IMG/VR virus record: IMGVR_UViG_3300034095_001474
Coordinates: 96,001-160,000 of that record
From: a virus
Lineage: Duplodnaviria; Caudoviricetes
Reading direction: 5' to 3' (one strand)
DNA: 64,000 nt
A model generated the notes under the pieces. It worked only from the letters and a program-made list of their open reading frames with translations. It was not told the origin of the DNA and did not search any database. A program made the translations under genes and the position numbers. How positions within the stretch are numbered: position 1 is the stretch's first letter; every line of letters begins with the position of its first letter. Positions 1 through 64,000 of this stretch are shown here, one piece after another.

Positions 1-1
1 A

Positions 2-622
2 TTCAGTAACGATTTTCTTAACTTCACGTGACAATGTTGCCACAGTGATTGGATACCACAATTGCATCATGATAGTTTCTAAGAAGTTTGTTAACCAATA
101 ACAATTAGGGTCAGTGTTCTCAATAGTCATAAGAACGTTTTTAACACCTACAACTGTACCCTCTGGTACTGCTTTGATACGTACTGGTAATTTACCACCA
201 TGAACATCGATAATGTATTGGAATTTAGATTTGTCAAAGACATCATCACGACCAAACACACCAAGTTCAGTACCCAAGTACTCATATGCTTCATCTAATT
301 CTTCTTGTGTGAAGGCAACACCCTCTAAATATTCTTTGATGAACATTTCAAGACCATACCATACTGTTTCACTGAAACGACCACCACGTGATTCCATGTA
401 TGAATAAACAGTTGTTGTGTTTTCTTCATAGAATTTGTGGTGCGAGTACTTATAAGCATCACCCATAAGTACAAGATTGTTAGGTTTATCCATTGCTTTT
501 GAGATAAGACCTTCCAATGTTTCGATTGAAGACCAATCTTTATTTTTGATTGCCTCTGCCAATCTAGTTTTAATCACTTCTTTAAGTGCTAAACTTTTTA
601 AATTTTTATTTTCTGATTCCAT
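2..622 (-). CDS. nadV: Nicotinamide phosphoribosyltransferase (NAMPT), N-terminal part; runs off the window start and is absent from the ORF track
   Basis: Manual translation from ATG 622: MESENKNLKSL...LMGDAYKYSH...YSYMESRGG...GKLPVRIKAVPEGT...WLTNFLET...LWYPITVATLSRE, typical NAMPT motifs. Confidence 0.93.
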   Translation of the reverse strand, partial: MESENKNLKSLALKEVIKTRLAEAIKNKDWSSIETLEGLISKAMDKPNNLVLMGDAYKYSHHKFYEENTTTVYSYMESRGGRFSETVWYGLEMFIKEYLEGVAFTQEELDEAYEYLGTELGVFGRDDVFDKSKFQYIIDVHGGKLPVRIKAVPEGTVVGVKNVLMTIENTDPNCYWLTNFLETIMMQLWYPITVATLSREVKKIVTE

Positions 623-623
623 A

Positions 624-962
624 CTATTTTGTATTTATTATTATTGTGGGTTTCCCTAATTTTTCAGCTTTTGTTATGCTATCTTTAGTCCCTTTACTTT
701 CACCATCCCAAAATGCTATGATAGTATCAGCGTTGTTAACGATATAGGTATTTCTCAATACTCCAGCTGCTGCACCATGTTTTTTCCAATCTGGTTTAAA
801 TATAAGTGTTTCGATATTATTCTCTTTGGCATATCTTTCACCCAATGAGTCAGCACCATTCGCACCACCACTAACCAATAATTTTATTTGAAATGGTGAT
901 AATGTGGTTTTAACCAATTCATAGTCATCAAAACCTCTGCTACCAATTACTGCTACTTTCAT
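624..962 (-). CDS. SLOG-superfamily protein (DUF2493/YspA-like)
   Basis: VAVIGSR, VSGGANGAD, AGVLRN, AFWDGESKGT motifs; ends in TAG. Confidence 0.8.
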   Translation of the reverse strand: MKVAVIGSRGFDDYELVKTTLSPFQIKLLVSGGANGADSLGERYAKENNIETLIFKPDWKKHGAAAGVLRNTYIVNNADTIIAFWDGESKGTKDSITKAEKLGKPTIIINTK

Positions 963-1960
963 GAGATACTTTCTCCATATTTAACTTTAGCGTTTTCAAT
1001 AGCTGTTGGTATTTTAGCATTTTCCAATATGTTATTTTTAGACAAATAAACACACAAGTTAGCATACAAGTCTCTATGTTCAACCATGATGTCTTTATCA
1101 ACGTTGATATTCTTAGGTTCAACCCAATGCAATGAAGCGATATCATCAGATGGTTCAATACGTCCCCATAAGAACTTACCAATAAACAATGTTGTCATGA
1201 TACCAGATTCTGTTTTACCATATCTCCAATCAGTAACAGCACCACTGCAAACATATTTAATATCATCGATTTCAGCGTTACCACCAGTTTCTTCTTTAAA
1301 CTCACGTTTTGCTGCTTCTTCCCAAGTCAAATCAGTTCTATCAACGAAACCACCGATAAAACGGTAGAAGTCTTCATTTGGTTTTTTAGCCAAAAGGATT
1401 TGTCCTTTATCGTTGTATACTGTAATATCTACTGTTGGATATGTAACTGGTCTAGCAGCATATGTTGCGTGGATTACACCAGCTCTAAAGTCCTCAGAAG
1501 CCAAGATTTCTTTTGATACTTGTTTACGAACTTCAGTACCAGAATACAATATATCAGTTATCAATTCAACAACAGCATATTTTCCAGAATAGTAAGGAAT
1601 AAATGAATCACGACTACCATATAATACTGCACTCAAAGAGCTGCGTTCACCAAAAGGTACTTGGATTTGGTTGTCTAACTCTCTTGACCATTTTTCGTTA
1701 GACCTTTGGTCTTTCAATGGTAATACAATCACATTTGGATAAGATTGTTTAATCATCGCTTCTCTAGATGCATAATCCAATGGATTTGATTTTGTGTTTC
1801 CAATAACTGGTACACCCAAGAAAATAACTACTTTTTTATGATTTTCAATAACCTTATCAATAAGACTGATTTGCCCTTCATGCAATTTATGCACTTGGAA
1901 TCTTGCTACAATAACACCGATTTCGTAATCAGTTGGATTGATATTTGATTTAACTTCCAT
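959..1960 (-). CDS. nadM: Bifunctional NMN adenylyltransferase / Nudix (ADP-ribose pyrophosphatase)
   Basis: ARFQVHKLHEGQ nucleotidyltransferase motif, SNPL, SGTEVR; Nudix box GGFVD...AAKREFKEETG. Confidence 0.9.
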   Translation of the reverse strand: MEVKSNINPTDYEIGVIVARFQVHKLHEGQISLIDKVIENHKKVVIFLGVPVIGNTKSNPLDYASREAMIKQSYPNVIVLPLKDQRSNEKWSRELDNQIQVPFGERSSLSAVLYGSRDSFIPYYSGKYAVVELITDILYSGTEVRKQVSKEILASEDFRAGVIHATYAARPVTYPTVDITVYNDKGQILLAKKPNEDFYRFIGGFVDRTDLTWEEAAKREFKEETGGNAEIDDIKYVCSGAVTDWRYGKTESGIMTTLFIGKFLWGRIEPSDDIASLHWVEPKNINVDKDIMVEHRDLYANLCVYLSKNNILENAKIPTAIENAKVKYGESIS

Positions 1961-2037
1961 ATTTATCTTTTTTTATTTATAATACAAATGTATAAAAAAA
2001 TTCCCAATAAAACAAATTATTGGGAATCTTTTTTGAT

Positions 2038-3378
2038 TTATTTTGTTTGAAAACCCATTGTGGATTTCTCTTTCTCCACTTGACTAGAATAGAACCCTTT
2101 GTATGATTCATTAACCAATGAAACAGTGTCGTCAATTGACCAATTTTCATCATCTTCTGACATTTCTTTGATATTGTCAGCCAAGTTTGCAATAAATGCA
2201 CCAGTTATTTTAACTTTCTTGCCATTGATGGTTCCAGTCAATGCATCATAAACTTCTTTAACTTGCCATCTTTCTGGTAAATGGATATTACAAACTCTTT
2301 CAATTTGTTTCTCATCCAAGAATGAATAATCCAATGTGAAGTTAAAACGTCCAGGTCTTTCCGCAGCTTTATCAACCAAACCTTTATCGTTTGTAGATGC
2401 CAACAAACTGATTTTACGTTTCTTAACCCCATCAAAGAATGATAAGAATTGACCCAATAATCTTGTGTAACTTCCGTTATCACGTGAACCTAAGTATAAA
2501 TCGATATCATCCATAATGATAACGGCATTTTCAAAAATCTCACATGCTTCCATGATTGATGTCAAATCATCACTATTACCAAAATCTGGTATAATGAATG
2601 TAACATTAGGAATCAATTTACGTGCAATCTCACGAATGGATTCTGTTTTACCAGTTCCTGGTTCTCCGTTGAATAGGTATCTGGCATTTCCACCTCTACC
2701 AACACGACTAATAAAGTGTTCAATAAATTTTGTTTGAACATCATTCAACACTAATTCATTGCTAGATTCAACAATGTCAATTATTTCAATACCTTTGAAT
2801 CTACCTTCTCTCAATTTAACTTTGATACATTTTCCTCTGTATTCTGAGTTATTGAAAGCTAAAATCTTTATTTTTTTAAACAATTCAACAATTTTGGTGT
2901 ATTCAATACCTTTTTTACAAGTAATATTGATTTGATTAACCAACTCATTTCTTCCGTCAATAAACATTTTAGTTTGAAATACGTAATCGTTATCATCACC
3001 TTCAAATTTGCTGTTGAACCAAAATGAACCAGTAATTTCAAAACTACCACCAAATGTTATTCTACCAATACTATCTGTTATCCCATAAGATGAAACTTTG
3101 ATTTGGTTTTGTTTACCTTTAAAACACTCATATAAATAAGCATTAAAAATTGCGAATTCTATGAAACTTACTTCTTCACAATATGAATTTGTAGGATAAT
3201 CATCATCATCATCTTCATCATCATAACCATATTCATCTTTATCTGATTTTACACCAAAATCTTCATTGACAACATCATCATGACTTGATGATTCCAAATC
3301 ATCAATTTGTATTTTAATACTTGAAAGTTTCAAAAGTTCTCTTTCAAATTTTTTCGGTAATCTGTGTTTTTCGCTCAT
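2038..3378 (-). CDS. AAA+ ATPase with acidic N-terminus
   Basis: Walker A GEPGTGKT, Walker B IIMDDID, sensor STN, RPGRF. Confidence 0.85.
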   Translation of the reverse strand: MSEKHRLPKKFERELLKLSSIKIQIDDLESSSHDDVVNEDFGVKSDKDEYGYDDEDDDDDYPTNSYCEEVSFIEFAIFNAYLYECFKGKQNQIKVSSYGITDSIGRITFGGSFEITGSFWFNSKFEGDDNDYVFQTKMFIDGRNELVNQINITCKKGIEYTKIVELFKKIKILAFNNSEYRGKCIKVKLREGRFKGIEIIDIVESSNELVLNDVQTKFIEHFISRVGRGGNARYLFNGEPGTGKTESIREIARKLIPNVTFIIPDFGNSDDLTSIMEACEIFENAVIIMDDIDLYLGSRDNGSYTRLLGQFLSFFDGVKKRKISLLASTNDKGLVDKAAERPGRFNFTLDYSFLDEKQIERVCNIHLPERWQVKEVYDALTGTINGKKVKITGAFIANLADNIKEMSEDDENWSIDDTVSLVNESYKGFYSSQVEKEKSTMGFQTK

Positions 3379-3399
3379 ATCTTTTTTTTTTATTTTTAA

Positions 3400-3990
3400 T
3401 TAATTATGGTCTACTTGTTCAACTTCTTTTGACATCATATTTTGTTTAACATCAGTATAATGTATTGGACAATAATCCCAACCATTACAACCCATATCCA
3501 AAACTTTACGTTTGTAGTATTCTGGGTTTTGTTTAACTAAACTCTGATGACAATGACCATGTAAATGCCAATCCCCATGATGTGCTTTGTCCCATGAAAG
3601 TATTGGGTAATGCATCATCATAATCCCTTGACGTTTTCTAGGACTATCTTCGTCTGGTACTGAAAGATTGATATAGTCACTTATCGTTTCAAAACGATTT
3701 AGTTTTCTAATATCTTTTTCATCATCATGATTTCCCAATATATAATGTATCTTACCATTTAAACGTTTAACGATTTCTTGTGTTTGTTTTCCACTTCTAT
3801 CGAATGATAAATCACCCAAATAAAAGACAACATCGTTAGCAGCAATATAATGGTTCCAGTTTTCTATCAAGGACTCATTCATTTCTTCCACATCTTTGAA
3901 TGGTCTACCATCATATTTTATCACATTTGCATGGCAAAAATGATAATCAGATGTAAACCAAACATTTTGATGGTCTAATTTTATTCTCAT
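3400..3990 (-). CDS. Calcineurin-like metallophosphoesterase
   Basis: SDYHFCH, LGD, GNHD, HLHGHCH. Confidence 0.88.
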   Translation of the reverse strand: MRIKLDHQNVWFTSDYHFCHANVIKYDGRPFKDVEEMNESLIENWNHYIAANDVVFYLGDLSFDRSGKQTQEIVKRLNGKIHYILGNHDDEKDIRKLNRFETISDYINLSVPDEDSPRKRQGIMMMHYPILSWDKAHHGDWHLHGHCHQSLVKQNPEYYKRKVLDMGCNGWDYCPIHYTDVKQNMMSKEVEQVDHN

Positions 3991-4577
3991 TTGTTTTCTA
4001 ATTTAGCTTTTAATTGTGCCAACACTCCGTTGGTGTCACCCAAAGTGAAAGTAGCGGTTCTATCTGCTTTCTTTTCTATTTTCTTAACTGCTGACTGAAC
4101 CTTGTCGTCAGTAATATTTTTGGCTCTACCCAATAACGATTCACGTCTGATATTACCCAACAACCAATTGATGTGTTTATCACCTTTTAGTGATTTTGTG
4201 ACTACCCAATTGAAAAACTCTTGTGCAACTGGTACTGACATAAAAGTTGTTGTACCTTTTCCAGTAACACCTAATTTCTTCTCACCAATTAGTTTGGCCA
4301 TTGCTGTTGTCTTATCAGCGTTATCATCAAACATTGTCTTCATTGATTTCATCAAATCAGTTTTGAACTGCTCAGTTTGAATTCCTTCTAGAATTTCATT
4401 TACTGATATCAAATCATCATTTGATAAAGCACATTTGAAGTCAGCTTCTGGTTTTTCATTAACCTTCTCAATGTTTGATACTGGCATGTAACTGCGAACC
4501 AAATGATTAAGGAAATTTTTAGCTTTTGGGTTTTCAAGCATTTTATCTAAGCTTGAGTGGATTTCTTCTACTGTCAT
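3987..4577 (-). CDS. Hypothetical protein
   Basis: 196-aa ORF overlapping both neighbours in an operon. Confidence 0.7.
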   Translation of the reverse strand: MTVEEIHSSLDKMLENPKAKNFLNHLVRSYMPVSNIEKVNEKPEADFKCALSNDDLISVNEILEGIQTEQFKTDLMKSMKTMFDDNADKTTAMAKLIGEKKLGVTGKGTTTFMSVPVAQEFFNWVVTKSLKGDKHINWLLGNIRRESLLGRAKNITDDKVQSAVKKIEKKADRTATFTLGDTNGVLAQLKAKLENK

Positions 4578-4951
4578 AATTGTAATAAATAATTAAAAGT
4601 TATTAATAATTGCATATAATGTAAAACTTGGTCTAAACCTATCACAACAAAGAAATCGTGATATCTTTCTTCTTTGTATAGTTTACTAGTCAACCTACTA
4701 GTAAAATAATCTGTTATCCAGTGAGTAACAAAGATAACAATAAATGATAACCAAATACCTAAACTAGAAATATGAATAGACGTAAAAGGAAACACAAAAG
4801 ACCACATAACAATTGTTGTAAATGCATAAACTAAAACATGTAGACTTAGATAGTAATTGCTACTACTTTTTCTTATACTCATATGATGTGTTTGTAATAC
4901 GAAATCAGCAAACCAATGTACAATCAATATAAATAAAACAGACCAAATCAT
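4574..4951 (-). CDS. DUF3307-like membrane protein
   Basis: HWFADFVLQ, H...THWITDY, DQVLH with hydrophobic helices. Confidence 0.75.
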   Translation of the reverse strand: MIWSVLFILIVHWFADFVLQTHHMSIRKSSSNYYLSLHVLVYAFTTIVMWSFVFPFTSIHISSLGIWLSFIVIFVTHWITDYFTSRLTSKLYKEERYHDFFVVIGLDQVLHYMQLLITFNYLLQL

Positions 4952-5352
4952 CTTCCAGAAATTATTTTGTTAATAATAGCTGAAACTGCTTGATTATCAG
5001 CTTTACCCTTATAATTAGAATTGAATTCTTTCATCAATAAAGGCATTGTTGTTAACCCATTGTCATTGTAATAACCTCTGATAATAGTTTCAATCTCATC
5101 ATCACCCATAAGTGTTGGTAAGTATGGTTTGATATACTCTAACTCATTTAATGATTCAGCAGTGTTGGTTTGTTTCAAAGACTTTTCAATTTTCTTTAAG
5201 ATACCCAAAACTGTTTCATCATCTTCTTTCCCAGAACGACCAGCTTCATTTTGAACTTCACCTTTTACTACCCCCAAAAAGTTTTTCTTTTCCATTTCTT
5301 TAGCTTTGAAAGCTATCATGAAATCTACATTGATTTGTTCTTTTAAATTCAT
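4948..5352 (-). CDS. GatB/YqeY domain protein
   Basis: LKEQINVDFMIAFKAKE...ELEYIKPYLP...GKAD pattern. Confidence 0.8.
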   Translation of the reverse strand: MNLKEQINVDFMIAFKAKEMEKKNFLGVVKGEVQNEAGRSGKEDDETVLGILKKIEKSLKQTNTAESLNELEYIKPYLPTLMGDDEIETIIRGYYNDNGLTTMPLLMKEFNSNYKGKADNQAVSAIINKIISGR

Positions 5353-5355
5353 TTC

Positions 5356-5688
5356 CTATTTTTTTAAAACTATATAATAATGATATCCTTTATCACTATC
5401 TGTTGCGTAATACGCATATTTTATCTCACCACTTTTAACTTTTGCCGAGAACTCACTTCTTTCTTCTGGTTTAGCATCCAACGCTATTTTAATATATTTG
5501 TTTTCAGCTCTTTTTACCTTAATTTCAGTTGTGTCGTTAGTGTTTAACTCTATCTTTGTTTCAACAACTTTTTTAACCTCTGTTTCAACATCTGGTTTAA
5601 CAGCTACCATTGCTTTTGTGTCAACTCTTTTCTTAGGTTCAACTTTTGCAACTGGTTTTAGTGTAGCTTTTTTGCGTTCTTCACTCAT
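5356..5688 (-). CDS. Hypothetical K/E/V-rich protein
   Basis: ORF track; TACCTTTG promoter upstream. Confidence 0.6.
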   Translation of the reverse strand: MSEERKKATLKPVAKVEPKKRVDTKAMVAVKPDVETEVKKVVETKIELNTNDTTEIKVKRAENKYIKIALDAKPEERSEFSAKVKSGEIKYAYYATDSDKGYHYYIVLKK

Positions 5689-5739
5689 AACTTTTAATTA
5701 TAATACAAAGGTACAATATTATTTTTGATTTTACAAATA

Positions 5740-6249
5740 TTATGAAACTTTTTTTACGTATTCTTTGAAAATAAATTTGAAACCATTTTCTTCCAATATT
5801 TCAGATATGTTTATTAGAGTCCATTCTTCAACGTTAAAACCTTCTAAATACGTATCACCATCAATATCACCCCATACTTCAGTCAAATATAATTTTTTAG
5901 CTATTGGGAAGAACTGTTTATATATTTCAGCACCCCCAATAACAAAATTTTCTTTTGGTCCATAGTTGATAGATGATAAACTATATTCTATTATAAATTG
6001 ATTCAAATCTGATAAAACAAAACCACCATCAGCAACATAAGTATTGTCTCTACTGATAATAATGTTATCTCTTTTAGGAAGTGGTCTAAACTTCTCTGGA
6101 ATTGATTCCCAACACTTACGACCCATGATAACTCGTTTACCAGTAGTTAGTTCTTTAAAACGTTTTAAATCACTTGGTATATGCCATGGCAAGGCATTGT
6201 TTCTACCAATAACCATATTGGTAGAAGCAGCAACTATAATGCTAATCAT
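5740..6249 (-). CDS. folA: Dihydrofolate reductase
   Basis: IVAASTNMVIGRNNALPWHIPSDLKRFK, VIMGRKCWES, RPLPKR, VIGGAEIY. Confidence 0.96.
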   Translation of the reverse strand: MISIIVAASTNMVIGRNNALPWHIPSDLKRFKELTTGKRVIMGRKCWESIPEKFRPLPKRDNIIISRDNTYVADGGFVLSDLNQFIIEYSLSSINYGPKENFVIGGAEIYKQFFPIAKKLYLTEVWGDIDGDTYLEGFNVEEWTLINISEILEENGFKFIFKEYVKKVS

Positions 6250-6437
6250 TTCTTTTCTCTTATGATTTTACCGTCTTTCTCGGTGATTGAAACTAAACTA
6301 TCTTTGCTTGAGTAAGCAAATGGTGTGAATACCATGGAGTAACCATGATTTATCCATCTTTTGAAGATTAAATCTCCTTTTGCGTTAAATAGATATAATT
6401 CATTACCTACTATCTTCTTTTTAAATGTTCCTTCCAT
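6246..6437 (-). CDS. Hypothetical protein
   Basis: ORF track, operonic. Confidence 0.55.
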   Translation of the reverse strand: MEGTFKKKIVGNELYLFNAKGDLIFKRWINHGYSMVFTPFAYSSKDSLVSITEKDGKIIREKK

Positions 6438-6655
6438 AATAAAACTATTGGATTATAAATGTAAATTAAATTAACTACTATAACCATAAAGTTTAAAAAA
6501 ACCAATGGCATTCTTTCATGATATATTGAATATATCAAAAACAAAATACAACCTACCGTATTCAATAGTCTTAACATTATTACGTCTTTTACTATAAAAG
6601 ATATCAAAACTATTATTGAGGCACAGTATGCCATTATTTCCATATTTTCAGTCAT
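6410..6655 (-). CDS. Small inner-membrane protein (YgjV-like)
   Basis: Three hydrophobic helices, LRLLNTVGCILF. Confidence 0.6.
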   Translation of the reverse strand: MTENMEIMAYCASIIVLISFIVKDVIMLRLLNTVGCILFLIYSIYHERMPLVFLNFMVIVVNLIYIYNPIVLLWKEHLKRR

Positions 6656-6657
6656 AA

Positions 6658-6858
6658 TTATTTACAGTTTAACGAATCTTTTTTATATTTCAACGATAGA
6701 GATAATACATGATATGTATACTCATCATTGAATTGATTGTTGAATAACTCTAAATATTTCTCAGCATTATCAAAGTGGTCACACATTGTGCATGACTCAA
6801 TAATTGCCATTGCTTTATCTTCAGCAGCAATTTGTTCTGGTGTTTTTTCTTTTTCCAT
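6658..6858 (-). CDS. Hypothetical protein
   Basis: ORF track, operonic. Confidence 0.55.
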   Translation of the reverse strand: MEKEKTPEQIAAEDKAMAIIESCTMCDHFDNAEKYLELFNNQFNDEYTYHVLSLSLKYKKDSLNCK

Positions 6859-6864
6859 GTTTTA

Positions 6865-7107
6865 TTAATTTAATGAATAATCCAACAACATTTCACATTG
6901 TTTACAATATGGTGGTGGTGTTTGACCTATTGGTGTTTTAATATAATCAATATTGTTTAATTTTCTAATTTCTTTTACTTTACAAAATTTACCATCTTCT
7001 TCTCTACAACTAACATAGCACATAGTTGCACGACATCTATTACATAAAGCTACTGGTTCACCACCATTAAACTTTATTATTGGGTTTGGTTTCTTCATCA
7101 TTCTCAA
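6865..7107 (-). CDS. Hypothetical Cys-rich protein
   Basis: CNRC and CKQC pairs. Confidence 0.55.
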   Translation of the reverse strand: MRMMKKPNPIIKFNGGEPVALCNRCRATMCYVSCREEDGKFCKVKEIRKLNNIDYIKTPIGQTPPPYCKQCEMLLDYSLN

Positions 7108-7540
7108 GTTTTTTCTCTTCCATGTCTAACAATCCTTTTCCAAATCTTTTGACACGTTTATAATACCTTTCTTTAACTCTATCTGATATCGGAAGAGAAT
7201 TACCCTCATCATCTATTCTAACAAATCTAATAGATGTACTCATAGCAACTTCTTGTTCACCAGTATATACGTTATGTTTTCTTATCTCAATATACAATGT
7301 AACTGATGTGTTACCAAATGTTGATACATTTGCATATACTTTGATAATATTACCAACCTTGATTGGTTTCTTGAAAAACATTTCGCTAATTGATAAAGTA
7401 ACCATTCTAGGTGTATCACAAATTTGTGATGCATATGCTGCACTACTTTGGTCAATCAACGCTACCAAATTACCACCAAACATATTAGAATGAACACCAA
7501 TATCACTAGTTTTACATAAATAAGTTGTCACTAATTCCAT
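7067..7540 (-). CDS. Acyl-CoA thioesterase (hotdog fold, YciA-like)
   Basis: NMFGGNLVALID, FKKPIKVG, GNTSVT, FVRID. Confidence 0.85.
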   Translation of the reverse strand: MELVTTYLCKTSDIGVHSNMFGGNLVALIDQSSAAYASQICDTPRMVTLSISEMFFKKPIKVGNIIKVYANVSTFGNTSVTLYIEIRKHNVYTGEQEVAMSTSIRFVRIDDEGNSLPISDRVKERYYKRVKRFGKGLLDMEEKKLENDEETKPNNKV

Positions 7541-7616
7541 TATACCTTTTAATAATAAATATCTTTAAAAAGTATCATATTTACAAAGGTACAAATAAAT
7601 TTAATAAATAACTAAT

Positions 7617-8105
7617 TTATTTTACTTTATTGTCAAGTTGACTATTATCTAAACAATAGCAATCACCTTTGAATGTCCAAGTTGGGTCTGAACCTTTAGT
7701 ATCAACCTCACCTTTTTTCTTAAACTCAGCCTCTTCAAAAAATTCTTCTTTACCTTTCCAACCAATTATCCAACCTTTGGATAAATCTGTTAATATTGCA
7801 ACAAAACAATAATAATCACATTTTTGTTTTGTATTGAATGCAAATATGTTTGCTCTATGGTGTGGTTCTGGAGCCATATTCTGTAGTTTCGTCTTTACGT
7901 CAATCTTCTTGTCTTTGATAATCATATCATAATCGTAAGAACCAACATACTTTGTTTTACTTTTATATTTATCCCAAACTATAATTTCACCCAATGCACC
8001 TACTTCATTCCCTTTACCTTCAGTTACCGAACCTTTCAACACATTGAATTCATATAATTCTTGACCTCGTTTTCTTTGGTCATCAGTTATTAAAATTTCT
8101 GTCAT
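7617..8105 (-). CDS. Hypothetical protein, possible PD-(D/E)xK nuclease fold
   Basis: E...YDYD...IDVKTK motif. Confidence 0.5.
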   Translation of the reverse strand: MTEILITDDQRKRGQELYEFNVLKGSVTEGKGNEVGALGEIIVWDKYKSKTKYVGSYDYDMIIKDKKIDVKTKLQNMAPEPHHRANIFAFNTKQKCDYYCFVAILTDLSKGWIIGWKGKEEFFEEAEFKKKGEVDTKGSDPTWTFKGDCYCLDNSQLDNKVK

Positions 8106-8113
8106 AATTAAGA

Positions 8114-8374
8114 TTATTTTTTCTTTGGTTCTTCAATCAACATTTTTGTTAATTGTTTGATTGATTCAGTAATCAACTCATCTTTTTTTGCGTAATCATT
8201 TTGTTCAGCAACATGTATAAGTGTGCATAATGCTTCACATACACATGCAATGTCATTCACAATCATTTTTGCTGCTTCTTCTTTATTTACTGGTGGTTCA
8301 TTCTCTGGACCTTTACCAATAAGAATTTGTTGCTCTCTTTCAGTGTCAACATCAATGTAAATTGTATTTTTCAT
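8114..8374 (-). CDS. Hypothetical protein
   Basis: ORF track. Confidence 0.55.
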   Translation of the reverse strand: MKNTIYIDVDTEREQQILIGKGPENEPPVNKEEAAKMIVNDIACVCEALCTLIHVAEQNDYAKKDELITESIKQLTKMLIEEPKKK

Positions 8375-8445
8375 ATTAATATTTTTTTTACAAATATACG
8401 AATAAAAAACTAAAACAACAAATATTTATAATAAAATTAATTATT

Positions 8446-8592
8446 ATGGCAAAAGCAGCAAAAGGGGCTACTTCTTCGTCATCGAAGATTAGCAAAGGAA
8501 AAAAGAAAAGACCAGGAGTTCACTCTAAGTGTAAGACTTCAGTTTCTAAAAACGCTAAACATTATCAGAAAAAAAGCGTAGGACAAGGTTAA
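8446..8592 (+). CDS. 48-aa very basic small protein, below the ORF-track cutoff
   Basis: MAKAAKGATSSSSKISKGKKKRPGVHSKCKTSVSKNAKHYQKKSVGQG; ATATTTATA motif upstream, terminator downstream. Confidence 0.65.
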   Translation: MAKAAKGATSSSSKISKGKKKRPGVHSKCKTSVSKNAKHYQKKSVGQG

Positions 8593-8595
8593 AAT

Positions 8596-8624
8596 AAAAA
8601 AGGAGCTCAATGGCTCCTTTTTTT
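8596..8624. terminator. Bidirectional intrinsic terminator
   Basis: AAAAAAGGAGC-TCAATG-GCTCCTTTTTTT between convergent units. Confidence 0.8.
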
Positions 8625-8682
8625 ATTAATGGATTAACAAAAATGTTTTATGTACATCATTTCGTTGTGCACCTTCGGATGC

Positions 8683-8760
8683 ATATCGTGTTCAGTAAAA
8701 TCGTTTGTTCAGTCAAATCGTCTGTTCAGTGTCACTGAAGTCTTCGTTTCACTGAACACG
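8683..8760 (-). repeat. Three copies of ACTGAACA(N)ACGAT plus a GTTCAGTG/CACTGAAC hairpin
   Basis: Directly visible direct repeats downstream of the EndoVII gene. Confidence 0.6.
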
Positions 8761-9183
8761 TAAATATTTAATAGCTTCTGTTAGTATATGTTTACATTCT
8801 CGTAATTGACCAATAGCTGAATTACAATTTCGACAAAGTAACCCTCTAACTTCCATGGTTTCATGGTCATGGTCAACAAATAATCCTTTTGAACCACCTA
8901 ATTGATAATCTTTTTTACAAATAGCACATTTACCATTTTGATTATAATACATACCTTCATATTCTTCTAAAGTAATACCATATCGATATTTCAGCATTCT
9001 TTTCTTTGCTTCAAGTTTTACTTCTTCAACACTTTTAACTATTTTTGGTTTTCTTTCTTTAGGTGTATACCTAGCATTATTAGATATTGATTCGCATTTT
9101 TTACACCAAGAAAATAAACCATTTCCTCTCATTCTAAATTCACAAGAATCTTTATCTTCACCACATTTTGTACATTTTTTCAT
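8749..9183 (-). CDS. Endonuclease VII-type (HNH) homing endonuclease
   Basis: YGITLEEY...QNGKCAIC...VDHDH...VRGLLCRNCN; N-terminal Zn finger; start taken at MKKCTKC. Confidence 0.88.
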   Translation of the reverse strand: MKKCTKCGEDKDSCEFRMRGNGLFSWCKKCESISNNARYTPKERKPKIVKSVEEVKLEAKKRMLKYRYGITLEEYEGMYYNQNGKCAICKKDYQLGGSKGLFVDHDHETMEVRGLLCRNCNSAIGQLRECKHILTEAIKYLRVQ

Positions 9184-9258
9184 AATAACTTTTACTATAA
9201 ATATGTACAAAATTATAAAAGTTCAAATGTCTGAACATGGCAATATAATGAACACTAG

Positions 9259-9331
9259 TGTACCCGAAGAGATTCGAACTCTTGACCCCTCCGTTAAAAG
9301 CGGAGTGCTCTACCAACTAAGCTACGAGTAC
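9259..9331 (-). tRNA. tRNA-Lys(TTT)
   Basis: Cloverleaf, CTCCG-CT TTT AA-CGGAG. Confidence 0.92.
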
Positions 9332-9337
9332 ATATAG

Positions 9338-9411
9338 TCTCCCCGATTGGGCTCGAACCAATGACTCTCGCATTAAAAGTGCGATACTCTAGCCAACTGA
9401 GTTACGAGGAG
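9338..9411 (-). tRNA. tRNA-Lys(TTT)
   Basis: Cloverleaf, TCGCA-CT TTT AA-TGCGA. Confidence 0.9.
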
Positions 9412-9456
9412 ATATTATTTTTCCAATAACACTCGTAACCATTATGGCCGAGTGCC

Positions 9457-9498
9457 TTATTCCTTTTTCTTTCGCTTGATGTTGATAAGTGTTTTCAT
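9457..9498 (-). CDS. Lys-rich mini-leader ORF MKTLINIKRKKKE upstream of the tRNA-Lys pair
   Basis: Manual translation; followed by GCACTCG/CGAGTGT hairpin. Confidence 0.5.
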   Translation of the reverse strand: MKTLINIKRKKKE

Positions 9499-9533
9499 AA
9501 TTTAATAGTTTTTAATTTTTTTATAATAACGTC

Positions 9534-9632
9534 AGTAGGACTTAAAGGGAACCACTCATTTCTATCCCTTCATCAAACGGTAATTATCCGTTATTTGGCG
9601 TAATCCATACATTGCTGCACGTGTATCCTACT
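9534..9632 (-). ncRNA. CAGCAA-motif stem RNA (copy J)
   Basis: AGTAGGA/TCCTACT closing stem, GTGCAGCAA near the 5' end. Confidence 0.45.
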
Positions 9633-9637
9633 TATTG

Positions 9638-9709
9638 AGCGAGAAATGGGATTCGAACCCACGACCCTCTGGTTGGTAACCAGATGCTCTACCACTGAGC
9701 TATTCTCGC
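9638..9709 (-). tRNA. tRNA-Gly(ACC), A34
   Basis: GCGAGAA/TTCTCGC acceptor, U73, TCTGG-TT ACC AA-CCAGA. Confidence 0.88.
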
Positions 9710-9713
9710 ATTG

Positions 9714-9786
9714 AGCTAAAAATCAGAATCGAACTGATAACCTCTTCATTACTAGTGAAGTGCTCTACCAATTGAGCTATTTCAGC
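9714..9786 (-). tRNA. tRNA-Thr(AGT), A34
   Basis: Cloverleaf, CTTCA-CT AGT AA-TGAAG. Confidence 0.88.
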
Positions 9787-9845
9787 ATTGAGTGTGGTAG
9801 GTCAGCTGAACCTTGAGGCACCCACACTAGTTATCCCTCTTTTTG

Positions 9846-9916
9846 TGCAGAATGAGGGAGTCAAACCCTCGCCTCGGACTTGGAAGGCCCATGTGCTTTC
9901 GTAACACCTATTCTGC
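9846..9916 (-). tRNA. tRNA-Gly(TCC), somewhat degenerate
   Basis: GCAGAAT/ATTCTGC, TGGGC-CT TCC AA-GTCCG, T loop TTTGACT. Confidence 0.72.
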
Positions 9917-10008
9917 AAATTTCGAAGAAAGACAGTCACGGCCACCGCTGGAAATTCTTCTAATGTTAAAGTTTTGGCAAAATGTGGCTCGACCCAAATT
10001 AACACTTG

Positions 10009-10081
10009 AGCCTCAGATGGGACTCGAACCCATAACCTACTGATTACAAATCAGTTGCACAGCCAATCGTGCTCCAGAGGC
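10009..10081 (-). tRNA. tRNA-Thr(TGT)
   Basis: ACTGA-TT TGT AA-TCAGT. Confidence 0.88.
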
Positions 10082-10153
10082 AAATTGATTTTTATTATCC
10101 CCTTGAACTATGTCAAGTACATGGTTAAAAATCTAAATTCTACCTTAACTAAG

Positions 10154-10235
10154 TGAGGCTAGTAGGAATCGAACCTACTCAGCTTACGCAACAGATTTAC
10201 AGTCTGCCCCAGCTCTCCAACTCTGGCGTATCCCC
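10154..10235 (-). tRNA. tRNA-Tyr(GTA)
   Basis: GCAGA-CT GTA AA-TCTGT, long variable arm. Confidence 0.88.
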
Positions 10236-10242
10236 AAATAAC

Positions 10243-10302
10243 AGAATGGCATGTTGATTTTCAAATCCAAATTGAAGCTTTTTAATTTGCTGCAACCATT
10301 CT
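10243..10302 (-). ncRNA. CAGCAA-motif stem RNA (copy A) with an anticodon-like hairpin
   Basis: AGAATGG/CCATTCT stem, TTGCAGCAA, inner TTCAA-TTTGGAT-TTGAA. Confidence 0.5.
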
Positions 10303-10306
10303 TTAG

Positions 10307-10380
10307 ATGTCCGAGAGGGCTTCGAACCCCCAGATTCTCCCTTCAAAGGGGAGTGACTTTGCCAGTTTGTCTATCGGACA
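10307..10380 (-). tRNA. tRNA-Gln(TTG)
   Basis: U1-A72, CTCCC-CT TTG AA-GGGAG. Confidence 0.9.
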
Positions 10381-10437
10381 ATAATCTAATTCTACGCTCC
10401 GTTGCACACGGTCTATGAATTAGTAACAATCTGACAG

Positions 10438-10511
10438 TCGAATAAGCTGGATTCGAACCAGCGTGCTCGGCATTCCAAATGCCGCTAGATAAACCGCTCC
10501 TATACTACTCG
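10438..10511 (-). tRNA. tRNA-Pro(TGG)
   Basis: CGGCA-TT TGG AA-TGCCG. Confidence 0.86.
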
Positions 10512-10554
10512 TTAAAGTACGTTCCTATGAGTGTACGTACAACTGACCTCAAAA

Positions 10555-11208
10555 TTATTTCCTACCTTTTAACCATCCTTTATTAAGATAGGTATCTATT
10601 TCTTCTTTTTTAATTTTTTTGTTGGTACCATCTTTGGTTATCCAACATGTACCAAATTGTGAATTATTTTCACCACTTCCTTTACCTTTCATTACACTTT
10701 TAAGTAACTTTTTTGTTTCCTCAGAATGTTTCTTATTTTTAAAGTTACCTTCATTAGTCTCAAAATACTTTTTTTGAGACTTACTCATTTTATCTTTATA
10801 CTCTGGTGTTTCTTTTGCTTTAGCTATATTTAACATTCTTTGTTCTTTAGTGTTATTGAAATTGTTAATACCAGCTTCAGTGAAAACTTTTTTATGACTT
10901 TCAGACCAAATACGACCACCACCAGAACCACCCTCTTTTAAATTCATACAATTATTATCATTAATCATATCTGCGGTAATCGCTTTTATTTCAGCTTCAA
11001 TCAATAATTCTCTATTATCAAAGAACTCTAATATCTCTTTAACATGGTTTTTTTTACCATGTTTCCTTATACTATATCTTAATCTCTTTCCACTACCCAT
11101 ATAACCATCATACATGTTACATGTTGAGTGCATACCTATATAATATCTATTTGTCACCAAACAAGTAGTCTTATATAAGTAATGTATGTGCTTTTCTTTC
11201 CTTGCCAT
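10555..11208 (-). CDS. GIY-YIG homing endonuclease (Seg-like, NUMOD3 repeats) between two tRNA-Pro genes
   Basis: YLYKTT...YYIGMH, YMGSG, HSEETKK. Confidence 0.88.
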   Translation of the reverse strand: MARKEKHIHYLYKTTCLVTNRYYIGMHSTCNMYDGYMGSGKRLRYSIRKHGKKNHVKEILEFFDNRELLIEAEIKAITADMINDNNCMNLKEGGSGGGRIWSESHKKVFTEAGINNFNNTKEQRMLNIAKAKETPEYKDKMSKSQKKYFETNEGNFKNKKHSEETKKLLKSVMKGKGSGENNSQFGTCWITKDGTNKKIKKEEIDTYLNKGWLKGRK

Positions 11209-11255
11209 ATATTCTTTTTATATAAATATACTGCAAGGTACAAAAAAGTCAAGTG

Positions 11256-11328
11256 TCTAAATAGCTGGACTCGAACCAGCGGTCTCTGCGTCCCAAACGC
11301 AGCGGAATACCAACTTTCCCATATCTAG
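11256..11328 (-). tRNA. tRNA-Pro(TGG)
   Basis: CTGCG-TT TGG GA-CGCAG. Confidence 0.88.
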
Positions 11329-11422
11329 ATAATTTACATTCCTACTCTTGTATATGTACAACCCAAAATAAACCAATATGTCAAATAACTTTCCTAACTT
11401 GTAAAATGGTGTAGGTACCAAA

Positions 11423-11456
11423 TAAAAAAACCCGAAGTCATTTCTGAAATCGGGTT
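11423..11456 (-). terminator. Attenuator terminator of tRNA operon 1
   Basis: AACCCGA...TCGGGTT followed by a U tract. Confidence 0.8.
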
Positions 11457-11481
11457 TGGAATATCTTGTAATTAAGAAACT

Positions 11482-11577
11482 TTATTCTTCATTACTCAAC
11501 AGATATAACACACCCGATACACTCGGCTTTCCGCCTTGCGTTTGTTTCGGTTGATATGTGATAAATGTTGTTTTCAT
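11482..11577 (-). CDS. Leader peptide of tRNA operon 1 (K/T/Y/Q/P/G)
   Basis: MKTTFITYQPKQTQGGKPSVSGVLYLLSNEE; internal ATCGGGT complementary to the terminator 5' arm. Confidence 0.8.
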   Translation of the reverse strand: MKTTFITYQPKQTQGGKPSVSGVLYLLSNEE

Positions 11578-11649
11578 AATTTCTCTTTTTTTTAAATGGG
11601 TTTTTAGCCCGTTGTTTTAATAAATATAACCTTCTTTCTAAAAGTTATA

Positions 11650-11680
11650 CAAATGTACGAACTTTATTTTGATTTGTCAA
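11650..11680 (-). promoter_or_regulatory. Bacteroidota-type promoter for tRNA operon 1, followed by an ACTTTT-N12-ATATTTAT second promoter motif
   Basis: TTGACA...TACATTTG, i.e. TTG-N20-TAnnTTTG. Confidence 0.8.
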
Positions 11681-12113
11681 GTTTTTTCGTAACTTTTTTT
11701 TGTTTTTTTTCAATTTTATTCATTTCATCCCTTATTTCAGCAGCTTTTTCGTATTCTTCTTCTTCCAAAGCTATCGCCAAAAGTTCTTCAAGTGATTTAT
11801 TTTCTTCAAATGGTACTTCAGAAACTTCTAATTTCACCAAATCACCATCTTCTGTGTTCCATATAGACCTTTTGAAATATAAACCATCTGAATGAAATAA
11901 ATGTATTTCATGTGGTTCACCTAATTCATTGTCTATTTGATGTTGTTTATCAACATCAGTTATTTCTGAAAAGTTTTGTAGACTATCTATAATCTTTTTA
12001 GCTTTTTCTTCATAACTGTCATAATTTTTCTCTTTTCTAGGTCTCCCTCTTTTTTTAGACTTTTTATCGTTGTTATTAAAAAAAGCATCAAAAAGTTCAT
12101 CAAATGTTTCCAT
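11664..12113 (-). CDS. UVR (UvrB/C motif) domain protein
   Basis: LEELLAIALEEEEYEKAAEIRDEM. Confidence 0.7.
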   Translation of the reverse strand: METFDELFDAFFNNNDKKSKKRGRPRKEKNYDSYEEKAKKIIDSLQNFSEITDVDKQHQIDNELGEPHEIHLFHSDGLYFKRSIWNTEDGDLVKLEVSEVPFEENKSLEELLAIALEEEEYEKAAEIRDEMNKIEKKQKKVTKKLDKSK

Positions 12114-12114
12114 A

Positions 12115-12549
12115 TTATTTTTTTTTAGTTAATTTTCTGTGTGTATTCACTGCATGGTATTTAAAAGCCTTGATTGGATTTATATTGTAAAAGTACATAA
12201 ATAATATGAAAAAAGCAAATGCTAACATATACATTATTGATATTGTTAACCAATAACTCTTTGTAAGTAACGTTATTGTATAAACAACTATATCATAACC
12301 CAATGGATTTAAAAATAAAGCAATTGCAATAAATATATTTCCCCAGTTAATTTTCTTTAATTTAAAGAATAAATGTGAAAATAAGAATGATACAAATGCC
12401 AATCCATAAAGAATGTACATTGTAACCCAATAATCGTTTGTTAATTGTGTCAGTTTGAACACTAAAATGTCGAACCCAAATGGGTTTAGAAAAGTCGCTA
12501 TCACCAGACAAACTGTCCCCAGTGCTTTTCTGTTCACCACTATCATCAC
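12115..12549 (-). CDS. Membrane protein with an internal duplication
   Basis: FLNPFGFD...YW and FLNPLGYD...YW repeats. Confidence 0.65.
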   Translation of the reverse strand: MMIVVNRKALGTVCLVIATFLNPFGFDILVFKLTQLTNDYWVTMYILYGLAFVSFLFSHLFFKLKKINWGNIFIAIALFLNPLGYDIVVYTITLLTKSYWLTISIMYMLAFAFFILFMYFYNINPIKAFKYHAVNTHRKLTKKK

Positions 12550-12601
12550 TATCCATCTTGTTTTTTTTAGTTACAATCACATTATATTAATTTTATGATT
12601 C

Positions 12602-13336
12602 TTATTTTTCTTTATTTAATAAATATCCTAGTCCTACAGTTAAGTTATGAATCATAACAACTTTACTGGTGCTAGCATAATTAATAACATCTTGAATCAT
12701 AAATGATAAATGTTTACTAGACTTCAACGTCACCTTTGTGTTTCCAGTTATAATGACATTATTTGTTACCATACTAGGTTGGTAATAATACTCAGTGTAA
12801 AAACCAAATATGTTTTTTTGATAGTTAAATTTAACTCTAACTGAATGTCTTACATTTTCTTTGACACTATTATTAAAATATTCTGTATTTTGATATATAA
12901 TACCATAAGACAACGATAATTTTGAATTCTTGAACTTTTTCTTATAACCAATTCCCAACCCAAACCAATTATCATTCTGCATACTTCTCAACAATGAATA
13001 ATTGTATTGATTATTAACAAATGAAAACACATTTTTATGTTCATGACTTATATTTAATTTATGAGAAAATTCATTTTGATTTATACTTGGTGAAAAACCA
13101 ATAGTATAATTTAGTATTGAATTCAAATCTAAATTTTTAAAGTTGATGCCGTTATTTCCAATATATGTTATGTTTACATTATCTATATTGGATTGTGCTA
13201 ATACTCCAGTCAACGAATTATCAAAGTTGTATCCATTTAATATTTCTGAATTTGTAAAGAAAGCAGTGTCTACTGATAATGAATCTTGTGAAAATAAGTT
13301 AACACTAATAAACAAAAATAAAATTAATAATTTCAT
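12602..13336 (-). CDS. Outer-membrane beta-barrel protein (DUF481-like)
   Basis: Signal peptide, amphipathic strands, C-terminal LTVGLGY. Confidence 0.6.
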   Translation of the reverse strand: MKLLILFLFISVNLFSQDSLSVDTAFFTNSEILNGYNFDNSLTGVLAQSNIDNVNITYIGNNGINFKNLDLNSILNYTIGFSPSINQNEFSHKLNISHEHKNVFSFVNNQYNYSLLRSMQNDNWFGLGIGYKKKFKNSKLSLSYGIIYQNTEYFNNSVKENVRHSVRVKFNYQKNIFGFYTEYYYQPSMVTNNVIITGNTKVTLKSSKHLSFMIQDVINYASTSKVVMIHNLTVGLGYLLNKEK

Positions 13337-13653
13337 AAATATTTCCTAAAACTAAATAAACGTCTCTTTTTCAAATATGTCAAATCATGGTCATTACCAT
13401 ATGCTTCTTTTTCAAATGAAATATTCATATACCCTTTGGTATACAATTCAATCAGATACCATATATAAAAAGGTATAATCAACATCTCTATTTGCTGCCT
13501 CAAATGAATTCTCTCATGATTTATCAATTCAGCATCAATTATTGTATCAGATGCAATGAATATAAAGGGCCAGAATGCTAGACCCCTTATACCACCACTG
13601 TTACCAAAGAACAATCCGAAAAATCTTAACGCTCTATCGCTTACTACTATCAT
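13333..13653 (-). CDS. HExxH-containing small membrane protein
   Basis: INHERIHLRQQ, ISFEKEAY. Confidence 0.65.
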   Translation of the reverse strand: MIVVSDRALRFFGLFFGNSGGIRGLAFWPFIFIASDTIIDAELINHERIHLRQQIEMLIIPFYIWYLIELYTKGYMNISFEKEAYGNDHDLTYLKKRRLFSFRKYL

Positions 13654-13895
13654 ATAGGAAACATTTTATATTGGTTTGGAGAAAGTAGTTCCCATTTTTT
13701 TATTTCACCATCAACATCATTTATCTTTTTTTTAAGAATATTACGTTGTGTATCAAGTAATTTTAGTGCAGTACTATGCTCATGTTTCAAAGAATTCAAT
13801 TCTCTAATTTTAGCAGCAATTTCTTCTGGACCATAAATAGCACTATCTTTATTTTCAGTTAATAATGCTAATTTTTTCTTAATCATATCTTTCAT
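13650..13895 (-). CDS. Hypothetical protein with N-terminal IKKKL..LTE motif
   Basis: ORF track; ATATTTAT motif upstream. Confidence 0.6.
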   Translation of the reverse strand: MKDMIKKKLALLTENKDSAIYGPEEIAAKIRELNSLKHEHSTALKLLDTQRNILKKKINDVDGEIKKWELLSPNQYKMFPI

Positions 13896-13929
13896 ATTTA
13901 CAATTTATATATATAAATATGATGAAAGT

Positions 13930-14763
13930 TTATGATTTCAATAATAATTCTTTGATTTCTGTTACAACTTGTCTATGACCGTTGCCATAAGGTTCCCAAG
14001 CCAATCCCATTGCTTTCAAGTCATAATGCTTAACAATAGTACTAACAGTTTCACCTTCTGGAAATCCAACGATATAGATACTATCAGCCAATTCCACTGC
14101 CAAACGAATATCGTGTGTTGAGAATATGATTGTGTTGTATTCATCTGCTGACAATATACGACCAAATGATTCTTTTACTTTCTCAATATTTCCAACATCC
14201 AATCCAGAGAATGGTTCATCCAAAATCATGAAATGCTTAGAAGTAAGCATTTGTTCAATGATTGCAGTTCTTTGTCGTTGACCACCAGATAATTCACCAG
14301 AGTATTTATCTTTGTGTTCCATCAAACCCCAATCTGTTAAGTACTCTTTGATAAGAGCTTCTTTCTCTGGTTTTGTAAGTGTGCTTTTACGCAATGCGTA
14401 TTGGCAAATTTGATAGACAGTCTTATGTCTAAAGATTGTGTACTTTTGGTCAACAAAACCAATATCACCTTCAGCTACTTGCTTAGCATCTGATTTGTCT
14501 TCTGTTTTGAAGTCAGTGATAAGTACTTGACCACTTGTTGGTAACAATAACCCAGTCAATGCTTTGAATAGCGTAGACTTTCCACGACCAGAACGACCAA
14601 TGAATGCTATTGTTTGACCAGTAGACTCATGTCCATCTCTAATGATGTCTTTCTCTACGATTGTAACGTCTTTAAGGATTTGTTTATCCTTTCCGTTTTT
14701 GTCTTTATACCCTACTGATAATTTATCAACGTAAAGTATCGTTTCTTCTGCTCTATAACTCAT
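13930..14763 (-). CDS. ABC transporter ATP-binding subunit (SsuB/TauB-like)
   Basis: GRSGRGKST, LSGGQRQR, LDEPFSGLD, STHD. Confidence 0.93.
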   Translation of the reverse strand: MSYRAEETILYVDKLSVGYKDKNGKDKQILKDVTIVEKDIIRDGHESTGQTIAFIGRSGRGKSTLFKALTGLLLPTSGQVLITDFKTEDKSDAKQVAEGDIGFVDQKYTIFRHKTVYQICQYALRKSTLTKPEKEALIKEYLTDWGLMEHKDKYSGELSGGQRQRTAIIEQMLTSKHFMILDEPFSGLDVGNIEKVKESFGRILSADEYNTIIFSTHDIRLAVELADSIYIVGFPEGETVSTIVKHYDLKAMGLAWEPYGNGHRQVVTEIKELLLKS

Positions 14764-14908
14764 TTTTTAATATTTTAATTTCAATAATCGTACCTATCAA
14801 ATTGAGTGTGCCAATAAATAATGGAAACACCCAATAATCGTTTTTTAAAGATATTATACAAATACCTAAAATTATACCTCTTAATATACCTTTTACATAG
14901 TTAATCAT
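14753..14908 (-). CDS. 51-aa hydrophobic ORF
   Basis: Manual translation MINYVKGILRGIILGICII...; its TAG overlaps the ATPase start. Confidence 0.45.
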   Translation of the reverse strand: MINYVKGILRGIILGICIISLKNDYWVFPLFIGTLNLIGTIIEIKILKNEL

Positions 14909-15044
14909 GATTAACAGTTTTTTCTAATTTAACAATCTTTTTTTCTAGAACCACATTCTTATCTCTTTCTTTATGGAAAGCAACACAATAGGCGATTGAT
15001 ATCATTACCGCAGTAATCAAAGGGAATACTAATTTATTTTCCAT
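14901..15044 (-). CDS. 47-aa ORF with one TM helix
   Basis: Manual translation MENKLVFPLITAVMISIAY... Confidence 0.45.
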   Translation of the reverse strand: MENKLVFPLITAVMISIAYCVAFHKERDKNVVLEKKIVKLEKTVNHD

Positions 15045-15046
15045 GA

Positions 15047-15817
15047 TTAATAGTTTGAATATCTGAATATTAACTTTCTTAATTTTGTTAGAATGAAATC
15101 TAACGACAACCCTACTATGATGATTACGATTTGAACAGCAACTACTTTTCCGTTATCACCAATCTTATCACCATTTTTGATTAAAACGCCTAACCCACCA
15201 GCAGCAATAAGGATACTCTCAATACTTACAAGCATCATCCATACAATCGCTAAGTTTTGTCTAACCAATTCAAATACGTAATCAAAACGACCTTTGATTA
15301 CCACTTCCCAAAGGATTTCCCATCTATTGCAGCCTAGTGTTCTAGCATGGTCGAATTCTTCTTCTGGAATGTCTTTAATCATTTGCATAAGACTCGTTAT
15401 AAGGAATGTTGTCATAAACATTACCAACACCCATACTTGAATAGTTCTTGCATCGTTTACTAGAATAGTAATGTAGAATGCAATACCAGTAAGTGGCAAA
15501 TATCTAAGTTTAGATATAAACGTACCCAATGATTTAAAGACTGGAATAGCTGTCAAATAAGCAAAGAACAAAGAGATTATAACTGAATATAACACTGCTT
15601 GTGCACAAAGCCCTATAGAGCTTCCTAAATGCACCATAAGTCCTTCTGACCATAATGAACCCATACCGTGCAACACTTGTGCTGGAGTTGGGAATAAATG
15701 TGTTGTTCCAACACTACATGCAACCCAAAAAAGGATAATTGCGATTAACCAACCACTTTGAATGAAACCTTTTTTAATTCCAGTTATTGTTTCAAATGGT
15801 GTAAATAATTTTTTCAT
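15047..15817 (-). CDS. ABC transporter permease
   Basis: Multiple TMs; EAA-like loop DHARTLGCNRWEILWEV. Confidence 0.88.
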   Translation of the reverse strand: MKKLFTPFETITGIKKGFIQSGWLIAIILFWVACSVGTTHLFPTPAQVLHGMGSLWSEGLMVHLGSSIGLCAQAVLYSVIISLFFAYLTAIPVFKSLGTFISKLRYLPLTGIAFYITILVNDARTIQVWVLVMFMTTFLITSLMQMIKDIPEEEFDHARTLGCNRWEILWEVVIKGRFDYVFELVRQNLAIVWMMLVSIESILIAAGGLGVLIKNGDKIGDNGKVVAVQIVIIIVGLSLDFILTKLRKLIFRYSNY

Positions 15818-15932
15818 ATTTCTTTTATTTTAAATTTATAATACAAATGTACAAATTCTTTTTTAATAAACCTAATTTTAATAAAAAAACCCTAATATTT
15901 CTATTAGGGTTTTGAATTATATATATCGGTTG

Positions 15933-17777
15933 TTATTTTAACAATGTGATATCAACACGTCTGTTTGCCGCTTTACCACTTGCTGTTGCGTTGCTACCTA
16001 TTGGGTTAGCATCACCTTTACCAGTTACGATTTGGAAACGTTGTGAAGAAATACCTCGACTAGTTAAGTAATTAGCTACAGATTGAGCACGTCCTTGTGA
16101 AAGTGATACGTTAGAACTATGATTACCTACGTTGTCAGTATAACCGATTATGTTTAATTTAGCATCTTCAGCTTGAACAAGTAAGTTATAGATTGTTTCC
16201 AAGTCTCTTTCAGAACCTTCAATCGTTGCACTACCAGTAGCGAAGTTGATATTCCAATGACCAGAAGCCATAACTGTTGTTTTTGTTGCTGCATAGCTAA
16301 TCGCCTCAGTTTTACCAGCATATAAACCATCTTTGATAGAAGATAAGAAGTATAAGTTAACTGCATCTTCGTAAGCAACAACACCACTAGGACAAGATTC
16401 ATTGAAACCACATGGGTTCAAGTCAGTCAAGTATGCAGAGATTTGATTGTATACTGCTTTGTAACGATTTTTGTTATCACCACCCAAACCAAAGTATTGT
16501 TCAGCATCAGCATAGTTAAATACTCGTGTACCACCTACGTTGTAATCCAATCCAGCTTTTGTACCTTTTTGTCCTTTGAACATGTTGTACCAGTAGTCAG
16601 CGTTTTCAAAGTCATAAGTTGTAGCAACACATTCAGCAGCCTTACGAGCCCATTTGTCATATAACTTGATTTGGTTACAAGCAACGTATGTTTGTTTCAA
16701 GATTGCTTTAACTTCTTTCTCATGTAACAAAGCCCATTCTTTTACTACGATGATTGATGTTGCCATTTGGTTAACAAAGTCTTTTGTAGATACAACATCA
16801 GTAAAGCCAGTCAAAGCATCGAAAGCCATCTTATCTCCAGGTGTCCACGTTGTAGCACCATCAATTTTGTGGTCAACAGTTTTACCAGTCAATTTACCAT
16901 CAATTACTTCTTTCAAAGGTACAGTATATCCCATGTTTTGAGATTTGATAAGTTCTTTTACAGAGTTGATATAGTCATCATCTTGAGAAGGTACAAAGTT
17001 GATTGCGTTAGCATCATAAGTTGTTGGGTCTGGATTTACTGGAATCTTGTTAGCAGATGCATAGTTTACAGCAACTACCCAGTCACCATCGCCAATTACT
17101 GATGATATTACAGCACCTCTAAGAGTTTGTGGGTTATCTTTCCAAATTTTTGGTCCGATTAATTTATCTTCTCCACATGATAATCCGATAGCACCGATGT
17201 TTTGTACGTGGTATTTACCTTTACCAAACTTGCTATCCAACGATTGTTGTGTAGTTGTTATGTAGAAAGGAACACCATCACCCATGATAGATACAGCAAA
17301 TGCTGATTTATCAGATTTAGGATAGTCAACACCTTTTGAAAATTCTTCTACAAACTTAACTTGCATATCACGTAAACCACCAACCATGTCTTGACGAACG
17401 ATTTCTAAGTTTACACCAGCAGCTTCCATTAGAGACCCACTAGTTGTACGAGGACCACCATTTGCTACAATCATACCAGAGTTACCATTCCATGCATACT
17501 CAGCGATTCTAATTAATCCGTTTCCAGATACTACACTAGATGCTGTTGTTGTCGGCAAAGGTAGTAAATCACCTTTAGTAACGTTGTTTAACTCGTCTGT
17601 ATCGATATCTAAACTAGATAACTCTTTAGACACTGCTACTCTCAATCCAGGGGCAGCCACATAGACAATACCTAAAACGATTGCTAACCCTAAACCCATA
17701 ATAAGGGCTTTACTTAATTTAGTTAAACGAGCCCATTTTGCTGTTAAACCACTTTGTGTTCCATTTACATTTTCCAT
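15933..17777 (-). CDS. Membrane-anchored substrate-binding protein fused to a C-terminal OmpA peptidoglycan-binding domain
   Basis: N-terminal TM; INFATGSA...GYTDNVG...LSQGRAQSV...NRRVDI. Confidence 0.8.
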   Translation of the reverse strand: MENVNGTQSGLTAKWARLTKLSKALIMGLGLAIVLGIVYVAAPGLRVAVSKELSSLDIDTDELNNVTKGDLLPLPTTTASSVVSGNGLIRIAEYAWNGNSGMIVANGGPRTTSGSLMEAAGVNLEIVRQDMVGGLRDMQVKFVEEFSKGVDYPKSDKSAFAVSIMGDGVPFYITTTQQSLDSKFGKGKYHVQNIGAIGLSCGEDKLIGPKIWKDNPQTLRGAVISSVIGDGDWVVAVNYASANKIPVNPDPTTYDANAINFVPSQDDDYINSVKELIKSQNMGYTVPLKEVIDGKLTGKTVDHKIDGATTWTPGDKMAFDALTGFTDVVSTKDFVNQMATSIIVVKEWALLHEKEVKAILKQTYVACNQIKLYDKWARKAAECVATTYDFENADYWYNMFKGQKGTKAGLDYNVGGTRVFNYADAEQYFGLGGDNKNRYKAVYNQISAYLTDLNPCGFNESCPSGVVAYEDAVNLYFLSSIKDGLYAGKTEAISYAATKTTVMASGHWNINFATGSATIEGSERDLETIYNLLVQAEDAKLNIIGYTDNVGNHSSNVSLSQGRAQSVANYLTSRGISSQRFQIVTGKGDANPIGSNATASGKAANRRVDITLLK

Positions 17778-17879
17778 TTTTTTTCTTTTTTAATTGTTAT
17801 TTTTTAAACTTATAATACAAATGTAAGGAGAATATTTCAATTCTCCAAACATTTTTGTAATTATTTTTATTTTTTTTTT

Positions 17880-18701
17880 TTAGTATCTTAAACTAACTTT
17901 CTCTCTACGTCTAAAATTATAGATGTTTTCAATCATTAATTTACATTGTTCTCTATTAGCACAATCATACAATGCATTTGTTTGAGTTTTTAATTTACCC
18001 AAAAATTCTTTGTGGTTATAATTTTCATTTTGTAAAATTTGAATCATAGTACCAACAAAAACACTTTTATTGTATCCAGTGAAAAATTGTTTAAAATCTC
18101 TGATTTTGTCAGCCCATTCTTGTGCGATATCAAAATCTCTACCTTTCCAAGTTCCTTCTTCAAAAACTTGAGACATTTTCATTACTGAGTCACCATTAAC
18201 ACCTCTATTTTTTTGGTTAGCAAAACTGCCACTAGAAGTTGATTTGTTTGAACACAAAGAAATTGAATCAGTAAAACTAAAATCTGCATTGTTTTCAATA
18301 AATGTTCTTAATTTAATGTAAGAAATTTCACCCATGTCAGCATAACCTTCCATAAAATCTTTTTTGGTCCAGTTTTTTTGGTTTAAATTAAGTGTGTGAA
18401 CGTCAGTTAACGTATACCCATCTAACATAATGTAATAGAAACTGATATTTGCTTTTTTAGCCGCAAAAAATCTGTGTTGTCCATCAATTATCTCATAACT
18501 TCTATTTACTATGATTGGATTACATAATAAACCATTATCAAGAATACTATTATATAGTCTATTGATATGTTTAGGGTTTGGTGGTCTATTACCATCAATA
18601 CTTTTAAACTTTGAATAGTCGTTTGTTACATAAACGTTAATCCCAGTCATCTCTGTTACAGCTTCATCAAATAATGTTGGCTCTGTTGTTAAATTTTCCA
18701 T
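17880..18701 (-). CDS. ParB/Srx-like domain protein
   Basis: NRP...PIIVN...IIDGQHR. Confidence 0.7.
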   Translation of the reverse strand: MENLTTEPTLFDEAVTEMTGINVYVTNDYSKFKSIDGNRPPNPKHINRLYNSILDNGLLCNPIIVNRSYEIIDGQHRFFAAKKANISFYYIMLDGYTLTDVHTLNLNQKNWTKKDFMEGYADMGEISYIKLRTFIENNADFSFTDSISLCSNKSTSSGSFANQKNRGVNGDSVMKMSQVFEEGTWKGRDFDIAQEWADKIRDFKQFFTGYNKSVFVGTMIQILQNENYNHKEFLGKLKTQTNALYDCANREQCKLMIENIYNFRRREKVSLRY

Positions 18702-18884
18702 TTTATTTTATTTTTATATTGTTACTTTTTTATTTCGCAAGTCTAAGAAACTACCCTTATCGGTCTAAAACTCATCTTACTTTGGTAATACTCATATCGG
18801 GAACCACATACCCATAATATCTTGTCCACTCCTTCAAACCCCGTTGATAAGACTTGGGTGCTACTCGAACAGTTTTTTAGTGTA

Positions 18885-20003
18885 TTAGAACATTTCAGCG
18901 AAACCACCAGATTTAATCTGGTCATCACTTGTCAATTTATATTCTGGGTTAGAATATTGTTTCGCATTTGGAACAATATCGTTACCAATCTTGATTTTAT
19001 CAGCGATTTGATTCAAGTTAGCATATAATTCATCAGAATCTAATGAATAGTTACTAGTTAATGACTCAATATCTCTCAAGTTACCAGATGTAATTGCGAT
19101 ATCAGCAGCAATAGTTGATGTTACAACTTCCAAAGCATAATCCATTTCCCATCCTTTTGTGAAACCCATTGCTGATTTAGCAGCTGTAGTTGCAGCGTTA
19201 GATTTTTGACCAAACTCGTAGTCTTTCTTCAACATGTCGATAGTCGCATCAAAGTCTTGAATCTTTATATCCATAACTGTTTCAACCATTGTCAACTTTT
19301 GACCCATTTTCTTCATGATACTAGCACGAGAACCATACTTTTGAACGAAGTCTTTAGATTGAGTTAACTTGTTAGCAACACGTTGTGCTTCAGCCAATAC
19401 TTTTTGTAACTCAGAAGCATATTGTACGTACTCATCTTCCATCTTAGCCTCGATACCCATTTTCTTAACCATTCCGTCCATAGATACTTTTATGTTCTCA
19501 GCTTTTCCTTGCAACGCAATGATACGTGTTTGACCAGTGTTGGCATCTGTTTCAGATTTTTTAGCTTCAACTTCCATTTCTTGTTTCAAAGAAGCAATGT
19601 TTCCTTTAGCCATTCTAAAACTTTGTTGATTTTGAAGCATTTTACCTCTTTCAACTTCCAACTGAGCAAATGGGTCATACTTTATAAGAGATTTGTGTAA
19701 ACTTCTTGCAAAAAGACGAATCCCTTTTACGATTACTGGTGCTAATATCACCAAACCTATAATCATCACTCCAGTTGCAGCAACCGCTAACATTTGTCCA
19801 ATTGCTAGGAACACTGGAGGTAACACATATGTCCAAGCCGCCCATGCGATTGCACCAAATACTGCTAATTTTAAGAACCAAAATAAGTTCTTCTCACCTT
19901 TTCTGAAGGTATCTACTTTTGTAGCGATTTCATTCTGACTGAAATGCTTCATCATTGGCAACTCCATTAGGTTTGCGTTCAATGTTTTACTTTCTGTTTG
20001 CAT
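18885..20003 (-). CDS. Two-TM coiled-coil protein
   Basis: N-terminal TMs then heptad repeats. Confidence 0.7.
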   Translation of the reverse strand: MQTESKTLNANLMELPMMKHFSQNEIATKVDTFRKGEKNLFWFLKLAVFGAIAWAAWTYVLPPVFLAIGQMLAVAATGVMIIGLVILAPVIVKGIRLFARSLHKSLIKYDPFAQLEVERGKMLQNQQSFRMAKGNIASLKQEMEVEAKKSETDANTGQTRIIALQGKAENIKVSMDGMVKKMGIEAKMEDEYVQYASELQKVLAEAQRVANKLTQSKDFVQKYGSRASIMKKMGQKLTMVETVMDIKIQDFDATIDMLKKDYEFGQKSNAATTAAKSAMGFTKGWEMDYALEVVTSTIAADIAITSGNLRDIESLTSNYSLDSDELYANLNQIADKIKIGNDIVPNAKQYSNPEYKLTSDDQIKSGGFAEMF

Positions 20004-20010
20004 ACTTTTT

Positions 20011-20709
20011 TTATTTAAGATTAATTACTATTCCATTCTTAACTTGCTCGATGGATTGGATTACTTTATTTTTAGCCATATCGTTAGCAGCAAGTTTGCC
20101 TTCGATTTCTTGCAATTTAGGTCCATATTTACCATCAATTGCTTGAAGTTTTGTTTCACGGTCTTGGATTTGTGTTTTAAGAGCCTCCATTTGTTGTCTC
20201 ATCAAATCCAATTCACCTACCAATGATTGATTCTCGTTGGTTTTTAAATCAATCGTTTCTTGTTTCTTTGCATTACCTTTAGCGACATACTCATCGTATA
20301 CCTTTCCAATTTCAGCAATATAAAAGTTTGATTGTTCTACCAACTTATCTTTGGTAATAGTTTTGTCCATACCAGAACCCATCATAAATGCCATTTGGTA
20401 AATCTGTGGGTTGTCAGCACCAGCATTCATTACTGCTTGGAAAAACTCATAGAAATCATATCCAGATTGATTCAGCGAATCAAATCCTTTTTCATAAACT
20501 TCTAGAGCATTGTTCAAATGTTCTTGAGATACACCTACTGGTGCGTATGTTGGTGTTGGACTTGGAGTTGGTGTAGTTGGAAAACTAAACGAACTTGGTT
20601 GACTTGTTTCCGCTGTTGGAAACTTAGTCGTGTTACTTGGTGTTTGCTCAACTGTTGGTACTACTGCACTTTCTTCAGTATCTGTTACAAACCATGATTT
20701 AAAACTCAT
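20011..20709 (-). CDS. Coiled-coil protein with a P/T/S-rich linker
   Basis: ORF track; TACCTTTG promoter upstream. Confidence 0.7.
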   Translation of the reverse strand: MSFKSWFVTDTEESAVVPTVEQTPSNTTKFPTAETSQPSSFSFPTTPTPSPTPTYAPVGVSQEHLNNALEVYEKGFDSLNQSGYDFYEFFQAVMNAGADNPQIYQMAFMMGSGMDKTITKDKLVEQSNFYIAEIGKVYDEYVAKGNAKKQETIDLKTNENQSLVGELDLMRQQMEALKTQIQDRETKLQAIDGKYGPKLQEIEGKLAANDMAKNKVIQSIEQVKNGIVINLK

Positions 20710-20808
20710 TTTTCTTTTAATTTAATTGTTAATAATAAACTTTTAACAAAGGTACAAAACTTATTTCGATAAAACAAATATATTCGTAAATATTTTTAAA
20801 TTTTTTTG

Positions 20809-20879
20809 AAATTCATACTGGGCTCGAACCAGTGTCTGATGGCTTATCGCCCTCCGTGGTGCCACTCCACTAATGAATC
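20809..20879 (-). tRNA. Degenerate tRNA-like gene (Ile GAT-like, aberrant anticodon loop)
   Basis: Good acceptor, D and T arms; loop reads GGC-GATAA-GCC, no U33. Confidence 0.45.
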
Positions 20880-20976
20880 AACTATCTCCTTTTGCTCGGC
20901 AAAGCTCCATTTGATAGACGGATTATACGATATCAACTAGATTGCCGTCCAGTATCATTTGTACTCCCCAATTTTG

Positions 20977-21055
20977 TTGCGATTTGAGGAATTGAACCTC
21001 ACGGGGGTATATCTACCAATTCGTCTCATGAAAACGACCCTACACCATTATCGCA
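20977..21055 (-). ncRNA. tRNA-like RNA with a CAT anticodon hairpin placed before the D-loop-like sequence
   Basis: TGCGAT/ATCGCA stem, TCGTT-TT CAT GA-GACGA, AATTGGTAG, T arm TGAGG-TTCAATT-CCTCA. Confidence 0.45.
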
Positions 21056-21061
21056 ATTTTG

Positions 21062-21219
21062 TTCCGATGGAAGGACTCGAACCTTCATTCTCTGGTAAAG
21101 CCACCAGCGATGTATTCCTTTCTACGTTTGTTAAACCATCAGCTTCGTATTGTACACTACTAGGCTTGAAAACCAAACATTCTTTTATACCAAAAGGCAA
21201 CCAATTCATCTTCATCGGG
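21062..21219 (-). ncRNA. 158-nt tRNA-like RNA (acceptor stem + T arm, large interior)
   Basis: CCGATG/CATCGG and GAAGG-TTCGAGT-CCTTC. Confidence 0.45.
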
Positions 21220-21292
21220 TGAAGTTTATAAGGGCCGAGAGATTTACCTCCAGACTTCCACCACTTTGTTTTACTAAACAAAGAAAATAAGT

Positions 21293-21419
21293 AAAAGAGA
21301 AGCTTTGGGTCTTTCGGGGTTTCTGATTGAATGCAATGAGTAAGCTCTACCTACTATAAACCCTTTTTCGGTAATTAATACACTCTACCTTTCAATTACA
21401 GCTTAACTACTTCTCTTTA
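21293..21419 (-). ncRNA. Possible structured RNA
   Basis: AAAGAGAAG/CTTCTCTTT closing stem in a non-coding gap. Confidence 0.25.
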
Positions 21420-21421
21420 TG

Positions 21422-21528
21422 TACAGAATAAAGGATTCGAACCTTTGAGTCCCCGTGTATAGGTATCATACATACCACATTCCCAGACTTTATGTATGCT
21501 CAACCTTAAGCCACTCGGTCAATTCCAT
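21422..21528 (-). ncRNA. Class-II tRNA-like RNA with an 18-nt anticodon loop
   Basis: D arm ACC-GAGTGGCTTAA-GGT, CATACAT/ATGTATG stem, T arm AAAGG-TTCGAAT-CCTTT. Confidence 0.45.
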
Positions 21529-21615
21529 ATTTGAGGCTGAGAAGACCTCTGTGTTGTTATAAAAGAAATGTTTAACATTTCTACGTTCCTTTCTCAATGG
21601 AACAACACAATATTT

Positions 21616-21756
21616 GAGCATCAAGATTGACTTTTTTGTGCTAGCCAGTTACACCACACGCCCACACCTCTGTTAGGACATGCTGGGATTCGAACCCAGA
21701 CCCTTTGTTTTACAGACAATTTTGGTTTATTTGCTGAAACAATCTTTTGTATGCTC
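21616..21756 (-). ncRNA. CAGCAA-motif RNA (copy B) enclosing a circularly permuted tRNA (GTA anticodon hairpin)
   Basis: AAGATTG/CAATCTT carrier stem; order anticodon arm, T arm, closed acceptor CATGTCC/GGGCGTG, D arm. Confidence 0.75.
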
Positions 21757-21783
21757 TGTTTAGGTCAGAGGAACCTTCAATGT

Positions 21784-21920
21784 GGGGACAAGATTAACTT
21801 TTTTTCATACGTGCTCTACCACTGAGCTACCGACCTCTGCGAGACCAGGTGGGATTCGAACCCACGACCACGGCATTAACAAGGCTTGAATTTTTGGTTG
21901 CTGAAATAATCTTTTTACCC
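21784..21920 (-). ncRNA. CAGCAA-motif RNA (copy C) enclosing a circularly permuted tRNA (GTT-derived)
   Basis: AAGATTA/TAATCTT carrier stem; T arm GTGGG-TTCGAAT-CCCAC, acceptor CTGGTCT/AGGTCGG, D arm GCTC-AGTGGTA-GAGC. Confidence 0.78.
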
Positions 21921-21965
21921 TTGCAATATTCTACGCAGTTCCCCACGTAGAGTATTGTTTAACAA

Positions 21966-22601
21966 TTACTTGTTAGATGGTGTCACGTTAATTGACCCAA
22001 CTGAACCAGCTTTAGCTCTTTCGATACCAGCAGCTCTTTCAGCATCTAACTGTAAGTACAATTTAGTTACTTGTTCTTCTAAGAACTTGTTTTGAGTAGC
22101 TAATGTACCAATTTTTGCAGCATTTTCAGCAGCGACAGCTTTGTTCTCAGAGTGGATTAATTTAATCTCATTCTCATACTGAGTTTTCAAAGTTGCAACG
22201 ATAGTTGCTACTTCTTTTTTCACTGTAGCTTCAGTGTTAGTTCTTGCAGTGTCTAAATCAGAACGTAAAGTTGTTAATTCAGATGTTGCGATAGACGTGT
22301 AACCGTTAGATGTTAACCACTGAGTTACAACTCTTTCTTGGTTAGCTCTGAATGATAAGTCTAACTCAACGTCAGCTTGTCTACGTTTTTCAGCGTACTC
22401 AACTTCTAATGCAGAAATTGCTTCTTCTTTATTAGCTACTAACATAGTTAATTGCTCTGATTGGTCCGATAAAGTAGAAACTGTTGCAGTTGCTGCTTTT
22501 AATTCGTTTACAGCTTTAGCGATTTGTGCTGCTGCTTGTCCTAAAACTACTTCTGTGTTTGCAGAAGCTTTTCTTGCTGGTGTACTTTTTGGTGTTGCCA
22601 T
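21966..22601 (-). CDS. Ala-rich coiled-coil protein, directly upstream of the permuted tRNA-like RNAs
   Basis: 211-aa ORF with phage-like codon usage. Confidence 0.75.
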   Translation of the reverse strand: MATPKSTPARKASANTEVVLGQAAAQIAKAVNELKAATATVSTLSDQSEQLTMLVANKEEAISALEVEYAEKRRQADVELDLSFRANQERVVTQWLTSNGYTSIATSELTTLRSDLDTARTNTEATVKKEVATIVATLKTQYENEIKLIHSENKAVAAENAAKIGTLATQNKFLEEQVTKLYLQLDAERAAGIERAKAGSVGSINVTPSNK

Positions 22602-22667
22602 ACTTTTTTTTCTTTTTTTACTTTTTTTTTTATTATATTATGATTATTATATCCTTTTTCTATACTA

Positions 22668-22698
22668 CAAATATACGAACATTTTCTTTAAATGTCAA
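22668..22698 (-). promoter_or_regulatory. Bacteroidota-type promoter
   Basis: TTGACA...TATATTTG. Confidence 0.7.
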
Positions 22699-22780
22699 GT
22701 GTTTTTGTAATTATTTTTAAAAAATTTTAGTATTTAACTATTTGATTACCAATACTTTTCAATGAACTTTTTCTATACTA

Positions 22781-22811
22781 CAAATGTACGAACTCTTTTT
22801 GAATAATTCAA
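22781..22811 (-). promoter_or_regulatory. Bacteroidota-type promoter
   Basis: TTGAAT...TACATTTG. Confidence 0.65.
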
Positions 22812-22844
22812 ACTTTTTTACAATTATTTTTATTTTTTTTTTTG

Positions 22845-22938
22845 TGGAGAGATGTGGATTCGAACCACACTTTGGACGGATATTAAGTTATATCTTTCAA
22901 TAACACCACCCTTACTTTACCAATCAAGCTATCTCTCC
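22845..22938 (-). ncRNA. tRNA-like RNA with an extended anticodon arm (GAA-like loop)
   Basis: Perfect GGAGAGA/TCTCTCC acceptor, D and T arms; GGGTGG/CCGTCC plus GTTAT/ATAAC stems. Confidence 0.55.
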
Positions 22939-23211
22939 AAATTACCCTCTGAGATTACGAGGACTAGATTTTAACGGTTTTTTTCATCTTGAACAAAACT
23001 ATCTCTCAATTACGCCTATAGTTTTTAACACTACTCTTTGATTGAGCCTTTACATTAGTGTCTTACCACATAAAAATAAGTCAACCATTACGATGGGGGT
23101 AAGATGGTCTTCTTCCCGATTCCAACGAGTCCCCACTCTGGCCGTAGGACTATCTGCCAAGACGTTGTTTAAGTATCGTCATCATAACTTATGAGTACCC
23201 CTTACTCATTG

Positions 23212-23336
23212 TCGGAAGGGAAGGAATCGAACCTCCAAATAGCAGTCCCTAATAGTAGTTTTATGCTGAACATAATCTTTAAACAGATTAACTTTTTTTT
23301 ACATACTGCCGCCTTTACCAATTTGGCCACCTTCCG
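23212..23336 (-). ncRNA. tRNA with the CAGCA module inserted in a 58-nt anticodon loop (copy D)
   Basis: CGGAAGG/CCTTCCG acceptor, GCC/GGC D stem, GCAGT/ACTGC anticodon stem, insert AAAAAAAAG-TTAATCT-GTTTA-AAGATTA-TGTT-CAGCA. Confidence 0.78.
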
Positions 23337-23350
23337 AATTTAACTTTAAG

Positions 23351-23423
23351 TGGTGAGAGGTGGATTTGAACCACCGACACATGAGTTTTCAGCCCATTGC
23401 TCTACCAACTGAGCTATCTCACC
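23351..23423 (-). tRNA. tRNA-Phe(GAA)
   Basis: ATGGG-CT GAA AA-CTCAT. Confidence 0.9.
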
Positions 23424-23428
23424 ATAAT

Positions 23429-23610
23429 AACCGAAGATAGATTTATGGAATCTTGCTGCAACCATAAACATCTCTTATAGTCTTTATACTATCGTCATAA
23501 ACATTTATGAGCTTCACACACCATTAGAGAGCCGAGTATTTCTACTTATCCTTAGTGCGACACCCTCCGACACGTCTCTCCACGCTTCCTATCCTACGTC
23601 TTTTTCGGTT
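23429..23610 (-). ncRNA. CAGCAA-motif RNA (copy E)
   Basis: AACCGAA/TTCGGTT outer stem; TTTATGG-TTGCAGCAAGATT-CCATAAA hairpin. Confidence 0.4.
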
Positions 23611-23651
23611 ACTTTATTTTTAATACTTCAATGAACTTAATTTTAACACTG

Positions 23652-23682
23652 CAAATGTACAAACAATATTTGATATATGCAA
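23652..23682 (-). promoter_or_regulatory. Bacteroidota-type promoter followed by boxA-like AGTTCATTGAA
   Basis: TTGCAT...TACATTTG. Confidence 0.65.
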
Positions 23683-23888
23683 ATGTTTTTTATTTTTTTT
23701 TTAATCTAAATAGATGTCGTGTTGAATTACAGCGTAAGCATCCAGCTTAGCACCCAATTCAAAATAGTAACCGAACATGTCGTCACTAATTGCATTCTCT
23801 AACATATAAATTATATAGTTAGCCATCATCTGCATTGCTTTTTGTAGTATCTTTCTTTTCATATTACAAATGTACAACAATTTTTTGA

Positions 23889-24077
23889 TTAATCCAAATT
23901 TTTATTAATATTTTCTTTAAGATTTTTGTTCCCTTTTGAATTTGTTGGGTCAAACGGACAATGCCTACAAATATTTCCGCAGCATGTACCTCTTTTTTTA
24001 AGATAGCGTTCAGTATAAACTATCTTTCCTTTTTCTAGGTAATAATCGATTCCTTCTTCAAAACTAAATTTATCCAT
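23889..24077 (-). CDS. DUF5522-like Cys-rich small protein
   Basis: YLKKRGTCCGNICRHCPF. Confidence 0.75.
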   Translation of the reverse strand: MDKFSFEEGIDYYLEKGKIVYTERYLKKRGTCCGNICRHCPFDPTNSKGNKNLKENINKNLD

Positions 24078-24411
24078 TTTTGTTTTTATCTAATATTTTG
24101 TAGAACCATAATTTTATATATTCTCTTTGTTCATTATATGTTTTTTCATTTAATTGGAAATTGAATACATTTTTAATTTCTTTCTCACAAACTATTTTTC
24201 CATGTTTTATCAACCCAATTGAATTTATTTCACCTACTGGAATTAAAGAATGTGAAAAATCATTAACATCACTATCACCTAGAACAGTTAAAAATAAATT
24301 ATACTTACCTTCTTTTATTTTATTAGTATCAAAATAAGTATTAACGTTATTAATTTCAGATTCTTTAATTATCGGTAGTGAAACACTTAAATATAACCAA
24401 TATATTTTCAT
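24070..24411 (-). CDS. Hypothetical protein
   Basis: Start moved to MKIYWLY because the upstream part overlaps tRNA-Ala. Confidence 0.55.
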   Translation of the reverse strand: MKIYWLYLSVSLPIIKESEINNVNTYFDTNKIKEGKYNLFLTVLGDSDVNDFSHSLIPVGEINSIGLIKHGKIVCEKEIKNVFNFQLNEKTYNEQREYIKLWFYKILDKNKNG

Positions 24412-24427
24412 TTTTAAATAGTTTTTG

Positions 24428-24500
24428 TGGAGATGATGGGACTCGAACCCACATCCTTTACCTTGCAAAGGTAACGCTCAGCCAATTGAGCTACATCCCC
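24428..24500 (-). tRNA. tRNA-Ala(TGC)
   Basis: GGGGATG start, G3-U70, TTACC-TT TGC AA-GGTAA. Confidence 0.93.
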
Positions 24501-24583
24501 ATATAGTTTGGTAACTATTCGCAAGTTTCGAACCTTTTAATAGCTTTATATCCATACCCACCAAACCACTGGGTATTTACAAT

Positions 24584-24657
24584 TGGCGGTCCATGAGGGT
24601 AACGCTCCCTCGTCTTCGCAGTGACAGTGCGAGATTCTACTTTTATACTAATGGACC
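24584..24657 (-). tRNA. tRNA-Asp(GTC), encoded CCA, atypical T loop
   Basis: TCGCA-CT GTC AC-TGCGA, G73, T loop AGCGTTA. Confidence 0.82.
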
Positions 24658-24766
24658 AGTTATCAATTTTCTTTTATTTTCAGTCAGCGGCATTGATTGG
24701 CCTTTCTGTTAATCTTTATTTTCGACCTTTAATCCAACCTTCGTTTAGGTACAAAAAAGTCAATAG

Positions 24767-24838
24767 TACTCCCAGAGAGAATCGAACTCTCATTACCAGA
24801 TTGAAAACCTGGGGTCCTAACCGTTAGACGATAGGAGC
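24767..24838 (-). tRNA. tRNA-Glu(TTC)
   Basis: CCAGG-TT TTC AA-TCTGG. Confidence 0.88.
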
Positions 24839-24909
24839 GTGTTATCTGTCTTTCCAGATTGCCATACTCATACTCTCCAATGAAACGTAACTTTCATTGC
24901 AAGCGTTTG

Positions 24910-24981
24910 TACTGCCACGGAGAATCGAACTCCGATTTTATGGATGAAAACCATAGGTCCTAACCGTTAGACGATGGCAGC
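24910..24981 (-). tRNA. tRNA-Glu(TTC)
   Basis: TATGG-TT TTC AT-CCATA. Confidence 0.88.
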
Positions 24982-24987
24982 ATTTTG

Positions 24988-25060
24988 TGGTGATGGAGGG
25001 ATTCGAACCCCCGACACTCGCATCTTCAATGCGATGCTCTACCAACTGAGCTACATCACC
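24988..25060 (-). tRNA. tRNA-Phe(GAA)
   Basis: TCGCA-TT GAA GA-TGCGA. Confidence 0.92.
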
Positions 25061-25142
25061 GTTATTGTTTTACAAATGTACAAACTCTTTTTCAATTATC
25101 CTAATTTATTTGTACTTTTTTTTTTATTTTTTTTCTATAAAC

Positions 25143-25175
25143 AAAAAAAGCTCTGATTTTTAGGTCAGAGCTTTT
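25143..25175 (-). terminator. Attenuator terminator of tRNA operon 2
   Basis: AAGCTCTGA-CCTAAAAA-TCAGAGCTT plus a U tract. Confidence 0.85.
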
Positions 25176-25198
25176 ATCAATTATGTTAAACGATTACG

Positions 25199-25291
25199 TT
25201 AACTTATGATAATAGATGACCTCCCCAAGCTTTCATCGGCCTCGGCTGCAAAGTTAAATGCAAAATCAAATATGTTAGTTAATGTTTTCAT
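25199..25291 (-). CDS. Leader peptide of tRNA operon 2 (F/D/A/E)
   Basis: MKTLTNIFDFAFNFAAEADESLGRSSIIIS; AGGTCA complementary to TGACCT of the terminator. Confidence 0.8.
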   Translation of the reverse strand: MKTLTNIFDFAFNFAAEADESLGRSSIIIS

Positions 25292-25358
25292 AGTTTTTCT
25301 TTTTATGGGTTTTAACCCGTTGTTTTAATTAAATATACCGTTGTTTCCAAAAGTTATA

Positions 25359-25389
25359 CAAATGTACGACATTTATTCCAATTTGTCAA
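25359..25389 (-). promoter_or_regulatory. Bacteroidota-type promoter for tRNA operon 2
   Basis: TTGACA...TACATTTG, then AACTTTTGGAAA...ATATTTAA. Confidence 0.8.
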
Positions 25390-25413
25390 GTTTTTTTACA
25401 ATTATTTTATTTT

Positions 25414-25755
25414 TTATAAAGAATTTAAGTCTTTTACCTCTTTATGTTTGAATTCAGCACCATCTGTTGTTTTCATAGAAGGTACATATTCATATTCACC
25501 TTGGTACTTTTGTTTTAGATATTGCATCATTGCAGAACCATAACCTTTTCTTCTAAATCCTTCTCTAACTTCTATATGACTTACAGTTAACTCACCATCA
25601 TATAAAACATATTGAACAATACCCATTACATCGCCATTGATATATAAACCCAACTCATAATTATGTTGACCATCATAAGAATCTAAATGTTCTATCTTAT
25701 ATTCAACTTTTGGTTCAATCGATTCTCTTAATATTTGTTTTATAAAATTTTTCAT
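25414..25755 (-). CDS. GNAT-family acetyltransferase with N-terminal IKQILRES
   Basis: IEVREGFRRKGYGSAMM acetyl-CoA motif. Confidence 0.75.
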   Translation of the reverse strand: MKNFIKQILRESIEPKVEYKIEHLDSYDGQHNYELGLYINGDVMGIVQYVLYDGELTVSHIEVREGFRRKGYGSAMMQYLKQKYQGEYEYVPSMKTTDGAEFKHKEVKDLNSL

Positions 25756-25760
25756 CTTTT

Positions 25761-26453
25761 TTATTTATCACCATATTTTCCAGTTATTGCCATTGCCACT
25801 TTTTTTATAAATTCCCTTCTTTGTTCTGGTGTTAACCCAGCACCACCATTTTCATAACTATTAATCATGTTAGCAATAACAATTTCTTTTTTTCTCACCA
25901 TTTGATGCTTGTAATCCAAAACATCTCTCAATCCCATAAACCAAAATCCATCTTCAAATTCTAAATCTGATATTATTTCAGCTTCATTTCTAATTTCAAC
26001 ATTAGCATAAGCACCACCAGCTCTTTTGGGGTCCCAAACAGTAAACGCTTCAATATTCATAGTTGTTAATGGTGGATTTAAGTTATAAGGTCTATATATA
26101 CCATCTTTTAAAAACTCACCCATACCAGCATTTTCCCATATTTCAGTGTTTGGTATTACTATATCTAAATCACCGACACTAGTAGGAAATTCTGGGTCTA
26201 ATTGATTCATTTCATAAACCAACTCTGGATATAAGTATAATCTAGCAGAACCAGCAATAAAATATACACCTCTTTCAGAGTTTGGTTTTATACCAAATTT
26301 ATCAAATATTACAGTTTTTGATTCATGTAAATATTGTGACAATTTAGAATTCATAACCTCATTTAATTGATTACCATCTTTTAGTATTGATTCTAATTTT
26401 GTCCACACATTGTTTTCTTTCAATGCTTCATTAAATAATTCAGATAATTTCAT
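25761..26453 (-). CDS. Possible Pol-beta-family nucleotidyltransferase
   Basis: IAGSARL...GDLDIVI. Confidence 0.5.
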   Translation of the reverse strand: MKLSELFNEALKENNVWTKLESILKDGNQLNEVMNSKLSQYLHESKTVIFDKFGIKPNSERGVYFIAGSARLYLYPELVYEMNQLDPEFPTSVGDLDIVIPNTEIWENAGMGEFLKDGIYRPYNLNPPLTTMNIEAFTVWDPKRAGGAYANVEIRNEAEIISDLEFEDGFWFMGLRDVLDYKHQMVRKKEIVIANMINSYENGGAGLTPEQRREFIKKVAMAITGKYGDK

Positions 26454-26751
26454 ATTCTTTTAATCTTTCTATTGCTTCTTTATCATATTGGTTTTCAATA
26501 GTCAATGATTTAAAAGATAAAAACATATCTTTTGGACTTGGACCTTTTAAGAATAAAAAGTTGTAAGCCGACCATTCACTAGTTAAATAGTAACCATTTT
26601 CATTTTTCATTTTATCAAGCAAACACATTGGGTGTTTATTGATGTATTTCCAATCGTAATCATTACATACTTTACTTACTTTCTTCATAAAGATTGTAAA
26701 CTCAATGTATCTAACTACTAAAACCAAAGATATAAACCAAATCGCTATCAT
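26440..26751 (-). CDS. Hypothetical protein with N-terminal TM
   Basis: ORF track; ATATTTAT upstream. Confidence 0.55.
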   Translation of the reverse strand: MIAIWFISLVLVVRYIEFTIFMKKVSKVCNDYDWKYINKHPMCLLDKMKNENGYYLTSEWSAYNFLFLKGPSPKDMFLSFKSLTIENQYDKEAIERLKEYEII

Positions 26752-26826
26752 AATATAAATATTTAATGTTTATCAAATGTAATGATAATATTTTAATTAT
26801 CCTAATTATTTATGAATTTTTATTTG

Positions 26827-26908
26827 TACAGATAGAGAGACTCGAACTCTCACGCCTTTCGGCAAACGCTTCTAAGGCGTTCGGGTCTACCAATTCCCCC
26901 ATATCTGC
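26827..26908 (-). tRNA. tRNA-Leu(TAG)
   Basis: AACGC-CT TAG AA-GCGTT, long variable arm. Confidence 0.9.
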
Positions 26909-26913
26909 ATTTA

Positions 26914-27014
26914 AGATTGAAGTAGGACTCAAACCTACACAGCAGCCTTTGTTAGACCTCTAATGCTACCACCCCAGGTTATTGAGGCATGTCTATCAAT
27001 TTCATCATTCAACC
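26914..27014 (-). tRNA. Atypical Leu-like tRNA with a very long variable arm and irregular anticodon loop
   Basis: GGTTGAA/TTCAATC, Leu-type D loop, loop AATAACC, about 33-nt extra arm. Confidence 0.45.
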
Positions 27015-27018
27015 TTTG

Positions 27019-27100
27019 TACCGAGAGAGGGAGTCGAACCCTCACGCCCTACGGGCAAGGGATTTTAAGTCCCTCGTGTCTACCATTCCACCACCTCGGC
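27019..27100 (-). tRNA. tRNA-Leu(TAA)
   Basis: AGGGA-CT TAA AA-TCCCT. Confidence 0.93.
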
Positions 27101-27175
27101 ATTTGGATAGACATATGACCGTGTGGTCTATCCCGTCACCGTGACAAATAATTGACTAGTTCATGCATTCGTCAA

Positions 27176-27397
27176 TCAATCATTCATCAACACAATTTGT
27201 GCTTCTTCGAGAGGCATGTGTGTCTGCTGTTTCCATTGGTTGTCTCTGTAGTTCTTCCAACTCTTATGGTCAGAATTTCTATTTCTGTTACAACCTCTGT
27301 GTGGTGCACAAATTGGACACCCCAATATTTCTTCTCTAACAGTCATTTTATACACTCTGCTGTTGTTCGTGTGTTTTTTCTCGTCTTTTTTTCTCAT
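27176..27397 (-). CDS. Small basic protein (CPIC...C, SWKNYR..QWK)
   Basis: ORF track. Confidence 0.55.
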   Translation of the reverse strand: MRKKDEKKHTNNSRVYKMTVREEILGCPICAPHRGCNRNRNSDHKSWKNYRDNQWKQQTHMPLEEAQIVLMND

Positions 27398-27468
27398 AAT
27401 TTAAGTGTTAAGCATGTGCTTCACCTAAATCGAGTTCCTTTTCTAGTTTTCATATTCTTCATTTTTAG

Positions 27469-27541
27469 TAGGGGTAGAGGGATTCGAACCCCCGACCTAT
27501 TGCATGTAAGGCAATTGCTGCTACCGCTGAGCTATACCCCT
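27469..27541 (-). tRNA. tRNA-Val(TAC)
   Basis: ATTGC-CT TAC AT-GCAAT. Confidence 0.92.
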
Positions 27542-27731
27542 ATTTTTCTTTATCTTTAATCATATTTGTTGCACAACACTCATATAGTTCTGCTATGTTT
27601 TTTCTTTTATCACCTGGATATGTTGTTAATCCATCTAACAAACCACTATCAATCCATTTCTGAATCATTTCTTCACGTCTGTTTTTCATACGTTCAATAT
27701 TGTCTGATATTGAGTGACCTAAGTTTTCCAT
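27540..27731 (-). CDS. Small protein resembling the N-terminal segment of a gp23-like major capsid protein
   Basis: KWIDSGLLDGL...NIAELYE. Confidence 0.5.
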   Translation of the reverse strand: MENLGHSISDNIERMKNRREEMIQKWIDSGLLDGLTTYPGDKRKNIAELYECCATNMIKDKEK

Positions 27732-27745
27732 ATTCTTAATTTTTG

Positions 27746-27818
27746 TTGGCCTGGGGAATTTCGAAATCCCGACTTCTGCCATGTAAAAGCAGCACTCTTG
27801 CCTCTGAGTTACAGTCCA
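27746..27818 (-). tRNA. tRNA-Val(TAC)
   Basis: CTGCT-TT TAC AT-GGCAG. Confidence 0.85.
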
Positions 27819-27830
27819 AGGTGATGGGGT

Positions 27831-28094
27831 TTAATTACCCCATCTTATTGTGTTATTTGCAATTGCTTTTCGAATATATCTCATTAGCGTAATTGCTTTA
27901 TATGTTCTTTCAAAGCTTGACTCACCAATATCTTCAGTATTGGTTGTATCAATTGGGAACTCATATTTATACTTATCAGTTTGAACTGTGTAATATAAGT
28001 TACCTTCTTTGTAGTATGCGAACTCTGCTGTCGTTCCTTTTACTATTTCTGTAATCGTTTGTGGTACTACCACTGTTTCGTTAACTGTATCCAT
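27831..28094 (-). CDS. Hypothetical phage protein
   Basis: ORF track. Confidence 0.6.
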   Translation of the reverse strand: MDTVNETVVVPQTITEIVKGTTAEFAYYKEGNLYYTVQTDKYKYEFPIDTTNTEDIGESSFERTYKAITLMRYIRKAIANNTIRWGN

Positions 28095-28404
28095 TTTCTT
28101 TTTTATATTTTTCGTGCATTAAATGTATTGTATGGTAAGGACTTCCACCTTTACCTTCAACTATTTCATTGAAACCGTTTTCTTTGGTTATAACAGATTC
28201 TTCAGCTTTGATAGAACCTCTGAATTTATCACCATAACTTCCAGAAACTGTTTTGGTTGCTGGGTCTATATCACCCCAAGAACTTCTAAAGTTTCTAGGT
28301 TCAATAAATTCAACAAAATACTGCTTACCAGTTTGAATATACGTAATCACTTCTCTTCCAGTTTCATCTCTGTTAACTAGGAAATTCTTTCTAACATTTG
28401 TCAT
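28081..28404 (-). CDS. Hypothetical phage protein
   Basis: ORF track. Confidence 0.6.
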   Translation of the reverse strand: MTNVRKNFLVNRDETGREVITYIQTGKQYFVEFIEPRNFRSSWGDIDPATKTVSGSYGDKFRGSIKAEESVITKENGFNEIVEGKGGSPYHTIHLMHEKYKKENGYS

Positions 28405-28584
28405 AACATTTTTTTTTACTTTCTTTTAGTCTTTAACAACTTTTTTATTATTTTTCCCCAATTGAATGAATTATCCAATTTTACTACATTTGGTCTCATG
28501 ATTTCTCTAGACCCTTTGATATTCCCCGACATCACTTTTTTTCCTTCTTCGTTTCTTTCTGTTTTCATATTTTATTTGTTTTAG

Positions 28585-28657
28585 AACACCTAGTTGGATT
28601 CGAACCAACGCATAACGGTTTTGCAAACCGCCCCCTTAACCACTTGAGCATAGGTGC
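28585..28657 (-). tRNA. tRNA-Cys(GCA)
   Basis: GCGGT-TT GCA AA-ACCGT, U73. Confidence 0.92.
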
Positions 28658-28659
28658 AT

Positions 28660-28692
28660 AAAAAAAGCCCATCTAAATTGTTAGATGGGCTT
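28660..28692 (-). terminator. Attenuator terminator of tRNA operon 3
   Basis: AGCCCATCTAA-CAAT-TTAGATGGGCT plus a U tract. Confidence 0.88.
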
Positions 28693-28721
28693 CATATTGT
28701 TTTTGTTATTTAAGTCAAACA

Positions 28722-28796
28722 CTAACAAACATAGCCCACCCCGTCTACTGCAAGTAAACATAATAAAAGGACGTGTAATGTGTTAATTGTTTTCAT
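28722..28796 (-). CDS. Leader peptide of tRNA operon 3 (L/V/C)
   Basis: MKTINTLHVLLLCLLAVDGVGYVC; GGTGGGCT complementary to AGCCCATC. Confidence 0.8.
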   Translation of the reverse strand: MKTINTLHVLLLCLLAVDGVGYVC

Positions 28797-28846
28797 AATT
28801 TTTCTTTTTGTTTCTATTAAATATACCCCTATTTCTAAAAGTTACA

Positions 28847-28877
28847 CAAATGTACGACATTTATTTCAATTTGTCAA
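28847..28877 (-). promoter_or_regulatory. Bacteroidota-type promoter for tRNA operon 3
   Basis: TTGACA...TACATTTG, then AACTTTTAGAAA...ATATTTAA. Confidence 0.8.
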
Positions 28878-28939
28878 GTCTTTTCGTATTTATTTTTATT
28901 TTTTATTGACTATATGGTAAATATTATCTATAATTGAAT

Positions 28940-29263
28940 ATGGGATATGTTTATTTATTTTTAGAGGTTGATAAAGAAGGTAATGAAGCTTATAAGATTG
29001 GTATTACTAAAAATGAGCCAATCAAACGAGTGAAACAATTGCAAACTGGTAATTCACGCAAATTGACTTACCTTAAATCTTATAAATCAGAAAACTACTT
29101 AAAAGTAGAACGTTTTTTACATAGAAAATATATGATAAAAACTGAAGCTGAAAATGAATGGAGAACTCTTACTGATGAACAAGTTATTTCATTCATTAAA
29201 GATTGTGAGGAAGCTGATGAAAATATCAACTTCCTTTTAAAAAACAATCATTTTTATAAGTGA
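28940..29263 (+). CDS. GIY-YIG/T5orf172-like nuclease
   Basis: GYVY...YKIGITK...RVKQLQTGN...ENEW. Confidence 0.8.
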   Translation: MGYVYLFLEVDKEGNEAYKIGITKNEPIKRVKQLQTGNSRKLTYLKSYKSENYLKVERFLHRKYMIKTEAENEWRTLTDEQVISFIKDCEEADENINFLLKNNHFYK

Positions 29264-30429
29264 TAGAATTCTCTTCTAATCTTAATCAACAACTTGTTAA
29301 CCAATTCTGGGTCAATACCTTTAGGTAAATCAGATTCATCAAAAATCCTATCCATCTCTTTGATTTCAGCTTCTGCTGTATCAATAAGTGAATCTAAATC
29401 AATTTCGCCTCTACGAATAGACAATAGATATTCTCTATCTGGTCGTCTTACAATGATTCCTTCACCACGTCCAATTTCTTGTGACATTCTAATAAGTCTC
29501 ATACAATGCATCATATTCTTACCATCAATTTGTTGTCCATGTTTAACCGTATCAACGTATCTTGCAGTGTTTCTATTCTCAACCCATTCCATATATTCTT
29601 TATAGTCCTTGCAGTGAGCTGTATACCCATCTTTGTTGAACATGATGTTACAGATAGGTGTTTCACCCTTTGGAATACTTGATAAACGTAATTGATTGGA
29701 TTCAGCAGCATTATCAGAACCGCCAACCTTAGCAAGAGCCTTATAACCAAATCCCATCGCTTTACCTTGTGATTTTAACTCATTCTTCATAAATTCTCTT
29801 TGTTCTTCACTAAAAAACTCACCAAAACAAGCAGCCGCAATATTATCGTAAAAAACAGCATATAAATCTTTTGCGTGTGGAACATTGGTAATACCTAAGA
29901 ATTTTTCTTCATAACCCAGACCTTCACACCATTTTTTCCATGGAACTGATTGTTCACCTTGAATAACATAACAGAAATCCAACACATCTTTACGAGTAAC
30001 TGAACCTTGTTCTATGTTTTGTTTCTTGTTAAGACCTCTAGCTTTAGATATTTGTTGTACAGCATACCCACCAAATGAGTTCTTACACCCTTTGGTGATA
30101 AAATCAGCCTTGTGGTCCAATACATATTGAAACAATGGATGTTTTGTAATGATACAATCTTCTGGTGTGTTTAATAACTCCAATACTGTCGGATTTGAGC
30201 TTCCCATTAGTTCTAAGAACCTTTTAAGTTCCCAACCAGTATAATCCTTGTTTACGTTTAATTGTTCAACGTAACCAGTCCCTAAGATGTAATCTTGTGG
30301 TAAGATATATACAAACTTCTTATCAACATCAGATGTTGGAGTTTGTGTTCCATATGCTTGTGACCCAATGATACATTCAAATAGGATAAGCCCGTTTTGT
30401 TCTAAGTATTCGTGTGTAATCTTTTCCAT
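29254..30429 (-). CDS. RlaP-like (Pol-beta) nucleotidyltransferase
   Basis: IGSQAYGT.TPTSDVD, NPTVLELL, DGKNMMHCMRL, LLSIRRG. Confidence 0.8.
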   Translation of the reverse strand: MEKITHEYLEQNGLILFECIIGSQAYGTQTPTSDVDKKFVYILPQDYILGTGYVEQLNVNKDYTGWELKRFLELMGSSNPTVLELLNTPEDCIITKHPLFQYVLDHKADFITKGCKNSFGGYAVQQISKARGLNKKQNIEQGSVTRKDVLDFCYVIQGEQSVPWKKWCEGLGYEEKFLGITNVPHAKDLYAVFYDNIAAACFGEFFSEEQREFMKNELKSQGKAMGFGYKALAKVGGSDNAAESNQLRLSSIPKGETPICNIMFNKDGYTAHCKDYKEYMEWVENRNTARYVDTVKHGQQIDGKNMMHCMRLIRMSQEIGRGEGIIVRRPDREYLLSIRRGEIDLDSLIDTAEAEIKEMDRIFDESDLPKGIDPELVNKLLIKIRREFYHL

Positions 30430-30672
30430 TTATTTTAATATTACTTTTTTACAAATATATCTAACTAATGCACCATCATGGTCATATAGTTTAAAAAATT
30501 CACCAGTTAGTTCATGCAATTCCCACTCTCGTCTTTTTATATAGCTACCTCTATCGCCTTCATCAAAGAATGATTTACATTCATCCAGCGTTTTAAAACA
30601 TTCATCATAAACTGTAGTACTACCGTTTTTATTGTTGTAATAGTTTATTGTTATTGGTATAAATAATTCCAT
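30430..30672 (-). CDS. Hypothetical protein
   Basis: ORF track. Confidence 0.5.
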   Translation of the reverse strand: MELFIPITINYYNNKNGSTTVYDECFKTLDECKSFFDEGDRGSYIKRREWELHELTGEFFKLYDHDGALVRYICKKVILK

Positions 30673-30711
30673 TTCTCTTTATTTTTAACAAAGGTAAGTA
30701 TAATATTCCAA

Positions 30712-31176
30712 TTATCCTAAATTATTCAAATATCTTTTATATAATCTACAAGTACCAGAACTATTAAATAATTTACCTTTTACTGTTTTATAACCATTTT
30801 TGTTTAAAATGTCAGCTATCTTATCGTAAGAATAACCTTTATTTCTACCATCAACAACAACAACCATAGCTTTTTTATTATTTTCATTGTCTAAAGCTTT
30901 TTGTTTAATAGCTCTATTACCCTTATCTTTAGCTTCTTGAGTCAAGTTTTCTGGTTTACCTAACTTCACACCACGAGCTTTAGCTTTTTGTAATCCCTCA
31001 ATTGTTAACCGTTTATGGTCTGGTCTATTTTTTAATCCATGAACCTTACAGTGACATTCAACACATAATGGTATTGTTTTAGTACCACCTCGAACTCTAG
31101 GTATTACATGGTGCATTTCACCATAAGGTTCACCACATTCAAAACAAATATCTGTATCAATTGTTATTATAGCCAT
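30712..31176 (-). CDS. HNH endonuclease with a recombinase-like HTH tail
   Basis: CFEC...HHVIPR..GG...LCVECH; KARGVKLG; IADILN. Confidence 0.75.
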   Translation of the reverse strand: MAIITIDTDICFECGEPYGEMHHVIPRVRGGTKTIPLCVECHCKVHGLKNRPDHKRLTIEGLQKAKARGVKLGKPENLTQEAKDKGNRAIKQKALDNENNKKAMVVVVDGRNKGYSYDKIADILNKNGYKTVKGKLFNSSGTCRLYKRYLNNLG

Positions 31177-31177
31177 A

Positions 31178-31402
31178 TTACCCTAAAAATTCTTTCAATT
31201 CTTTTTCTAATTGTTCATATATGTTATCTCTAACAACACTATCATCAACACCCCATCTAATCGCATCATCTTTTATGTGTTGAGGTAACATCTCGAATAC
31301 TTTCAATAGTTGCTCATGATTCAACGATACATCTGTCAAATCAAATACTGTGTCATGTAGTGAATCAAAATCACCTTCTTCCCATTCTATTGTAATTTTC
31401 AT
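31178..31402 (-). CDS. Hypothetical protein
   Basis: ORF track. Confidence 0.55.
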   Translation of the reverse strand: MKITIEWEEGDFDSLHDTVFDLTDVSLNHEQLLKVFEMLPQHIKDDAIRWGVDDSVVRDNIYEQLEKELKEFLG

Positions 31403-31450
31403 TTCTTTTTATTTTTAACAAAGGTATGTAAAATAATTCAATCTACCAAA

Positions 31451-31990
31451 TTAATTTGTAATAAAACCTTTTTTAATACAATCATGTATGTATGTTGAGT
31501 GGAATATGTTCTTTTCATTGGCATATCCCATTGACATATGCAATCCAAAGTGTGGTCTACCCAAATTTATCTCTGCTCTTATCTCATGCAGCACCTCTCT
31601 TTCATCATTTGGTATGTTTAACCACCATGAACGGTCATCTGTTCTAGGGTTTAGGTCCAATACTATCTCTATTTGTTTACCATCCCATTTTTTCTTGCAT
31701 TCTTCCCAAGATTTTAACGCAGCTTCTTCAGATATAGTTCCGTTTTGTGTTAAATCTCTCATACTATCGTTGATAAATGATATGTGAGCACCCCTTAGTG
31801 GTTTGTTTAGTGTGATACTATATCTACGTTGTAAAAACCAAGCATAGTATTCACATATATCACCATCAATAAACACCATAGCAACCTTCTTCCAAGATGC
31901 TTGGTCCTTGTGTTTACGTGTGTAGTCCTCTGGTTCGAATCCAATAGTTCCATATAACGTTATTCTTTCTTGCATTTTCTCTTTGTTCAT
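31451..31990 (-). CDS. 2H-phosphoesterase-like protein
   Basis: Two HxS motifs, AHISF and LHMSM. Confidence 0.55.
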   Translation of the reverse strand: MNKEKMQERITLYGTIGFEPEDYTRKHKDQASWKKVAMVFIDGDICEYYAWFLQRRYSITLNKPLRGAHISFINDSMRDLTQNGTISEEAALKSWEECKKKWDGKQIEIVLDLNPRTDDRSWWLNIPNDEREVLHEIRAEINLGRPHFGLHMSMGYANEKNIFHSTYIHDCIKKGFITN

Positions 31991-32486
31991 ATGTTGAGGT
32001 TATGAATCCTTTTTGTGGTGAAAAATTCATTGGATTATAAATAGTTGGTGTTGTTGTAACACCAACACATTCTAGTATTTCAAAAAAATCTTCTTTATGT
32101 TTAATTTGTCCTTTTAAATCTTTTAAAATTTGTGCATCAATTTCTTTGGCTATCTCATCACTTAATATTTTAATAAGTTCAGCTTCAGCATCCATTACAC
32201 CATACCTTTGTAAATCAGTGATTTTATCAAATGACCATGTAGCTAGTAATTTTCTAGAACCTAATGAAAGATTATATGCGTTTTCATCATAACCCTTTGA
32301 ATAATACCAATCTTTTAAAGTATCATGAGTAAAATCTACATCATGACAAAATATCTTAACTAAATATTCTAGTAAGTTAACACCCCATTCTTGCTCATGC
32401 TGTTTATTAAAGAAAATACCTTCTTTTACAAAGTAATATCTATCTAAATATTTTACGATTTCTTCTTGTCTTTCAAAATTTTCCAT
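31914..32486 (-). CDS. Protein with a gp23 major-capsid-like segment
   Basis: MDAEAELIKILSDEIAKEIDAQIL. Confidence 0.5.
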   Translation of the reverse strand: MENFERQEEIVKYLDRYYFVKEGIFFNKQHEQEWGVNLLEYLVKIFCHDVDFTHDTLKDWYYSKGYDENAYNLSLGSRKLLATWSFDKITDLQRYGVMDAEAELIKILSDEIAKEIDAQILKDLKGQIKHKEDFFEILECVGVTTTPTIYNPMNFSPQKGFITSTYEQRENARKNNVIWNYWIRTRGLHT

Positions 32487-32522
32487 ACATAAATATAAGG
32501 AAAATTTTGAAAAAATCAAGGT

Positions 32523-33236
32523 TTAAGCTAATCTAAGTGGTCTTAAATAATCTCTAAGAAATGCGTTGACTGGACCACCAATCTTTTCTTCCCAATGTTT
32601 ATAGTTAGAAGCATTCTTTTCTTCCAATTGAGACAAAGCTTTCTCAGATGGTTTATGTCTACTATATGGTATTGTTTCTGGAACAAAGTCTGGATACAAC
32701 GTTCTATTGAATACCCTTTCATCAACCAAGAACACAAAAGCTGTCAATTGGTCACCCAAATCTGGTTCATGGAACCCTTGCAGATATACACCAACTTCAT
32801 GCATCGTATTCATATGAGTATTCAATGTGCCTAATCTTTCTGGGTTGTTGTTGGTAGTACCACCATTAAGAATGATAAAAGTTTTATCTTTGTCAGCCCA
32901 TTTTTTATAGATTGCGTTATGTGGATTAATATCTTCAACAGTTCTACCATAATCAACAACAGCATGTCCAAATTGGATACCTTGTTGAATTGGAGACATA
33001 TTGTAAGGTACAAGACCATACATTCTATATTCCAAATACATTTCAGTTTTACGTGGCATTGAATTAGTTTTTACACGACATAACTCAATACGTCTGTAGA
33101 ATTCTTGTACATCAATTTTCTCTTCATAATAAGAGTCAGTATAAAACGCCCAATCAGTTTCCCATGATGACATATCGATTATTCTCATGTTGGCATCTAA
33201 ACACCAATCATATCCAGTTTTAAGTATTTTTTCCAT
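32523..33236 (-). CDS. PTH2-like peptidyl-tRNA hydrolase domain protein
   Basis: QQGIQFGHA, TFIILNGG, FHEPDLGDQLTA. Confidence 0.6.
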   Translation of the reverse strand: MEKILKTGYDWCLDANMRIIDMSSWETDWAFYTDSYYEEKIDVQEFYRRIELCRVKTNSMPRKTEMYLEYRMYGLVPYNMSPIQQGIQFGHAVVDYGRTVEDINPHNAIYKKWADKDKTFIILNGGTTNNNPERLGTLNTHMNTMHEVGVYLQGFHEPDLGDQLTAFVFLVDERVFNRTLYPDFVPETIPYSRHKPSEKALSQLEEKNASNYKHWEEKIGGPVNAFLRDYLRPLRLA

Positions 33237-34543
33237 TAGTTTCCTATTTCAATTAAGTGTGATATAGTACATTGTTCTGCTCTATATATAATATATTCGT
33301 TATTTCTTAAATCAGCACCACCTTTAGCAAACACACTGTTATAACCTTCATTGTCCATTACTTTTTGTGATAATTTATAACAGCTAGAATCGTGATGCAG
33401 TATTTCTTTTTCTTTCCCTAAATGAACATCATACAATGCCAAATAAGCTTTATTGTCACCACCATTAGCCCAATAAGAACCTCTCAATGATGAGTAACCA
33501 ATTGATTTCTGTGCTTTATCAGCAAAATAGATACCATCACCAAACATTGAACCAGTATGTACTGCACCAGAAGGTCTGATAAGCAATCCACTTTGCATAA
33601 TGTTAAACCAGTTCTCATTTCTGGAACCATGCCAGTAAAGTCTTTTCTTTTTAACGTCAGCTTTCTCCAAGTTTTTATCAAATTTAACTTGTGTTTTGTT
33701 ATTTCTAACTTTGAACACTTTTTTGATTTGATTAACATTTGAACCCATCAATTTTTTAATAAGTGCTAACATTTCAGTATCGTTTTCAACTTCAACTGTT
33801 AATCCCATTTGGTCAAGGATAGTTACATCTTCAACAACTTCTTCTTCACCTTTGGCTTCAGCTTCAGCAGCTTTTTTAGCAGCATCTCTTTGTTGTTTAA
33901 TCAACTCAACTTGTCCAGCCATCGTATCCAATGCTGATTGTTCATTATCAATCAACCTTTGAGCACTAGTCAAACTACCATCATCCTCAATACCACTAAA
34001 CAAGTAGTCTTTAACATTATCCATTCTTCTTGGGATAATAGTATATAATTTCAATAACATATCATTGATATGTTTGATATCAACACCTATTTGTATCAAC
34101 CCACTAATATTGGTAATAACCTCTTGTGCAGCTCTTACTTGTTGTTCAGATACAGCTTCTTGAGTTACCTTATAGTTTCTTTGGATTGATTTGTTAGCAA
34201 ATGACATTAAATCATCAATCAATTTCTTAACAATATCATCTTTTATGTTCTCAACCTTGTTATCCAATGGTTTTGATTCATCAATAACTGGTTCAGCTAG
34301 TAAATCAGTAACATCAGTATAACCTTTTGTTTTGGATAATTTCTGTTTCAACACACTATCCCACTTGCTGCTAGGTTTATATTCTTCAACCAAAGACTTA
34401 CCAACACGTCCATATTCACATTTGATACGTCCATCTGTCAATTCCTCCATAATATAAACCTTGTTACTGTTTCCAGTACTGCCATTATCCACTGATACGT
34501 GGATAAGTTTGGCATATCTTAAACCATTTTCCTTTGTTATCAT
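33236..34543 (-). CDS. Poly(ADP-ribose) polymerase-like protein (WGR + regulatory + catalytic domains)
   Basis: NKVYIM...YGRVG; YTIIPR; WHGSR...GSMFGDGIYFAD...KSIGY...NEYIIY (H-Y-E triad). Confidence 0.9.
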   Translation of the reverse strand: MITKENGLRYAKLIHVSVDNGSTGNSNKVYIMEELTDGRIKCEYGRVGKSLVEEYKPSSKWDSVLKQKLSKTKGYTDVTDLLAEPVIDESKPLDNKVENIKDDIVKKLIDDLMSFANKSIQRNYKVTQEAVSEQQVRAAQEVITNISGLIQIGVDIKHINDMLLKLYTIIPRRMDNVKDYLFSGIEDDGSLTSAQRLIDNEQSALDTMAGQVELIKQQRDAAKKAAEAEAKGEEEVVEDVTILDQMGLTVEVENDTEMLALIKKLMGSNVNQIKKVFKVRNNKTQVKFDKNLEKADVKKKRLYWHGSRNENWFNIMQSGLLIRPSGAVHTGSMFGDGIYFADKAQKSIGYSSLRGSYWANGGDNKAYLALYDVHLGKEKEILHHDSSCYKLSQKVMDNEGYNSVFAKGGADLRNNEYIIYRAEQCTISHLIEIGN

Positions 34544-34600
34544 AATAAAACCATTTTAATAATACAAATGTAGCATTATTTTTTTAATAAAACAAATTTT

Positions 34601-35089
34601 TTAGAATAAATCGTCTAAATTTTCTGGTGCATCAGCGACTACATGTTTTTTCCACCAAGTTTTTAGCTTTCTTTTCATTTTAATTCTGAAAATATACCAA
34701 CTCCATGCTATGTTAGCTACTTTTCTACCTAACCAAGTATAGTTTGCGAAACCTTCTTCATCATATTCGTATTCAGCACATGGATATGGTCTACCACGTT
34801 CATCTAAATACTGCCAATAACCTTCTTCCTTGGTAATAGCACCTTCATAATCATCAGCTTCTTTCTCAACCCATCTCCAATCTTTACCTTCCACACCCTC
34901 TGGTTCATCAGTAGGTAATCCTTCTTGAGGTAACCCATAGTTCCAATTGCATGAACATCCTACATCTTCTGGTGATGAAATACAATCATCACAGATATAA
35001 GGACTATCACCGTTGGCATAACCTGGCATGTATACCCATACAGCCATTTTACCACAGTCACATTTCTTTTTACCACGCTCTAGTATCAT
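34601..35089 (-). CDS. Hypothetical Cys-rich protein
   Basis: ORF track. Confidence 0.6.
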   Translation of the reverse strand: MILERGKKKCDCGKMAVWVYMPGYANGDSPYICDDCISSPEDVGCSCNWNYGLPQEGLPTDEPEGVEGKDWRWVEKEADDYEGAITKEEGYWQYLDERGRPYPCAEYEYDEEGFANYTWLGRKVANIAWSWYIFRIKMKRKLKTWWKKHVVADAPENLDDLF

Positions 35090-35273
35090 CTTTGAATAGA
35101 TTTGGGTTATTCAACACAAAATTAAAGAAAACTGTTTGTAAACGTGTATCTACCATGAAACCATTCACGTATACAACACCATTTAGTATCTCAATTTCTT
35201 GACCAGCTGGTAATGACATATCTTTGCCAACTTCAGCAGCTTTTAACAGCTTATAAACTCCATTTTTTAACAT
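35070..35273 (-). CDS. Hypothetical protein
   Basis: ORF track. Confidence 0.55.
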   Translation of the reverse strand: MLKNGVYKLLKAAEVGKDMSLPAGQEIEILNGVVYVNGFMVDTRLQTVFFNFVLNNPNLFKDDTRAW

Positions 35274-36331
35274 ACTATAGTCAATTTAAAGAACATCTCT
35301 CTTACTTTTGTAGAGATGTATTTATTTACTTCTTTTGGTTCTACTTGGTTCTCAACCATAGTATCCATTTCTTCTTTGATAACGTCATTTACAACCCATC
35401 TAATAACATCACCCATCTTTTTAACATCGATTGGTTCTTGGTTAGGAAAAACGTTTTCCAATGCTTGATTAAAACGACTTTCTGTTACAGCGTAATCAAC
35501 AAACTTTTGAATACCATTTAATTTTTCAACATTAACATTCGCAAGTGTTTTAACTTTAGAACTAGAATGTTTTTCACCTTTCACCTTGAACCTATGTGTG
35601 TTACCTTTGAAATCAGCAGTCCAAACAATACCTTCACCAATTCCAGAAAAACCAAATGCTTTAGCAACTGGACATTCTTCTTCAACTTTGATAGTCAAAT
35701 TAGATAAGTCATTTTGTACCAATTGTGGCATATTGAAATCAATATCGATTGAATACGTTGGGTAGTCTTCGATGTTGTAAATATTATCCTCTGGACTAGA
35801 CAAGTAATGAGAAGGAATCCAATATGCTGGTTTAGCTTTCAATTCTTCCTCACTAGATGTATGTGGTGTTACCTTAACACCGAAGATAAAGAAAGATTTA
35901 GGTAAATTGGTAATACCAACACCTTTTTGAATGTTTCCACCACACCATTCACCATAAATAGTAACAGTATTATGTCTTACATCAAATAAATTTAATGAAT
36001 CGATTTGATTTGCAAATTTTCTAAATGCATGTTTCTTTGATTCAACAAAAAATGCAAATCCAGCGTTGTCTTTCTCTACTGTAATAATGTTCTCACGTGA
36101 TTGAGCCCAAAATTCGCTAGAATTTTCATCATAACCATAATCAAAAGATACACCAGCGTTTGTACCATGTAACTTTACTGTACCTTTGAACGTGATAACT
36201 GGTTTTGGTAAAGTTGGGTCATAAATTGCATCACCATTCTCATCCAAACCAACAAAATTGAAATGTCTATTGACATTAGATACAACTGTTCTAAATTGTT
36301 CAATAGACGGAAATTTAATCATTTTTTTCAT
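35267..36331 (-). CDS. RNA ligase, Rnl2-like
   Basis: KLHGTN (I), YGEWCG (III), GEGIV (IV), FKVK (V). Confidence 0.85.
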   Translation of the reverse strand: MKKMIKFPSIEQFRTVVSNVNRHFNFVGLDENGDAIYDPTLPKPVITFKGTVKLHGTNAGVSFDYGYDENSSEFWAQSRENIITVEKDNAGFAFFVESKKHAFRKFANQIDSLNLFDVRHNTVTIYGEWCGGNIQKGVGITNLPKSFFIFGVKVTPHTSSEEELKAKPAYWIPSHYLSSPEDNIYNIEDYPTYSIDIDFNMPQLVQNDLSNLTIKVEEECPVAKAFGFSGIGEGIVWTADFKGNTHRFKVKGEKHSSSKVKTLANVNVEKLNGIQKFVDYAVTESRFNQALENVFPNQEPIDVKKMGDVIRWVVNDVIKEEMDTMVENQVEPKEVNKYISTKVREMFFKLTIVC

Positions 36332-36335
36332 ATCC

Positions 36336-36797
36336 TTAAAAATTAAAAGTTATACTAGGAGTAACATAATCAACACCATCCCAGTTACTAAATGAAACAC
36401 CATATCCTAGTTTCTTATGTGTATAAGAAACACCAACACCATATTCAATAAAATTATGATTAGCGTTAAAGTAACCACCATAACCTAATATGATATTTCC
36501 ATATACTTTACCAATTGGAAAAGATGGAGATACTTTGAACTCATAGAAATAGTTACTCAATACATCATCATTTCTGAATATACCATCCAAACTACCACGA
36601 CCCAATACGATTGCTACCGCAACATCATGTTTAACCAAACCAAATTCTAACGAACTATATGAACCAGTGTTGAAGTCTGTGTTGTTTGATAAGGATAATC
36701 CCCATGAAACATACTTATTTACACTACATTTTGTTGAATCTTGTGCGAAAGTGCCGATAGCCCACATACACATTACTAATACTAATACTTTTTTCAT
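36336..36797 (-). CDS. Secreted or outer-membrane beta-strand protein
   Basis: Signal peptide, terminal aromatic ITFNF. Confidence 0.6.
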   Translation of the reverse strand: MKKVLVLVMCMWAIGTFAQDSTKCSVNKYVSWGLSLSNNTDFNTGSYSSLEFGLVKHDVAVAIVLGRGSLDGIFRNDDVLSNYFYEFKVSPSFPIGKVYGNIILGYGGYFNANHNFIEYGVGVSYTHKKLGYGVSFSNWDGVDYVTPSITFNF

Positions 36798-36809
36798 TTC
36801 TTTTTTACT

Positions 36810-38207
36810 TTAAACTGTTAAACCTATTGCCGCATTTTGTATTTCAATACACTCGTCAAGTGAGTTAGCCTCTAATTTATCATCTCTGAAGTGTTTGAAT
36901 GCTGGATATAACAATGAATAAGCACCAGTACTATCAAAAGATAACCCAGAACACTTAACTTCGATAATAGTACCTAGTAATTTTTCTTGATTTTCTGTTA
37001 TTTCAACCATCAAATCTTCTTTTAACCCTTGTGGTCTTGTTTTTAACTTACCACATGATGTCTCAACCTTCAATGAACTAACAACATTTTCATTTTTAGT
37101 ACCTTTTGTACCGTAATTGAATCCAGTAATCACTAAATCTAGTGTTAATTCTAGTTTCATTTTGATTTGCCATGTCGGTTTACCATCTTTCCACTCACCA
37201 TTATATGCTTTTAAGATAGTTCCTTCATCACCACGAGCCAAAATATCTTGGAAATGTGAAATTGCTTCCTCATAATTACTAACAATTTTACCTTCAACGA
37301 TAGAAACGTGTGATGTTTCGATACTTTTAAGTGATTTATTCAACTCAATAGCACGAGCACTATATGGTATAATAGATTTTGCATCAAAATACTCATAAGT
37401 AGTGATTCTATCCCATACAGTATAGCGAATTTTAGCTAACGCTTCATAAAAGTTACCATGTTTTTCTTCAAACGCTGCTAATTTCTTCTCATTTTCTTTA
37501 TCTGTACGTTCAGATTTGTTCTTAGAGATGTCAATTATAGATGCAATGATACCATTTGACTCATAACGAGTGATACCGTCCATAGTTAACTCCCCATTCA
37601 ACACACAATCCTCAAGTTGTGCAAGTTCTTCTACGAATTTAGCACCAGTAACGATAGTAGGCTCACCTTGTCTAGACTCTAACTCAACTTCACCACCTAT
37701 AATAACAGCGTTGCAGTAACGACCATCCATTTTTACTTGTGAAATACATTTAGCACCTTTGTCAAACAATTTACGTGCTTTCTTTTCATCAAAAGATACT
37801 GCACCCATGTATGGAGTTTCTTCAATCAACCCTTTGAACACTTTGTTCATAAAAGTTGTACCCATACCAATCTTGCAATCTTTATCGATAATACGTTCAA
37901 CGATATATGCATCATCTGGTTCTAAACTAGCCAATACATCACGTAATAGATTTGATGCATCAGCACCAGTTACTACTCTGTTGGCAATTGAACGTAATTG
38001 TTCAACAGCATATACTAAATCATTGGTTTGCTCTGTATTTCTAGTATACTCTGGAATACGTTTTATAAAAAACTTAATTCGTTTAGAGTTAGCCATATAC
38101 AATACAACCTCTAACAGTTCGTTGTCTACATACTTTCTAAGAACATCCATCTTAGCATTGTTACCACCAGTGGTAGCAATTTCGTCAAAAATTTCTTTAA
38201 TTTTCAT
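36810..38207 (-). CDS. ATP-dependent DNA ligase
   Basis: VKMDGRY, LNGEL, EGTILK, IKMK, OB fold with LLYPAF. Confidence 0.92.
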   Translation of the reverse strand: MKIKEIFDEIATTGGNNAKMDVLRKYVDNELLEVVLYMANSKRIKFFIKRIPEYTRNTEQTNDLVYAVEQLRSIANRVVTGADASNLLRDVLASLEPDDAYIVERIIDKDCKIGMGTTFMNKVFKGLIEETPYMGAVSFDEKKARKLFDKGAKCISQVKMDGRYCNAVIIGGEVELESRQGEPTIVTGAKFVEELAQLEDCVLNGELTMDGITRYESNGIIASIIDISKNKSERTDKENEKKLAAFEEKHGNFYEALAKIRYTVWDRITTYEYFDAKSIIPYSARAIELNKSLKSIETSHVSIVEGKIVSNYEEAISHFQDILARGDEGTILKAYNGEWKDGKPTWQIKMKLELTLDLVITGFNYGTKGTKNENVVSSLKVETSCGKLKTRPQGLKEDLMVEITENQEKLLGTIIEVKCSGLSFDSTGAYSLLYPAFKHFRDDKLEANSLDECIEIQNAAIGLTV

Positions 38208-38240
38208 ATTTTTTTATTTTGATATTACAAATGTACAAAA

Positions 38241-38750
38241 TTAAATTGAATCTACCAAAGCTAATTTCAATAAACTTTCCAAATAACCCCACATTTTTTT
38301 TGCAGAGTCTGGTGTATTCAAATACAACGTATCTTTAAACTCTTGGTATTCAGCAGCGTACATATCAATTTTACCACCATGTTCAATATTAGCAATTCTA
38401 TCACCTAATTTCAAAATGATAGCATCTGGGTTACTAGCAGTCTTAGGAAGAGTTTTGGTTTTCTTCTCTGCTCTATTTCTACCCAACTCGTCAGTAACAC
38501 AATAAACCATCTCAGCTATTTCTACACCAAAATGTCTTTTAATCTTGTTGAAAGATATTGCTCCATCCTCTATACTATCATGTAGGTATCCAGCAATTAT
38601 GAATTTGCCACTAAAACCAAATCTTTTCAATACTTCAACAACATCATCCAAGTGTTTCTCATATGGGTAAATTTCATCATATGATTGTGATGCGTGTAAC
38701 TTAACAGCAACCATTCTTGCTTCTTTGTAATCTTTCTCTGTATACATCAT
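38241..38750 (-). CDS. HD-domain hydrolase (SpoT/Mesh1-like)
   Basis: PYEKHL, YLHDSIED, LKLGDRIAN. Confidence 0.85.
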   Translation of the reverse strand: MMYTEKDYKEARMVAVKLHASQSYDEIYPYEKHLDDVVEVLKRFGFSGKFIIAGYLHDSIEDGAISFNKIKRHFGVEIAEMVYCVTDELGRNRAEKKTKTLPKTASNPDAIILKLGDRIANIEHGGKIDMYAAEYQEFKDTLYLNTPDSAKKMWGYLESLLKLALVDSI

Positions 38751-39157
38751 AACTCTTTTGTTTTTATTTTATTTTCTCTTTCTTCTGCATGCTTATCACA
38801 CAGTGTTTTCATCCAACCACCTTTTCTTCGTTCACCTTCTTCACCACATTCCTCACAAATAGAATATGACATTTGTTCATATGTCAATATTACTTCTCTC
38901 ATCTCTTGTGTTGTATTTTTAATAAAAAAACAAAGACCACCAAACTTCTCTTTCGATTGAATCATGTGTCTATCCCAACCCAACGATATAAGTTCGTCTA
39001 TAAGGTTCTTTAGCAACTCAAACCAACCTTCACCAACACCAAACATATATGGATTGGTAGAGGTAAGACTTTTCCAATCATAAACACCGTCAATGGATAC
39101 TAGATACTCTTCAAATTCTTCTTTATTCATCTTTCGTAGGTATTTCTTTAACTTCAT
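38747..39157 (-). CDS. Hypothetical phage protein
   Basis: QSKEKFGGLCF...CEECG...TLCDKH. Confidence 0.65.
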   Translation of the reverse strand: MKLKKYLRKMNKEEFEEYLVSIDGVYDWKSLTSTNPYMFGVGEGWFELLKNLIDELISLGWDRHMIQSKEKFGGLCFFIKNTTQEMREVILTYEQMSYSICEECGEEGERRKGGWMKTLCDKHAEERENKIKTKEL

Positions 39158-39314
39158 ATTGAGGATGGTCCTCTGATATTTGTCTTATTGTTATCTTACC
39201 ACTCATATCAACACCAAATGAGTCTTGATTAATATAACAGTCACCATATTGGTCAAAGAAGTATTGTTTTGTAACTTCTCTTTTATTGATTTTATCCCAA
39301 AGTATCTTTCTCAT
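39123..39314 (-). CDS. Hypothetical protein
   Basis: ORF track. Confidence 0.5.
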   Translation of the reverse strand: MRKILWDKINKREVTKQYFFDQYGDCYINQDSFGVDMSGKITIRQISEDHPQYEVKEIPTKDE

Positions 39315-39315
39315 T

Positions 39316-39567
39316 TTACCAAGTTATTGAGGAGTAAGAACCATCACGTTGGTCACCAGTATATTTGGTAACTTTAAAACCACGTTTTTCTAATTCTTGT
39401 TTGGTTAAATCATTAATATAAGCAGTAACAGTTGTGCTAAAGTTATTCAATTTAACAGCACTTTTAATACTGTCTAAACACATGTTTATCTCTTTCTCTA
39501 TTTTCTCCCCAAGAATATTCTCAGCAGTTTTTCTAGCCCAATCCGCTGTTATTTCACTATTATCCAT
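39316..39567 (-). CDS. Hypothetical protein
   Basis: Start taken at MDNSEIT to avoid overlap with the ligase. Confidence 0.5.
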   Translation of the reverse strand: MDNSEITADWARKTAENILGEKIEKEINMCLDSIKSAVKLNNFSTTVTAYINDLTKQELEKRGFKVTKYTGDQRDGSYSSITW

Positions 39568-39631
39568 CTTTTTTTCTTTTTCTACATGAAATATTTGGTA
39601 CCCTTCTGGTCCACCGTCTATTAATACCATC

Positions 39632-40756
39632 TTACAACATTTTATATAATAATTTATCATCGTATTCAAACATAAAGTCTTCAACGCTATTTATTTTGTA
39701 TTGAGCCAATCCGAAATACAATCCAGTGAATTGTTTTACTTCATATTTATCACATACTTCAAATACAGCAGCTGCATACTTTTTTTGTTCTTCTTTTGTG
39801 ATGTTTTTTGGTCTAAGCAATTGTAACTCAACCCAAATAACGTTCAACTTACCAACCAACTCATCGTATCCTTCTTTAAGACGATATAGTTCTTCTGTTC
39901 TTTCTGGGAAAGTAGCAGCAAACTCTTCTATCTCGTTGGTTTTTACGATTGTTAATATGTTGTGTTCAGCAGTTTTACCTTTTAAGTGGTGAACTGCAAC
40001 ATAAGCTGGGTTTTTCACCTTCACACGATTGTCGTTACCATCACGTACTACATATCCTTCTTCAGACCATGGCATGTTTTCAAATGTTTTCAACAAGTGA
40101 CCAACATTTGATGCGTTGATATCAAAAGACTTTACCAATGGTATACCTATTGACACAGCAGCCATTTCTAAGTCTTTTCCAGAAAACTCAACTAGTGTTT
40201 CTCTGTCTCTCACAGTCAATAGTGTTGCTGATGATTCACCATGTGGTTTTACCACTATGTTGTATGGTGTAGTCAACTCAAATACGTATATAAGGTCTTT
40301 GTTCAGTAAACATTCATTGAATGTGTATTTGTTATTTACAGTTTCCCAAAACAAGTCATTAAATGTTGTTCCGTTTTTGTTGTTCACTTCACCTTCACCT
40401 TCAGCAGTACCAGTAGTAGCTGCAAACCATTTTTCTTCATACCAATCCCAATAGACTTGTATCATAGTACCATCCAATTTTTCAAGTACATGTGCAGTAT
40501 TCCAATCTATCTTTGCAGCGTTTCCTTCTTCAGAATTGAAGAATTTACGGAATGCCAACGACATTACGTTCCAAGTATTTTTTTCAAGGATAATTCCACG
40601 ACAATCTTGCATTTCTGGCAAGGCCATAAGTGTTGGTGACACCAATTGGTCATACTTAAAAAGTATTTTACCATCATACTCTCTAGTTTTTAAACTAAAA
40701 GCTTTGATTGTTTTTTCTAATCCGTGTTTTATTAAGTAATTTTGTATCGCTAACAT
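39632..40756 (-). CDS. RNA ligase, T4 Rnl1-like
   Basis: RKFFN, EKLDGT, FEL...NIVV, EGYVV, RVKVKNPAY. Confidence 0.88.
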   Translation of the reverse strand: MLAIQNYLIKHGLEKTIKAFSLKTREYDGKILFKYDQLVSPTLMALPEMQDCRGIILEKNTWNVMSLAFRKFFNSEEGNAAKIDWNTAHVLEKLDGTMIQVYWDWYEEKWFAATTGTAEGEGEVNNKNGTTFNDLFWETVNNKYTFNECLLNKDLIYVFELTTPYNIVVKPHGESSATLLTVRDRETLVEFSGKDLEMAAVSIGIPLVKSFDINASNVGHLLKTFENMPWSEEGYVVRDGNDNRVKVKNPAYVAVHHLKGKTAEHNILTIVKTNEIEEFAATFPERTEELYRLKEGYDELVGKLNVIWVELQLLRPKNITKEEQKKYAAAVFEVCDKYEVKQFTGLYFGLAQYKINSVEDFMFEYDDKLLYKML

Positions 40757-40816
40757 AATATAATTTTTTAATGTTAGACAAAAGTACAAAATAAAAATGA
40801 AATAACAAAATAAAAC

Positions 40817-41176
40817 TTAATTTATTTTGTTATCGTCATCATCTTTCTTTAAATCGTTGATTCTTTTGATGTATTCGTCATATGATGTTTCTTCACTAGC
40901 TTTCTTTATCATTTCAGTAAACAAACCACCTTCAGCTTCTAACCCATCTAAAATACTTCTAGCTGAGAACATTGAGCATAAATCAGAGAATTTGTTGATA
41001 TCGTCATTTTCACCCAATAGTAACCCACTCATAAAAATAAGTATTGTACCTATTTGTGATATCGAAATATCATTTTTCTGTTCTCCTTCTAAAATGAGTG
41101 ATTGACCCATCTGCATAAATTTTGCACTTAAATCTAAGTGTCTATTAATATTTTCCATAAAACAATTTTTTAACAA
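40817..41176 (-). CDS. Hypothetical protein
   Basis: ORF track. Confidence 0.55.
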   Translation of the reverse strand: MLKNCFMENINRHLDLSAKFMQMGQSLILEGEQKNDISISQIGTILIFMSGLLLGENDDINKFSDLCSMFSARSILDGLEAEGGLFTEMIKKASEETSYDEYIKRINDLKKDDDDNKIN

Positions 41177-41194
41177 ATTTACTTAAACTTTTTC

Positions 41195-41830
41195 TTACTT
41201 GCAATAATAACTTGTATCAATTCTGATAGTAACACCATATTTTCTTGACAATGCATCAAATCTAGCATCTAACTTCTTGTCAGAACCAAAAGTTTCTTCC
41301 AACTCACCACTTTCATCAACAAAATAAACAACATATGAATTATCACCCCAAGATTTTCTAACAAACTCAACTTTAAGTTCACCTTTGAAATGTTCATCAA
41401 TAACTTTAGAAACATCTTCTTTGATTGCCATAACATCTACATTGTATTTGTAAGCAATTTTCATATCATTCAATGATTCAGATACCAATTTGTTATATTT
41501 ACCAAATCTACCATTTACCAATACTTCCATTGGTTGCCATTTAACCACATGTGGTTCATTGTGTTCTATGGTACCAGAATATTCTGCCAAATAAGTATAA
41601 CCCATAAAACCATCTTTATGTATCGCAAAGATTAACCTTAAATCTGTGATATCCAATCCAGTTTCTTCTTTTGTTTCTCTGATAGCCGTTATTTTTGGGT
41701 CATCATTATCTTCTGGGTCCATCTTACCTCCAGGTAAACCAAAATCATTATGGTCATCTTTTCTTGACACACCCAGAACATACCCTTCTGGGTTTATCAA
41801 TATCACTTGTGCTGATTTATTCACTATCAT
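41195..41830 (-). CDS. Nudix hydrolase
   Basis: LPGGKMD...AIRETKEETG. Confidence 0.88.
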   Translation of the reverse strand: MIVNKSAQVILINPEGYVLGVSRKDDHNDFGLPGGKMDPEDNDDPKITAIRETKEETGLDITDLRLIFAIHKDGFMGYTYLAEYSGTIEHNEPHVVKWQPMEVLVNGRFGKYNKLVSESLNDMKIAYKYNVDVMAIKEDVSKVIDEHFKGELKVEFVRKSWGDNSYVVYFVDESGELEETFGSDKKLDARFDALSRKYGVTIRIDTSYYCK

Positions 41831-41848
41831 ATTTACTTATTTTTTTTT

Positions 41849-42211
41849 TTAATTTTCAATTAATCCGTTAATAATGTCAGTTAGTACATCTAACTTAATT
41901 GGTTTATCAACAAATTGACTCGCACCAGTTCGCATTGCATGTAATATTTTATAATCATCAGTAACTGCCGTTAAGAATACGATTGGTGTTATTGTGTTTT
42001 GTTTTTTAATTTCATGACACATTTCTATACCATCCATATTTGGCATACGTATATCTGTTATAACAATATCGAATGTTTCTCGTCCAAATTCTAATAAACC
42101 CATAACACCATCAGAAGCTGTAGTTACAATAAAACCATTTTTATTAAAGTAATATGATAAAAATATTAATATATCTTCTTCATCATCCACAATAAGCATT
42201 TTTTTCCCCAT
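41849..42211 (-). CDS. Stand-alone response-regulator receiver
   Basis: LIVDDE, ITDIRMP.MDG, FLTA, KP. Confidence 0.9.
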   Translation of the reverse strand: MGKKMLIVDDEEDILIFLSYYFNKNGFIVTTASDGVMGLLEFGRETFDIVITDIRMPNMDGIEMCHEIKKQNTITPIVFLTAVTDDYKILHAMRTGASQFVDKPIKLDVLTDIINGLIEN

Positions 42212-42334
42212 GTCTTAATCTCTTTTAATTTTTATTACATAAGGTGAATATAATGGTTAAATACCTTTAGGACTATATCACTTAATAGACAATCATCCGT
42301 TTTTCTAACCATATGACATATACACGTAGTTAAT

Positions 42335-42553
42335 TTATTCACTATCATATTTACTTATATTTAGATTTCCATCAATAAAAACTTCACTTAGATTCAATAT
42401 TTCTTTTGCGTGAAATACTTCAACACCTTCCAATGGAAATGCTTCGCCAGTATAATAAAAGAATCTTATCTTATACAATGGACCTTCAACCCAAAGTATT
42501 TCACTTTGACAAAGACCATAGTGTTTTAATTGTAATTTTACTTCTTGTTTCAT
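42335..42553 (-). CDS. Hypothetical protein
   Basis: ORF track. Confidence 0.5.
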   Translation of the reverse strand: MKQEVKLQLKHYGLCQSEILWVEGPLYKIRFFYYTGEAFPLEGVEVFHAKEILNLSEVFIDGNLNISKYDSE

Positions 42554-43455
42554 TATTTATTAGTATTTGTAATCTCAGTAACAACACCTTTTATCATAAA
42601 TGATTTAATGTCTTGCCACTTTGTTATTTCATTGCTCATTACTGGCTTACCACCTTCTGGGTTTATCGCAATGGTTATGTGTGGTATTTCATTTTTGGAA
42701 TTAAACCCTTCAACTTGTACTGCCAAAGCCATATCAGATAACCCTAATTTGGTCACAGTAAGTACCACTTCTTTACCCAATTCAGATTTATCTTTCAACT
42801 CACCCAAATTTATTGTCATATGATGTGCAAATACTTTCCAATCTTGTGGTATCCATATACCCAACTTATCCATCAACGTACCTTTGGATTGTCCATCCAA
42901 CAATACACAAGAGTACAACACATCAGATTTTTTGTACATATCTTTAGATGCAAGTATTTTCTTTATGGTTAATGGACCAACAGATTTATGTGATTGTATC
43001 ATTTTTTGTATTTCAACCAATGGAACACCATGTGTATTTGATTCAGCTAATTGTTCAGCAGACAAACCTCTAGTACCCACATCAAATATTTGTATGTTGT
43101 TATCATCTAACCCCATTTCCAATGCTGCAACAACGTATGCTTTAGCACCATTAGCCTTTATGTTGGTGTTATCTATAACAACTGGCGTAATACCATCTTT
43201 AATAGATTTGATTGCGTTAGATAAGTTCTTAGAGTGCATTCTATTGAATGCTTTAGAATCGCCAGAAGTTTTTATCTTAGCAAAGAAACCTCTGTAATCA
43301 CCAGTCGCTGTTATAAGGTCATCAGTTGAATGGATAATACCGTCCAGCACAATAGACTTAGCCATTGTAGACTTTCCAGCACCTGGAATACCACGCATCA
43401 CAAACAATTCTTGTGTTGGTCTAGTTACATCGATATTTAATATATTCTTTTTCAT
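42553..43455 (-). CDS. Polynucleotide-kinase-like P-loop fused to a 2H cyclic phosphodiesterase (RNA end healing)
   Basis: RGIPGAGKST, IDNTN, THGVP; HHMTI and PHITI. Confidence 0.82.
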   Translation of the reverse strand: MKKNILNIDVTRPTQELFVMRGIPGAGKSTMAKSIVLDGIIHSTDDLITATGDYRGFFAKIKTSGDSKAFNRMHSKNLSNAIKSIKDGITPVVIDNTNIKANGAKAYVVAALEMGLDDNNIQIFDVGTRGLSAEQLAESNTHGVPLVEIQKMIQSHKSVGPLTIKKILASKDMYKKSDVLYSCVLLDGQSKGTLMDKLGIWIPQDWKVFAHHMTINLGELKDKSELGKEVVLTVTKLGLSDMALAVQVEGFNSKNEIPHITIAINPEGGKPVMSNEITKWQDIKSFMIKGVVTEITNTNK

Positions 43456-43492
43456 ACCACAAAAGTACGAATTTAATTCTTATAAAACAAAC

Positions 43493-44425
43493 TTATTTAA
43501 TTATTTTAATAATACTAGGGTTATATATTACATAGTGTGTTGTGTCTCTATATTCATCACCAACCATAATACCATCAATACCTAACTTAACGCAATTCCT
43601 AACAAATCCAACACCATCATACCTATAAAAATCAATCCAAACTTGCAATAAAACATCTTTGTCATTATCATTATATTGAAAAGCAGATTGTAAAAATTTA
43701 ACTAACCCTTTAGGGTATGGGTAATCATAATTAACTACATCATCTTTCCAATCCTCAGCCATCATAACCAACTTTTTTACAATTGCTGGTGTAATGGTTA
43801 ATTTACCAACTTTATCACCATACATTATCCTAGGAGTTAACTCAACATTAAAAACTCTACCTTTTTCTCCAGCATATCCGTATGCTTCTTGTTCTGATGA
43901 TGTAAAATAAACACCAGGACCATTTTGGTCAGTTGCTTCTTTACCACCTACAAACTCATCGCTAAAACCAGAAAAATCATTAGGACTACCGTGGTATGCT
44001 ATTAAATTTAAATTTTTGTATTTGTCTTCACCTAATAAAGATTCTTTAAGCATCTTCTTAATTATTTTTTTTGTTTCGTTTTCTCCCATCATAAATTTTG
44101 AATTAGGGAATAGTACTATTTCACCAAACTTACCATCTGGATATTTTGTTATAATAGCATCATATCCCTTGCTCATTAGTATGTTAGTTAGTTTTTCACC
44201 TTTAGCTTTATATTGCTTAGCTAAATCTCTTTTATATTCTATTTGAGTATCATCAGTGATATCTATATATAAAGGGTTATTTATTATAGCTTTACCTTCA
44301 ATCCAACCGTCTGGTACAAAATTAGTATTTTGCCTAACATATGTACCTTTTGGTTCAACATCTTGACCAAACCTAGAACCCAATTTAGGTGCTGGTTCTG
44401 TATTTTTAATTATATTTAATTCCAT
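43493..44425 (-). CDS. ADP-ribosyltransferase-like (polyvalent-protein ART type) protein
   Basis: AYHGS...GPGVYFTS...AYGY; internal IKKMLKES. Confidence 0.55.
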   Translation of the reverse strand: MELNIIKNTEPAPKLGSRFGQDVEPKGTYVRQNTNFVPDGWIEGKAIINNPLYIDITDDTQIEYKRDLAKQYKAKGEKLTNILMSKGYDAIITKYPDGKFGEIVLFPNSKFMMGENETKKIIKKMLKESLLGEDKYKNLNLIAYHGSPNDFSGFSDEFVGGKEATDQNGPGVYFTSSEQEAYGYAGEKGRVFNVELTPRIMYGDKVGKLTITPAIVKKLVMMAEDWKDDVVNYDYPYPKGLVKFLQSAFQYNDNDKDVLLQVWIDFYRYDGVGFVRNCVKLGIDGIMVGDEYRDTTHYVIYNPSIIKIIK

Positions 44426-44441
44426 ACTAATAAATATTGTT

Positions 44442-45833
44442 TTATTCGTTAAAGATTTTTTTAACTGAACCATCTTCATATATCAAAATCAACACCCCTT
44501 TGGTGTTCAAATCAACATCAGTACCATATAAGTTAACGATACGAACAACAATACGTATTTTTTTAGAGTTATCGACAGAAATTATATCATGATTTTTAAA
44601 TTTACCATCATAATCAGTTTGTTTTAATCTATAATAAGTAACGTTATCGTTTAAATCGTAATCATCATACTCATAATAATTTTGTGTGTTAGAATTACCA
44701 GCACCATTTATTGTTGCTATATTATAGAAGATAACACCATCTTGTGTCTTTTCGATATTGAAATAATCATTGTTGATTTCACTAGCTGTTGACCAAGTTA
44801 AATGGTTGTATCTTTCATTAACCTCTGCTTCAAAATATAATAATTCAATTGGTAACGCAACTGGGTCGGCTAATCCAATTTTAATGTTAGCTCTTAAACC
44901 ACCTCTAACTCCATCAGCAGTTGGATATGAAGCATCTAAAACTTTATAAGCAACTGCATTTGTTTTTGGTGTATAATAAAACCACGGTTCATCACTTGAC
45001 CAACTATTATTACGATTTTCCCACTTAATAAGTAAATTATTTATATTGTTCCAAGGGAAAGGAGTTTGCAACACAATTTCAACCCACCCAACAGTCCAAT
45101 TTACAGTCCCATCATACACTAATGTATAATTTGAAGATACGTAATTTGTTTGAGCATTCTCTTTTACAGTAGAAGACGGAAATGATGATAATGTGGTATG
45201 ACCCATATAAATCTTTTGGTTTGTTGCCGTATAAGGAATTGATGTTGCTGGGTCAACTTGAAAACGGATTTTTGTAATATTACCAACAGTGTTAATTTCT
45301 GACTGGAGATAAATCATATCAGTCCAACCATGTTTATAATAATGATTTGATGGAACATTATAATCACTAACTTCTCCACCACCAATACTTACAATAGTAC
45401 CTCCACTAGAATTACCTTTTTGGTATTTGATACGTGCATTTATTCCATTAAGAGTAGCACACGTATTACTAGATGTCCATCTAGTAAGTAACACCGAATA
45501 AGTTCCAGAAGTTGAACAATACCAAGTTATTTCAGATTGTGTGTTATTATAATCATCACTCTCTGCTAATAAAGTACCACCAGTACCAGTTGAATATAAT
45601 CTAAGGTAGGTATCAACAGTTGTTTCACCTACTGTTGAAAATGTGTATTCACTACCAGCAGTGGCGGCAAAATTAAATGCTCTCCTACCAGAACTATAGG
45701 TTGTACTATATTGTATAGTAGTAGTTGGTGTTATTGCAACATTTGTATTTGCAGTATTGCAATATTGAGATAAGGAGAAATTACTCGATAAAACTAATAT
45801 AACTAGACTTAATAATATATTTAACTTTTTCAT
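44442..45833 (-). CDS. Bacteroidota T9SS-substrate-like secreted protein
   Basis: Signal peptide, DTYLRLY...ESDD domain, LPIELLYF..LTWSTASEINNDYFNIEK, short CTD. Confidence 0.75.
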   Translation of the reverse strand: MKKLNILLSLVILVLSSNFSLSQYCNTANTNVAITPTTTIQYSTTYSSGRRAFNFAATAGSEYTFSTVGETTVDTYLRLYSTGTGGTLLAESDDYNNTQSEITWYCSTSGTYSVLLTRWTSSNTCATLNGINARIKYQKGNSSGGTIVSIGGGEVSDYNVPSNHYYKHGWTDMIYLQSEINTVGNITKIRFQVDPATSIPYTATNQKIYMGHTTLSSFPSSTVKENAQTNYVSSNYTLVYDGTVNWTVGWVEIVLQTPFPWNNINNLLIKWENRNNSWSSDEPWFYYTPKTNAVAYKVLDASYPTADGVRGGLRANIKIGLADPVALPIELLYFEAEVNERYNHLTWSTASEINNDYFNIEKTQDGVIFYNIATINGAGNSNTQNYYEYDDYDLNDNVTYYRLKQTDYDGKFKNHDIISVDNSKKIRIVVRIVNLYGTDVDLNTKGVLILIYEDGSVKKIFNE

Positions 45834-45886
45834 AACATATTGTTTATTATAAATATACACAAAAAATATTGAATAGCAATAAATAA

Positions 45887-46159
45887 TTAATCAATTTTTT
45901 TTAATACATCATCACCAAATTCTTCAACTAATTTATCTTTAGTTAAAAAATATGATTTTTCTTTACCATATATGTCATATTCAATAACGCAATATTTAGT
46001 TTGTTTTGATTTATAACCTTTGATTTTAATTATAATAAATTCATCATGACCACCATTATTTAAATGGTTTTGGTCAATCATGTTGATAACATTAACCTTT
46101 TTGTTATACACAAACAATTCTCTTTTATTTTCTTTACTCATAATATTTTGTTTATACAA
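45887..46159 (-). CDS. Hypothetical protein
   Basis: ORF track. Confidence 0.5.
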   Translation of the reverse strand: MYKQNIMSKENKRELFVYNKKVNVINMIDQNHLNNGGHDEFIIIKIKGYKSKQTKYCVIEYDIYGKEKSYFLTKDKLVEEFGDDVLKKID

Positions 46160-46189
46160 ATATACTAAAAAAAATATTGGTTATCAATA

Positions 46190-46276
46190 GCGGAAGAAGT
46201 AGGTCTCGAACCCAATACGGTTTCCCGTACCAATTGATTAGCAATCAACGCTCACACCCCGATGAGTTCATCTTCC
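46190..46276 (-). tRNA. tRNA-Ser(GCT)
   Basis: GTTGA-TT GCT AA-TCAAT, long variable arm, G73. Confidence 0.88.
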
Positions 46277-46280
46277 ATTG

Positions 46281-46353
46281 TGACCCTACAGAGATTCGAA
46301 CTCCGATTCCACCCTTAGAAGGGGCGTGTCCTATCCAGTTGGACGATAGGGCC
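46281..46353 (-). tRNA. tRNA-Arg(TCT)
   Basis: CGCCC-CT TCT AA-GGGTG. Confidence 0.9.
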
Positions 46354-46356
46354 AGA

Positions 46357-46839
46357 TTATTTTAATCTTTGTAAATGTTCTTTAATTGAATCCTTTTGTT
46401 TCTTAACCCCTTTGAAACTAGGACCATTTTTATTTATAGGAACTTCTATTGTTTTAGGTGATTTATCACCTTTTAAATTTATTGTGTATTTCCTATCATC
46501 AGTAAATGTGATTTTATTGTTGGTCTTGTTTATTGGTTCAATTTCCATTTTTAATTTTGGACCATCACCAGATTTAATTCTATGTATTTGAACATCACCG
46601 TCATATTCACCTTGAATAATGTTGTTTAAATCACCATCATCACTTCTTTCTTTTGAAAATTGTTTTGCTTCAAAGTAATCATTTCTTATACCAATAACTT
46701 CACAATCACCACCAACAGTTGCTGATATCATATCATCATTATATTGACCACCAGATTCACCACATTCACATTTTCTCCATTTGGTGTGAACTAATCTTAC
46801 AATATCTTCACATTTTTTACATCTAATTAATTTACACAT
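46357..46839 (-). CDS. Hypothetical protein with an N-terminal Cys cluster
   Basis: CKKC...CECG. Confidence 0.6.
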   Translation of the reverse strand: MCKLIRCKKCEDIVRLVHTKWRKCECGESGGQYNDDMISATVGGDCEVIGIRNDYFEAKQFSKERSDDGDLNNIIQGEYDGDVQIHRIKSGDGPKLKMEIEPINKTNNKITFTDDRKYTINLKGDKSPKTIEVPINKNGPSFKGVKKQKDSIKEHLQRLK

Positions 46840-46880
46840 ATTTCAATCGTTTATTATAAATATAATATTAATTCGATTTG

Positions 46881-46953
46881 TACACCTACAGAGATTCGAA
46901 CTCCGATTTAACGCTTCGTAGGCGTTTGTCCTATCCAATTGGACGATAAGTGC
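46881..46953 (-). tRNA. tRNA-Arg(ACG)
   Basis: AACGC-CT ACG AA-GCGTT. Confidence 0.9.
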
Positions 46954-46959
46954 GTGTTG

Positions 46960-47032
46960 TAGCGATAACAAAACTCGAATTTGTAATTCTGCCTTATGAG
47001 AGCAGCGTGATAACCAGTTTCACCATATCGCC
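46960..47032 (-). tRNA. tRNA(CAT), Met or Ile2
   Basis: CTGCT-CT CAT AA-GGCAG. Confidence 0.8.
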
Positions 47033-47044
47033 ATTTGAAATTTG

Positions 47045-47119
47045 CGGGTCCAGTCAGACTCGAACTGACATCATCCTGGTTAACAGCCAGAAGTTTTATC
47101 CAATTAATACTACAGACCC
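47045..47119 (-). tRNA. tRNA-Asn(GTT)
   Basis: CTGG-CT GTT AA-CCAG, G73. Confidence 0.85.
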
Positions 47120-47128
47120 GTAGTTTTG

Positions 47129-47200
47129 CTCTTCGAGGGAATTTCGAAATCCCGACCTATCCGTTAACAGCGGAGTGCTCTGCCTCTGAGCTACCGAAGA
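47129..47200 (-). tRNA. tRNA-Asn(GTT)
   Basis: TCCG-CT GTT AA-CGGA, G73. Confidence 0.88.
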
Positions 47201-47208
47201 ATATTTGT

Positions 47209-47285
47209 TGGAGGACTAGGTGGGACTCGAACCCACGACTTTCGCATTAACAGTGCGGAGCTCTAACCAACTGAGCTACCAATCC
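47209..47285 (-). tRNA. tRNA-Asn(GTT), encoded CCA
   Basis: CGCA-CT GTT AA-TGCG. Confidence 0.88.
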
Positions 47286-47295
47286 TTATTTTTTG

Positions 47296-47368
47296 TGCTC
47301 CCAGAGAATTACGATATCCCGACTTCCGCATTATGAGTGCGACACTCTGACCTCTGAGTTATGAGAGC
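47296..47368 (-). tRNA. tRNA(CAT), Met or Ile2
   Basis: CGCA-CT CAT AA-TGCG, atypical T loop. Confidence 0.8.
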
Positions 47369-55140: not shown

Positions 55141-55413
55141 TTATTCTTCAGAATCTTCAACTCTATATGAATATTCTTCATTATTTATTTTATCTCTAAT
55201 AATATCTTTCTCAACTAATTCATCTGATAATGAGTCATAATACTGTTCATTTTGAGGTTTCATTTCAGATGAATTACCTTCTAGATAATCAATTATTTCA
55301 TCGTTGGTCAACTTTTCTAATTCTGGATATTCATCCAAATCAATTGTGATTGGTTCTCGTACAATATATGTTGTATACGACTCTGTTTGATAAATTTTAA
55401 CTTTTCTTCCCAT
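55141..55413 (-). CDS. Hypothetical acidic protein
   Basis: ORF track. Confidence 0.55.
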   Translation of the reverse strand: MGRKVKIYQTESYTTYIVREPITIDLDEYPELEKLTNDEIIDYLEGNSSEMKPQNEQYYDSLSDELVEKDIIRDKINNEEYSYRVEDSEE

Positions 55414-55418
55414 AGTTT

Positions 55419-55982
55419 TTATTTTAATAAAGTTTTACCTAATCTTAATACTTTTGCTTTGAATTCTTCAAATGTACCGTTGTTTTCAATTATAACATCA
55501 GCACATGATTTATCAATGTTGAATGAACTTGCATCTTCGTTTGGTAATCTATCTGAAGCATCTACCCAAATAACCAAATCAAAAATACCTTGTCTTAAAC
55601 ATTCTTCGATTTCATCTCTGTCACGCATTCCTACATAACAATCAGAACGTTCTAGTATGCCTTTGGCTAATCTTGCTCTATCATCTTTGTTATAGTCGCA
55701 AATAGCTAAATACCATTCTTCTCTGTGATTCACTCGGTCCTCAAAACATTCTTCTGGTGTTTTGTAACCATACTTACCCTTTAACTCGTCATACAAAAAA
55801 ATATTTGCTGCTGATTGAGATGAAGACTCGAATGTATACCCAAATTCCTCATTAAACATTTCAGCTAAAGTATCTTTTCCATGTCGCATGTTACCGATAA
55901 TCAATAACTTTGGTTTTTTCTTTTTAGATAACTCTAAATCTTCAAGGTGTTCCCTTAACATGTTTTGTCCTATTCCTCCCAT
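55419..55982 (-). CDS. Deoxynucleoside monophosphate kinase-like protein
   Basis: IIGNMRHGKDT, CFEDR.NHR. Confidence 0.75.
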   Translation of the reverse strand: MGGIGQNMLREHLEDLELSKKKKPKLLIIGNMRHGKDTLAEMFNEEFGYTFESSSQSAANIFLYDELKGKYGYKTPEECFEDRVNHREEWYLAICDYNKDDRARLAKGILERSDCYVGMRDRDEIEECLRQGIFDLVIWVDASDRLPNEDASSFNIDKSCADVIIENNGTFEEFKAKVLRLGKTLLK

Positions 55983-55999
55983 TTTATTTTAGTTTTAAA

Positions 56000-56257
56000 T
56001 TAATCCCATTCTTCAAATGTCTGTTCTCTATTTTCGATTACACAAAGTAACCCTTTCAATATGTCGCAGTGATAAGTAATAAAGTTACCTTCAATATTCA
56101 TAACTGTGTTAACACCTAAAGCTGTGAAAAACTTTTCATTGTCAATATCATATTTTTCTAAGATAGCCATTATCTCACTACCCATGAATCCTTGTACATA
56201 TTTAGTTGGGTAATCATAAACAAATTCCTCAACATTTTCACTAGTTAATTTTTCCAT
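56000..56257 (-). CDS. Hypothetical protein
   Basis: ORF track. Confidence 0.55.
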   Translation of the reverse strand: MEKLTSENVEEFVYDYPTKYVQGFMGSEIMAILEKYDIDNEKFFTALGVNTVMNIEGNFITYHCDILKGLLCVIENREQTFEEWD

Positions 56258-56302
56258 ATTACAAATGTACTAAAAGTTTTTCGATTATACAAATTTTTAC
56301 AT

Positions 56303-56334
56303 AAAAAAAAAAGCCCATCATATGATGAGCTTTT
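56303..56334 (-). terminator. Intrinsic terminator ending the 56-57 kb RNA operon
   Basis: AGCTCATCA-TA-TGATGGGCT plus a U tract. Confidence 0.75.
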
Positions 56335-56343
56335 AATAATGTC

Positions 56344-56423
56344 AGAATAGTTTTGGGAATTGAACCCTTTCATCTAAATTTATGCAAATTTTAATTTAAC
56401 CTTAGTTTTGCTGAAACTATCCT
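56344..56423 (-). ncRNA. CAGCAA-motif RNA (copy F) with a T-arm-like hairpin
   Basis: AGGATAG/CTATTCT stem, TTTCAGCAA, GGG-TTCAATT-CCC. Confidence 0.55.
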
Positions 56424-56430
56424 TTCTTTG

Positions 56431-56501
56431 TAGCGTAGCGTGGAGTCGAACCACCCTTCAAGGTTATGAGCCTCATGTGCAACCACTTACACCATAACGC
56501 A
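56431..56501 (-). tRNA. tRNA(CAT)-like with an imperfect acceptor stem (initiator-like or pseudo)
   Basis: GAGG-CT CAT AA-CCTT; 1-72 mismatch. Confidence 0.55.
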
Positions 56502-56506
56502 ATATG

Positions 56507-56584
56507 TGCCCTAGACTGGCTACGAACCAATTATCCCATAGATACCTTTCGATACCCATCTGATAAAGTCTAAACTTCTAGGAC
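56507..56584 (-). ncRNA. tRNA-like element (acceptor + T arm only)
   Basis: GTCCTAGA/TCTAGGGC and TGG-TTCGTAG-CCA. Confidence 0.3.
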
Positions 56585-56588
56585 ATTG

Positions 56589-56659
56589 TTGGCCAAAATC
56601 TGTTTTTTTTTTCTTTTAAGTATAGATAGTTTTAATTGCTGAAAAGATTTTTTTGCCAA
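56589..56659 (-). ncRNA. CAGCAA-motif RNA (copy G), minimal
   Basis: TTGGC/GCCAA and AAATCT/AGATTT stems, TTTCAGCAA, 3' A-run. Confidence 0.55.
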
Positions 56660-56666
56660 TATTGTT

Positions 56667-56930
56667 ATCACAAGATGATTGTTTGCTTTTTTCATCCCAG
56701 CGGATTAACCCATTTTACGTCTTCGGCTTTGCTTTGGCGAGAGTCTACTGTTGTTCGACTACATCCTACTTGCACCTTTTGGGGTGGTCTGACGTTGACT
56801 TTTGTTTTCATTGGAAGTCTTACCATGTTATCTATATCCGTTGTTTGACAATGTTTTCACATTCTCTCACATACCATTTAGATTCTATCATAGTTTGTAT
56901 TTTTTGGTTGCAGAACCCATCTTTCTTGAT
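56667..56930 (-). ncRNA. CTGCAA-variant motif RNA (copy H)
   Basis: AAGATG/CATCTT stem, TTCTGCAACCAAAAAA. Confidence 0.45.
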
Positions 56931-56973
56931 AATATTTTTAATAAATTAAAGAACGTTTTGAAATAAATATATA

Positions 56974-57004
56974 CAAATGTACGAACACTTTATTGTTTTG
57001 TCAA
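56974..57004 (-). promoter_or_regulatory. Bacteroidota-type promoter followed by boxA-like CGTTCTTT
   Basis: TTGACA...TACATTTG. Confidence 0.75.
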
Positions 57005-57027
57005 CTAAAACATCAATTATTTTTAAT

Positions 57028-57273
57028 TTATTTTATAACTGATTGATTCTTAGTTGCTTCTAATACGTTTTTTTGAGAGAACTCTTCAACAATAATTAGT
57101 ATCTGATGTTTTATAGTGAGATTATGTACCACGTTTAATACTTGGTAATACATATCATTAATATAAATGTATTCGTCTTTTCTTGGGATAACTTTAAAAA
57201 TTACACCATTTTTTATTACGGACCATTTACTATCTAGTAGTGTTGTTATATATTTTGTCTTGAACATAAGCAA
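57028..57273 (-). CDS. Hypothetical protein
   Basis: ORF track. Confidence 0.5.
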   Translation of the reverse strand: MLMFKTKYITTLLDSKWSVIKNGVIFKVIPRKDEYIYINDMYYQVLNVVHNLTIKHQILIIVEEFSQKNVLEATKNQSVIK

Positions 57274-57341
57274 ATATATGATTAATTTTCATATTAGTCA
57301 ATATTTATTATAAAATAACAAGTAAATTAAAATTTAAAGTC

Positions 57342-57410
57342 ATGGGATGCGGATGTGGAAAACCAAAAACGAATACAACACCACCACCACCACCACCTCC
57401 AAGCGAGTAA
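57342..57410 (+). CDS. 22-aa peptide MGCGCGKPKTNTTPPPPPPPSE
   Basis: Manual translation; ATATTTAT upstream, terminator hairpin downstream. Confidence 0.5.
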   Translation: MGCGCGKPKTNTTPPPPPPPSE

Positions 57411-57456
57411 GGTTGTGTAAACATTAAAAAGGGTTCAGATTTGAATCCTTTTTTTT

Positions 57457-57738
57457 TTATCCTATATTTTCGTCTGTATTTTCTGGTTCTTCTTTTTTAT
57501 CACCTTTACCACCATTGCTTTTCAAAGAATGATAAGTTGTCATTCCAAATAATGCTGCAATAAATGCATAATCAATACTCAAAACCATTTCTAATTGTGT
57601 AAGATTACCCAACATTAACCATTTGACATGTATTATAATAACCAACAATACAATAACAAACGCTGTTAGTTTTCTAGAGCTATAACCTTCTCTTTTCGTG
57701 TTAAAGCTTTTTAAGATGTTGTCAATTATTTCTTTCAT
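57457..57738 (-). CDS. Two-TM holin-like membrane protein
   Basis: SSRKLTAF + TM1, TM2, charged C-tail. Confidence 0.55.
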   Translation of the reverse strand: MKEIIDNILKSFNTKREGYSSRKLTAFVIVLLVIIIHVKWLMLGNLTQLEMVLSIDYAFIAALFGMTTYHSLKSNGGKGDKKEEPENTDENIG

Positions 57739-57924
57739 ATCTATTTTTATAATAAATATATGAAAGAAATTTTTTAAAACGAAAATGCCTAATATAAGCG
57801 ACTATATTAGGCATATTATTACTGTTGTCCTTGGCAAGGCAGTAGTTTTTAAACAATTTTTGTTAATCTCTTAGTCATCATTTCTGACGTGCAACCACCA
57901 CTACGTGAAAGGTACAAGATTGTT

Positions 57925-58303
57925 TGGTGGAGTATTGGGGAGTCGAACCCCAGTGTTGAATATTCTTCAATGCTTTCTACATGTTTATCTAGTTTCTAAT
58001 CCTAGCAAAGTTGTGCTACGTTATTTATACCGATGGAGGTGCAGCGACCATCGTTGCTAATTTTTACAACTAAGAAATGTTGGTTCTTGGTGGATTACCA
58101 CTATCGGTGGACTTTACCACCATTTGCAATATTAGGCTACTGCAAGCTCTCCGTTAGAAACGAATGTCGCTTCATCTAGGAAATTTTCTGATACGATAAA
58201 ATCGTTGTCAATTCAAATTTTAATAGACAGATTTAAGTGCTTCCAATCTAGCACTACATGCTTACTACCTACGACTATATTCAGTCAATACCATTAATAC
58301 CCC
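57925..58303 (-). ncRNA. ssrA: tmRNA
   Basis: GGGGTAT/ATACTCC acceptor with G3-U70, 5' TTGAC, T arm GGGG-TTCGACT-CCCC, encoded ACCA, tag frame 58209-58132 ending LAVA-stop. Confidence 0.92.
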
Positions 58304-58375
58304 ATAAAATTAAAGAACGTGTTTAATAAATACGTGGGTTTCGGTTAAAAAACCCACTTATTTAATTTCTTATTA

Positions 58376-58406
58376 CAAATGTACGAACATTATTTTGATT
58401 ATGCAA
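58376..58406 (-). promoter_or_regulatory. Bacteroidota-type promoter for the tmRNA
   Basis: TTGCAT...TACATTTG; boxA-like CGTTCTTT before the tmRNA. Confidence 0.7.
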
Positions 58407-58418
58407 GTTTTTTTGTAA

Positions 58419-59144
58419 TTATTTTTTAGCTTTAACAATTTTATTTGTTATAATACCATCGATAATACCATAAGCTTTAGCTTCATCAGCATTCAACCAC
58501 ATATCACGATTTGTGTCTTCCAATACTTGTGCTGGGTCTTTATCAGTATATTCACCTAATAATCTGAACAACTCAGTATTGTATTTTTCACCTTCAGCAA
58601 TAGAAACACGAATATCTTGTAAGTTACCTTGTGCACCAGTTGATACTTGATGTAACATTACTCTACTATGAGCAAGACTATAACGTTTCCCTTTTGTACC
58701 AGCACCCAATAAGATACTTCCCATACTTGCTGCCATACCAGTGTTGATTGTAACTAAATCAGATGAGATGTAGTTCATAACGTCAACGATTGATAGACCG
58801 CTTTTAACGCTTCCTCCTGGACTATCGACATGCAGTGTGATGTCTTTTACTTCTAAGTTATCCAAGAACATTAGCTGTGCTTGTACAACTGTACTCATTC
58901 TGTCGTTAACTGGACCAGCTAACCAGATAATTCTATCCATCATCAAACGTGAGAAGATATCCATCTGTGTTACACGTAATTCTCTTTCTTCAAGAATATA
59001 TGGTGTTAATGATGAAGAAGGAACCATAAGTGAAGCTTGCGACCCATAAAGTTTTTCTTGCATTTGTTCCCATTGGTAATATTCCATTGAGGAAACTCCC
59101 ATATGCTTAATAGCATAGTCTCTAAATTCGTTATTTAAATCCAT
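58419..59144 (-). CDS. clpP: ATP-dependent Clp protease proteolytic subunit
   Basis: DIFSRLMMDRII, DSPGGSV, AASMGS, MLHQ, DTNRD.WL.A.EAK.YGIID. Confidence 0.95.
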   Translation of the reverse strand: MDLNNEFRDYAIKHMGVSSMEYYQWEQMQEKLYGSQASLMVPSSSLTPYILEERELRVTQMDIFSRLMMDRIIWLAGPVNDRMSTVVQAQLMFLDNLEVKDITLHVDSPGGSVKSGLSIVDVMNYISSDLVTINTGMAASMGSILLGAGTKGKRYSLAHSRVMLHQVSTGAQGNLQDIRVSIAEGEKYNTELFRLLGEYTDKDPAQVLEDTNRDMWLNADEAKAYGIIDGIITNKIVKAKK

Positions 59145-59147
59145 ATT

Positions 59148-59453
59148 TTAATCAAAATTTGTTGTTATAATTATTGGTGTGTTTTCACCCATCCATGTTG
59201 ATTTGATATTGTAACCATAATAATCAAATGCCATCTCTACCTTTACATCAAACTCATCTCTTCCGTCTAAATCATCTAAATCTGGTTCCATTTGAGCGAT
59301 AAGAATATCGATTATTTTTTCTTCATCATAAGCTACTATCGGACCTAAATTAGGTCTCTCGGCTATACCTATTATTGCATCATCAAACCCATCCATAAAT
59401 AATGCTTCTGGGTTTGAATCAGCTAATAATTCTTCTACTTCGTCTCTAGTCAT
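59148..59453 (-). CDS. Hypothetical phage protein
   Basis: DGFDDAIIG...AYD. Confidence 0.65.
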   Translation of the reverse strand: MTRDEVEELLADSNPEALFMDGFDDAIIGIAERPNLGPIVAYDEEKIIDILIAQMEPDLDDLDGRDEFDVKVEMAFDYYGYNIKSTWMGENTPIIITTNFD

Positions 59454-59908
59454 TATGAGAATTGTTTTTTACCTTTAGATGTTGCGTTAGCGGCTTCATC
59501 TTCAACTTGTTTTTCAGCAGCATAAAGAGTTTTGATGGACTCACGCAATGCTTCCCACTTATCAAATGTATGTTTAGCTAACACACCACTGAATGTTACC
59601 ACATCTGGTTTAGTGATAATTAATTTATCATTTTCCATATCATAATGGATACTAGCCAAAGATTCTTCAACAACAATTCTACGTTGGTCCTCAGTTAATC
59701 CTTCAAAAATCTTTTCATTCAAAACGATAATGATATCATCACCAGTTCTATACTTTAACAACTCATTCGCTTTGTTAATTTTGAAAAGTTCTTTTGCTTT
59801 GTTATTTACCAAAATCGTAATGTTTACGTGTTGGTCTAACCCAGCTGTTTTGATGACTTCATTATATAAGTCTTGTGTGTCTTCAAATGGTTCTTCAAAT
59901 TTTGCCAT
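59453..59908 (-). CDS. Hypothetical protein, possible phage metallopeptidase-like fold
   Basis: ORF track; PDV..F motif. Confidence 0.55.
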   Translation of the reverse strand: MAKFEEPFEDTQDLYNEVIKTAGLDQHVNITILVNNKAKELFKINKANELLKYRTGDDIIIVLNEKIFEGLTEDQRRIVVEESLASIHYDMENDKLIITKPDVVTFSGVLAKHTFDKWEALRESIKTLYAAEKQVEDEAANATSKGKKQFS

Positions 59909-59952
59909 ACTCTTTTTTTTTTAGTTTATATTAAATTATTTATACAAATATA

Positions 59953-60978
59953 CTAATTAGTTTGATGTGTTGCAACATTTTTTGTTAATTTTTCTTTTAA
60001 ATCGATAATTATCGATTTAACTTCATCATCAACACTTTTTGGCATATAAACGCCCAATGTAATCAATAAGTCACCTCTACCATCTTTACCGTATGTTTTT
60101 ATACCTTTATAAGGGATTCTAAGGTTGTTTCCAACATCACTATACTCTGGAATACTAATTCTTATTTTAGAACCCTCTATCGTCTCTATTTCGATTTTAT
60201 CACCCAATACTAATTGAGGATAAGATAACTTTAAGTTCATTTTTAAATCAGAACCAGACCTAGTGTATGTTTTATGTGGTGCTTCATGAATTTTTATATG
60301 TAAATCACCTTCATTACCACCCTTTACCCCATGACCTTTACCAGACATAACAAATGTCATTCCTTCTATAACCCCAGCTGGTATATCAACTTCAACATTT
60401 TCAACTGTATCAACCAAACCATAACCACTACATGTTTTACATTCTTTGGTATAAGAATTACCTATACCATTACATGCAGTACATGTAGTTACTTGTTGAA
60501 TTTGACCCATTGGTGTGTTGTATATATTTACAACATGTCCACTACCACCACACATAGAACAATCAACAATATCTTCACCACCATGACCTTTACAAGTTCC
60601 ACATTTTGCTTTTCTATTATATTTGTATGTTTTTTTAGTACCAGTAAATATTTCTTCAAGTGTTAATTTAACTAGAAGTGACATATCGGCACCAACGATA
60701 GTTTGAGGTTGGGTATGAAAACCACCACGGAAATGGTTTCTACCACCAAATGGTGAACCTTGTTGATTACCATTTGAATGACCAAATCTATCGTATTTAT
60801 TTTTCTTATCTGAATCTGACAATGTATCATAAGCTTCAGATATCTCTTTAAATTTATCTTCAGACCCACCTTTATCTGGATGATGCTCTTTTGCTAGCTT
60901 TCTATAAGATTTTTTAATTTCATCAGATGTAGCACCTTTTTTAAGTCCTAAGACTTCATAATAATCTTTTTTGCTCAT
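59953..60978 (-). CDS. dnaJ: DnaJ chaperone
   Basis: DYYEVLG, HPD, four CxxCxGxG repeats, C-terminal domain. Confidence 0.95.
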   Translation of the reverse strand: MSKKDYYEVLGLKKGATSDEIKKSYRKLAKEHHPDKGGSEDKFKEISEAYDTLSDSDKKNKYDRFGHSNGNQQGSPFGGRNHFRGGFHTQPQTIVGADMSLLVKLTLEEIFTGTKKTYKYNRKAKCGTCKGHGGEDIVDCSMCGGSGHVVNIYNTPMGQIQQVTTCTACNGIGNSYTKECKTCSGYGLVDTVENVEVDIPAGVIEGMTFVMSGKGHGVKGGNEGDLHIKIHEAPHKTYTRSGSDLKMNLKLSYPQLVLGDKIEIETIEGSKIRISIPEYSDVGNNLRIPYKGIKTYGKDGRGDLLITLGVYMPKSVDDEVKSIIIDLKEKLTKNVATHQTN

Positions 60979-61035
60979 GCTAAATATTTATTTTTTTACA
61001 AATGTACTTAATATTATAATAAAAAACAACTTTTT

Positions 61036-61689
61036 ATGATTTATAGGGTAATATTAACATCAAACGGGAAATACAAGAAGACTTTACATAGATGTAAAAC
61101 CAAAGAAACCGTTTTTAACAATTTTCATAAATTGATAGATGAGAATAATATTTTATATCCTAAAAGATTTTTAATTACCAATGTAATTAAAAAAGTTAAA
61201 TATCAAATTTGTGTAACTAAACCCACAGAAGAAACTGATACTTTCAGAATTCTTAGGGATGATTATGGTAAATTATATACTGAAAAACCTCTGGGTGATT
61301 GGACTATCTTGACTTCTGAAGATTATGATGTTGAAGAAACATTTTCTATCTATGGATATGAAGGAGAAGAAAGACCTACAATTAGAGAAATAGTTAAAAG
61401 GTTGATGTATGGTGCTCACGCCAAAAAAATGGTCAAACAAATTATTGTCGTTCATAATAAACTAATTATTTATAATGAGGACCAATTTGACATGGTTTTA
61501 TGTAAAAATCTAGTAGATGCACAAAGACTGCATCACACCCTAGCAAAGATAGTTAAAAAACAAAAGATAAAAAGTCTTATGTTTATGGGGACAGCCACAC
61601 CAGCTAGTGTAGGACGAATTTATGATATCATACATGAAGAAACTGGCTGGCCATACACCAAAATTAGAAGAACTAGTGCTAGACCTTAA
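61036..61689 (+). CDS. Hypothetical protein
   Basis: 217-aa ORF filling the gap, convergent with the next gene. Confidence 0.7.
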   Translation: MIYRVILTSNGKYKKTLHRCKTKETVFNNFHKLIDENNILYPKRFLITNVIKKVKYQICVTKPTEETDTFRILRDDYGKLYTEKPLGDWTILTSEDYDVEETFSIYGYEGEERPTIREIVKRLMYGAHAKKMVKQIIVVHNKLIIYNEDQFDMVLCKNLVDAQRLHHTLAKIVKKQKIKSLMFMGTATPASVGRIYDIIHEETGWPYTKIRRTSARP

Positions 61690-62066
61690 ACACGTGTTTC
61701 TGTAACGAAATCAATTAGTATTTCACCAATATTTTCGTCAACACCTTTTTGATAAACATATACTTTATCTTCTGGTAATCTTGCATCTAAATTAACTGGG
61801 TAACGCATCGAAACATAAGTTACATCACCTTCTTGTTTATTAAAAGGAATGTGCTTGATTAATGTTTCATATAGGTTTGGGTGTACAGATACACCTATTT
61901 CAGCTTTTTCATCCAACCCTTTAATTTGAACGACTAAAAGTTTTATTTTAGTAACAAATGTACTATTCCAATCTTTTTGCATAGTATCACGTTCTGGCAT
62001 TATATCTAAATATTCTTTCCAACCGTAATAGTTCCATTTTTCTTGCCATTTACTTTCCATAATCAA
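61686..62066 (-). CDS. Hypothetical protein
   Basis: ORF track. Confidence 0.55.
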   Translation of the reverse strand: MIMESKWQEKWNYYGWKEYLDIMPERDTMQKDWNSTFVTKIKLLVVQIKGLDEKAEIGVSVHPNLYETLIKHIPFNKQEGDVTYVSMRYPVNLDARLPEDKVYVYQKGVDENIGEILIDFVTETRV

Positions 62067-62305
62067 TCAACAAATAAATTTTCCAATTTTTTAACCAATT
62101 CTGTTATTTTAACATTGTTGGTTAAAATTCTTGTTTCAACATGTTCTGGTATGTTCACAACATATTCTGATTTCAATTTTGAGTTCTCTCTTTGTAGTTT
62201 ATCGCTCTCTCTTAGGTATTCATCATATAGTTTACCTTTATCTTCTCTAGTCATTACATTTACATTTACCATTTGGGTTATTACCACAATCACATGGTTT
62301 TTCAT
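62063..62305 (-). CDS. Hypothetical protein (probable start at MTREDK)
   Basis: ORF track. Confidence 0.5.
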   Translation of the reverse strand: MKNHVIVVITQMVNVNVMTREDKGKLYDEYLRESDKLQRENSKLKSEYVVNIPEHVETRILTNNVKITELVKKLENLFVD

Positions 62306-62654
62306 TTAGAATTTCTGCCATTTTAGCAATTTCTTCAACAATTTCTTCGTCAGTCATATCAATTTCTTCATCTAAAACGTTGATATCTTCAGCAATAGCA
62401 AAACTTTTCTTGATGTCTTGAACCATTTCATTTATTTTAGACATATCAGCTTCAGCAACGATTGATGGATTGATGCACTCAACTCTTTCTTCACCTTTTG
62501 TTGGAATAAAGAATGCCATTGCGTTTGCATTTTTATGTATCAACATAGTGTTTATTGATTCAGCAAATGGTTGGATAATTTCTTTAACTTTCATCATTTC
62601 TGCATCTAAGTAAAAGACAAGCACCATCGGATAATTTGTTTCATTTTCTTTCAT
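62247..62654 (-). CDS. Hypothetical protein
   Basis: ORF track. Confidence 0.6.
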   Translation of the reverse strand: MKENETNYPMVLVFYLDAEMMKVKEIIQPFAESINTMLIHKNANAMAFFIPTKGEERVECINPSIVAEADMSKINEMVQDIKKSFAIAEDINVLDEEIDMTDEEIVEEIAKMAEILNEKPCDCGNNPNGKCKCND

Positions 62655-62658
62655 TTTT

Positions 62659-62928
62659 TTAATTGTTTAAGTATTCCTCGAATTTAACTTCTTGGATTAT
62701 ATCTTTTTTATTTATTTTAACTAGCGATTCATTGCTCACAAAATGTTCAACAATAAGCTCATTTATTCTGGATTCTTTATTTTTTTCACCGTATTCGGTA
62801 AAACCGTTTAGTTTAACGTCACCACCACCTTGGTTCAATATCAAATAAATTAGATATTCTGTGATAACTTTTTCACCATCCATGGTGCTTTTTAATTTGT
62901 CAATTTCTTTTACAACAATTCTTTTCAT
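62659..62928 (-). CDS. Hypothetical protein
   Basis: ORF track. Confidence 0.5.
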   Translation of the reverse strand: MKRIVVKEIDKLKSTMDGEKVITEYLIYLILNQGGGDVKLNGFTEYGEKNKESRINELIVEHFVSNESLVKINKKDIIQEVKFEEYLNN

Positions 62929-63041
62929 TCGTCTTTCTTTAAATATAATGTTATGTATTAAATAATAAACAATAGTATCGATTTTTTTTCATAGTGTAAA
63001 CACTAAAAACAAAAAAACCCCACAATTGTGAGGCTTTTTAA

Positions 63042-63216
63042 TGACTTGTTACAAGATACGGGGGCATTTACTTCAAACCCAGTTAAGAAGTTTTCCAATT
63101 TTATAAAAATAGAGGTTTTGGGAACCTACGTGGAATCTTTCGATTCACTTTCCATGTATATAATTGTTTTTTTTAAGTTTTTTGGTTGCAGAATGCATCT
63201 TTTAAAAAACAAGTCA
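63042..63216 (-). ncRNA. CTGCAA-variant motif RNA (copy I), directly downstream of the TROVE-like gene
   Basis: TGACTTGT/ACAAGTCA and AAGATGC/GTATCTT stems, TTCTGCAACCAAAAAA. Confidence 0.55.
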
Positions 63217-63217
63217 T

Positions 63218-63258
63218 AAAAAAGAGGGATGGGTCATTTAACCATACATCCCTCTTAA
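63218..63258 (-). terminator. Terminator-like hairpin after the TROVE-like gene
   Basis: AAGAGGGATG...CATCCCTCTT plus a U tract. Confidence 0.75.
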
Positions 63259-63262
63259 TATT

Positions 63263-64000
63263 TTAAATAGTTACTGGTGCGTAACGCTCAGAGTCAATAA
63301 CACTCAACATCATAGATATTGGAGTCATGTCTTTACCAGCTAATAAATTAGTAAGCAATGCTGGAGAGAAACCAGATACCAACGCAGTACCTTCTTTATC
63401 AAATTGTACTGGTTTGTTATTATCTCCTCTTGATTGGATGTTCCAATATACTAACTTAGGCATTGTGTACCCAGCTTGAGTATAAAGAGACTCAACCATA
63501 TCTTGAGCAGTCCACCCACGAACACTACCACAATTGAATTCCATGTCTGACAACATAAGAATCATTGTTGGCATTTCTTCTGGTGCAACATTTGACTCAA
63601 CAGCTTTGTTTAAAAGCATTCTAAACGCTTTTTCAACATTAGTATCATATCCAACTGGCCCTTGAATTTGTCTGTATCTCTCAGACAAACTACCTTTAAG
63701 GTATTGTAATGTTGGGTTAGATGTAAACGTAATGAATGCATCTTTGAAAGGACCTTCGTTTCTTTCTGAAATGTATAACCCCAAAGAGATTGCTACATCC
63801 ATACAAGTTACGTTAGCGTTGTTCCCAGCTGGAGTACCCATTGACCCAGAAACATCCACCATTGGTAAAAGTCTCTCGTTGTTACCTTCCATGTAGTTAG
63901 GCAACGCATCCCATTGTACGTTAGCACCTTTGGTGTTACCAGTTTTCATGTTTTTAACGATGTCGTATGGATATACTGCACCAGCATTTATTTTAGCCTC
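63263..64000 (-). CDS. DUF2828 / TROVE-vWA (Ro60-like) protein, C-terminal part; runs off the window end
   Basis: KINAGAVYPYDI, QWDAL, MIDAS DVSGSM, AISLGLYISE, FITF, TN, LSDMEF, YWNI, SGFS. Confidence 0.8.
   Translation of the reverse strand, partial: EAKINAGAVYPYDIVKNMKTGNTKGANVQWDALPNYMEGNNERLLPMVDVSGSMGTPAGNNANVTCMDVAISLGLYISERNEGPFKDAFITFTSNPTLQYLKGSLSERYRQIQGPVGYDTNVEKAFRMLLNKAVESNVAPEEMPTMILMLSDMEFNCGSVRGWTAQDMVESLYTQAGYTMPKLVYWNIQSRGDNNKPVQFDKEGTALVSGFSPALLTNLLAGKDMTPISMMLSVIDSERYAPVTI

Follow-up and report, generated by a model that had tools for sequence, protein, structure and literature searches.

The window, as we call the whole stretch of 64,000 nucleotides of an IMG/VR virus record that was analysed, is AT-rich (G+C content of about 32%), carries all its genes on the minus strand and encodes 33 tRNAs as well as one tmRNA, as called by ARAGORN. 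Its source is a large freshwater phage, and near-identical DNA is present in many lake-water DNA sequencing runs. About 30 promoters of the Bacteroidota type (TTG..TAnnTTTG), a type that is well established for this phylum, are spread across the window; because this promoter type and the translation starts without a Shine-Dalgarno sequence both point to Bacteroidota, the host presumably belongs there. Lysine is the phage's most used amino acid, with 9.2% of the codons in the 67 long ORFs of the window, and AAG accounts for only 18% of the Lys codons in the phage's own genes. Homing-endonuclease genes are interspersed among the tRNAs, and an Endonuclease VII family gene lies at 8749-9183. Three of the tRNAs on the minus strand, namely Tyr(ATA) at 20808-20879, Gly(ACC) at 9637-9709 and Thr(AGT) at 9713-9786, have an A at the wobble position, which is unusual among bacterial-type tRNAs.

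The locus described here consists of a short Lys-rich ORF, the mini-leader, a hairpin that follows its stop codon, and two tRNA-Lys genes. It comprises the following features:

11645..11680, minus strand: the sole upstream Bacteroidota-type promoter (TTG..TAcaTTTG), serving main leader A and the Pro..Lys tRNA block
9709..9637, minus strand: tRNA-Gly(ACC) (ARAGORN)
9534..9632, minus strand: cloverleaf-shaped element of about 100 nt between tRNA-Gly(ACC) and the mini-ORF (predicted fold of -28.6 kcal/mol, z = -2.66)
9499..9523, minus strand: A/T-rich translation-initiation region lacking a Shine-Dalgarno sequence, like that of the phage's other genes
9498..9457, minus strand: mini-leader ORF, MKTLINIKRKKKE plus TAA (translation of ATG..TAA)
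9445..9456, minus strand: region 1, the 5' arm of the hairpin, beginning 1 nt after TAA (RNAfold of the spacer)
9428..9441, minus strand: region 2, the 3' arm of the hairpin, predicted partner of either region 1 or the start of tRNA-Lys
9413..9427, minus strand: spacer with the RNase P site 9412/9411 at its foot, whose inner helix extends the alternative hairpin
9411..9337, minus strand: tRNA-Lys(UUU) number 1, the candidate gated tRNA (ARAGORN; Rfam tRNA, 62.7 bits)
9400..9408, minus strand: region 3, tRNA-Lys nt 4-12 (CTCGTAACT), complement of GGTTACGAG in region 2 (predicted duplex)
9331..9258, minus strand: tRNA-Lys(UUU) number 2, of another sequence lineage, 5 nt downstream and without a leader (ARAGORN; Rfam, 70.5 bits)

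An earlier note on this DNA had described a 13-residue ORF with an MKT start and four Lys in its last six codons, followed by a GCACTCG/CGAGTGT hairpin and two tRNA-Lys(TTT) genes, and all of these elements were recovered at the positions listed. The spacer of 225 nt between tRNA-Gly(ACC) and tRNA-Lys 1 holds both the mini-ORF and the hairpin. The codons of the mini-ORF (ATG AAA ACA CTT ATC AAC ATC AAG CGA AAG AAA AAG GAA TAA) include Lys at positions 2, 8, 10, 11 and 12, i.e., five of 13, and three of these five are AAG, the rarer Lys codon and the one that is read by wobble with a UUU anticodon. Given the Lys share of the 67 long ORFs, the probability of at least four Lys in six codons is 9e-4. 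A start-context weight matrix trained on the same 67 minus-strand ORFs gave the mini-ORF start 13.1 bits, corresponding to the 99.9th percentile among all minus-strand ATGs and exceeding 98.5% of the phage's real gene starts. No Bacteroidota-type promoter motif was found between 11657 and 9412; the mini-ORF has no promoter of its own and is internal to the Pro..Lys transcription unit. Among the 363 tRNAs of the fetched loci, a close, cognate-rich mini-ORF occurs only at tRNA-Lys, and terminator-less mini-leaders for other amino acids were not found. A lake metatranscriptome contig of 164 nt and depth 3.6, possibly DNA carry-over, spans 9379-9488, and a second one spans 9420-9480 with about 85% identity; such contigs cannot show transcription, transcript ends or translation.

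Three longer ORFs of the window, starting at 11577, 25291 and 28796, share the ATGAAAACA start and the A/T-rich upstream region with the mini-ORF, in agreement with the MKT start that the earlier note had ascribed to mini-leader and main leaders alike:

11577..11482, minus strand: main leader before Pro-Pro-Gln-Tyr-Thr-Gly-Thr-Gly-(mini-leader)-Lys-Lys
25291..25199, minus strand: main leader before Phe-Glu-Glu-Ala
28796..28722, minus strand: main leader before Cys-Val-Val-Leu-Leu

These main leaders have 24-31 codons, each with its own promoter (TAnnTTTG motifs at 11657, in the 25389-region and in the 28877-region) and its own U-tract terminator. Their central residues match the tRNAs that come next, and the one at 11577..11482 is conserved in relatives. 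The mini-leader resembles them in its ATGAAAACA start, its A-rich upstream region and residues matched to the following tRNAs, but has 11-13 codons, lacks both promoter and terminator, lies inside the array and is predicted to pair with the tRNA itself. The minus strand also carries, at 25073-25080, the motif TACATTTG, a -7-type promoter element that lies downstream of the cassette B terminator and ahead of tRNA-Phe (25060). It has no properly spaced TTG upstream; if it is active, the tRNA-Phe block would have a second route of transcription that bypasses the attenuator.

The cloverleaf-shaped element upstream of the mini-ORF has four arms; its closing stem measures 8 bp, and the 7-nt loop AUAAUUA sits on a stem of 5 bp. 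It was called neither by ARAGORN nor by Rfam at 9534-9632, is nearly identical in the relatives L001 and L002, and has a tRNA-His at its position in L003 and L004. A further insert lies between this RNA and the mini-leader in L002 (1126-1300) and likewise in L045, L050, L055 and L058. Inserts upstream of the mini-ORF carry an end resembling the 3' half of a tRNA (GGTGCAATTCC..CCCCCACTA, or GGTGCGATTCCCCCTATACCCA in L002) that was not called as a tRNA. A tRNA-Lys(UUU) lineage with an odd D-arm, in which GCAAACAAGTGTAGGC or GCAAACTGGTGTAGGC replaces the usual GCTCAGTTGG, was noted at L001:2749-2821, at L002:1527-1599 and in L127, there as the first tRNA to follow the leader; some relatives have a tRNA of this lineage immediately downstream of the mini-leader.

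Conservation of the mini-leader

Relatives of the locus were gathered by four routes, using a neighbouring protein, an ORF-based DNA pattern, a hairpin-based pattern that left the ORF free, and a metagenome scan. They come from uncultured material, as contigs in IMG/VR and JGI with a maximum length of 362 kb. A blastn search of cultured phages in INPHARED with 8700-10600 yielded matches at the tRNA level only and no relative of the leader, no relatives were found with the neighbouring protein 12602-13336 as query, and an exact 26-mer from the mini-ORF does not occur in IMG/VR. In total, 20 distinct versions of the arrangement of ORF, hairpin and tRNA-Lys were obtained, some of them from contigs of more than 300 kb.

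The earlier note had set conservation in relatives as a test beforehand, and the outcome was positive: the ORF is open, Lys-rich and ends beside the hairpin in all versions. Its length is either 11 or 13 codons, the two forms differing by six bases so that the frame is kept, and each of the 20 versions has four or five Lys codons. In every version and in all four hairpin classes described below, a gap of 0-2 nt separates the TAA from the point at which the hairpin begins to pair, and a tRNA-Lys gene then follows the hairpin in 20 of 20. The consensus reads M-K-[T/N/K]-x-[I/K/N]-N-I-K-x-K-..., with codons 6-8 (N-I-K) and Lys 10 constant and residues varying at positions 3, 4, 5, 9 and 11-13. 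Codons 1-2 and 6-8 were fixed in two of the three search patterns and are therefore partly ascertained; the hairpin-based pattern, with the codons left free, returned solely intact ORFs with the same N-I-K core. Synonymous changes were seen as well (ACA/ACT, ATC/ATT/ATA, AAG/AAA, CGA/CGT/CGC), and several synonymous sites are invariant (ATA, AAG), a pattern also consistent with constraint at the nucleotide level. Because of these invariant sites, and because the ORF is too short for dN/dS or a formal selection test, coding is supported mainly by frame, stop position and context. The ORF and its conservation are direct results of this comparison, and the mini-leader is more than a chance occurrence.

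Two alternative readings have to be weighed here. In the first, the sequence is an untranslated A-rich recognition site in RNA or DNA (ATGAAAA..AACATNAAG), bound for example by a phage protein or a nuclease, and its frame is incidental. The invariant synonymous positions (ATA and AAG, and AAA in the 11-codon group) would suit such a site, an open frame of 12 codons is estimated to arise by chance about one time in three in this composition, and the metatranscriptome contig over 9379-9488, of depth 3.6, may be DNA carry-over. Against it, the indel is in frame, and residues 3, 4, 5, 9 and 11-13 vary while frame, Lys positions and stop-to-helix distance are kept. The start context is excellent, the sequence is a family member of the longer leaders, which have residues matched to their tRNA blocks, and there is neither a Bacteroidota promoter motif nor an Rfam match, so we regard a pure recognition site as rather improbable. 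In the second, the basic peptide of 11-13 residues would itself be functional, e.g., by binding RNA or the ribosome. Its net positive charge and the conserved N-I-K core agree with this, but the peptide is very short, its C-terminal end is freely variable (E, D, R, Q, H), and in all cases its ORF is located within a tRNA precursor, immediately ahead of tRNA-Lys and joined to a conserved helix; a role of the peptide as such would be quite surprising. A putatively translated Lys leader remains our preferred reading of the ORF.

Short ORFs with an MKTIxNIK start and different tails were also observed in L042, L043, L047/L053 and L054, some of these contigs being labelled as giant-virus bins; one example is MKTINNIKSYIRFSRTQL, which is followed by a U-tract hairpin. 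Since these contigs carry it, the MKTIxNIK start module extends beyond this phage group.

The hairpin after the stop codon

The stem named by the earlier note, GCACTCG (9455..9449) paired with CGAGTGT (9435..9429), is part of a longer predicted helix of 9456..9445 with 9441..9428 (helix 1:2; -13.4 kcal/mol, RNAfold), which begins one base after the TAA. Among the relatives, the whole helix is replaced between four hairpin classes with unrelated stems:

Class A: stem GCACTCG/CGAGTGT, in the window and most relatives
Class B: stem CCTTCAA/TTGAAGG, in L003, L004 and L118
Class C: stem CCCC/GGGG, in L127
Class D: stem ACCCCT/AGGGGT, in L128

Class A hairpins consist of 7 bp, a 2-nt bulge and a further 3-4 bp closed by a 3-4-nt loop, and class B hairpins of 7 bp closed by a tetraloop. 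Across the 14 sequences of class A, 96.7% of the cells of helix 1:2 are paired, and compensatory changes were found at two pairs (G-C to A-U, and G-C/G-U/A-U).

The earlier note had also stated that no U-tract terminator follows. Indeed, a scan of the minus strand between the ORF and the tRNAs (9456 to 9412) returned no terminator-like site, and no run of U is visible 3' of the hairpin in any relative or class; the candidate role of an intrinsic terminator was rejected for these reasons. Any control by the hairpin would thus have to act by other means, as the earlier note had proposed. An acceptor/T-arm minihelix was likewise rejected: such t-elements have a 12-bp coaxial acceptor and T stem with a 7-nt T-loop (UUCRANY), which is absent from the mini-leader hairpins of every class, and 9412-9456 gave no tRNA-family hit. 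Permissive Rfam searches of leader, hairpin and upstream cloverleaf-like element found nothing, and 9400-9650, searched to E = 10, returned only chance hits to snoRNAs. A T-box riboswitch, in which a specifier loop and the T-box sequence bind uncharged tRNA, was dismissed on the basis of this last search.

The hairpins bear some likeness to the start of a tRNA. In class B, 17 of 20 aligned bases of the hairpin are identical to the start of its tRNA, a score reached by none of 114 background tRNAs, and in L045 and L040, the loop and 3' arm of the class A hairpin resemble a D-arm. For classes C and D, and for the hairpin of the window itself, there is no significant homology to the tRNA. Common descent may account for a resemblance of region 1 to the tRNA start. 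This raises the possibility of an evolutionary relic, i.e., a truncated main attenuator cassette joined to a decayed duplicate of the 5' third of tRNA-Lys and carried along with the tRNA array in no regulatory role, its tRNA likeness being due to descent or gene conversion. Besides the resemblances in classes A and B, the homology of the first codons to those of the main leaders would be in line with this origin. A relic should decay, however, yet the frame is open in 20 of 20 versions and the stop always abuts the helix. Moreover, the element persists where hairpins and tRNAs have fully diverged, the hairpins of classes C and D and of the window have no significant tRNA homology, and the stems have been improved to full Watson-Crick pairing with compensatory changes, which argues for selection on the fold. 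We consider a functionless relic improbable and continue with a hairpin that is probably maintained for its structure.

Predicted pairing of region 2 with the start of tRNA-Lys

What is new here is that the 3' half of the hairpin is complementary to the start of tRNA-Lys as well, in four unrelated classes. In each of them, the loop-proximal part and the 3' arm (region 2) can pair with the first ~12 nt of the class's own tRNA-Lys:

Window: GGTTACGAG with tRNA nt 4-12, CTCGTAACT
Class B: TTGAAG with CTTCAA
Class C: GAGGGGA with TTCCCTC
Class D: ATAGGGG with CCCCTAT

The predicted leader:tRNA-Lys duplexes have energies of -11 to -16 kcal/mol. Among 99 non-Lys tRNA 5' ends of the same phages, between 0 and 13 matched or beat the own tRNA-Lys. 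When only region 2 was swapped among the four classes, the cognate assignment was the best of 24 permutations, with a small margin. Covariation for this alternative helix (2:3) rests on the four classes, two of which have the tRNA sequence CTCGTAGC in common, and a similar picture could result from duplication or gene conversion; part of the apparent covariation could have arisen in this way because the class B hairpin and parts of the class A hairpin resemble tRNA. Within class A (14 sequences), 99.2% of the cells of helix 2:3 are paired, and single-sided changes always yield wobble pairs. In the L040 group, a C-to-U change in region 2 forms A-U with a changed region 1 and G-U with an unchanged G of the tRNA, which fits a base constrained by two partners.

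In the alternative structure, the spacer adds an inner helix of TGTTATT with AATAATA, the first four letters of which overlap region 2, and the result is a single extended hairpin that has the RNase P site at its base. For the window (region 2 to tRNA nt 14), it was predicted at -13.9 kcal/mol with z = -4.3, and none of 300 shuffles was as stable; overall, the alternative hairpins reached z-scores of -1.4 to -4.6 against dinucleotide shuffles. The first and the alternative hairpin are mutually exclusive and about equal in predicted stability in every class (-13.4/-13.9, -11.6/-10.8, -10.4/-12.1, -6.9/-10.4 and -10.1/-11.2 kcal/mol). Both predicted helices and their conservation are results of the analysis itself.

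With a 30-nt leader from which region 1 was removed, the leader-pairing probability of tRNA-Lys 1 was 0.69, the highest of the window's 33 tRNAs, versus 0.35 with region 1 present; the corresponding masked values in relatives were 0.46-0.89. By raw duplex energy within the window alone, tRNA-Lys 1 ranked third of the 33 tRNAs. The interference energy at equilibrium, i.e., the free energy of leader plus tRNA minus that of the parts, was unremarkable for tRNA-Lys 1 (-1.9 kcal/mol, ninth of 33), which is expected if helix 1:2 competes and lends no support to a switch either. Folding at equilibrium without a ribosome gave ON values of 0.0-0.76 across the versions, not cleanly ON in all, and a domain-swapped fold (region 1 with region 4, the 3' acceptor strand, and 2 with 3) is often the minimum-free-energy structure; nearest-neighbour models leave out the tertiary stabilisation of tRNA. 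The native tRNA fold may form fast enough to prevail, and cleavage by RNase P may precede the arrival of a ribosome.

The 5' acceptor strand of tRNA-Lys 2 (GTACTCG; gene 9258-9331) differs by one base from the hairpin's 5' arm (GCACTCG; 9445-9456), and for this reason, region 2 could also pair with the start of tRNA-Lys 2.

The hairpin may of course act alone, behind a real translated Lys leader, with the complementarity to tRNA being functionless. It could then serve as an RNA polymerase pause, as an entry or blocking site for an RNase or as a 3'-end protector of the spacer RNA, and control, if any, would run via stability or processing order of the precursor, or via Rho, for which an A-rich, structured tRNA precursor is a poor substrate. 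Of all features of the locus, the hairpin and its constant placement at the stop codon are supported best, and the statistics for helix 2:3 are moderate, both of which speak for this reading. It leaves unexplained, however, why in each of four unrelated classes region 2 fits the start of the tRNA that it precedes, why the spacer contributes an inner helix to the alternative hairpin, and why changes in region 2 keep both partners paired. On balance, we judge a hairpin acting alone to be unlikely, though it deserves serious consideration, and we favour the two-helix reading.

A possible switch in tRNA-Lys maturation

We tentatively propose, as a model that we favour but would not yet call probable, that the mini-leader combines a sensor of Lys codons with a bistable RNA switch acting on the folding of the tRNA-Lys precursor and not on transcription termination. 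As the element has neither its own promoter nor its own terminator, it must act inside the precursor. With the 5' acceptor strand and the RNase P site enclosed in the alternative helix, control would be exerted on the folding and processing of the precursor. Four RNA regions would take part, with region 3 comprising the acceptor strand on the 5' side of tRNA-Lys plus the first bases of its D-arm, and region 4 its 3' acceptor strand. In one state, pairing of 1 with 2 and of 3 with 4 would give the leader hairpin and a native tRNA; in the other, pairing of 2 with 3 would produce a leader helix burying the tRNA start and the RNase P site.

The choice between these states would be made by the ribosome, whose leading edge is assumed, from the usual footprint, to lie some 12-13 nt downstream of the position where the A-site codon begins. 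By this geometry, a ribosome with UAA in its A site would cover nearly all of region 1, leaving region 2 free to capture region 3 during transcription, and the precursor would misfold and be poorly matured. A ribosome held up at codons 5, 8 or 10-11 for want of Lys-tRNA would instead stop short of region 1; helix 1:2 would stay closed, the tRNA would fold and RNase P could process it. The 11-codon forms would have the same geometry because stop codon and hairpin are shifted together. The predicted outcome is a feedback in which slow decoding of Lys, caused either by the demand for the phage's most used amino acid or by a host nuclease that has cut tRNA-Lys, would lead to more phage tRNA-Lys. 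Translation, the coverage by the ribosome, the effect on RNase P and the direction of this response are inferred. Both the Lys share of 9.2% and the sensor's preference for AAG fit a gauge of Lys decoding.

In several respects, this arrangement resembles the trpL, hisL, pheL, thrL and ilvL attenuators of enterobacteria. These also have a short ORF rich in codons of the regulated amino acid, as does the mini-leader with five Lys in 13 codons and four to five in all 20 versions, and three to four RNA segments with exclusive pairings 1:2, 2:3 and 3:4, among which the position of the ribosome picks the fold, as it would in our model. At our locus, two exclusive helices of nearly equal predicted energy are conserved in four classes, and by their geometry they may depend on the ribosome. 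Unlike the trpL type, the mini-leader has no intrinsic terminator (a G+C-rich stem with a U-tract), the putative "3:4" being the acceptor stem of the tRNA that is being made; region 1 lies after the stop codon and not inside the ORF; the output is a tRNA and not a set of biosynthetic enzymes; the untranslated default would be ON and not OFF; and the host is presumably of Bacteroidota type, with starts lacking a Shine-Dalgarno sequence. Translational attenuation in ermC and cat/cmlA also works without a terminator, and there, as proposed here, a ribosome on a short leader remodels a downstream hairpin. Those systems hide a ribosome-binding site and respond to a ribosome stalled by an antibiotic, whereas the mini-leader would hide the tRNA 5' strand (nt 1-12) with the RNase P site and presumably respond to the supply of Lys-tRNA. 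The mini-leader has neither the defining terminator of the one nor the defining ribosome-binding site of the other. Minigenes of the lambda bar type, with ORFs of 2-3 codons whose last sense codon defines the tRNA sequestered by peptidyl-tRNA drop-off, were rejected as a match since the ORF has 11-13 codons, its last sense codon varies (E, D, R, Q, H) and its Lys codons are internal.

Full-text searches of the literature returned nothing on control of tRNA genes or operons by leader peptides. That a leader peptide controls tRNA maturation here, with the terminator helix replaced by the acceptor stem of the tRNA, and that this is a new kind of attenuation and a real-time gauge of Lys decoding, is a bolder claim that we offer as a possibility on the doubtful side. 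As for its kinship, the mini-leader is related to the promoter-driven leaders of the tRNA blocks but would differ from them in its output, which is proposed to lie at the level of processing.

PrrC cleaves tRNA-Lys (PMC10264068), and PARIS degrades host tRNA-Lys, which the tRNA-Lys of phage T5 neutralises (PMC11464382). As at our locus, phage-encoded tRNA-Lys is the molecule at stake in the encounters of PrrC with T4 and of PARIS with T5, which involve repair or nuclease-resistant tRNA variants; sensing or a regulated tRNA supply is not described there (PMC10264068, PMC11464382). The link to anticodon nucleases, which the earlier note had drawn, is a plausible context, and a role of the mini-leader against defences that cleave tRNA-Lys is possible but speculative.

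The tRNA genes of phages are usually discussed as a fixed supplement to the host tRNA pool. If the model is true, phages would gauge and adjust their decoding capacity during infection, and the folding or processing of a structured RNA would become a third output of leader peptides, beside transcription termination and exposure of a ribosome-binding site. At about 170 nt, counted from the ATG through the whole tRNA, the element is small and self-contained, and it might, if confirmed, form the basis of a compact codon-specific sensor. For the phage itself, the switch would lift the supply of tRNA-Lys at high demand or while host tRNA-Lys is under attack by PrrC/RloC or PARIS-like systems, and it provides a concrete hypothesis of how large phages may respond to defences that cleave tRNA-Lys.

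Follow-up and report, generated by a model that had tools for sequence, protein, structure and literature searches.

Small RNA genes with one conserved handle and variable bodies in a lake-water phage, with a predicted Ro60-like protein as their putative partner

Do the small structured elements scattered among the tRNA genes of a large, AT-rich lake-water phage form one RNA family, and is a Ro60-like protein their partner? The first-pass annotation of the 64-kb window (the whole stretch of phage DNA analysed here) had listed ten copies, labelled A to J, and interpreted them as a modular set of Ro-bound RNAs that could act as decoys or adaptors. All the family copies in the window lie on the minus strand, together with all 33 tRNAs, the tmRNA and nearly every gene, and most of them are found within tRNA clusters, 6-54 kb from the DUF2828 gene. 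The features discussed below are, from the end of the window backwards:

63263..64000, minus strand, gene for the predicted Ro60-like protein, C-terminal 245 aa (DUF7788, PF25043, E 5.5e-45), running off the window end
63053..63201, minus strand, copy J, directly downstream of the DUF2828+DUF7788 gene, closing helix (H1) AAGATGC/GTATCTT
56969..56990, minus strand, promoter-like box GTTCGTACATTTGTA, upstream of the unit formed by I, H, tRNA-Met and G
56672..56923, minus strand, copy I, with a long structured body of 252 nt, H1 AAGATGG/TCATCTT
56589..56659, minus strand, copy H, the minimal member, outer helix TTGGC/GCCAA, H1 AAAATCT/AGATTTT (56595-56651)
56344..56423, minus strand, copy G, H1 AGGATAGT/ACTATTCT, motif TTCAGCAA
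56301..56334, minus strand, intrinsic-terminator-like hairpin and T run, at the end of the same unit
23442..23468, minus strand, copy F (doubtful), short hairpin TTTATGG/CCATAAA with TTGCAGCAA in the loop, just before tRNA-Phe
23213..23336, minus strand, copy E, tRNA-shaped, a capped handle replacing the anticodon loop
21790..21913, minus strand, copy D, YrlA-like, H1 AAGATTA/TAATCTT, motif TTTCAGCAA
21623..21746, minus strand, copy C, complete circularly permuted tRNA-like body, H1 AAGATTG/CAATCTT, motif TTTCAGCAA
10243..10302, minus strand, copy B, small member, H1 AGAATGG/CCATTCT, motif TTGCAGCAA
9535..9631, minus strand, copy A (doubtful), closing helix GTAGGA/TCCTAC, TGCAGCAA in a hairpin loop 6 nt inside

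The promoter-like box and the terminator-like hairpin were read from the sequence, as were boxes resembling GTTCGTACATTTGTA near 22690, 22790, 23650 and 58330. The box at 56969..56990 contains TAnnTTTG, which we take to be a putative Bacteroidota-type -7 element.

Eight copies (B, C, D, E, G, H, I and J) share a common plan, in which a closing helix of 6-8 bp (H1, ARRAT.../...ATYYT) is followed by U-N-C-N-G-C-A-A and an A-rich linker. The motif TNCNGCAA begins 0-2 nt past H1, ahead of the A-rich stretch, with TTCAGCAT in its place in copy E. The letters of H1 differ from copy to copy with complementarity kept, as had been claimed. A composite pattern derived post hoc from these copies themselves (ARRAT-N1-4-TNCNGCA[AT]) has eight minus-strand matches, which are the same eight copies, and the plus strand has no match. 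In a first-order Markov simulation the expected number was 0.95, with a maximum of five in 300 runs. All eight matches are intergenic, and each folds with H1 as its closing helix. Helices counted beside the bare 8-mer did not tell the strands apart (12/19 vs 10/20), so support for one family rests on the composite pattern and on the comparison with other phages. Fold-energy z-scores of single copies were unremarkable (-0.1 to -2.3), and the 1-nt bulge that had been described on the 3' strand of B, C and G does not appear consistently in their folds.

The two other listed copies, A and F, are doubtful members: their CAGCAA sits in a hairpin loop instead of beside the closing helix, and the composite pattern does not match them. 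The fold of A has a z-score of -2.3. Neither has a counterpart at the syntenic places of a 306-kb relative, and no counterpart was found for A in the related genome G004 or for F upstream of tRNA-Phe in G003 and G004.

The bodies enclosed by the handle range from unstructured (H) through T-arm-like hairpins (G) to tRNA-like domains (C, D and E), much as first described. Copy H carries TTTCAGCAA and an A-rich, unstructured interior, and B is placed between tRNA-Gln and tRNA-Tyr. The body of G is a palindromic hairpin plus a T-arm-like hairpin, and this copy lies between a tRNA-Met directly ahead and a terminator. Copies I and J both carry TTCTGCAA (56908-56915 and 63186-63193, respectively); in J, the 3' module is a CTTC/GAAG hairpin (63071-63090), and pairing is possible between its loop GGG and CCCCC at 63060-63064. 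In C, the minimum free energy fold consists of H1 and four arms: an anticodon-like arm (21705-21719, loop CUGUAAA), a T arm (21683-21699), a closed acceptor hairpin (21657-21682) and a D arm. Copy D has, after its motif, a T arm (21849-21865), a closed acceptor-like hairpin (21830-21848) and a D arm, and AAAAAAAGTT precedes the 3' strand of H1. Copy E matches the Rfam tRNA model with 47.5 bits and a 53-nt insert that starts after AUGUAA in the anticodon loop, and it is also detected by ARAGORN with the intron option; its capped handle reads TAATCT-loop-AAGATTA-TG-TTCAGCAT (23263-23290). The same architecture is present twice in the cultured Aeromonas phage Aeh1, near the DUF2828 gene. A constant handle with variable bodies, that is, a modular design as the first-pass annotation had it, is confirmed.

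Starting from 78 DUF2828 loci of related phages, the motif was then sought downstream of the gene, and TNCNGCAA was found within 150 nt on the gene strand in 60 of them, the background being 0.06 per 150 nt. At least eight of the 18 loci without a near motif have an I-type RNA from a few hundred to about 1100 nt farther on. In the window, the copy that directly follows the gene is J and not, as had been stated, I; at least 25 other loci have, after the DUF2828 gene, a long RNA to which copy I is homologous. The Felixounavirus Alf5 (host E. coli K12) has four handle RNAs immediately after its DUF2828 gene.

Comparison between phages also showed that H1 covaries in three subfamilies. Among 15 aligned J-type homologues (alignment A2), five of the seven H1 pairs show compensatory changes, and the pairing of the 3' module loop, GGG/CCC, becomes GAG/CUC in three sequences. 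In the small type, 99.3% of the cells are paired and four of seven pairs are compensatory, a score exceeding all 500 shuffles and all slid controls, while in the I type RNAalifold predicted 28 pairs, 13 of them with compensatory changes. A covariance model (R1) built only from the gene-adjacent RNAs of other phages, and searched over 128 kb with filters off, found copy H as its top match in the window (24.8 bits, E 8e-4) and copy B as the second best (18.7 bits, E 0.026).

Synteny points the same way. Copies J, I, H, G, D and B occupy the same places in the 306-kb relative, with H1 changed yet complementary, and a closer relative also has G, H, I and J. Copy H has counterparts with compensatory H1 changes in G001 and G004, G has counterparts after tRNA-Met in G001 (AGAATAGA/TCTATTCT) and G004, and that of B in G004 again lies between tRNA-Gln and tRNA-Tyr (H1 AGGGTGG/CCATCCT). 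In the homologue of D in G003/G004 the letters of the hairpin and the T stem are wholly different, with pairing preserved. Small RNA genes with one conserved handle and different bodies, at least eight in this phage, are accordingly regarded as largely real.

Contigs from lake RNA libraries weakly indicate transcription of I and J. Copy I is covered in four studies (depth 6-680), J in two (X16 and X19) and the tmRNA in three; these contigs were assembled from runs picked for holding this stretch, and they record presence and not level, ends or strand.

The protein encoded ahead of copy J had been described as DUF2828/TROVE-vWA. Its 475-aa full-length relative (L001:9311-10738, 97% identical) contains PF11443 and PF25043, that is, DUF2828+DUF7788, and the Pfam TROVE model did not match this protein. 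The AlphaFold2 model of the relative (pLDDT 77) aligned over its full length with the Ro60 structures 9kop, 9l5y, 1yvr and 2nvo (E 8e-9 to 2e-5). Its 13 best PDB matches are Ro60/TROVE structures, phage phiLo Ro60 included, and the AFDB Swiss-Prot matches are headed by Ro60 entries and telomerase p80. The MIDAS residues (DxSxS...T...D) are invariant across 25 homologues. The best reading of the predicted fold is that the DUF2828+DUF7788 protein would be a ring-shaped, divergent Ro60.

Known systems offer a precedent for such a pairing, since Ro60 homologues are encoded beside their RNAs (PMC4201824, PMC12135203). Like the bacterial Ro60 (Rsr) with YrlA, YrlB and Yrn1, the phage locus would combine a HEAT-repeat and vWA ring protein, here by predicted fold, with adjacent small RNAs, and like bacterial Y RNAs these have an end-pairing stem and a conserved single-stranded word on the 5' strand (PMC4201824). 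In YrlA RNAs a tRNA-like domain is accompanied by a 5' GNCGAA word, the presumed contact to Ro60 (PMC4201824), and at least one phage RNA likewise contains a permuted tRNA-like domain, made up of a T arm, a closed acceptor-like hairpin and a D arm. In the comparison with Rfam YrlA, copy D aligns with RF02553 over the full model at E 4.7e-7. Its 41.4 bits do not reach the gathering score of 69, and the model also matches nine of 14 control genomes at the same E-value. The phage protein differs from bacterial Ro60 in being DUF2828/DUF7788 and not Pfam TROVE, and the handle word is UNCNGCAA instead of the GNCGAA(N)G of Y RNAs. Unlike the YrlA system, the phage genome has eight RNAs or more, which are mostly scattered in tRNA clusters and whose bodies are of many types, and also the inverted topology of copy E.

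Another close parallel is the Thermus phage phiLo, which encodes a Ro60 homologue with adjacent Y-like RNAs (PMC12135203). The protein model finds its best structural match in the Ro60 of this phage (PDB 9KOP, 9L5Y; E 8e-9 to 8e-8), at a sequence identity of about 18%. Yrl1 and Yrl2 of phiLo likewise combine a 5'/3' stem with an internal loop that holds a conserved 4-nt core, which is CGAA in phiLo and GCAA here. In phiLo only two RNAs are present, tRNA-like bodies are unreported, and binding of both Yrl RNAs with the CGAA word, plus recruitment of host PNPase, has been demonstrated (PMC12135203). Linkage to the DUF2828 gene, the Ro60 fold and the Ro60/Y-RNA precedent together lead us to read the handle RNAs as putative partners of the DUF2828 protein: this protein is probably a divergent Ro60 and the RNAs its Y-RNA-like partners, in whose handle GCAA takes the place of CGAA. 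The pairing of handle RNAs with DUF2828 was not found in the literature searched or in Rfam.

A real handle RNA family could have another partner, of phage or host origin, such as an RRM-type protein like Rnp1A, an RNA ligase or RlaP. The handle resembles that of the dictyostelid Class I RNAs (RF01414), which have a short 5'/3' stem, an 11-nt word after the 5' strand and a variable rest, and whose only demonstrated direct binder is the RRM protein Rnp1A (PMC7919456). The Class I consensus word in Rfam, CUUACAGCAAU, includes the phage word, and UUUCAGCAA in C, D, G and H agrees with it at the invariant T3, C6, C9, A10 and A11. The alignment of copy H spans all 56 positions of the Dicty_Class_I_RNA model (25.6 bits, under the gathering score of 41.5), and the small RNA of locus L030 gave no match to this model. 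Class I RNAs differ, however, in being eukaryotic, reportedly confined to Dictyostelia, and in having their own promoter element (PMC7919456). The distance of most copies from the DUF2828 gene would suit another partner, but the tight, repeated adjacency to this gene in many phage lineages, the predicted Ro60 fold and the encoding of Ro60 homologues beside their RNAs make one unlikely.

It is similarly improbable that the elements serve polycistronic tRNA and ncRNA transcripts as signals for processing or punctuation, for instance as sites of nuclease entry, as spacers or as stabilising hairpins, with the DUF2828 adjacency merely reflecting the place of the gene at the edge of a tRNA cluster. 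Copies B, G, E and A do abut tRNAs within a few nucleotides, and in Alf5 the DUF2828 gene is directly ahead of the tRNA cluster. However, J follows the gene in the window and in group-1 relatives with no tRNA nearby, flanked by two terminator-like hairpins, and the bodies themselves are conserved and covarying. Moreover, the 8-nt word is invariant in phages of very different hosts while H1 varies freely, a pattern more in keeping with a specific protein-binding site than with a nuclease site.

Least likely of all is that the handle marks tRNA gene pieces joined into working tRNAs, E being a tRNA with an intron at the anticodon loop, C and D circularly permuted tRNA genes, and H1 holding the ends close to each other so that they can be cut and then sealed by phage RNA ligases, with the DUF2828 protein at most a helper. 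Such pieces would recall the permuted and intron-containing tRNA genes of archaea and red algae, in that C and D have the 3' tRNA part ahead of the 5' part and a leader that pairs with the trailer, and the insert of E lies at the anticodon loop. The tRNA score of E, the four permuted arms of C, whose CUGUAAA loop is identical to that of the phage's own tRNA-Tyr, the ligase and kinase/phosphoesterase genes of the window, and joints that 'go back' over I and J in the RNA contigs would all fit. Against it, H, B, G, I and J share the handle without joinable tRNA parts, so that most family members lack them, and D has no anticodon arm. Bacterial tRNA-Tyr requires a long variable arm, and the variable loop of E is short, in contrast to the long-arm tRNA-Tyr of the same phage. 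Unlike in the archaeal and red-algal genes, no bulge-helix-bulge motif was seen, and a Pfam scan of about 40 ORFs showed no splicing endonuclease. After 48 nt the joint over I diverges, which would be expected if it came from a neighbouring family member in a relative and not from a circle.

The reading as Y-RNA-like partners of a divergent Ro60, and with it the original interpretation of Ro-bound modular RNAs, is the one supported. [quoted passage not shown] The body between the handle strands is freely variable, being unstructured in H and B, a T-arm-like hairpin in G, a pseudoknot module in J, a 250-nt folded RNA in I and a circularly permuted tRNA or YrlA-like domain in C and D; in E the topology is inverted, with a tRNA body and the capped handle at the anticodon-loop position. 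The RNAs would be transcribed with tRNA operons or just behind the protein gene and may be released by tRNA-processing nucleases. The handle would dock on the Ro60-like protein in the way that Ro60 is contacted by the (G)NCGAA word in Y RNAs and YrlA, and the body would determine the contacts of the particle. The body may tether the ring to RNA enzymes of the host or the phage, among them PNPase-type exonucleases and tRNA-modifying or repair enzymes; alternatively, it may present look-alikes of tRNA parts to host tRNA-cutting nucleases. Either role would fit the RNA repair and quality-control genes encoded nearby, which include Rnl1-like and Rnl2-like RNA ligases, a kinase/phosphoesterase, RlaP, a CCA-adding-type enzyme and a tmRNA adjoining ClpP.

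A single architecture was common to eight of the candidate small RNA genes of the minus strand, seen directly in copies B, C, D, G, H, I and J and in permuted form in E. It is formed by a closing helix (H1) of 6-8 bp that starts A-R-R-A-T and finishes A-T-Y-Y-T, followed after 0-2 nt by T-N-C-N-G-C-A-A (TTCAGCAT in E) and then by an A-rich stretch. Helix, word and linker are here called the handle, and the variable interior the body. The handle word UNCNGCAA was found across the window copies and more than 60 related loci, and the C(A/T)GCAA motif described in the first-pass annotation reads on the minus strand. A composite pattern, put together post hoc, gave eight minus-strand matches, which were exactly the eight copies, and none on the plus strand, with 0.95 expected from Markov simulation. 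Bare counts of CWGCAA or TNCNGCAA plus any nearby helix were discarded, as they did not separate the strands (12/19 vs 10/20).

The first-pass annotation had proposed a family of about ten copies; eight were retained, but A and F, which carry CAGCAA in a hairpin loop, lacked comparative support, and no counterparts of these two were found at the syntenic places in the 306-kb relative. A consistent one-base bulge, also proposed, was not seen, and the place directly behind the protein gene, attributed to copy I, is occupied by J instead. The eight copies and their relatives constitute a real, conserved and modular RNA family linked to a protein with the Ro60 fold; we infer that this protein binds the handle RNAs, and their function is likewise presumed.

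The pairing of H1 was maintained by compensatory changes in the three types of handle RNA compared, in line with the earlier claim that paired positions differ between copies while complementarity is kept. These changes affected five of seven pairs in the J type, four of seven in the small type and three of six in the I type, and the eight-base word was invariant throughout the three comparisons. For the small type, 99.3% of the cells were paired, and none of the 500 shuffles or of the slid controls reached its score. The 306-kb relative contains J, I, H, G, D and B at syntenic places, with H1 altered and its complementarity kept; B is again located between tRNA-Gln and tRNA-Tyr, G again follows tRNA-Met, and one further copy lies in another tRNA cluster. 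A closer relative contains G, H, I and J. In this genome (locus L083, ~1140-1900, minus strand), an HNH-like ORF is inserted between two tRNA-Met genes of the I-H-tRNA-G unit, and the I-type RNA has kept its handle while its body was swapped for an unrelated sequence shared with the 306-kb relative. A DNA search of deposited phages with 20700-24000 returned tRNA matches only and no close relative, and four related loci had no Rfam matches at gathering level.

The interiors differ in content, as had been noted from the sequence. The bodies of H and B are small and have little structure, and that of G comprises a palindromic hairpin and a T-arm-like hairpin. Conserved in the J body is a 3' module, a CTTC/GAAG hairpin with a GGG loop able to pair with a downstream CCC; GAG/CUC changes in three relatives and a single GTTC/GAAC variant support it. 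Copy I spans 252 nt; 28 pairs are predicted in it, and compensatory changes were seen at 13 of these. No Rfam family was found for J, I or G.

The tRNA-like domains are those of C, D and E. Both C and D contain a YrlA-type domain, composed of a T arm, a closed acceptor-like stem-loop and a D arm, with the ends of the RNA on the anticodon side; D has just these three elements, and in C the full set of four tRNA arms is present, circularly permuted, with an anticodon-like loop (CUGUAAA) equal to that of the phage's own tRNA-Tyr. In the homologue of D (G003), pairing is kept in both the T stem and the closed hairpin on an entirely different sequence. Copy E shows the reverse topology, a tRNA body in which a capped handle replaces the anticodon loop; it scored 47.5 bits against the Rfam tRNA model RF00005 (gathering threshold 29), with a 53-nt insert where a 7-nt anticodon loop is expected. 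Neither a bulge-helix-bulge motif nor a splicing endonuclease was noticed while reading the sequence or the ~40 scanned ORFs.

YrlA RNAs mimic tRNA and carry the 5' word GNCGAAN0-1G (PMC4201824). The likeness to YrlA raised in the first-pass annotation held for the tRNA-like domain of C and D and for the alignment of D to the full RF02553 model (41.4 bits, E 4.7e-7), but this score is below the gathering threshold of 69 bits, and the phage RNAs have UNCNGCAA in place of the GNCGAA(N)G word. Copy C had no reported RF02553 match in the same comparison, and a gathering-level Rfam scan of the whole window detected only tRNAs and the tmRNA, with nothing at the YrlA threshold. As to gene adjacency, J adjoins the DUF2828 gene (which is not a Pfam TROVE gene) and homologues of I and H adjoin it in other phages, while D is ~41 kb away.

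The association of these RNAs with the protein gene extends well beyond the window. Among the 78 related IMG/VR loci with sufficient downstream sequence, 60 had TNCNGCAA on the same strand within 150 nt of the gene stop, against a background of 0.06 per 150 nt, which bears out the co-occurrence with DUF2828 genes; at least eight of the remaining 18 had an inserted ORF followed by an I-type RNA. Two arrangements recur, one with a J-type RNA and the other with two RNAs, a small one and then a long homologue of I. A covariance model trained only on the small RNAs adjoining the gene in other phages ranked H first (24.8 bits, E 8e-4) and B second (18.7 bits, E 0.026) in the window, with filters off.

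The ORF at 63263-64000 encodes a DUF7788 domain, and a 97%-identical relative has the full 475-aa gene, composed of DUF2828 and DUF7788. The gene had been described as Ro60/TROVE-like, a designation that fits its predicted fold and putative metal-site residues but not its sequence family: Pfam TROVE (PF05731) gave no match at E up to 0.1, only PF11443 (DUF2828) and PF25043 (DUF7788) were detected, and a PDB sequence search found no match. An AlphaFold model was built from 25 homologues (pLDDT 77). In a Foldseek search of the PDB, its 13 best matches were all Ro60/TROVE proteins, aligned over the full length (~500 columns), with the Ro60 of Thermus phage phiLo in first place; the best Swiss-Prot models in AFDB were the Ro60 proteins of five species and telomerase p80, and an AFDB cluster search confirmed the DUF2828/DUF7788 family. 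The model has the predicted HEAT-repeat ring and C-terminal vWA domain of Ro60/TROVE. Residues D279, S281, S283, T350 and D382 (DxSxS, T and D of the vWA domain) are invariant in the 25 homologues and, by their motif, are assigned as a putative MIDAS site.

Contigs from four lake and freshwater RNA libraries, belonging to four studies, covered copy I at depths of 6-680; J was covered in two and the tmRNA in three. This is a hint of transcription rather than proof, since the runs were picked for holding this stretch and the contigs inform of neither ends nor strand. Copies G and H were uncovered, save for one contig of run X17 reaching H; this gap is not evidence of absence. In runs X15 and X16, joints that go back (56665-56933 and 63016-63223) connected the 3' regions of I and J to their 5' regions, with 5 and 35 letters between. 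These probably reflect neighbouring or tandem family members in related phages. They could also reflect circular RNAs, as no tandem I-I or J-J copies were found among 80 DNA loci.

The window comes from a lake-water metagenome phage and has ~32% GC, with nearly all genes, 33 tRNAs and the tmRNA on the minus strand. A dense block of RNA-repair and ADP-ribosylation genes occupies 29254-44479 (minus strand); TROVE proteins of jumbo phages have been discussed in such an RNA-repair context (PMC7824862). The genes of this block and others in the window are as follows.

Protein-coding genes and tmRNA
29254-30429, minus: RlaP
33236-34543, minus: PARP-like
35267-36331, minus: Rnl2-like RNA ligase
36810-38207, minus: ATP DNA ligase
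39632-40789, minus: T4 Rnl1-like RNA ligase
42553-43455, minus: kinase and phosphodiesterase (kinase/phosphoesterase)
43493-44479, minus: ART (ART-like)
52437-53552, minus: CCA-adding-type nucleotidyltransferase
57925-58303, minus: tmRNA with tag EATFVSNGELAVA, directly downstream of the ClpP gene
58419-59144, minus: phage ClpP
59953-60978, minus: DnaJ

A cluster of non-standard tRNA-like genes, missed or scored low by default tRNA finders, maps to 20800-23700 (minus strand).

Non-standard tRNA-like elements
20808-20879, minus: tRNA-like gene called Tyr(ATA)
~20990-21065, 21060-21170 and 21422-21519, minus: T arms with acceptor stems
22845-22938, minus: tRNA-like gene with a 39-nt anticodon arm
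26938, minus: T-arm-like hairpin

Two minus-strand regions, 23000-23200 and 23480-23620, are possibly structured and have TATGA(T)GACGATA in common. At 55024-55095 (minus strand) lies a tRNA gene whose anticodon, CTA, reads TAG (Pyl by ARAGORN); it is conserved at 199106 of the 306-kb relative, which has an additional 'Stop' tRNA call. One capsid-like gene was checked for a splitting in-frame stop as a clue to TAG recoding by the CTA tRNA, and the two ORFs look separate. A box, GTTCGTACATTTGTA(G/A)TAT, recurs 5' of RNA clusters and genes on the minus strand.

Occurrences of the GTTCGTACATTTGTA(G/A)TAT box, which contains TAnnTTTG
~22690-22710, minus
~22780-22800, minus
~23640-23660, minus
~56969-56990, minus
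~58320-58340, minus

TAnnTTTG is presumably the -7 element of Bacteroidota promoters, and its presence in the box suggests a Bacteroidota host for this phage.

Relatives of the protein are present in 711 cultured phage records, mostly annotated as hypothetical, including phages of E. coli, Salmonella, Listeria, Staphylococcus, Campylobacter, Vibrio and mycobacteria. In Felixounavirus Alf5, which infects E. coli K12, the tRNA cluster right after the gene holds four handle RNAs of the form AGACCnn-n-TACAGCAA...nnGGTCT, one of them with a permuted tRNA-like body. Aeromonas phage Aeh1 has two E-type RNAs. One of them, deposited as a 122-nt 'tRNA-Val (CAC)' (L103 7193-7314; AY266303.2 96384-96505), is probably mis-annotated: in its tRNA body, the place of a normal anticodon loop is taken by a capped handle, GAATCT-loop-AGATTC-TT-TACCGCAA. 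No description of these RNAs was found in the literature on DUF2828, phage YrlA or Ro60/TROVE, nor as an Rfam family.

Ro60 and its Y RNAs form a classic, still poorly understood RNA-surveillance particle, in which the Y RNA sits on the outside of the Ro60 ring. Such systems are established in bacteria and phages (PMC4201824, PMC12135203), and the Ro60 of phage phiLo binds the host PNPase in addition to two Yrl RNAs, whose core is CGAA (PMC12135203). The handle RNAs follow the same logic, although the protein family differs, the word contains GCAA instead of CGAA, each genome carries far more such RNAs, and tRNA fusion occurs in both topologies.

A further likeness is to the Class I RNAs of Dictyostelium (RF01414), in which an 11-nt word lies beside the 5' strand of a short stem between the 5' and 3' ends, the same plan as that of the phage handle. 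Their invariant positions are T3, C6, C9, A10 and A11 (PMC7919456). The Rfam consensus GaUcuC-CUUACAGCAAU aligned to H, and C, D, G and H contain UUUCAGCAA. The match of H to RF01414 was full-length, with 25.6 bits, below the gathering threshold of 41.5, and the small RNA of a related locus (L030) gave no match at E up to 1. It is a tentative, rather unlikely proposition that DUF2828 and the GCAA-handle RNAs represent a second, ancient Ro/Y-RNA branch across phages, bacteria and eukaryotes, with the orphan amoebal Class I RNAs as its eukaryotic members. Under this proposition, the interchangeable phage bodies would act as addresses: permuted tRNAs, a tRNA with a handle for its anticodon, a pseudoknot or a 250-nt fold would each give the one protein ring a different destination, and the resulting particles might, during infection, steer the enzymes of tRNA cleavage, tRNA repair and RNA decay or serve as decoys for them. 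The likeness itself gives a concrete pointer to what these amoebal RNAs may bind.

Should the handle RNAs prove to be the protein's partners, a large group of so far hidden phage non-coding RNAs could be named, assigned to a protein and searched for by a rule (helix plus UNCNGCAA). Oddities of phage tRNA clusters, among them 'tRNAs' of excessive length and fragments that resemble tRNA, would then be explained too. The handle-RNA system is open to direct testing in a phage of E. coli K-12.

Follow-up and report, generated by a model that had tools for sequence, protein, structure and literature searches.

Adjacent tRNA-Gly(ACC) and tRNA-Thr(AGT) genes of an AT-rich huge lake-water phage as probable replacements of G34 isoacceptors

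Phage tRNA sets, such as those of T4, T5, mycobacteriophages and huge phages, match the codon usage of the phage or replace host tRNAs that have been depleted or cleaved. tRNA-Gly(ACC) is stated to be universally absent, phages included, and the reason for its absence has been treated as an open puzzle (PMC8007984; bioRxiv 10.64898/2026.05.15.725136), for which the proposals include distortion of the anticodon loop, inefficient deamination and a cost to fitness. Our literature search found no published report of tRNA-Gly(ACC) in phages. For threonine, the tRNA-Thr(AGU) of Mycoplasma capricolum and Mollicutes carries an unmodified A34 (Andachi 1987; Inagaki 1995) and decodes ACU, ACC and ACG in vitro without inosine, as these results are cited in PMC11066159. 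The deaminase TadA of E. coli is reported to act with high specificity on the ACG loop: it leaves an ACC tRNA with an Arg-type loop unmodified, changes at position 32, 37 or 38 block the editing of other A34 anticodons, and unmodified ACC tRNA in E. coli favors GGU over GGC by 76:24 (PMC11066159).

Here we describe a tRNA-Gly(ACC) gene and a tRNA-Thr(AGT) gene that lie side by side in a 64-kb window (the whole stretch of DNA that was analyzed). The source of the window is an AT-rich huge phage of lake water. Its GC content is 32% with a strongly negative GC skew, its proteins are phage-like and include an ATP-dependent DNA ligase, and its 33 tRNA genes and one tmRNA gene (ARAGORN, Rfam) are all on the minus strand. 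The CCA-adding enzyme points to two uncultured huge phages, with genomes of 635 and 642 kb, as the nearest deposited relatives (38-39% identity of the enzyme); Megablast of 17 kb of the window against GenBank phages gave no match. All or part of the stretch is present in 20 public runs from 13 studies, mostly of lake water. The tRNA genes and associated elements are as follows.

9637..9709, minus strand: tRNA-Gly(ACC), ARAGORN and Rfam (73.5 bits), without encoded CCA
9713..9786, minus strand: tRNA-Thr(AGT), ARAGORN and Rfam (70.4 bits), without encoded CCA
9787..9844, minus strand: spacer element with the inverted repeat AGTGTGG...CCACACT, which directly precedes Gly(ACC) in relatives
9845..9916, minus strand: tRNA-Gly(TCC), isoacceptor partner for GGA/GGG (ARAGORN, Rfam)
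10008..10081, minus strand: tRNA-Thr(TGT), isoacceptor partner for ACA/ACG (ARAGORN, Rfam)
9258..11328, minus strand: tRNA operon with 10 tRNA genes in the order Pro, (ORF), Pro, Gln, Tyr, Thr(TGT), Gly(TCC), Thr(AGT), Gly(ACC), Lys, Lys
11482..11577, minus strand: 31-codon leader ORF MKTTFITYQPKQTQGGKPSVSGVLYLLSNEE, upstream of the operon
46880..46953, minus strand: tRNA-Arg(ACG), the classical A34 tRNA, presumably edited by host TadA (ARAGORN, Rfam)

Both genes give elongator tRNA matches to Rfam RF00005 over model positions 1-71, with full-length cloverleaves by ARAGORN, and rank third (Gly) and fifth (Thr) by Rfam score among the 34 RNA matches of the window (gathering score 29). The anticodon arms are TCTGG-TT-ACC-AA-CCAGA for Gly(ACC) and CTTCA-CT-AGT-AA-TGAAG for Thr(AGT), with A34 corresponding to plus-strand T9677 and T9753, respectively. 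A 4-nt spacer, CAAT, separates the Thr(AGT) discriminator from the first base of Gly(ACC). The GlyRS identity set consists of G1-C72, C2-G71, G3-C70, U73, C35 and C36, and that of ThrRS of G1-C72, C2-G71, G35 and U36. All elements of the respective set are carried by the predicted tRNA-Gly and by the predicted tRNA-Thr, the latter with a U73 discriminator, so that both appear to be of the bacterial type. GlyRS does not read position 34 (PMC4928997). These results bear out the first-pass annotation, which had credited both genes with clean cloverleaves and correct identity elements.

Sequencing error at the anticodons, which that annotation had named among the findings that would overturn its reading, is refuted by contigs from two other studies, in runs that carry no flag as potential sources of the window. 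One contig of 1496 nt (run X3) spans 9335-10830 and another of 204 nt (run X5) spans 9607-9810, each with 0 differences from the window. Since these independent lake-study contigs are identical over both genes, and the same anticodons recur in the relatives G001 (Thr(AGT)) and L052 (both) and in more than 100 IMG/VR loci, an error of sequencing or assembly at both anticodons has practically no chance of being the explanation. ARAGORN called a further A34 tRNA in the window, tRNA-Tyr(ATA) at 20808-20879 (minus strand). It has G33 and an anticodon-stem mismatch, lacks the long variable arm of bacterial tRNA-Tyr and scores under the Rfam cut-off, and is probably not a working A34 tRNA. Several tRNA-like genes with insertions lie at 21000-23340 (minus strand), among them a 125-nt tRNA at 23212-23336 (Rfam 47.5 bits) with an insert of about 53 nt in the anticodon loop. 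Relaxed ARAGORN settings gave more split or intron-bearing candidates at 21061-22077 with the common motif AAAAAAAGTTAATCT; short introns of this type are unusual in bacterial and phage tRNAs.

Neither Gly(GCC) nor Thr(GGT) was found by ARAGORN in the 64-kb window. The synteny of the operon is kept in G001 and in L031, L047, L072, L141, L027, L136 and L052. The window Thr(AGT) gene lies between the spacer element and Gly(ACC), with CTCAAT repeats on both flanks, and the tRNA genes appear to be mobile cassettes with CTCWAT at their junctions. The spacer element (55-58 nt; L002 2063-2120, also L031, L047 and L141) is conserved, and the tRNA gene that it precedes differs among relatives. Upstream of the operon is a promoter-like TTGACA-17-TACATT at 11680-11652, and a hairpin with a T-run follows the leader ORF. 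The threonine codons of this ORF are ACA (three times) and ACG, and its glycine codons are GGC, GGA and GGT; since it has no ACT, it is no probe of the codon that Thr(AGU) should read best. It does use GGC, a codon that makes up 2% of window glycine codons. A 217-aa ORF at 10555-11208 (minus strand), without a Pfam match and absent in G001, lies between the two Pro tRNA genes, and an endonuclease VII gene (8749-9210, minus strand) is directly downstream of the array.

A search of IMG/VR and the JGI metagenomes with the exact patterns of both tRNAs returned contig G001 as the sole match (IMG/VR, 53 kb; loci L002 and L019-L021). This contig, the closest relative, is syntenic with window positions 1-12556 at 72-80% nucleotide identity, and its array reads Pro, Pro, Gln, Tyr, Thr(TGT), Gly(TCC), Thr(AGT), Gly(GCC), Lys. 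Its Thr(AGT) gene (L002) is 100% identical to that of the window, against 72-80% in the flanks. Window Gly(ACC) and G001 Gly(GCC) are identical at 54 of 54 positions outside the anticodon arm and differ at 10 of 19 inside it. The stem is TCTGG/CCAGA in the window and TTACC/GGTAA in G001, and A in the window stands against G in G001 at position 26 as well as at position 34. The ACC/GGT stem ending occurs also in the Gly(GCC) genes of the two huge phages and is therefore the usual form. Vibrio phage matches to the pair proved irrelevant, being Gly(TCC), Arg(CCT) and Met genes.

Six further contigs (L031, L047, L072, L141, L027 and L136) have the array Pro, Gln, Tyr, Thr(TGT), Gly(TCC), Gly(ACC), Lys, Lys, in which Thr(AGT) is absent; their Gly(ACC) carries the anticodon arm of the window, and the changes in its body are compensatory only. 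In L052, which is 98% identical to the window across neighboring tRNAs, the order is Tyr, Thr(TGT), Gly(TCC), Thr(AGT), Gly(ACC), Lys, so that the adjacent A34 pair is present. Its Thr(AGT) is 97% identical to that of the window, with a compensatory change in the T-stem, while the Gly(ACC) in the same slot has a body unrelated to that of the window gene. A contig of run X14, a close variant at high depth, joins 9633 directly to 9710 and so lacks exactly the 76 bases with the Gly(ACC) gene. Near-identical phages thus hold four alleles at the Gly slot: one type of ACC gene (window), a second type (L052), GCC (G001) and no gene (X14). From the comparison of G001, the six contigs and L052, the slot turns over like a cassette, with ACC kept in two unrelated genes. 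The identity of Thr(AGT) relative to its flanks, the compensatory changes in the six contigs and the ACC anticodon of L052 argue for conservation under selection.

The first-pass annotation called tRNA-Gly(ACC) exceptionally rare. That is true of cells and of the literature; for uncultured phages it is wrong. A degenerate Gly(ACC) tRNA pattern matched at least 119 stretches in IMG/VR, and at least 117 Gly(ACC) genes in at least 112 loci, with at least 59 distinct sequences, were confirmed by ARAGORN; 14 of these from different lineages scored 54-74 bits in Rfam. The corresponding Thr(AGT) pattern was found at no fewer than 114 IMG/VR loci (at least 87 distinct sequences), and a few of the contigs hit by the pattern bear giant-virus MAG names. 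Glycine sets in arrays of at least 8 tRNAs, among the matches listed, were ACC with TCC (23), ACC alone (5) and ACC with GCC and TCC (1). The threonine sets, with the same array size and scope, were AGT (23), AGT with TGT (18) and AGT with CGT and TGT (3), with GGT in none. The A34 and G34 forms of these families almost never co-occur among the matches listed. Loci picked by the Thr pattern had 0 ACC against 44 GCC, and those picked by the Gly pattern 4 AGT against 21 GGT, again among the matches listed; on these counts Gly(ACC) is a small minority and Thr(AGT) a sizeable minority overall. Three probes of 43 nt for the anticodon arm, one of the window type and two from abundant IMG/VR lineages, had no match in GenBank phages, a search that required an exact 28-nt word and therefore does not show that cultured phages are without Gly(ACC).

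Several other features were seen in these IMG/VR loci. In L035 (3125-3815), Gly(ACC) has a manA RNA motif on one side and a permuted, alpha-type tmRNA on the other. Two Gly(ACC) genes stand side by side in L036, L037, L061 and L089, one of them with the odd loop AT-ACC-AT and a non-canonical T-loop. Further A34 tRNAs include Ser(ACT) (8 distinct sequences), Ser(AGA) and Leu(AAG), and one each of Val(AAC), Pro(AGG), Ala(AGC) and His(ATG).

In both families the lower anticodon stem varies with position 34. The counts below, in distinct sequences, are among the matches listed.

Gly(GCC): 31-39 is C-G in 82/100; 30-40 is C-G in 82/100
Gly(ACC): 31-39 is C-G in 6/59; 30-40 is G-C or G-U in 46/59
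Thr(GGT): 31-39 is C-G in 88/102; 30-40 is C-G in 87/102
Thr(AGT): 31-39 is C-G in 18/87; 30-40 is G-C in 56/87

A34 is thus rarely found on a G34-type stem. When glycine sequences were grouped into clusters by tRNA body, the contrast at 31-39 gave a Fisher p of 2.6e-5 at 85% identity and of 0.025 at 80%. Over 39 distinct ACC stems, 294 of 295 stem cells are paired, and U32 and A38 are found in 57/59 and 58/59 Gly(ACC) loops, respectively (both among the matches listed). Body-matched sequences allow single steps to be followed: L156 (GCC) and L086 (ACC) differ at position 34 only, L103 gains U31-G39, and L039 has G30-C40 with U31-A39. A 30-40/31-39 combination other than C-G/C-G looks like a context that tolerates A34. 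The covariation fits the published molecular dynamics prediction that A34 distorts the anticodon loop of native tRNA-Gly (PMC4928997) and the slowed growth of E. coli overexpressing a Gly(ACC) point mutant (bioRxiv 10.64898/2026.05.15.725136). The A34 stem pattern is like that of the U34 isoacceptors, in Thr especially, which suggests that some A34 genes may stem from U34 genes or from arm exchange; some A34 tRNAs may therefore not be compensated G34 derivatives.

Codon usage was counted in the 68 minus-strand ORFs of the window.

Gly (GGN): U-ending 684, C-ending 21, A-ending 195, G-ending 90
Thr (ACN): U-ending 350, C-ending 59, A-ending 408, G-ending 50

GGT accounts for 69% of glycine codons and GGC for 2%, and ACT and ACC for 40% and 7% of threonine codons. 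The suggestion that the two anticodons match U-ending codons in an AT-rich genome, for which a codon-usage comparison had been proposed as a check, is thereby supported (GGT:GGC 684:21, ACT:ACC 350:59). C-ending codons are rare in all four-box families of the window, beyond Gly and Thr. Among the matches listed from IMG/VR, loci with ACC have a median GC of 0.338 against 0.408 for those with GCC and a GGT/GGC ratio of 5.8 against 2.0 (p about 1e-12), a difference that remains below 40% GC. Codon bias alone does not explain the choice of ACC, because G001 has GGT:GGC of 540:34 and yet encodes GCC. GGC is depleted relative to the other four-codon boxes in ACC loci (p = 9e-4), and equally in AGT loci; no Thr-specific depletion of ACC codons was seen in AGT loci (p = 0.37). 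The evidence for family-specific codon co-adaptation is equivocal.

We think it probable that unmodified A34 tRNAs, on an A34-tolerant stem, replace the G34 isoacceptors and read GGU and ACU by Watson-Crick pairing in this AT-rich phage. Both genes put A34 in the place of G34 in a four-codon box of a genome with 32% GC, as expected for unmodified A34 decoders. They would be working elongator tRNAs, co-transcribed in the 10-gene operon, excised by host RNase P and 3' processing enzymes, given their 3' CCA by a CCA-adding enzyme, the phage's own or the host's, and charged by host GlyRS and ThrRS. The A34, most likely unmodified, would form Watson-Crick A-U pairs with the dominant GGU and ACU codons, and the tRNAs would thus take the role of the usual G34 isoacceptors. 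The neighboring UCC and UGU tRNAs would decode the A- and G-ending codons, and the very rare GGC and ACC codons would be read by host tRNAs or, weakly, through A-C pairing.

The window also encodes a set of proteins related to RNA repair.

29254-30429: RlaP nucleotidyltransferase
35267-36331: Rnl2-like ligase
39632-40789: Rnl1-like ligase
42553-43455: kinase and cyclic phosphodiesterase
52437..53552, minus strand: CCA-adding enzyme (tRNA nucleotidyltransferase)

The last of these is relevant here because the tRNA genes are without encoded CCA, and the kit as a whole suggests tRNA damage during infection. In the vicinity of the RNA-repair genes, the window encodes a PARP-like protein (33236-34543), a protein with an ART-PolyVal domain, and NUDIX and HD proteins.

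The first-pass annotation had left position 34 as either unmodified or inosine. Conversion of A34 to inosine by host TadA or an undetected phage enzyme, so that ICC and IGU would read U-, C- and A-ending codons, is unlikely in our estimate. The same genome does encode an Arg(ACG) that needs host TadA, the Gly arm of the window has U33-A34-C35 and A37-A38 in common with the Arg loop, and its G30-C40 and G31-C39 are the majority form of phage tRNA-Arg(ACG) (35/64). Set against the Arg(ACG)-type TadA loop (C32 U33 A34 C35 G36 A37 A38), however, the Gly loop UU-ACC-AA departs at two positions (U32 and C36) and the Thr loop CU-AGU-AA at two others (G35 and U36), and E. coli TadA is specific for the ACG loop (PMC11066159). 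A TadA/ADAT-like HAE...PCxxC motif was found in no frame of the 64-kb window. In G001, a 144-aa CDA-fold protein is encoded about 2.7 kb past the point that matches the first base of the window, as the sole such gene in the neighboring 40 kb. As a TadA this protein was rejected: it scored 24.7 bits against a cut-off of 150 for the TadA model, and its best matches are dCMP deaminases (PDB 7fh4 and 2w4l). Window and adjacent 40 kb of G001 thus yield one deaminase, of the dCMP type, and no TadA-type gene. Inosine would also make it needless to avoid C-ending codons, yet GGC is that rare. If it were present, ICC would be the first natural I34 glycine tRNA.

Two further accounts concern why A34 is there at all. 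The A34 and the re-written anticodon stem could be escape forms from a host nuclease, with the phage supplying resistant substitutes, as the first-pass annotation also entertained; we rate this as improbable. The full RNA-repair kit (two RNA ligases, kinase and cyclic phosphodiesterase, RlaP and CCA-adding enzyme), the turnover of the Gly slot among near-identical phages and the confinement of the window/G001 change to the anticodon arm (10/19 positions against 0/54 elsewhere) speak for it, the repair genes and slot turnover being circumstantial support. It is doubtful, too, that slot turnover and the coupling of A34 to the stem in Gly and Thr point to resistant substitutes beyond codon matching. 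No nuclease with Gly(GCC) or Thr(GGU) as its target is known to us. The published phage escape tRNAs known to us bear loop changes, whereas the loops here are canonical except at position 34, and the phage's other tRNAs have ordinary anticodons. Codon matching, but not escape, predicts the strong association with low GC and GGT bias. That AT mutation pressure turned G34 into A34 in unneeded, decaying or idle tRNAs is more improbable still. The AT-rich genome and the rarity of C-ending four-box codons in every family would suit such neutral leftovers, but the tRNA bodies are 97-100% identical against 72-80% in the flanks, and the stems are kept paired by compensatory changes. Moreover, ACC stands on two unrelated Gly bodies in the same slot and is retained in seven syntenic relatives, and the Rfam scores are among the best of the window. 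Replacement of the G34 isoacceptors by unmodified A34 tRNAs is thus the reading we prefer.

The existence of conserved, natural phage genes for Gly(ACC) and Thr(AGU) means that nothing forbids the anticodon as such. These genes also point to an accompanying context, a 30-40 and 31-39 combination that is not C-G/C-G. New here are the covariation of the stem in Gly and Thr alike, the body-matched pair of window and G001 and the turnover of the Gly slot. The window and G001 provide one tRNA body with either an ACC or a GCC arm, and L156, L086, L103 and L039 provide single steps, so that pairs are ready for the bench. Phage A34 tRNAs are natural material for testing why cells avoid Gly(ACC).

Among described systems, the Mycoplasma tRNA-Thr(AGU) shares with the phage gene its anticodon, an AT-rich genome and the replacement of a G34 isoacceptor by A34. 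It is cellular and part of a minimal tRNA set, whereas the phage Thr(AGT) adds to a host set and is paired with an A34 Gly. The Mycoplasma tRNA is known to be unmodified as RNA, and the phage one is known here from its gene. Engineered tRNA-Gly(ACC) has the same anticodon as the phage gene (Boren 1993; Saint-Leger 2016, PMC4928997; Schmitt 2024, PMC11066159; Raval 2026, bioRxiv 10.64898/2026.05.15.725136). It is charged by GlyRS, active in elongation, GGU-preferring and not deaminated. The engineered forms are point mutants in native G/C/U34 backbones, to which the phage forms add a re-written 30-40/31-39 stem. The bacterial tRNA-Arg(ACG)/TadA system likewise has A34 in a four-codon box, and the Gly arm of the window shares G30-C40 and G31-C39 with most phage Arg(ACG), but Gly loop positions 32 and 36 differ and no TadA-type gene was found in the window or the adjacent 40 kb of G001.

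With the tRNA sets of T4, T5, mycobacteriophages and huge phages, the locus has in common a large array in an AT-rich genome, coverage of favored codons and adjoining RNA-repair genes. Those sets are described with ordinary bacterial anticodons, while the window has A34 for G34 in two families. GCC and GGT are retained, unlike in the window, in LR745206.1 and LR756502.1, two related huge phages whose only A34 tRNAs are Arg(ACG) and one Leu(AAG). Our results refine the reading of phage tRNA sets in that A34 can replace G34 for U-ending codons in AT-rich phages.

Follow-up and report, generated by a model that had tools for sequence, protein, structure and literature searches.

A predicted leader-peptide attenuator upstream of a phage tRNA array whose tRNAs read the leader codons

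Our analysis indicates that the minus-strand segment at 11680-11424 of the window, which is the whole 64,000-nt stretch of Caudoviricetes DNA analysed here and belongs to an uncultured giant phage of lake water, is probably a ribosome-mediated leader-peptide transcription attenuator that would open the downstream tRNA array when codons cognate to the array are decoded slowly. A preliminary description of this DNA had proposed such an attenuator, and the proposal is supported by four matched cassettes in the window, by compensatory changes in 12 orthologues, by leader segments which pair better with their own terminators than with foreign ones, and by a relative in which the tRNAs have been re-grouped. 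What that description states about the leader codons, the ATCGGGT segment and its pairing is all correct, with every feature on the minus strand.

The promoter of this cassette (cassette A; 11680-11650, minus strand, as are all its parts) consists of TTGACA (11680-11675) followed after 17 nt by TACATTTG (11657-11650). The latter element conforms to the -7 motif of Bacteroidota, TAnnTTTG, of which no other copy lies upstream of array A, and transcription probably starts near 11645. The 72-nt 5' UTR (11649-11578) carries a block, AACTTTTAGAAA...TATATTTA, which is common to the four cassettes of the window (A-D) and is kept in relatives from IMG/VR, and a small hairpin formed by GGG (11610-11608) and CCC (11600-11598). 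The leader ATG is preceded by an A-rich tract without a Shine-Dalgarno sequence. Promoters of the TAnnTTTG type and the lack of Shine-Dalgarno sequences are established features of Bacteroidota, and because both are found here the host of this phage is likely to be of the Bacteroidota type.

The leader ORF (11577-11482) comprises 31 codons and a TAA stop codon and encodes MKTTFITYQPKQTQGGKPSVSGVLYLLSNEE, with its frame and composition kept in the orthologues. Its control codons 2-18 (11574-11524) encode K T T F I T Y Q P K Q T Q G G K P. Region 1, at codons 7-11 (11559-11547, ACAUAUCAACCGA), pairs with region 2 in the ribosome-free fold, and region 2, the 5' strand of the antiterminator (11518-11508), is made up of AUCGGGU (11518-11512) and GUGU. 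The stop codon is held in hairpin H2 (11495-11468), which lies inside the 2:3 helix in the antiterminator state. The intrinsic terminator (11457-11424, -13.8 kcal/mol) has an 8-bp GC-rich stem followed by U7; its 5' arm is region 3 (11457-11450, AAACCCGA), its 3' arm is region 4 (11435-11428, TCGGGTTT, also written UCGGGUUU), and the U-run occupies 11430-11424. In the spacer between the terminator and the first tRNA (11415-11373), a hairpin of CCTA (11415-11412) with TAGG (11396-11393) is followed by GTTATTTGACATATTGG (11389-11373). Folding of the cassette A region is more stable than that of shuffled sequences (z = -4.5).

Array A (11328-9258), which begins 95 bases after the end of the terminator, was annotated by ARAGORN as Pro(UGG), Pro(UGG), Gln(UUG), Tyr(GUA), Thr(UGU), Gly(UCC), Thr(AGU), Gly(ACC), Lys(UUU) and Lys(UUU), with a GIY-YIG-like ORF (11208-10555) between the two Pro(UGG) tRNAs. 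The window as a whole has a G+C content of 32%, and all its long ORFs and all of its at least 34 tRNA genes are on the minus strand. It also contains a tmRNA and a tRNA with a CUA anticodon.

The correspondence between leader codons and array tRNAs is pronounced. The preliminary description had counted 15 codons for K, T, Y, Q, P or G among codons 2-18, and translation of the ORF gave the same number (15/17), leaving Phe and Ile as the two non-cognate control codons. All 15 are readable by array A anticodons under standard wobble rules. This content is the tied maximum among 49,121 open 17-codon windows in six frames, only two of which reach 15/17. Moreover, cassette A has three paralogues in the window, the four cassettes being located at 11680, 25389, 28877 and 49098. 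The promoter pattern TTGACAAAT-N(8-12)-CGTACATTTG has four occurrences in the window, where 0 are expected, one before each cassette, and each promoter is followed by a related 5' UTR, an ORF starting with M-K/R-T, a terminator and a tRNA array. The four arrays serve disjoint sets of amino acids (A, PQYTGK; B, FEDA; C, CVL; D, HWSIMNR) which jointly include all 20. These sets take in three tRNAs detected only by Rfam: Asp-GUC (24657-24587), a tRNA with a CAU anticodon (47368-47296) and an atypical one with GAU (48080-48000).

The leaders of the other cassettes are MKTLTNIFDFAFNFAAEADE... (B), MKTINTLHVLLLCLLAVDGVGYVC (C) and MRTINIHMISISNWRRNSHHN... (D). In a leader-by-array table counting every codon after the start, including the structure-encoding tails, leader composition was associated with array content (chi-square p=2.5e-11), and the true assignment of leaders to arrays was the unique best of the 24 possible. 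The agreement extends to individual codons: AGA and CGC in leader D match tRNA-Arg(UCU) and Arg(ACG), UCG and AGU in the same leader match tRNA-Ser UGA and GCU, and UUA and CUU in leader C match tRNA-Leu UAA and UAG. Of the arguments against a chance match, this replication over four cassettes is the strongest.

Further support comes from the nearest GenBank record, the uncultured 462-kb phage LR756500.1, which shares 67% identity with the window over a 614-aa OmpA-domain protein. Searching 9000-13000 against GenBank phages with blastn gave tRNA-level matches only, and cultured relatives were not found. The promoter pattern TACATTTG..ATGARAAC had no match in LR756500.1, and its cassettes were located by inspecting the sequence upstream of its tRNAs. 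Four leaders were recognized in this way: MKAISVHIIHIWEHLLEEV... (ATG at 118985, minus strand) before His, Glu, Val, Trp and Leu(UAG) tRNAs; MLQRFDMHMIAKFSGK... (95104) before a tmRNA and Lys, Met, Phe and Met tRNAs; MINLVNIIDNRRDDNNII... (87496) before Asn, Asp, Arg(UCU) and a CAU tRNA; and MKTLSTYPLGQAQTLGTPPITG (65819) before Ala, Leu(UAA), Pro, Tyr, Gln, Gly, Thr and Gly tRNAs. The tRNAs are thus grouped unlike those of the window, and the leader compositions track the new groups. Compared with array A, the last of these blocks has lost Lys and gained Ala and Leu(UAA); correspondingly, its leader has lost most of the K codons of leader A, keeping one at the conserved second codon, and has gained A and three UUA codons. 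In the table for LR756500.1, leaders and arrays were again associated (chi-square p=1e-8), the true assignment once more being the unique best of 24.

Comparison of B-type leaders from three lineages, FDFAFNFAAEADE in the window, FEFDFFAAEADF in an 86-kb contig and FDFAFEAFAEADF in locus L045, showed that the order of residues is shuffled among lineages while the composition is retained. This is what selection on codon content predicts, rather than selection on the peptide. The explanation that the ORF encodes a small functional peptide, or that it is untranslated and resembles the array in composition by coincidence, can be weighed here. The peptide is conserved among close relatives, as a functional product would be; the shuffled order with kept composition between lineages runs counter to what would be expected of a functional peptide, and a coincidence would have to recur in four cassettes of the window and again in the independent, re-grouped cassettes of LR756500.1 (p 1e-8 to 1e-14). 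We regard this explanation as very improbable.

The attenuator reading also depends on alternative RNA pairing, and the proposed pairing is found in the sequence. The preliminary description had ATCGGGT pairing perfectly with ACCCGAT, and indeed the segment at 11518-11512 (codons 20-22) is fully complementary to 11455-11449 within the terminator 5' arm. Intrinsic terminators are present in 14/14 cassettes, 20-50 nt past the leader stop codon, and in each cassette a leader segment at codons ~18-28 is complementary to its own terminator 5' arm. Leader segments pair with their own arms at a mean of -13.2 kcal/mol, compared with -8.4 for non-orthologous pairings (Mann-Whitney p=1e-5), and the own leader is the best partner of the arm in 8/12 cases. 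In shuffle tests, the duplex of cassette A taken alone was weak (p ~0.1) and that of cassette B in the window was weaker (p = 0.42). For cassette A the question is decided by the orthologues, in which changes in the arm are accompanied by changes in the leader segment. In a MAFFT alignment of 12 A-type orthologues, 85.7% of the cells of the 7-bp antiterminator helix are paired, and sliding the partner by 1-3 columns lowers this figure to 17-54%. Both sides have changed in four of the seven pairs, and none of 500 shuffles reached the observed pairing. The leader segment and terminator arm are AUCGGGU and ACCCGAU in the window, ACUGGGC and GCCCAGU in L004, AUGGACUGGG and CCCAGUUCAU in L037, CGUGGCGGGUUU and GAACCCGACCACG in L044, and GGCGGGUUU and AAACCCGUC in L045. 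The terminator helix is paired in 91.7% of cells in the same 12 orthologues, and the antiterminator helix is as well supported on this alignment as the terminator helix. The region 1:2 hairpin belongs to the minimum-free-energy fold and is paired in 88% of cells in the 12 orthologues compared with 22-51% in slid controls, a figure that cannot display covariation since region 1 served as the search pattern for the orthologues.

This covariation bears on a second explanation, according to which the terminator merely ends a short constitutive transcript, or read-through from the upstream gene at 12113-11664, while the array is transcribed from a weak promoter of its own in the spacer, and the ORF and the complementarity have no regulatory part. 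The spacer does hold TTGACA (11384-11379) followed after 20 nt by TACATATA, a degenerate copy of the cassette promoter, and the spacer element might alternatively act as a weak secondary promoter; in cassette B, a good TACATTTG lies between the terminator and tRNA-Phe, and equilibrium folds favour the terminator. The spacer element of cassette A, however, lacks the TTTG of TAnnTTTG and has the wrong spacing, and no TAnnTTTG promoter was found between the terminator and the first tRNA-Pro. TACATATA is missing in the orthologues L004 and L041, in which the tRNA begins ~20 nt past the motif. In cassette C, tRNA-Cys begins directly after the U-run without any spacer, so that read-through is the only route to the tRNAs of that cassette and a second promoter cannot be general. 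Nor does a separate promoter explain why leader segment and terminator arm co-vary or why the codons match in four cassettes and three lineages. Transcription of the array from a promoter downstream of the terminator is thus quite unlikely. As to transcripts, none of the listed records containing the 4-kb stretch is registered as RNA, and an RNA-only search returned small shares of it. Four RNA runs, available as contigs only, gave scattered matches, mostly to tRNAs of other organisms, from which transcript starts, ends and levels could not be read.

How the position of the ribosome would act on the attenuator was modelled with truncated transcripts, in which the RNA was cut before the terminator 3' arm and 28 nt were masked for each A-site codon. 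In this model, the terminator 5' arm is sequestered (P ~0.6-0.8) with the A site at codons 2 to ~16 and released (0.1-0.3) with the ribosome over codons ~17-28, and the drop in sequestration coincides with the end of the control codons in 14/14 cassettes. The earlier suggestion that a stalled ribosome leaves ATCGGGT free is borne out by this modelling with a defined range, as a ribosome on codons 2 to ~16 leaves the segment free and one from codon 17 onwards covers it. Ribosome-free RNA in the truncated-transcript model also sequesters the arm (0.70) by forming the antiterminator, which implies that an untranslated leader might read through, unlike that of trp. The two states of cassette A are near balance, with -32.2 kcal/mol for the antiterminator and -30.5 kcal/mol for the state with regions 1 and 2 paired and the arm free, and such near-equal energies are what a switch requires. 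When full-length RNA is folded at equilibrium with the ribosome masked, the terminator is preferred at almost every ribosome position (P 0.3-0.94), from which it follows that the switch must be kinetic and co-transcriptional. Equilibrium folding of the full leader was accordingly dropped as a test of switching, since the decision would be kinetic, and the truncated-transcript model was used instead. The stop codon of leader A lies 28 nt beyond region 2, so that a ribosome terminating there occupies the stretch separating regions 2 and 3 and does not cover region 2.

We propose the following course of events for cassette A. For polymerase starting at the promoter at 11680-11650, the attenuator would decide whether it reads on into the array of ten tRNAs, while the 31-codon leader would be translated as the polymerase advances. 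When aminoacyl-tRNA for Lys, Thr, Tyr, Gln, Pro or Gly is scarce, the ribosome would stall on codons 2 to ~16 and cover region 1 (11559-11547), leaving region 2 (AUCGGGU, 11518-11512) free to pair with region 3 (ACCCGAU, 11455-11449); this 2:3 pairing would block the terminator hairpin, and the array would be transcribed. When decoding is fast, the ribosome would run over region 2, or region 1 would re-pair with region 2; with region 2 occupied, region 3 would pair with region 4 and transcription would stop at the U-run (11430-11424). The 1:2 pairing would thus serve as an anti-antiterminator and possibly as a pause hairpin. Leader translation, stalling and the kinetic choice between structures are inferred, and the mechanism relies on kinetic arguments taken over from trp-type attenuators. 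Since the array supplies the same tRNAs that decode the control codons, the circuit would regulate tRNA supply by negative feedback, and the signal sensed is more plausibly tRNA supply than amino-acid supply because the output is tRNA.

The preliminary description also placed a boxA-like sequence after the terminator. A candidate does exist there, namely GTTATTTGACATATTGG (11389-11373), which lies outside the coordinates of that description, between the terminator and the first tRNA-Pro. The boxA consensus is GYTCTTTAANA (PMC5725501), and a C4T/T6C double boxA mutant lost SuhB association in E. coli (PMC5725501). In the orthologues, GTTCTTTGACA follows the hairpin at the same place and agrees with this consensus at 10/11 positions; in the window itself, the motif GTTATTTGACA agrees at 9/11 and misses C4, and it is a degenerate copy of the conserved GTTCTTTGACA. 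The boxA-like label is thus supported in part only. The boxA motif GTTCTTTGAAA, with two mismatches or fewer allowed, is not enriched in the window (63 matches compared with 57 expected), and the boxA-like motif is absent from window cassettes C and D. On the gene strand of LR756500.1, GTTCTTTG[AG][AC]A occurs five times where 0.09 are expected, and four of the five occurrences are located downstream of a leader terminator and ahead of the first tRNA or tmRNA, one for each of the four cassettes. A Nus-type anti-Rho module for the untranslated array is on these grounds a reasonable lead rather than a finding.

These observations are relevant to a third explanation, in which the leader does sense decoding speed and the output is Rho access, RNase processing or precursor stability, with the terminator acting as leaky punctuation. 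In its favour, the array, being long and untranslated, is exposed to Rho, the terminator is followed in relatives by a boxA-like motif, and thermodynamic modelling alone does not predict switching. This explanation nevertheless has no role for the co-variation of the leader segment with the terminator 5' arm, nor for a complementary segment placed exactly where a ribosome leaving the control codons covers it. We consider it unlikely, and transcription attenuation at the terminator remains the preferred reading.

The arrangement can be compared with known regulatory systems. Among enterobacterial attenuators, the ilvGMEDA leader carries Ile, Leu and Val codons and the thr leader carries Thr and Ile codons, with trpL, hisL, leuL and pheL as other examples. 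Like these, cassette A has a short leader with clustered regulatory codons, an intrinsic terminator, a mutually exclusive antiterminator that uses the terminator 5' arm, a predicted upstream region 1:2 hairpin, a distance of ~70 nt from the end of the leader to the end of the terminator, and several amino acids per leader. The structural features of leader-peptide attenuators (codon cluster, terminator and antiterminator) are thus all present, whereas the genes regulated in that class make the sensed amino acid or charge tRNA with it and the genes downstream here are tRNAs. Unlike in the enterobacterial systems, the targets are tRNA genes rather than biosynthetic enzymes, and the class of molecule sensed is that of the product. 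In addition, six amino acids would be sensed by leader A and four leaders cover all 20, and the system is phage-borne, with a Bacteroidota-type promoter and without a Shine-Dalgarno sequence. No Rfam leader family matched at the gathering threshold, the best being Trp_leader with 18.7 bits against a cut-off of 41 (E=0.25).

The E. coli pheST attenuator controls phenylalanyl-tRNA synthetase and responds to one amino acid. It resembles the present case in being leader-peptide attenuation of a component of the translation apparatus; in contrast, the products here are the tRNAs themselves and the sensing would be multivalent. T-box riboswitches bind uncharged tRNA directly and do not need translation. 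They likewise couple a specific tRNA state to the choice between terminator and antiterminator upstream of translation-related genes, but there is no specifier loop or T-box sequence here and the signal would lie in the codons of an in-frame ORF; a search with the T-box covariance model was negative both at the gathering threshold and at E<=10. Antitermination by boxA and Nus factors is known from rrn leaders, and boxA is found upstream of suhB and of CRISPR arrays. The relatives resemble these systems in carrying GTTCTTTG(A/G)(A/C)A, with a hairpin before it, just upstream of a long untranslated RNA array. The window differs from them, as its copy GTTATTTGACA lacks C4 and the motif is not enriched, and it holds a candidate site only.

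To our knowledge, the regulation of phage tRNA genes is essentially unknown, as is the reason why giant phages carry near-complete tRNA sets. In our full-text literature search, no account emerged of tRNA genes, whether phage or cellular, that are controlled by a leader-peptide attenuator. What is new here is the proposed target and logic: tRNA genes would be the regulated products, the sensor would read the codons that these tRNAs serve, and four sensors would span the whole code. In more general terms, it is reasonably likely that giant phages of Bacteroidota-type hosts run a complete, self-tuning tRNA supply, in which 4-5 leader-peptide sensors covering 20 amino acids would each gauge, in real time, the speed at which the codons of their own tRNA block are decoded and open that block on demand, and a Nus/boxA-type module would protect the untranslated array from terminating prematurely. 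A codon-matched attenuator would show that phage tRNAs are made on demand, by decoding speed, and would tie phage arrays to host tRNA depletion and differences in codon usage; if so, the demand could come from host tRNAs that are depleted or cleaved in infection or are unsuited to phage codon usage. This would be the first case of tRNA genes under ribosome-mediated attenuation, and it would extend trp-type attenuation to a new class of target, whose product feeds back directly on the sensor. The cassettes would also offer a compact natural design for codon-specific translation sensors, as small natural parts of ~230 nt reporting the decoding of chosen codon sets.

With the promoter pattern and a 17-mer from the A leader as queries, ~20 true loci were retrieved on IMG/VR contigs, including one contig of 206 kb, and the 86-kb contig carries all four cassette types. 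Scanning genome contigs with the A-leader 17-mer gave 49 loci, of which one is real, L087, on a phage contig binned in a Methanobacterium MAG. In the array stretches available for L037 and L045 the search showed no Gly tRNA, though their leaders keep GG; in the close relative L087, Gly tRNAs are present at the end of the array. Short-word matching found DNA of the window in lake-water metagenomes of many studies, and further copies of the system are present in LR756500.1 and in many uncultured phages of lake and peat metagenomes.

The architecture of cassette A recurs in three further cassettes on the minus strand, namely cassette B (25389-25140; Phe/Glu/Asp/Ala), cassette C (28877-28658; Cys/Val/Leu) and cassette D (49098-48862; His/Trp/Ser/Ile/Met/Asn/Arg), and all 20 amino acids are partitioned among the four. 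The antiterminator of cassette B is weak (-8.9 kcal/mol), and a second TACATTTG lies 3' of its terminator. In cassette C, the terminator abuts tRNA-Cys without a spacer. Leader C is closed by a TAG stop codon (28724-28722, minus strand), and the same phage encodes a tRNA with the anticodon CUA (55095-55024); suppression of this TAG would lengthen leader C by Cys-Leu-Thr codons.

Eight further promoters of the TTG-N-GTACATTTG class were located on the gene strand of the window, at 61029, 58406, 57004, 56292, 38258, 23897, 23682 and 22811, and a leader ORF is absent at all of them. The promoter at 58406 stands directly 5' of the tmRNA, which is also preceded by ACGTTCTTTAATTTT, a sequence resembling boxA, and the promoter at 23682 lies 5' of tRNA-Phe (23423).

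Array A contains two copies of tRNA-Pro(UGG) (11328-11255 and 10511-10437, minus strand), which flank an ORF (10555-11208, minus strand) with a GIY-YIG-like motif recognised by eye; a Pfam search with this ORF gave no match. In a variant array, found in one contig from one public run, the ORF and one Pro copy are missing and position 10548 is fused straight to 11255. The arrangement looks like a mobile homing-endonuclease insertion within the array.

Among the relatives, L087 (PLXT01000115.1), a 170-kb contig in a 'Methanobacterium sp.' MAG, carries an A-type cassette in which the leader MTTYTTYQPKQKPQGGTPLNGLGMLYFNDL precedes Pro Pro Gln Gln Gln Thr Lys Lys Gly Gly; evidently, this is a giant-phage contig wrongly binned in an archaeal MAG. 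In the distant relative LR756500.1 (~100540-100290, minus strand) and at locus L025, an ORF of ~85 codons ends with SENSSLNSDSSSSLLYS and is immediately followed by tRNA-Ser(GCU) and tRNA-Ser(UGA). No terminator was seen there, and the ORF could be a codon-matched leader of another, longer type.

The tRNA-like gene at 48000-48080 (anticodon GAU, minus strand) is atypical in that its D arm is poor and its variable region long. A GC-richer, structured stretch of the same strand (20800-23340) contains several tRNA calls by Rfam or ARAGORN that bear introns (21421, 22844 and 23211) or odd anticodons (Tyr-AUA at 20808). Pfam matches among the neighbouring minus-strand protein genes are to an endonuclease VII directly 3' of array A (8749-9210), an ABC-transporter ATPase (13930-14763), a PARP catalytic domain (33236-34543) and an ATP-dependent DNA ligase (36810-38207).

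Follow-up and report, generated by a model that had tools for sequence, protein, structure and literature searches.

Permuted tRNA-shaped RNAs of a large lake phage share a terminal handle with small RNAs encoded behind genes for DUF2828, a predicted Ro60-like protein

Background

Does a gene that carries the arms of a tRNA in permuted order specify a precursor that has to be cut and re-joined into a tRNA, or an RNA that makes other use of the tRNA shape? This question is raised by a locus in a large lake-water phage, whose nearest deposited relatives, as judged by one protein, are uncultured phages of ~640 kb. We analysed a 64,000-nt stretch of its DNA (the window), whose 33 tRNA genes and one tmRNA, as called by ARAGORN, are without exception on the minus strand; the tmRNA, at 57925-58303, is of the standard type. 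The original prediction, made from the letters of this stretch, had placed two tandem permuted tRNA-like modules at 21616-21920 and had offered two hypotheses for them, namely unchargeable tRNA mimics that act as nuclease decoys or permuted pre-tRNAs matured by circularization, for which it pointed to two RNA ligases encoded by the phage. Both ligases are indeed present in the window, one being Rnl1-like and the other Rnl2-like, along with other RNA-repair genes (Table 1), and of the two hypotheses the unchargeable tRNA mimic is the better fit to the evidence given below.

Anatomy of the two modules

Both modules are found on the minus strand, C at 21920-21784 and B at 21756-21616, and each has its elements in the predicted order: an anticodon-like hairpin, a variable region, the T arm, the 3' strand of the acceptor, a closing loop, the 5' strand of the acceptor, two nucleotides of which the first corresponds to U8, and the D arm (Table 1). 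A single carrier stem had been proposed to hold both of them. The ends of the modules do pair, but not in a common stem: B and C each have their own closure, comprising an outer stem, a small internal loop, an inner stem of the form AAGAUUR/YAAUCUU, the box UUUCAGCAA and an A-run on the return strand. We refer to this closure as the handle. The last pair of its inner arm is G-C in B as against A-U in C, i.e. a compensatory difference. In C the CG at positions 42-43 pairs with C27 and G28 (21810-21811), which are located after the D arm; hence, the anticodon stem of the C body has the normal 5 bp, with a break in its 5' strand at 28/29, the point from which the handle branches.

Table 1. Features discussed in the text, with positions in the window
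Feature	Position	Strand	Remarks
Module C, whole RNA inferred from outer stem to outer stem	21784..21920	minus	handle plus permuted tRNA-Asn-like body
C outer stem GGG	21918-21920	minus	pairs with CCC in 21784-21787
C inner handle arm AAGAUUA	21907..21913	minus	pairs with UAAUCUU, 21790-21796
C handle box UUUCAGCAA	21898..21906	minus	directly 3' of the 5' arm
C anticodon hairpin and variable region	21866..21885	minus	GCC (29-31), loop UUGUUAA (GUU), UGC (39-41), CG (42-43), UGGUC (44-48)
C T arm GUGGG-UUCGAAU-CCCAC	21849..21865	minus
C closed acceptor, 7 bp	21830..21848	minus	3' strand CUGGUCU, loop CGCAG (5 nt), 5' strand AGGUCGG
C D arm GCUC-AGUGGUA-GAGC	21813..21827	minus	preceded by U8 A9 at 21828-21829
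C linker with A-run UAUGAAAAAAAGU	21797..21809	minus	leads into the 3' handle arm
Hairpin AGGU-UCCUCUG-ACCU	21762..21776	minus	just 5' of B
Module B, whole RNA as inferred	21616..21756	minus
B outer stem GAGCAU / AUGCUC	21751-21756 / 21616-21621	minus
B inner arm AAGAUUG / CAAUCUU	21740-21746 / 21623-21629	minus
B handle box	21731-21739	minus
B anticodon-like hairpin UUGU-CUGUAAA-ACAA	21705..21719	minus	3-4 bp
B T arm CUGGG-UUCGAAU-CCCAG	21683-21699	minus
B closed 7-bp acceptor	21657-21682	minus	conserved 12-nt loop UAACAGAGGUGU
B D arm	21638-21654	minus
Normal-order tRNA-shaped gene (C1-G72, A73)	23212..23336	minus	Rfam tRNA 47.5 bits; handle is a closed hairpin, 23264-23290, in the anticodon arm
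Handle RNAs without a tRNA body	56594-56650, ~56345-56425, 10243-10302		different, complementary arms in each
Variant handle with box UUCUGCAA	after the terminator of the DUF2828 gene
Phage tRNA-Asn	47209-47285		3' half of C identical at 33/39 positions
RlaP	29254-30429		RNA-repair gene
Rnl2-like ligase	35267-36331		RNA-repair gene
Rnl1-like ligase	39632-40789		RNA-repair gene
Kinase-phosphoesterase	42553-43455		RNA-repair gene
CCA enzyme	52437-53552		RNA-repair gene
DUF2828 protein, C-terminal ~245 residues (helical and vWA, predicted Ro60-like)	63263..64000	minus	gene runs off the window

As they stand, neither B nor C is called as a tRNA by ARAGORN or by the tRNA covariance model. The YrlA model (RF02553), which has the same element order, matches C end to end with 41.4 bits (E 2.7e-7) and B partially with 17.5 bits, both below its gathering threshold of 69 bits, and recovers a homologue in contig L081 with 46 bits. 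Matches of the same model in the huge phages LR745206 and LR756502 were rejected as relatives, these being junctions of ordinary tandem tRNA genes. Once the handle is removed and the halves are swapped in silico, ARAGORN calls a tRNA in all 12 of the 12 family members tested, window C being called as tRNA-Asn(GUU) and window B as tRNA-Tyr(GUA). We also considered a single tRNA spanning the modules, made of the 5' half of C and the 3' half of B across a long intron, and rejected it because the acceptor strands of C and B fail to pair. Minimum-free-energy folding of B, C and the 566-nt region did no better than shuffled sequences (z 0.10, -0.19 and -1.16, respectively), which makes the folding of single sequences uninformative in this case.

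Part of the stretch is present in metatranscriptome contigs from four lake RNA runs, including one contig of 155 nt that is colinear with B (21649-21748), while most of the other matches are ordinary tRNAs of other organisms. None of these contigs has a joint that skips the handle or connects the D arm to the anticodon element. Since such contigs cannot show RNA ends and such libraries may contain DNA, this result is neither for nor against circles.

Conservation and covariation of the permuted fold

Homologues of the modules were recovered from IMG/VR, on contigs of up to 362 kb, with a degenerate pattern of the shared flanks; an exact 51-nt pattern retrieved nothing from the same collection, and blastn of the region against 50,697 phage records yielded a single match, a trivial one of 58 nt to a T arm. 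The family occurs in at least 12 contigs of big phages, from which removal of duplicates left nine C-type copies, six B-type copies and 12 normal-order tRNAs that carry the handle element. The tandem of C and B is found in the window and in five distinct contigs. Upstream of the tandem, the window and three of the five contigs have, in the same order, an insert-bearing tRNA and a 211-residue ORF; this tRNA, represented in the window by 23212-23336, is syntenic with C and B in contigs L081, L198 and L203.

Comparison of these copies showed that the box UUUCAGCAA is identical in 15 of the 15 permuted ones, and that an A-rich run precedes the 3' handle arm in nearly all of them, being short in the B-type copy of L144. 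The inner handle stem is invariant in the nine C-type copies. By contrast with this invariance of sequence, the outer stem changes on both strands: in the C-type it takes the forms GGG/CCC, UAGACA/UGUCUA, UAGGUA/UACCUA and AAAGGA/UCCUUU, with four of the four counted pairs compensatory, and the B-type outer stem (GAG-NNN/NNN-CUC) likewise covaries among the six copies. The 7-bp register of the acceptor fits all 15 permuted copies, with all seven positions paired in 12, and the acceptor sequence is swapped wholesale while the pairing is kept (CUGGUCU/AGGUCGG in the window; ACUGUCC/GGGCGGU, UCGGCUC/GGGUCGG and UCUGAGA/UCUUAGG elsewhere). RNAalifold, run on a plain MAFFT alignment of the C-type copies, finds unaided both stems of the handle as well as the T, acceptor and D arms; of the 26 pairs, 10 are compensatory. 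When the anticodon pairs are included, the share of paired cells for the nine copies is 95%, and compensatory changes occur at 13 of the 31 pairs. The C-type scores 0.391 for covariation, as against 0.172 for shuffles (reached in 0 of 500) and 0.04-0.07 for slid controls. Even the tertiary pair 15:48 switches, from G15:C48 in most C-type copies to A15:U48 in L205 and L255, and A15:U48 is possible in four of the six B-type copies, window B among them. This confirms that the permuted fold of B and C is real rather than a product of chance, and that it is kept in independent IMG/VR contigs.

The retention of the anticodon loop, which had been pointed out as a departure from YrlA, is borne out for C: all three pairs of the hairpin covary, 29-31/39-41 being AGC/GCU, AGG/CCU or GCU/AGC in homologues, and the loop reads GUU in seven of the nine copies and CUU or UUU in the other two. 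In the B-type the hairpin is kept and the loop is not conserved, with GUA in the window, GGA, AGA and UUG elsewhere, and a loop of 9 nt in L144.

A further conserved element of the B-type is the hairpin that lies just 5' of it, the loop of which is complementary to two segments of B, CAGAGG in the acceptor loop and CAGAG where the outer stem begins. Among the homologues the NAGAGG of the acceptor loop covaries with the UCCUCUN loop of this hairpin ~90 nt upstream; the sixth letter of the hairpin loop covaries with B in three forms over six loci (G with C, A with U and U with A), and the stem of the hairpin covaries as well, being AGGU/ACCU in the window and GGAG/CUCC in L081. Given that the acceptor loop of B is conserved and covaries with the upstream loop, it seems to be used rather than discarded.

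Other carriers of the handle

The permuted modules are not the only carriers of the handle. The normal-order tRNA-shaped gene at 23212-23336 is a circular permutant of the layout seen in B and C, with the handle as an insert; its anticodon can be read in two registers, giving UAG or AGG, on which the homologues disagree. Inside normal-order tRNAs the handle is closed by a loop of 4-8 nt. Other such carriers include a tRNA-Asp(GUC)-like gene with G73 and the handle at 29/30, and a relative of the 5' half of C with the handle at 28/29. In the normal-order carriers the features of the acceptor and the anticodon agree, C1-G72/A73 occurring with NGG and G73 with GUC.

Handles are also found without any tRNA. 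Three RNAs of this kind lie in the window, and a variant handle follows its DUF2828 gene (Table 1). In the handle RNAs of the window the ends are joined by a stem of which the structure is kept and the sequence is free, as is seen from the covariation of the outer stems and from the unrelated arms of the other members. The box, which contains CAGCAA, lies directly 3' of the 5' arm, a position that it shares with the motif of the Class I RNAs (RF01414), which has nearly the same sequence, and with that of RNAs encoded behind DUF2828 genes. The cargo-free RNA at 56594-56650 matches RF01414 over its full length with 25.6 bits (E 0.011; threshold 41.5 bits), and the two have in common CAGCAAUUAAAAC, the A-run and a terminal UG. 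B and C themselves gave no match to RF01414, a 56-nt model that cannot span their 110-nt insert. The Ro60 neighbourhoods of crAss001 and of a Vibrio phage were considered as a source of the handle and rejected; the crAss001 RNAs are insert-bearing and tRNA-shaped, and have a different motif, UUACUUCAA.

DUF2828 as a candidate partner

The window ends within a DUF2828 gene, the C-terminal half of which tblastn with the DUF2828 proteins of relatives recovers at 72% identity (E 2e-118), 42 kb from B and C. The DUF2828 profile (PF11443) is found in four of the five module-carrying relatives as against none of 14 control genomes, and the contig of the fifth relative ends before the position at which the gene would be expected. 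Relatives of DUF2828 are encoded in 492 IMG/VR contigs. At 36 of 80 viral DUF2828 loci a handle, i.e. a stem followed by CAGCA[A/U], starts on the strand of the gene and 0-500 nt past its end, and the density of handles just behind these genes is 1.43 per kb vs ~0.1 per kb in the other 500-nt bins. Thus, the handle and DUF2828 are linked at the level of genes, by neighbourhood and by co-occurrence.

By hhalign, the vWA domain of a phage TROVE protein can be aligned with the DUF2828 profile (91%, E 1e-6), and the alignment takes in the DVSGSM metal site. Moreover, the top 12 PDB fold matches of a DUF2828 model are all Ro60/TROVE proteins, over the full length and with E down to 1.4e-6, the model itself having a mean pLDDT of 59 and a TM of 0.47. 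With a model of such low confidence, the description of DUF2828 as predicted to fold like Ro60 rests on the ranking of the matches and on the vWA alignment. Canonical Ro60 (TROVE, PF05731) was found neither by HMM nor with the phage TROVE protein in the five relatives, one of which is estimated to be complete, and PF05731 was absent from the ~30 window ORFs scanned, out of 81 of at least 100 residues. Two unannotated window proteins (488 and 472 residues) were rejected as candidates for Ro60, their sequences not being Ro60-like. Taken with the handles on small RNAs that have no tRNA body, the gene-level link to DUF2828 suggests that the stem closing each module, a feature on which the original prediction had not drawn this connection, is a protein handle linked to the gene of a Ro60-like protein.

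Comparison with known RNAs

YrlA (RF02553) is a Y RNA-like tRNA mimic of bacteria and phages that is bound by Ro60/Rsr (Chen et al. 2014, PMC4201824). B and C resemble it in that their ends form an enclosing stem, which in YrlA is the protein-binding part, and that the body is built of a T arm, a closed acceptor and a D arm and has either G15:C48 or A15:U48 as a tertiary pair; tandem pairs are also possible in YrlA (yrlB with yrlA), and an association with RNA-repair genes is common to both. They differ from it in several respects: a regular-expression search for the Ro60-binding motif GNCGAAN0-1G (PMC4201824) gave no match in B, in C or in the insert-bearing tRNA; TROVE genes were not found, DUF2828 being the candidate partner; the handle is of the stem-plus-CAGCAA type; and they retain a complete anticodon hairpin, which makes a fourth arm.

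The Class I RNAs have a short covarying stem that joins their ends and a conserved motif of ~11 nt by the 5' arm (RF01414; Kjellin et al. 2021, PMC7919456). The handle has the same plan, with an end-joining stem, a motif next to the 5' arm (the RF01414 consensus is CUUACAGCAAUUAAAAC) and an A-run before the 3' arm, and the RNAs share the ends AAG...CUG(U) around a variable interior. However, Class I RNAs are eukaryotic, 42-65 nt long and reported to be absent outside Dictyostelia, and the protein known to bind them is Rnp1A, which has an RRM (PMC7919456), whereas B and C are phage-borne and have a 110-nt tRNA mimic as their interior; the comparison with the model is that of their cargo-free sibling, and is below threshold.

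The tRNA-like domain of two-piece tmRNAs (RF04321 and related models), which are bacterial, is also in permuted order, but the match to these is partial (14.6 bits), and B and C have neither an mRNA-like part nor a reading frame for a tag. The permuted tRNA genes of Cyanidioschyzon merolae and Thermofilum pendens have termini that form a bulge-helix-bulge, which is cut by EndA/Sen, and give rise to functional tRNAs. Like B and C they have the 3' half upstream of the 5' half, an acceptor closed by a loop and paired termini, and in both cases the terminal motif is also present inside normal-order tRNA genes. Unlike in these genes, the terminal motif of B and C is found on RNAs that are not tRNAs as well.

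tRNA mimics on a Ro60-like protein, and the rival readings

The ends of these two neighbouring genes pair into a handle that is found beside genes for Ro60-like proteins; B and C are, therefore, most likely tRNA-shaped Y-type RNAs and not tRNA genes that need cutting and re-joining. More specifically, we consider it probable, with room for other readings, that they are tRNA mimics resembling YrlA, which a handle of a different kind docks on a Ro60-like protein and in which the anticodon arm is retained. B and C would then be two stable non-coding RNAs, for which we propose the name 'handle RNAs'. Their 5' and 3' ends pair into a two-part stem that, with the box and the A-run, might serve as the docking site for the phage DUF2828 ring-type protein, a binding that we infer from the linkage of the genes. 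The body is a full permuted look-alike of a tRNA, with the T arm stacked on the closed 7-bp acceptor, the D arm with its usual tertiary partners, and an anticodon stem from whose 5' strand the handle projects as a side branch (at 28/29 in C). By analogy with Ro60/Y RNA particles, such a body may present a tRNA surface to factors that recognize tRNAs. Host anticodon nucleases are candidate targets, in which case the RNAs could act as bait; alternatively, they could be adaptors that handle cut tRNAs for the phage ligase, kinase-phosphoesterase, RlaP and CCA enzymes. The loop types in the family, which are Asn, Lys, Asp, Glu, Tyr and Gln in a small sample, would fit the bait or the adaptor role, tRNAs of these kinds being among the usual targets of anticodon nucleases. 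In jumbo phages, Ro60-type proteins that have a tRNA-like partner have been suggested to act as RNA-repair platforms (PMC7824862).

The main rival is that B and C are true permuted pre-tRNAs, with the paired ends as the splicing signal, matured as in Cyanidioschyzon and Thermofilum: an endonuclease or a ribozyme would cut at the handle, a ligase would join 28 to 29 into a circle, RNase P and a 3' nuclease would open the acceptor loop, and CCA would be added. This maturation, of which the circularization hypothesis of the original prediction was a version, finds support in the complete tRNAs that every tested module yields when swapped back, in the occurrence of the same element at the same place (28/29 to 31/32) of normal-order tRNAs, whose anticodon arms become canonical upon its removal, with matching identity (Asp-GUC with G73; C1-G72/A73 with NGG), and in the presence of both ligases, the kinase-phosphoesterase and the CCA enzyme in the window. 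The acceptor of 7 bp is also the length that RNase P requires (PMC4201824). Yet an intron signal leaves unexplained why the handle closes RNAs that are not tRNAs and why it clusters behind DUF2828 genes. The junctions, upon inspection, have no bulge-helix-bulge (a 3-nt bulge, a 4-bp helix and a 3-nt bulge) beside them; an EndA-type endonuclease (PF01974) was found in none of the five relatives while being detected in four archaeal controls, and a search of 20600-22400 for ribozyme and intron families gave no match at E up to 10. Canonical genes in the window already supply these anticodons (three for Asn and one for Tyr-GUA). The B-type anticodons, Tyr or Ser, call for a long variable arm in bacteria, which B lacks, so that B would hardly be a valid tRNA of either kind. 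The base at the discriminator position varies among the C-type copies (C, U, A and G), while AsnRS requires G73, and the acceptor loop of B, which this maturation would open, is conserved and covaries with the upstream loop. We accordingly regard this path as unlikely. A variant of it takes B, C and 23212-23336 to be genuine tRNA genes in which the handle is a protein-guided intron or junction signal of a new kind, cut by the DUF2828 ring or by a nuclease, after which the phage ligase re-joins the anticodon stem. It strikes us as slightly less plausible still; were it true, B and C, matured via a circular intermediate, would be the first permuted tRNA genes, and theirs the first tRNA splicing other than that of group I introns, in the bacterial and phage world.

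Opening of the acceptor without re-joining has a better claim than permuted pre-tRNA maturation, although it too is a minority option. Here the handle would still form a ribonucleoprotein, and the RNA would be processed like YrlA of Mycobacterium smegmatis, with the acceptor opened by RNase P and a 3' nuclease and CCA added, resulting in a two-piece mimic that is held together by the handle and the remaining arms and might be charged. In vivo, RNase P cleaves that YrlA, the only one whose acceptor has 7 bp, and CCA is added to it (PMC4201824), and both the 7-bp register of all 15 copies and the CCA enzyme of the phage are in keeping with the same fate; against it are the closing loop of just 5 nt in C, the conserved loop of B, which appears to be paired elsewhere, and the lack of conservation of the discriminator. 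Very improbable, finally, is that the modules are non-functional debris, i.e. that they stem from tandem tRNA genes, as junctions or decayed halves, and happen to resemble YrlA. The YrlA model does match ordinary tandem-tRNA junctions in related huge phages and in 13 of 14 control genomes, but at this locus the flanking half-tRNAs are absent, the acceptor strands pair within each module and not between them, and both modules are conserved with compensatory changes, and with invariant flanks in common, across the contigs of the family.

Several points count against the reading that we prefer, namely tRNA mimics that resemble YrlA and dock on a Ro60-like protein. The link to DUF2828 is one of gene neighbourhood and co-occurrence, the DUF2828 gene of this phage is 42 kb away from B and C, and the structure model is of low confidence. 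The C-type body is so perfect a tRNA, with its 5-bp anticodon stem, 7-nt loop and acceptor of exactly 7 bp, that it may be under selection for a real tRNA activity. The phage also encodes the enzymes for healing and sealing cut RNA, and the identity features of the normal-order carriers agree. From the points weighed above we nevertheless consider that splicing is probably absent. As a caution, permuted order and ligases in the vicinity are not in themselves a sign of tRNA splicing.

Implications

The permuted layout of a tRNA mimic is known from YrlA. In the literature searched we found neither this type of handle nor a DUF2828 partner, a retained anticodon arm or paired permuted and normal-order versions; no paper describing the pairing of handle and DUF2828 was found, and by title and abstract the papers that mention DUF2828 are apparently not about RNA. 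What is new from the window is the permuted form with a full tRNA as cargo, together with the covariation evidence for it. If the preferred reading is true, Ro60/Y-RNA particles of a second kind exist in large phages, made of a DUF2828 ring and stem-plus-CAGCAA RNAs, some of which display an entire tRNA shape. This would supply a concrete partner and a testable function for DUF2828, a domain that is widespread in viral contigs, and the conflict over tRNAs that phages and bacteria are engaged in would gain another participant, beside anticodon nucleases and phage tRNA repair. A connection would also emerge between an RNA family of phages and the Class I RNAs, which have been reported only from social amoebae (PMC7919456).

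Handle-bearing RNAs in and around the tRNA-like modules

The handle, i.e. the paired 5' and 3' ends with a conserved box that characterize the permuted-order tRNA look-alikes designated modules B and C, recurs in several other RNAs of the window. In three of these the arms are complementary within each RNA, are unrelated in sequence between RNAs, and are accompanied by a box of the form UUUCAGCAA or UUGCAGCAA. In the handle-like RNA behind the gene for DUF2828, the Ro60-like protein proposed as the partner of the handle, the arms read AAGAUGC/GUAUCUU and the box is the variant AUUCUGCAACCAAAAA; in its 5' part this RNA is closely similar to module C. A tRNA-shaped gene of normal order has C1-G72 and A73, as do the phage's own tRNA-Pro genes. 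In its homologues NGG-type triplets adjoin the 3' strand of the stem, with the register of the loop being ambiguous.

Features of the window (coordinates in nucleotides)
Feature	Position	Strand	Remarks
Handle RNA	10243-10302	-	
tRNA with odd AUA anticodon loop	20808-20879	-	Downstream of module B
Several aberrant tRNA-like genes	20809-21520	-	Downstream of module B
Aberrant tRNA-like gene	21422-21519	-	tRNA model 20.2 bits; 20-nt anticodon-arm insert; long extra arm
Small hairpin, loop UCCUCUN	21762-21776	-	5' of module B; partner segment 21664-21675 (-)
ORF, 211 residues	21966-22601	-	phrog_9325 (no known function); between insert-bearing tRNA and module C
tRNA-shaped gene, normal order	23212-23336	-	Anticodon arm bears B/C-type handle as closed hairpin
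Handle RNA with T-arm-like hairpin	about 56345-56425	-	
Handle RNA without tRNA part	56594-56650	-	Match to RF01414 (Dictyostelium Class I RNA), 25.6 bits (gathering threshold 41.5)
Handle-like RNA	about 63040-63195	-	Directly 3' of DUF2828 gene and terminator-like hairpin

The synteny of the 211-residue ORF is kept in L081, one of the loci with a module B homologue, and RNA-library contigs from four lake runs cover this ORF. Among the RNA-repair genes of the window are also those for PARP-like and ART-PolyVal ADP-ribosyltransferases (33236-34543 and 43493-44479 (-)).

Module B has two segments complementary to the UCCUCUN loop of the small hairpin, NAGAGG in its acceptor-closing loop and NAGAG where its outer stem begins, and across the window and five further loci (L081, L198, L137, L144 and L114) the N covaries in three forms. 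This complementarity could reflect a kissing contact, the masking of the outer stem by an alternative pairing, or a repeated processing signal; the segment CCU-UAA-NAGAG is present twice.

Comparison with other loci

In Bacteroides phage crAss001 the stretch downstream of the TROVE gene (L263 4420-5324) includes a tRNA-shaped RNA (tRNA model 46.6 bits) with an 82-nt insert in its anticodon arm. The 900-nt gap there has four copies of a (G/C)UUACUUCAA motif, which constitutes a handle distinct from that of the window.

Weak matches to the Rfam YrlA model in L003, L004, L006, L007 and L009 (LR745206.1 and LR756502.1) proved to be ordinary tandem tRNA junctions, combining the T arm of one tRNA with the D arm of the next; such junctions are a false-positive mode of this model. 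LR745206.1 does carry the gene for a genuine TROVE/vWA protein (L010 919-2370).
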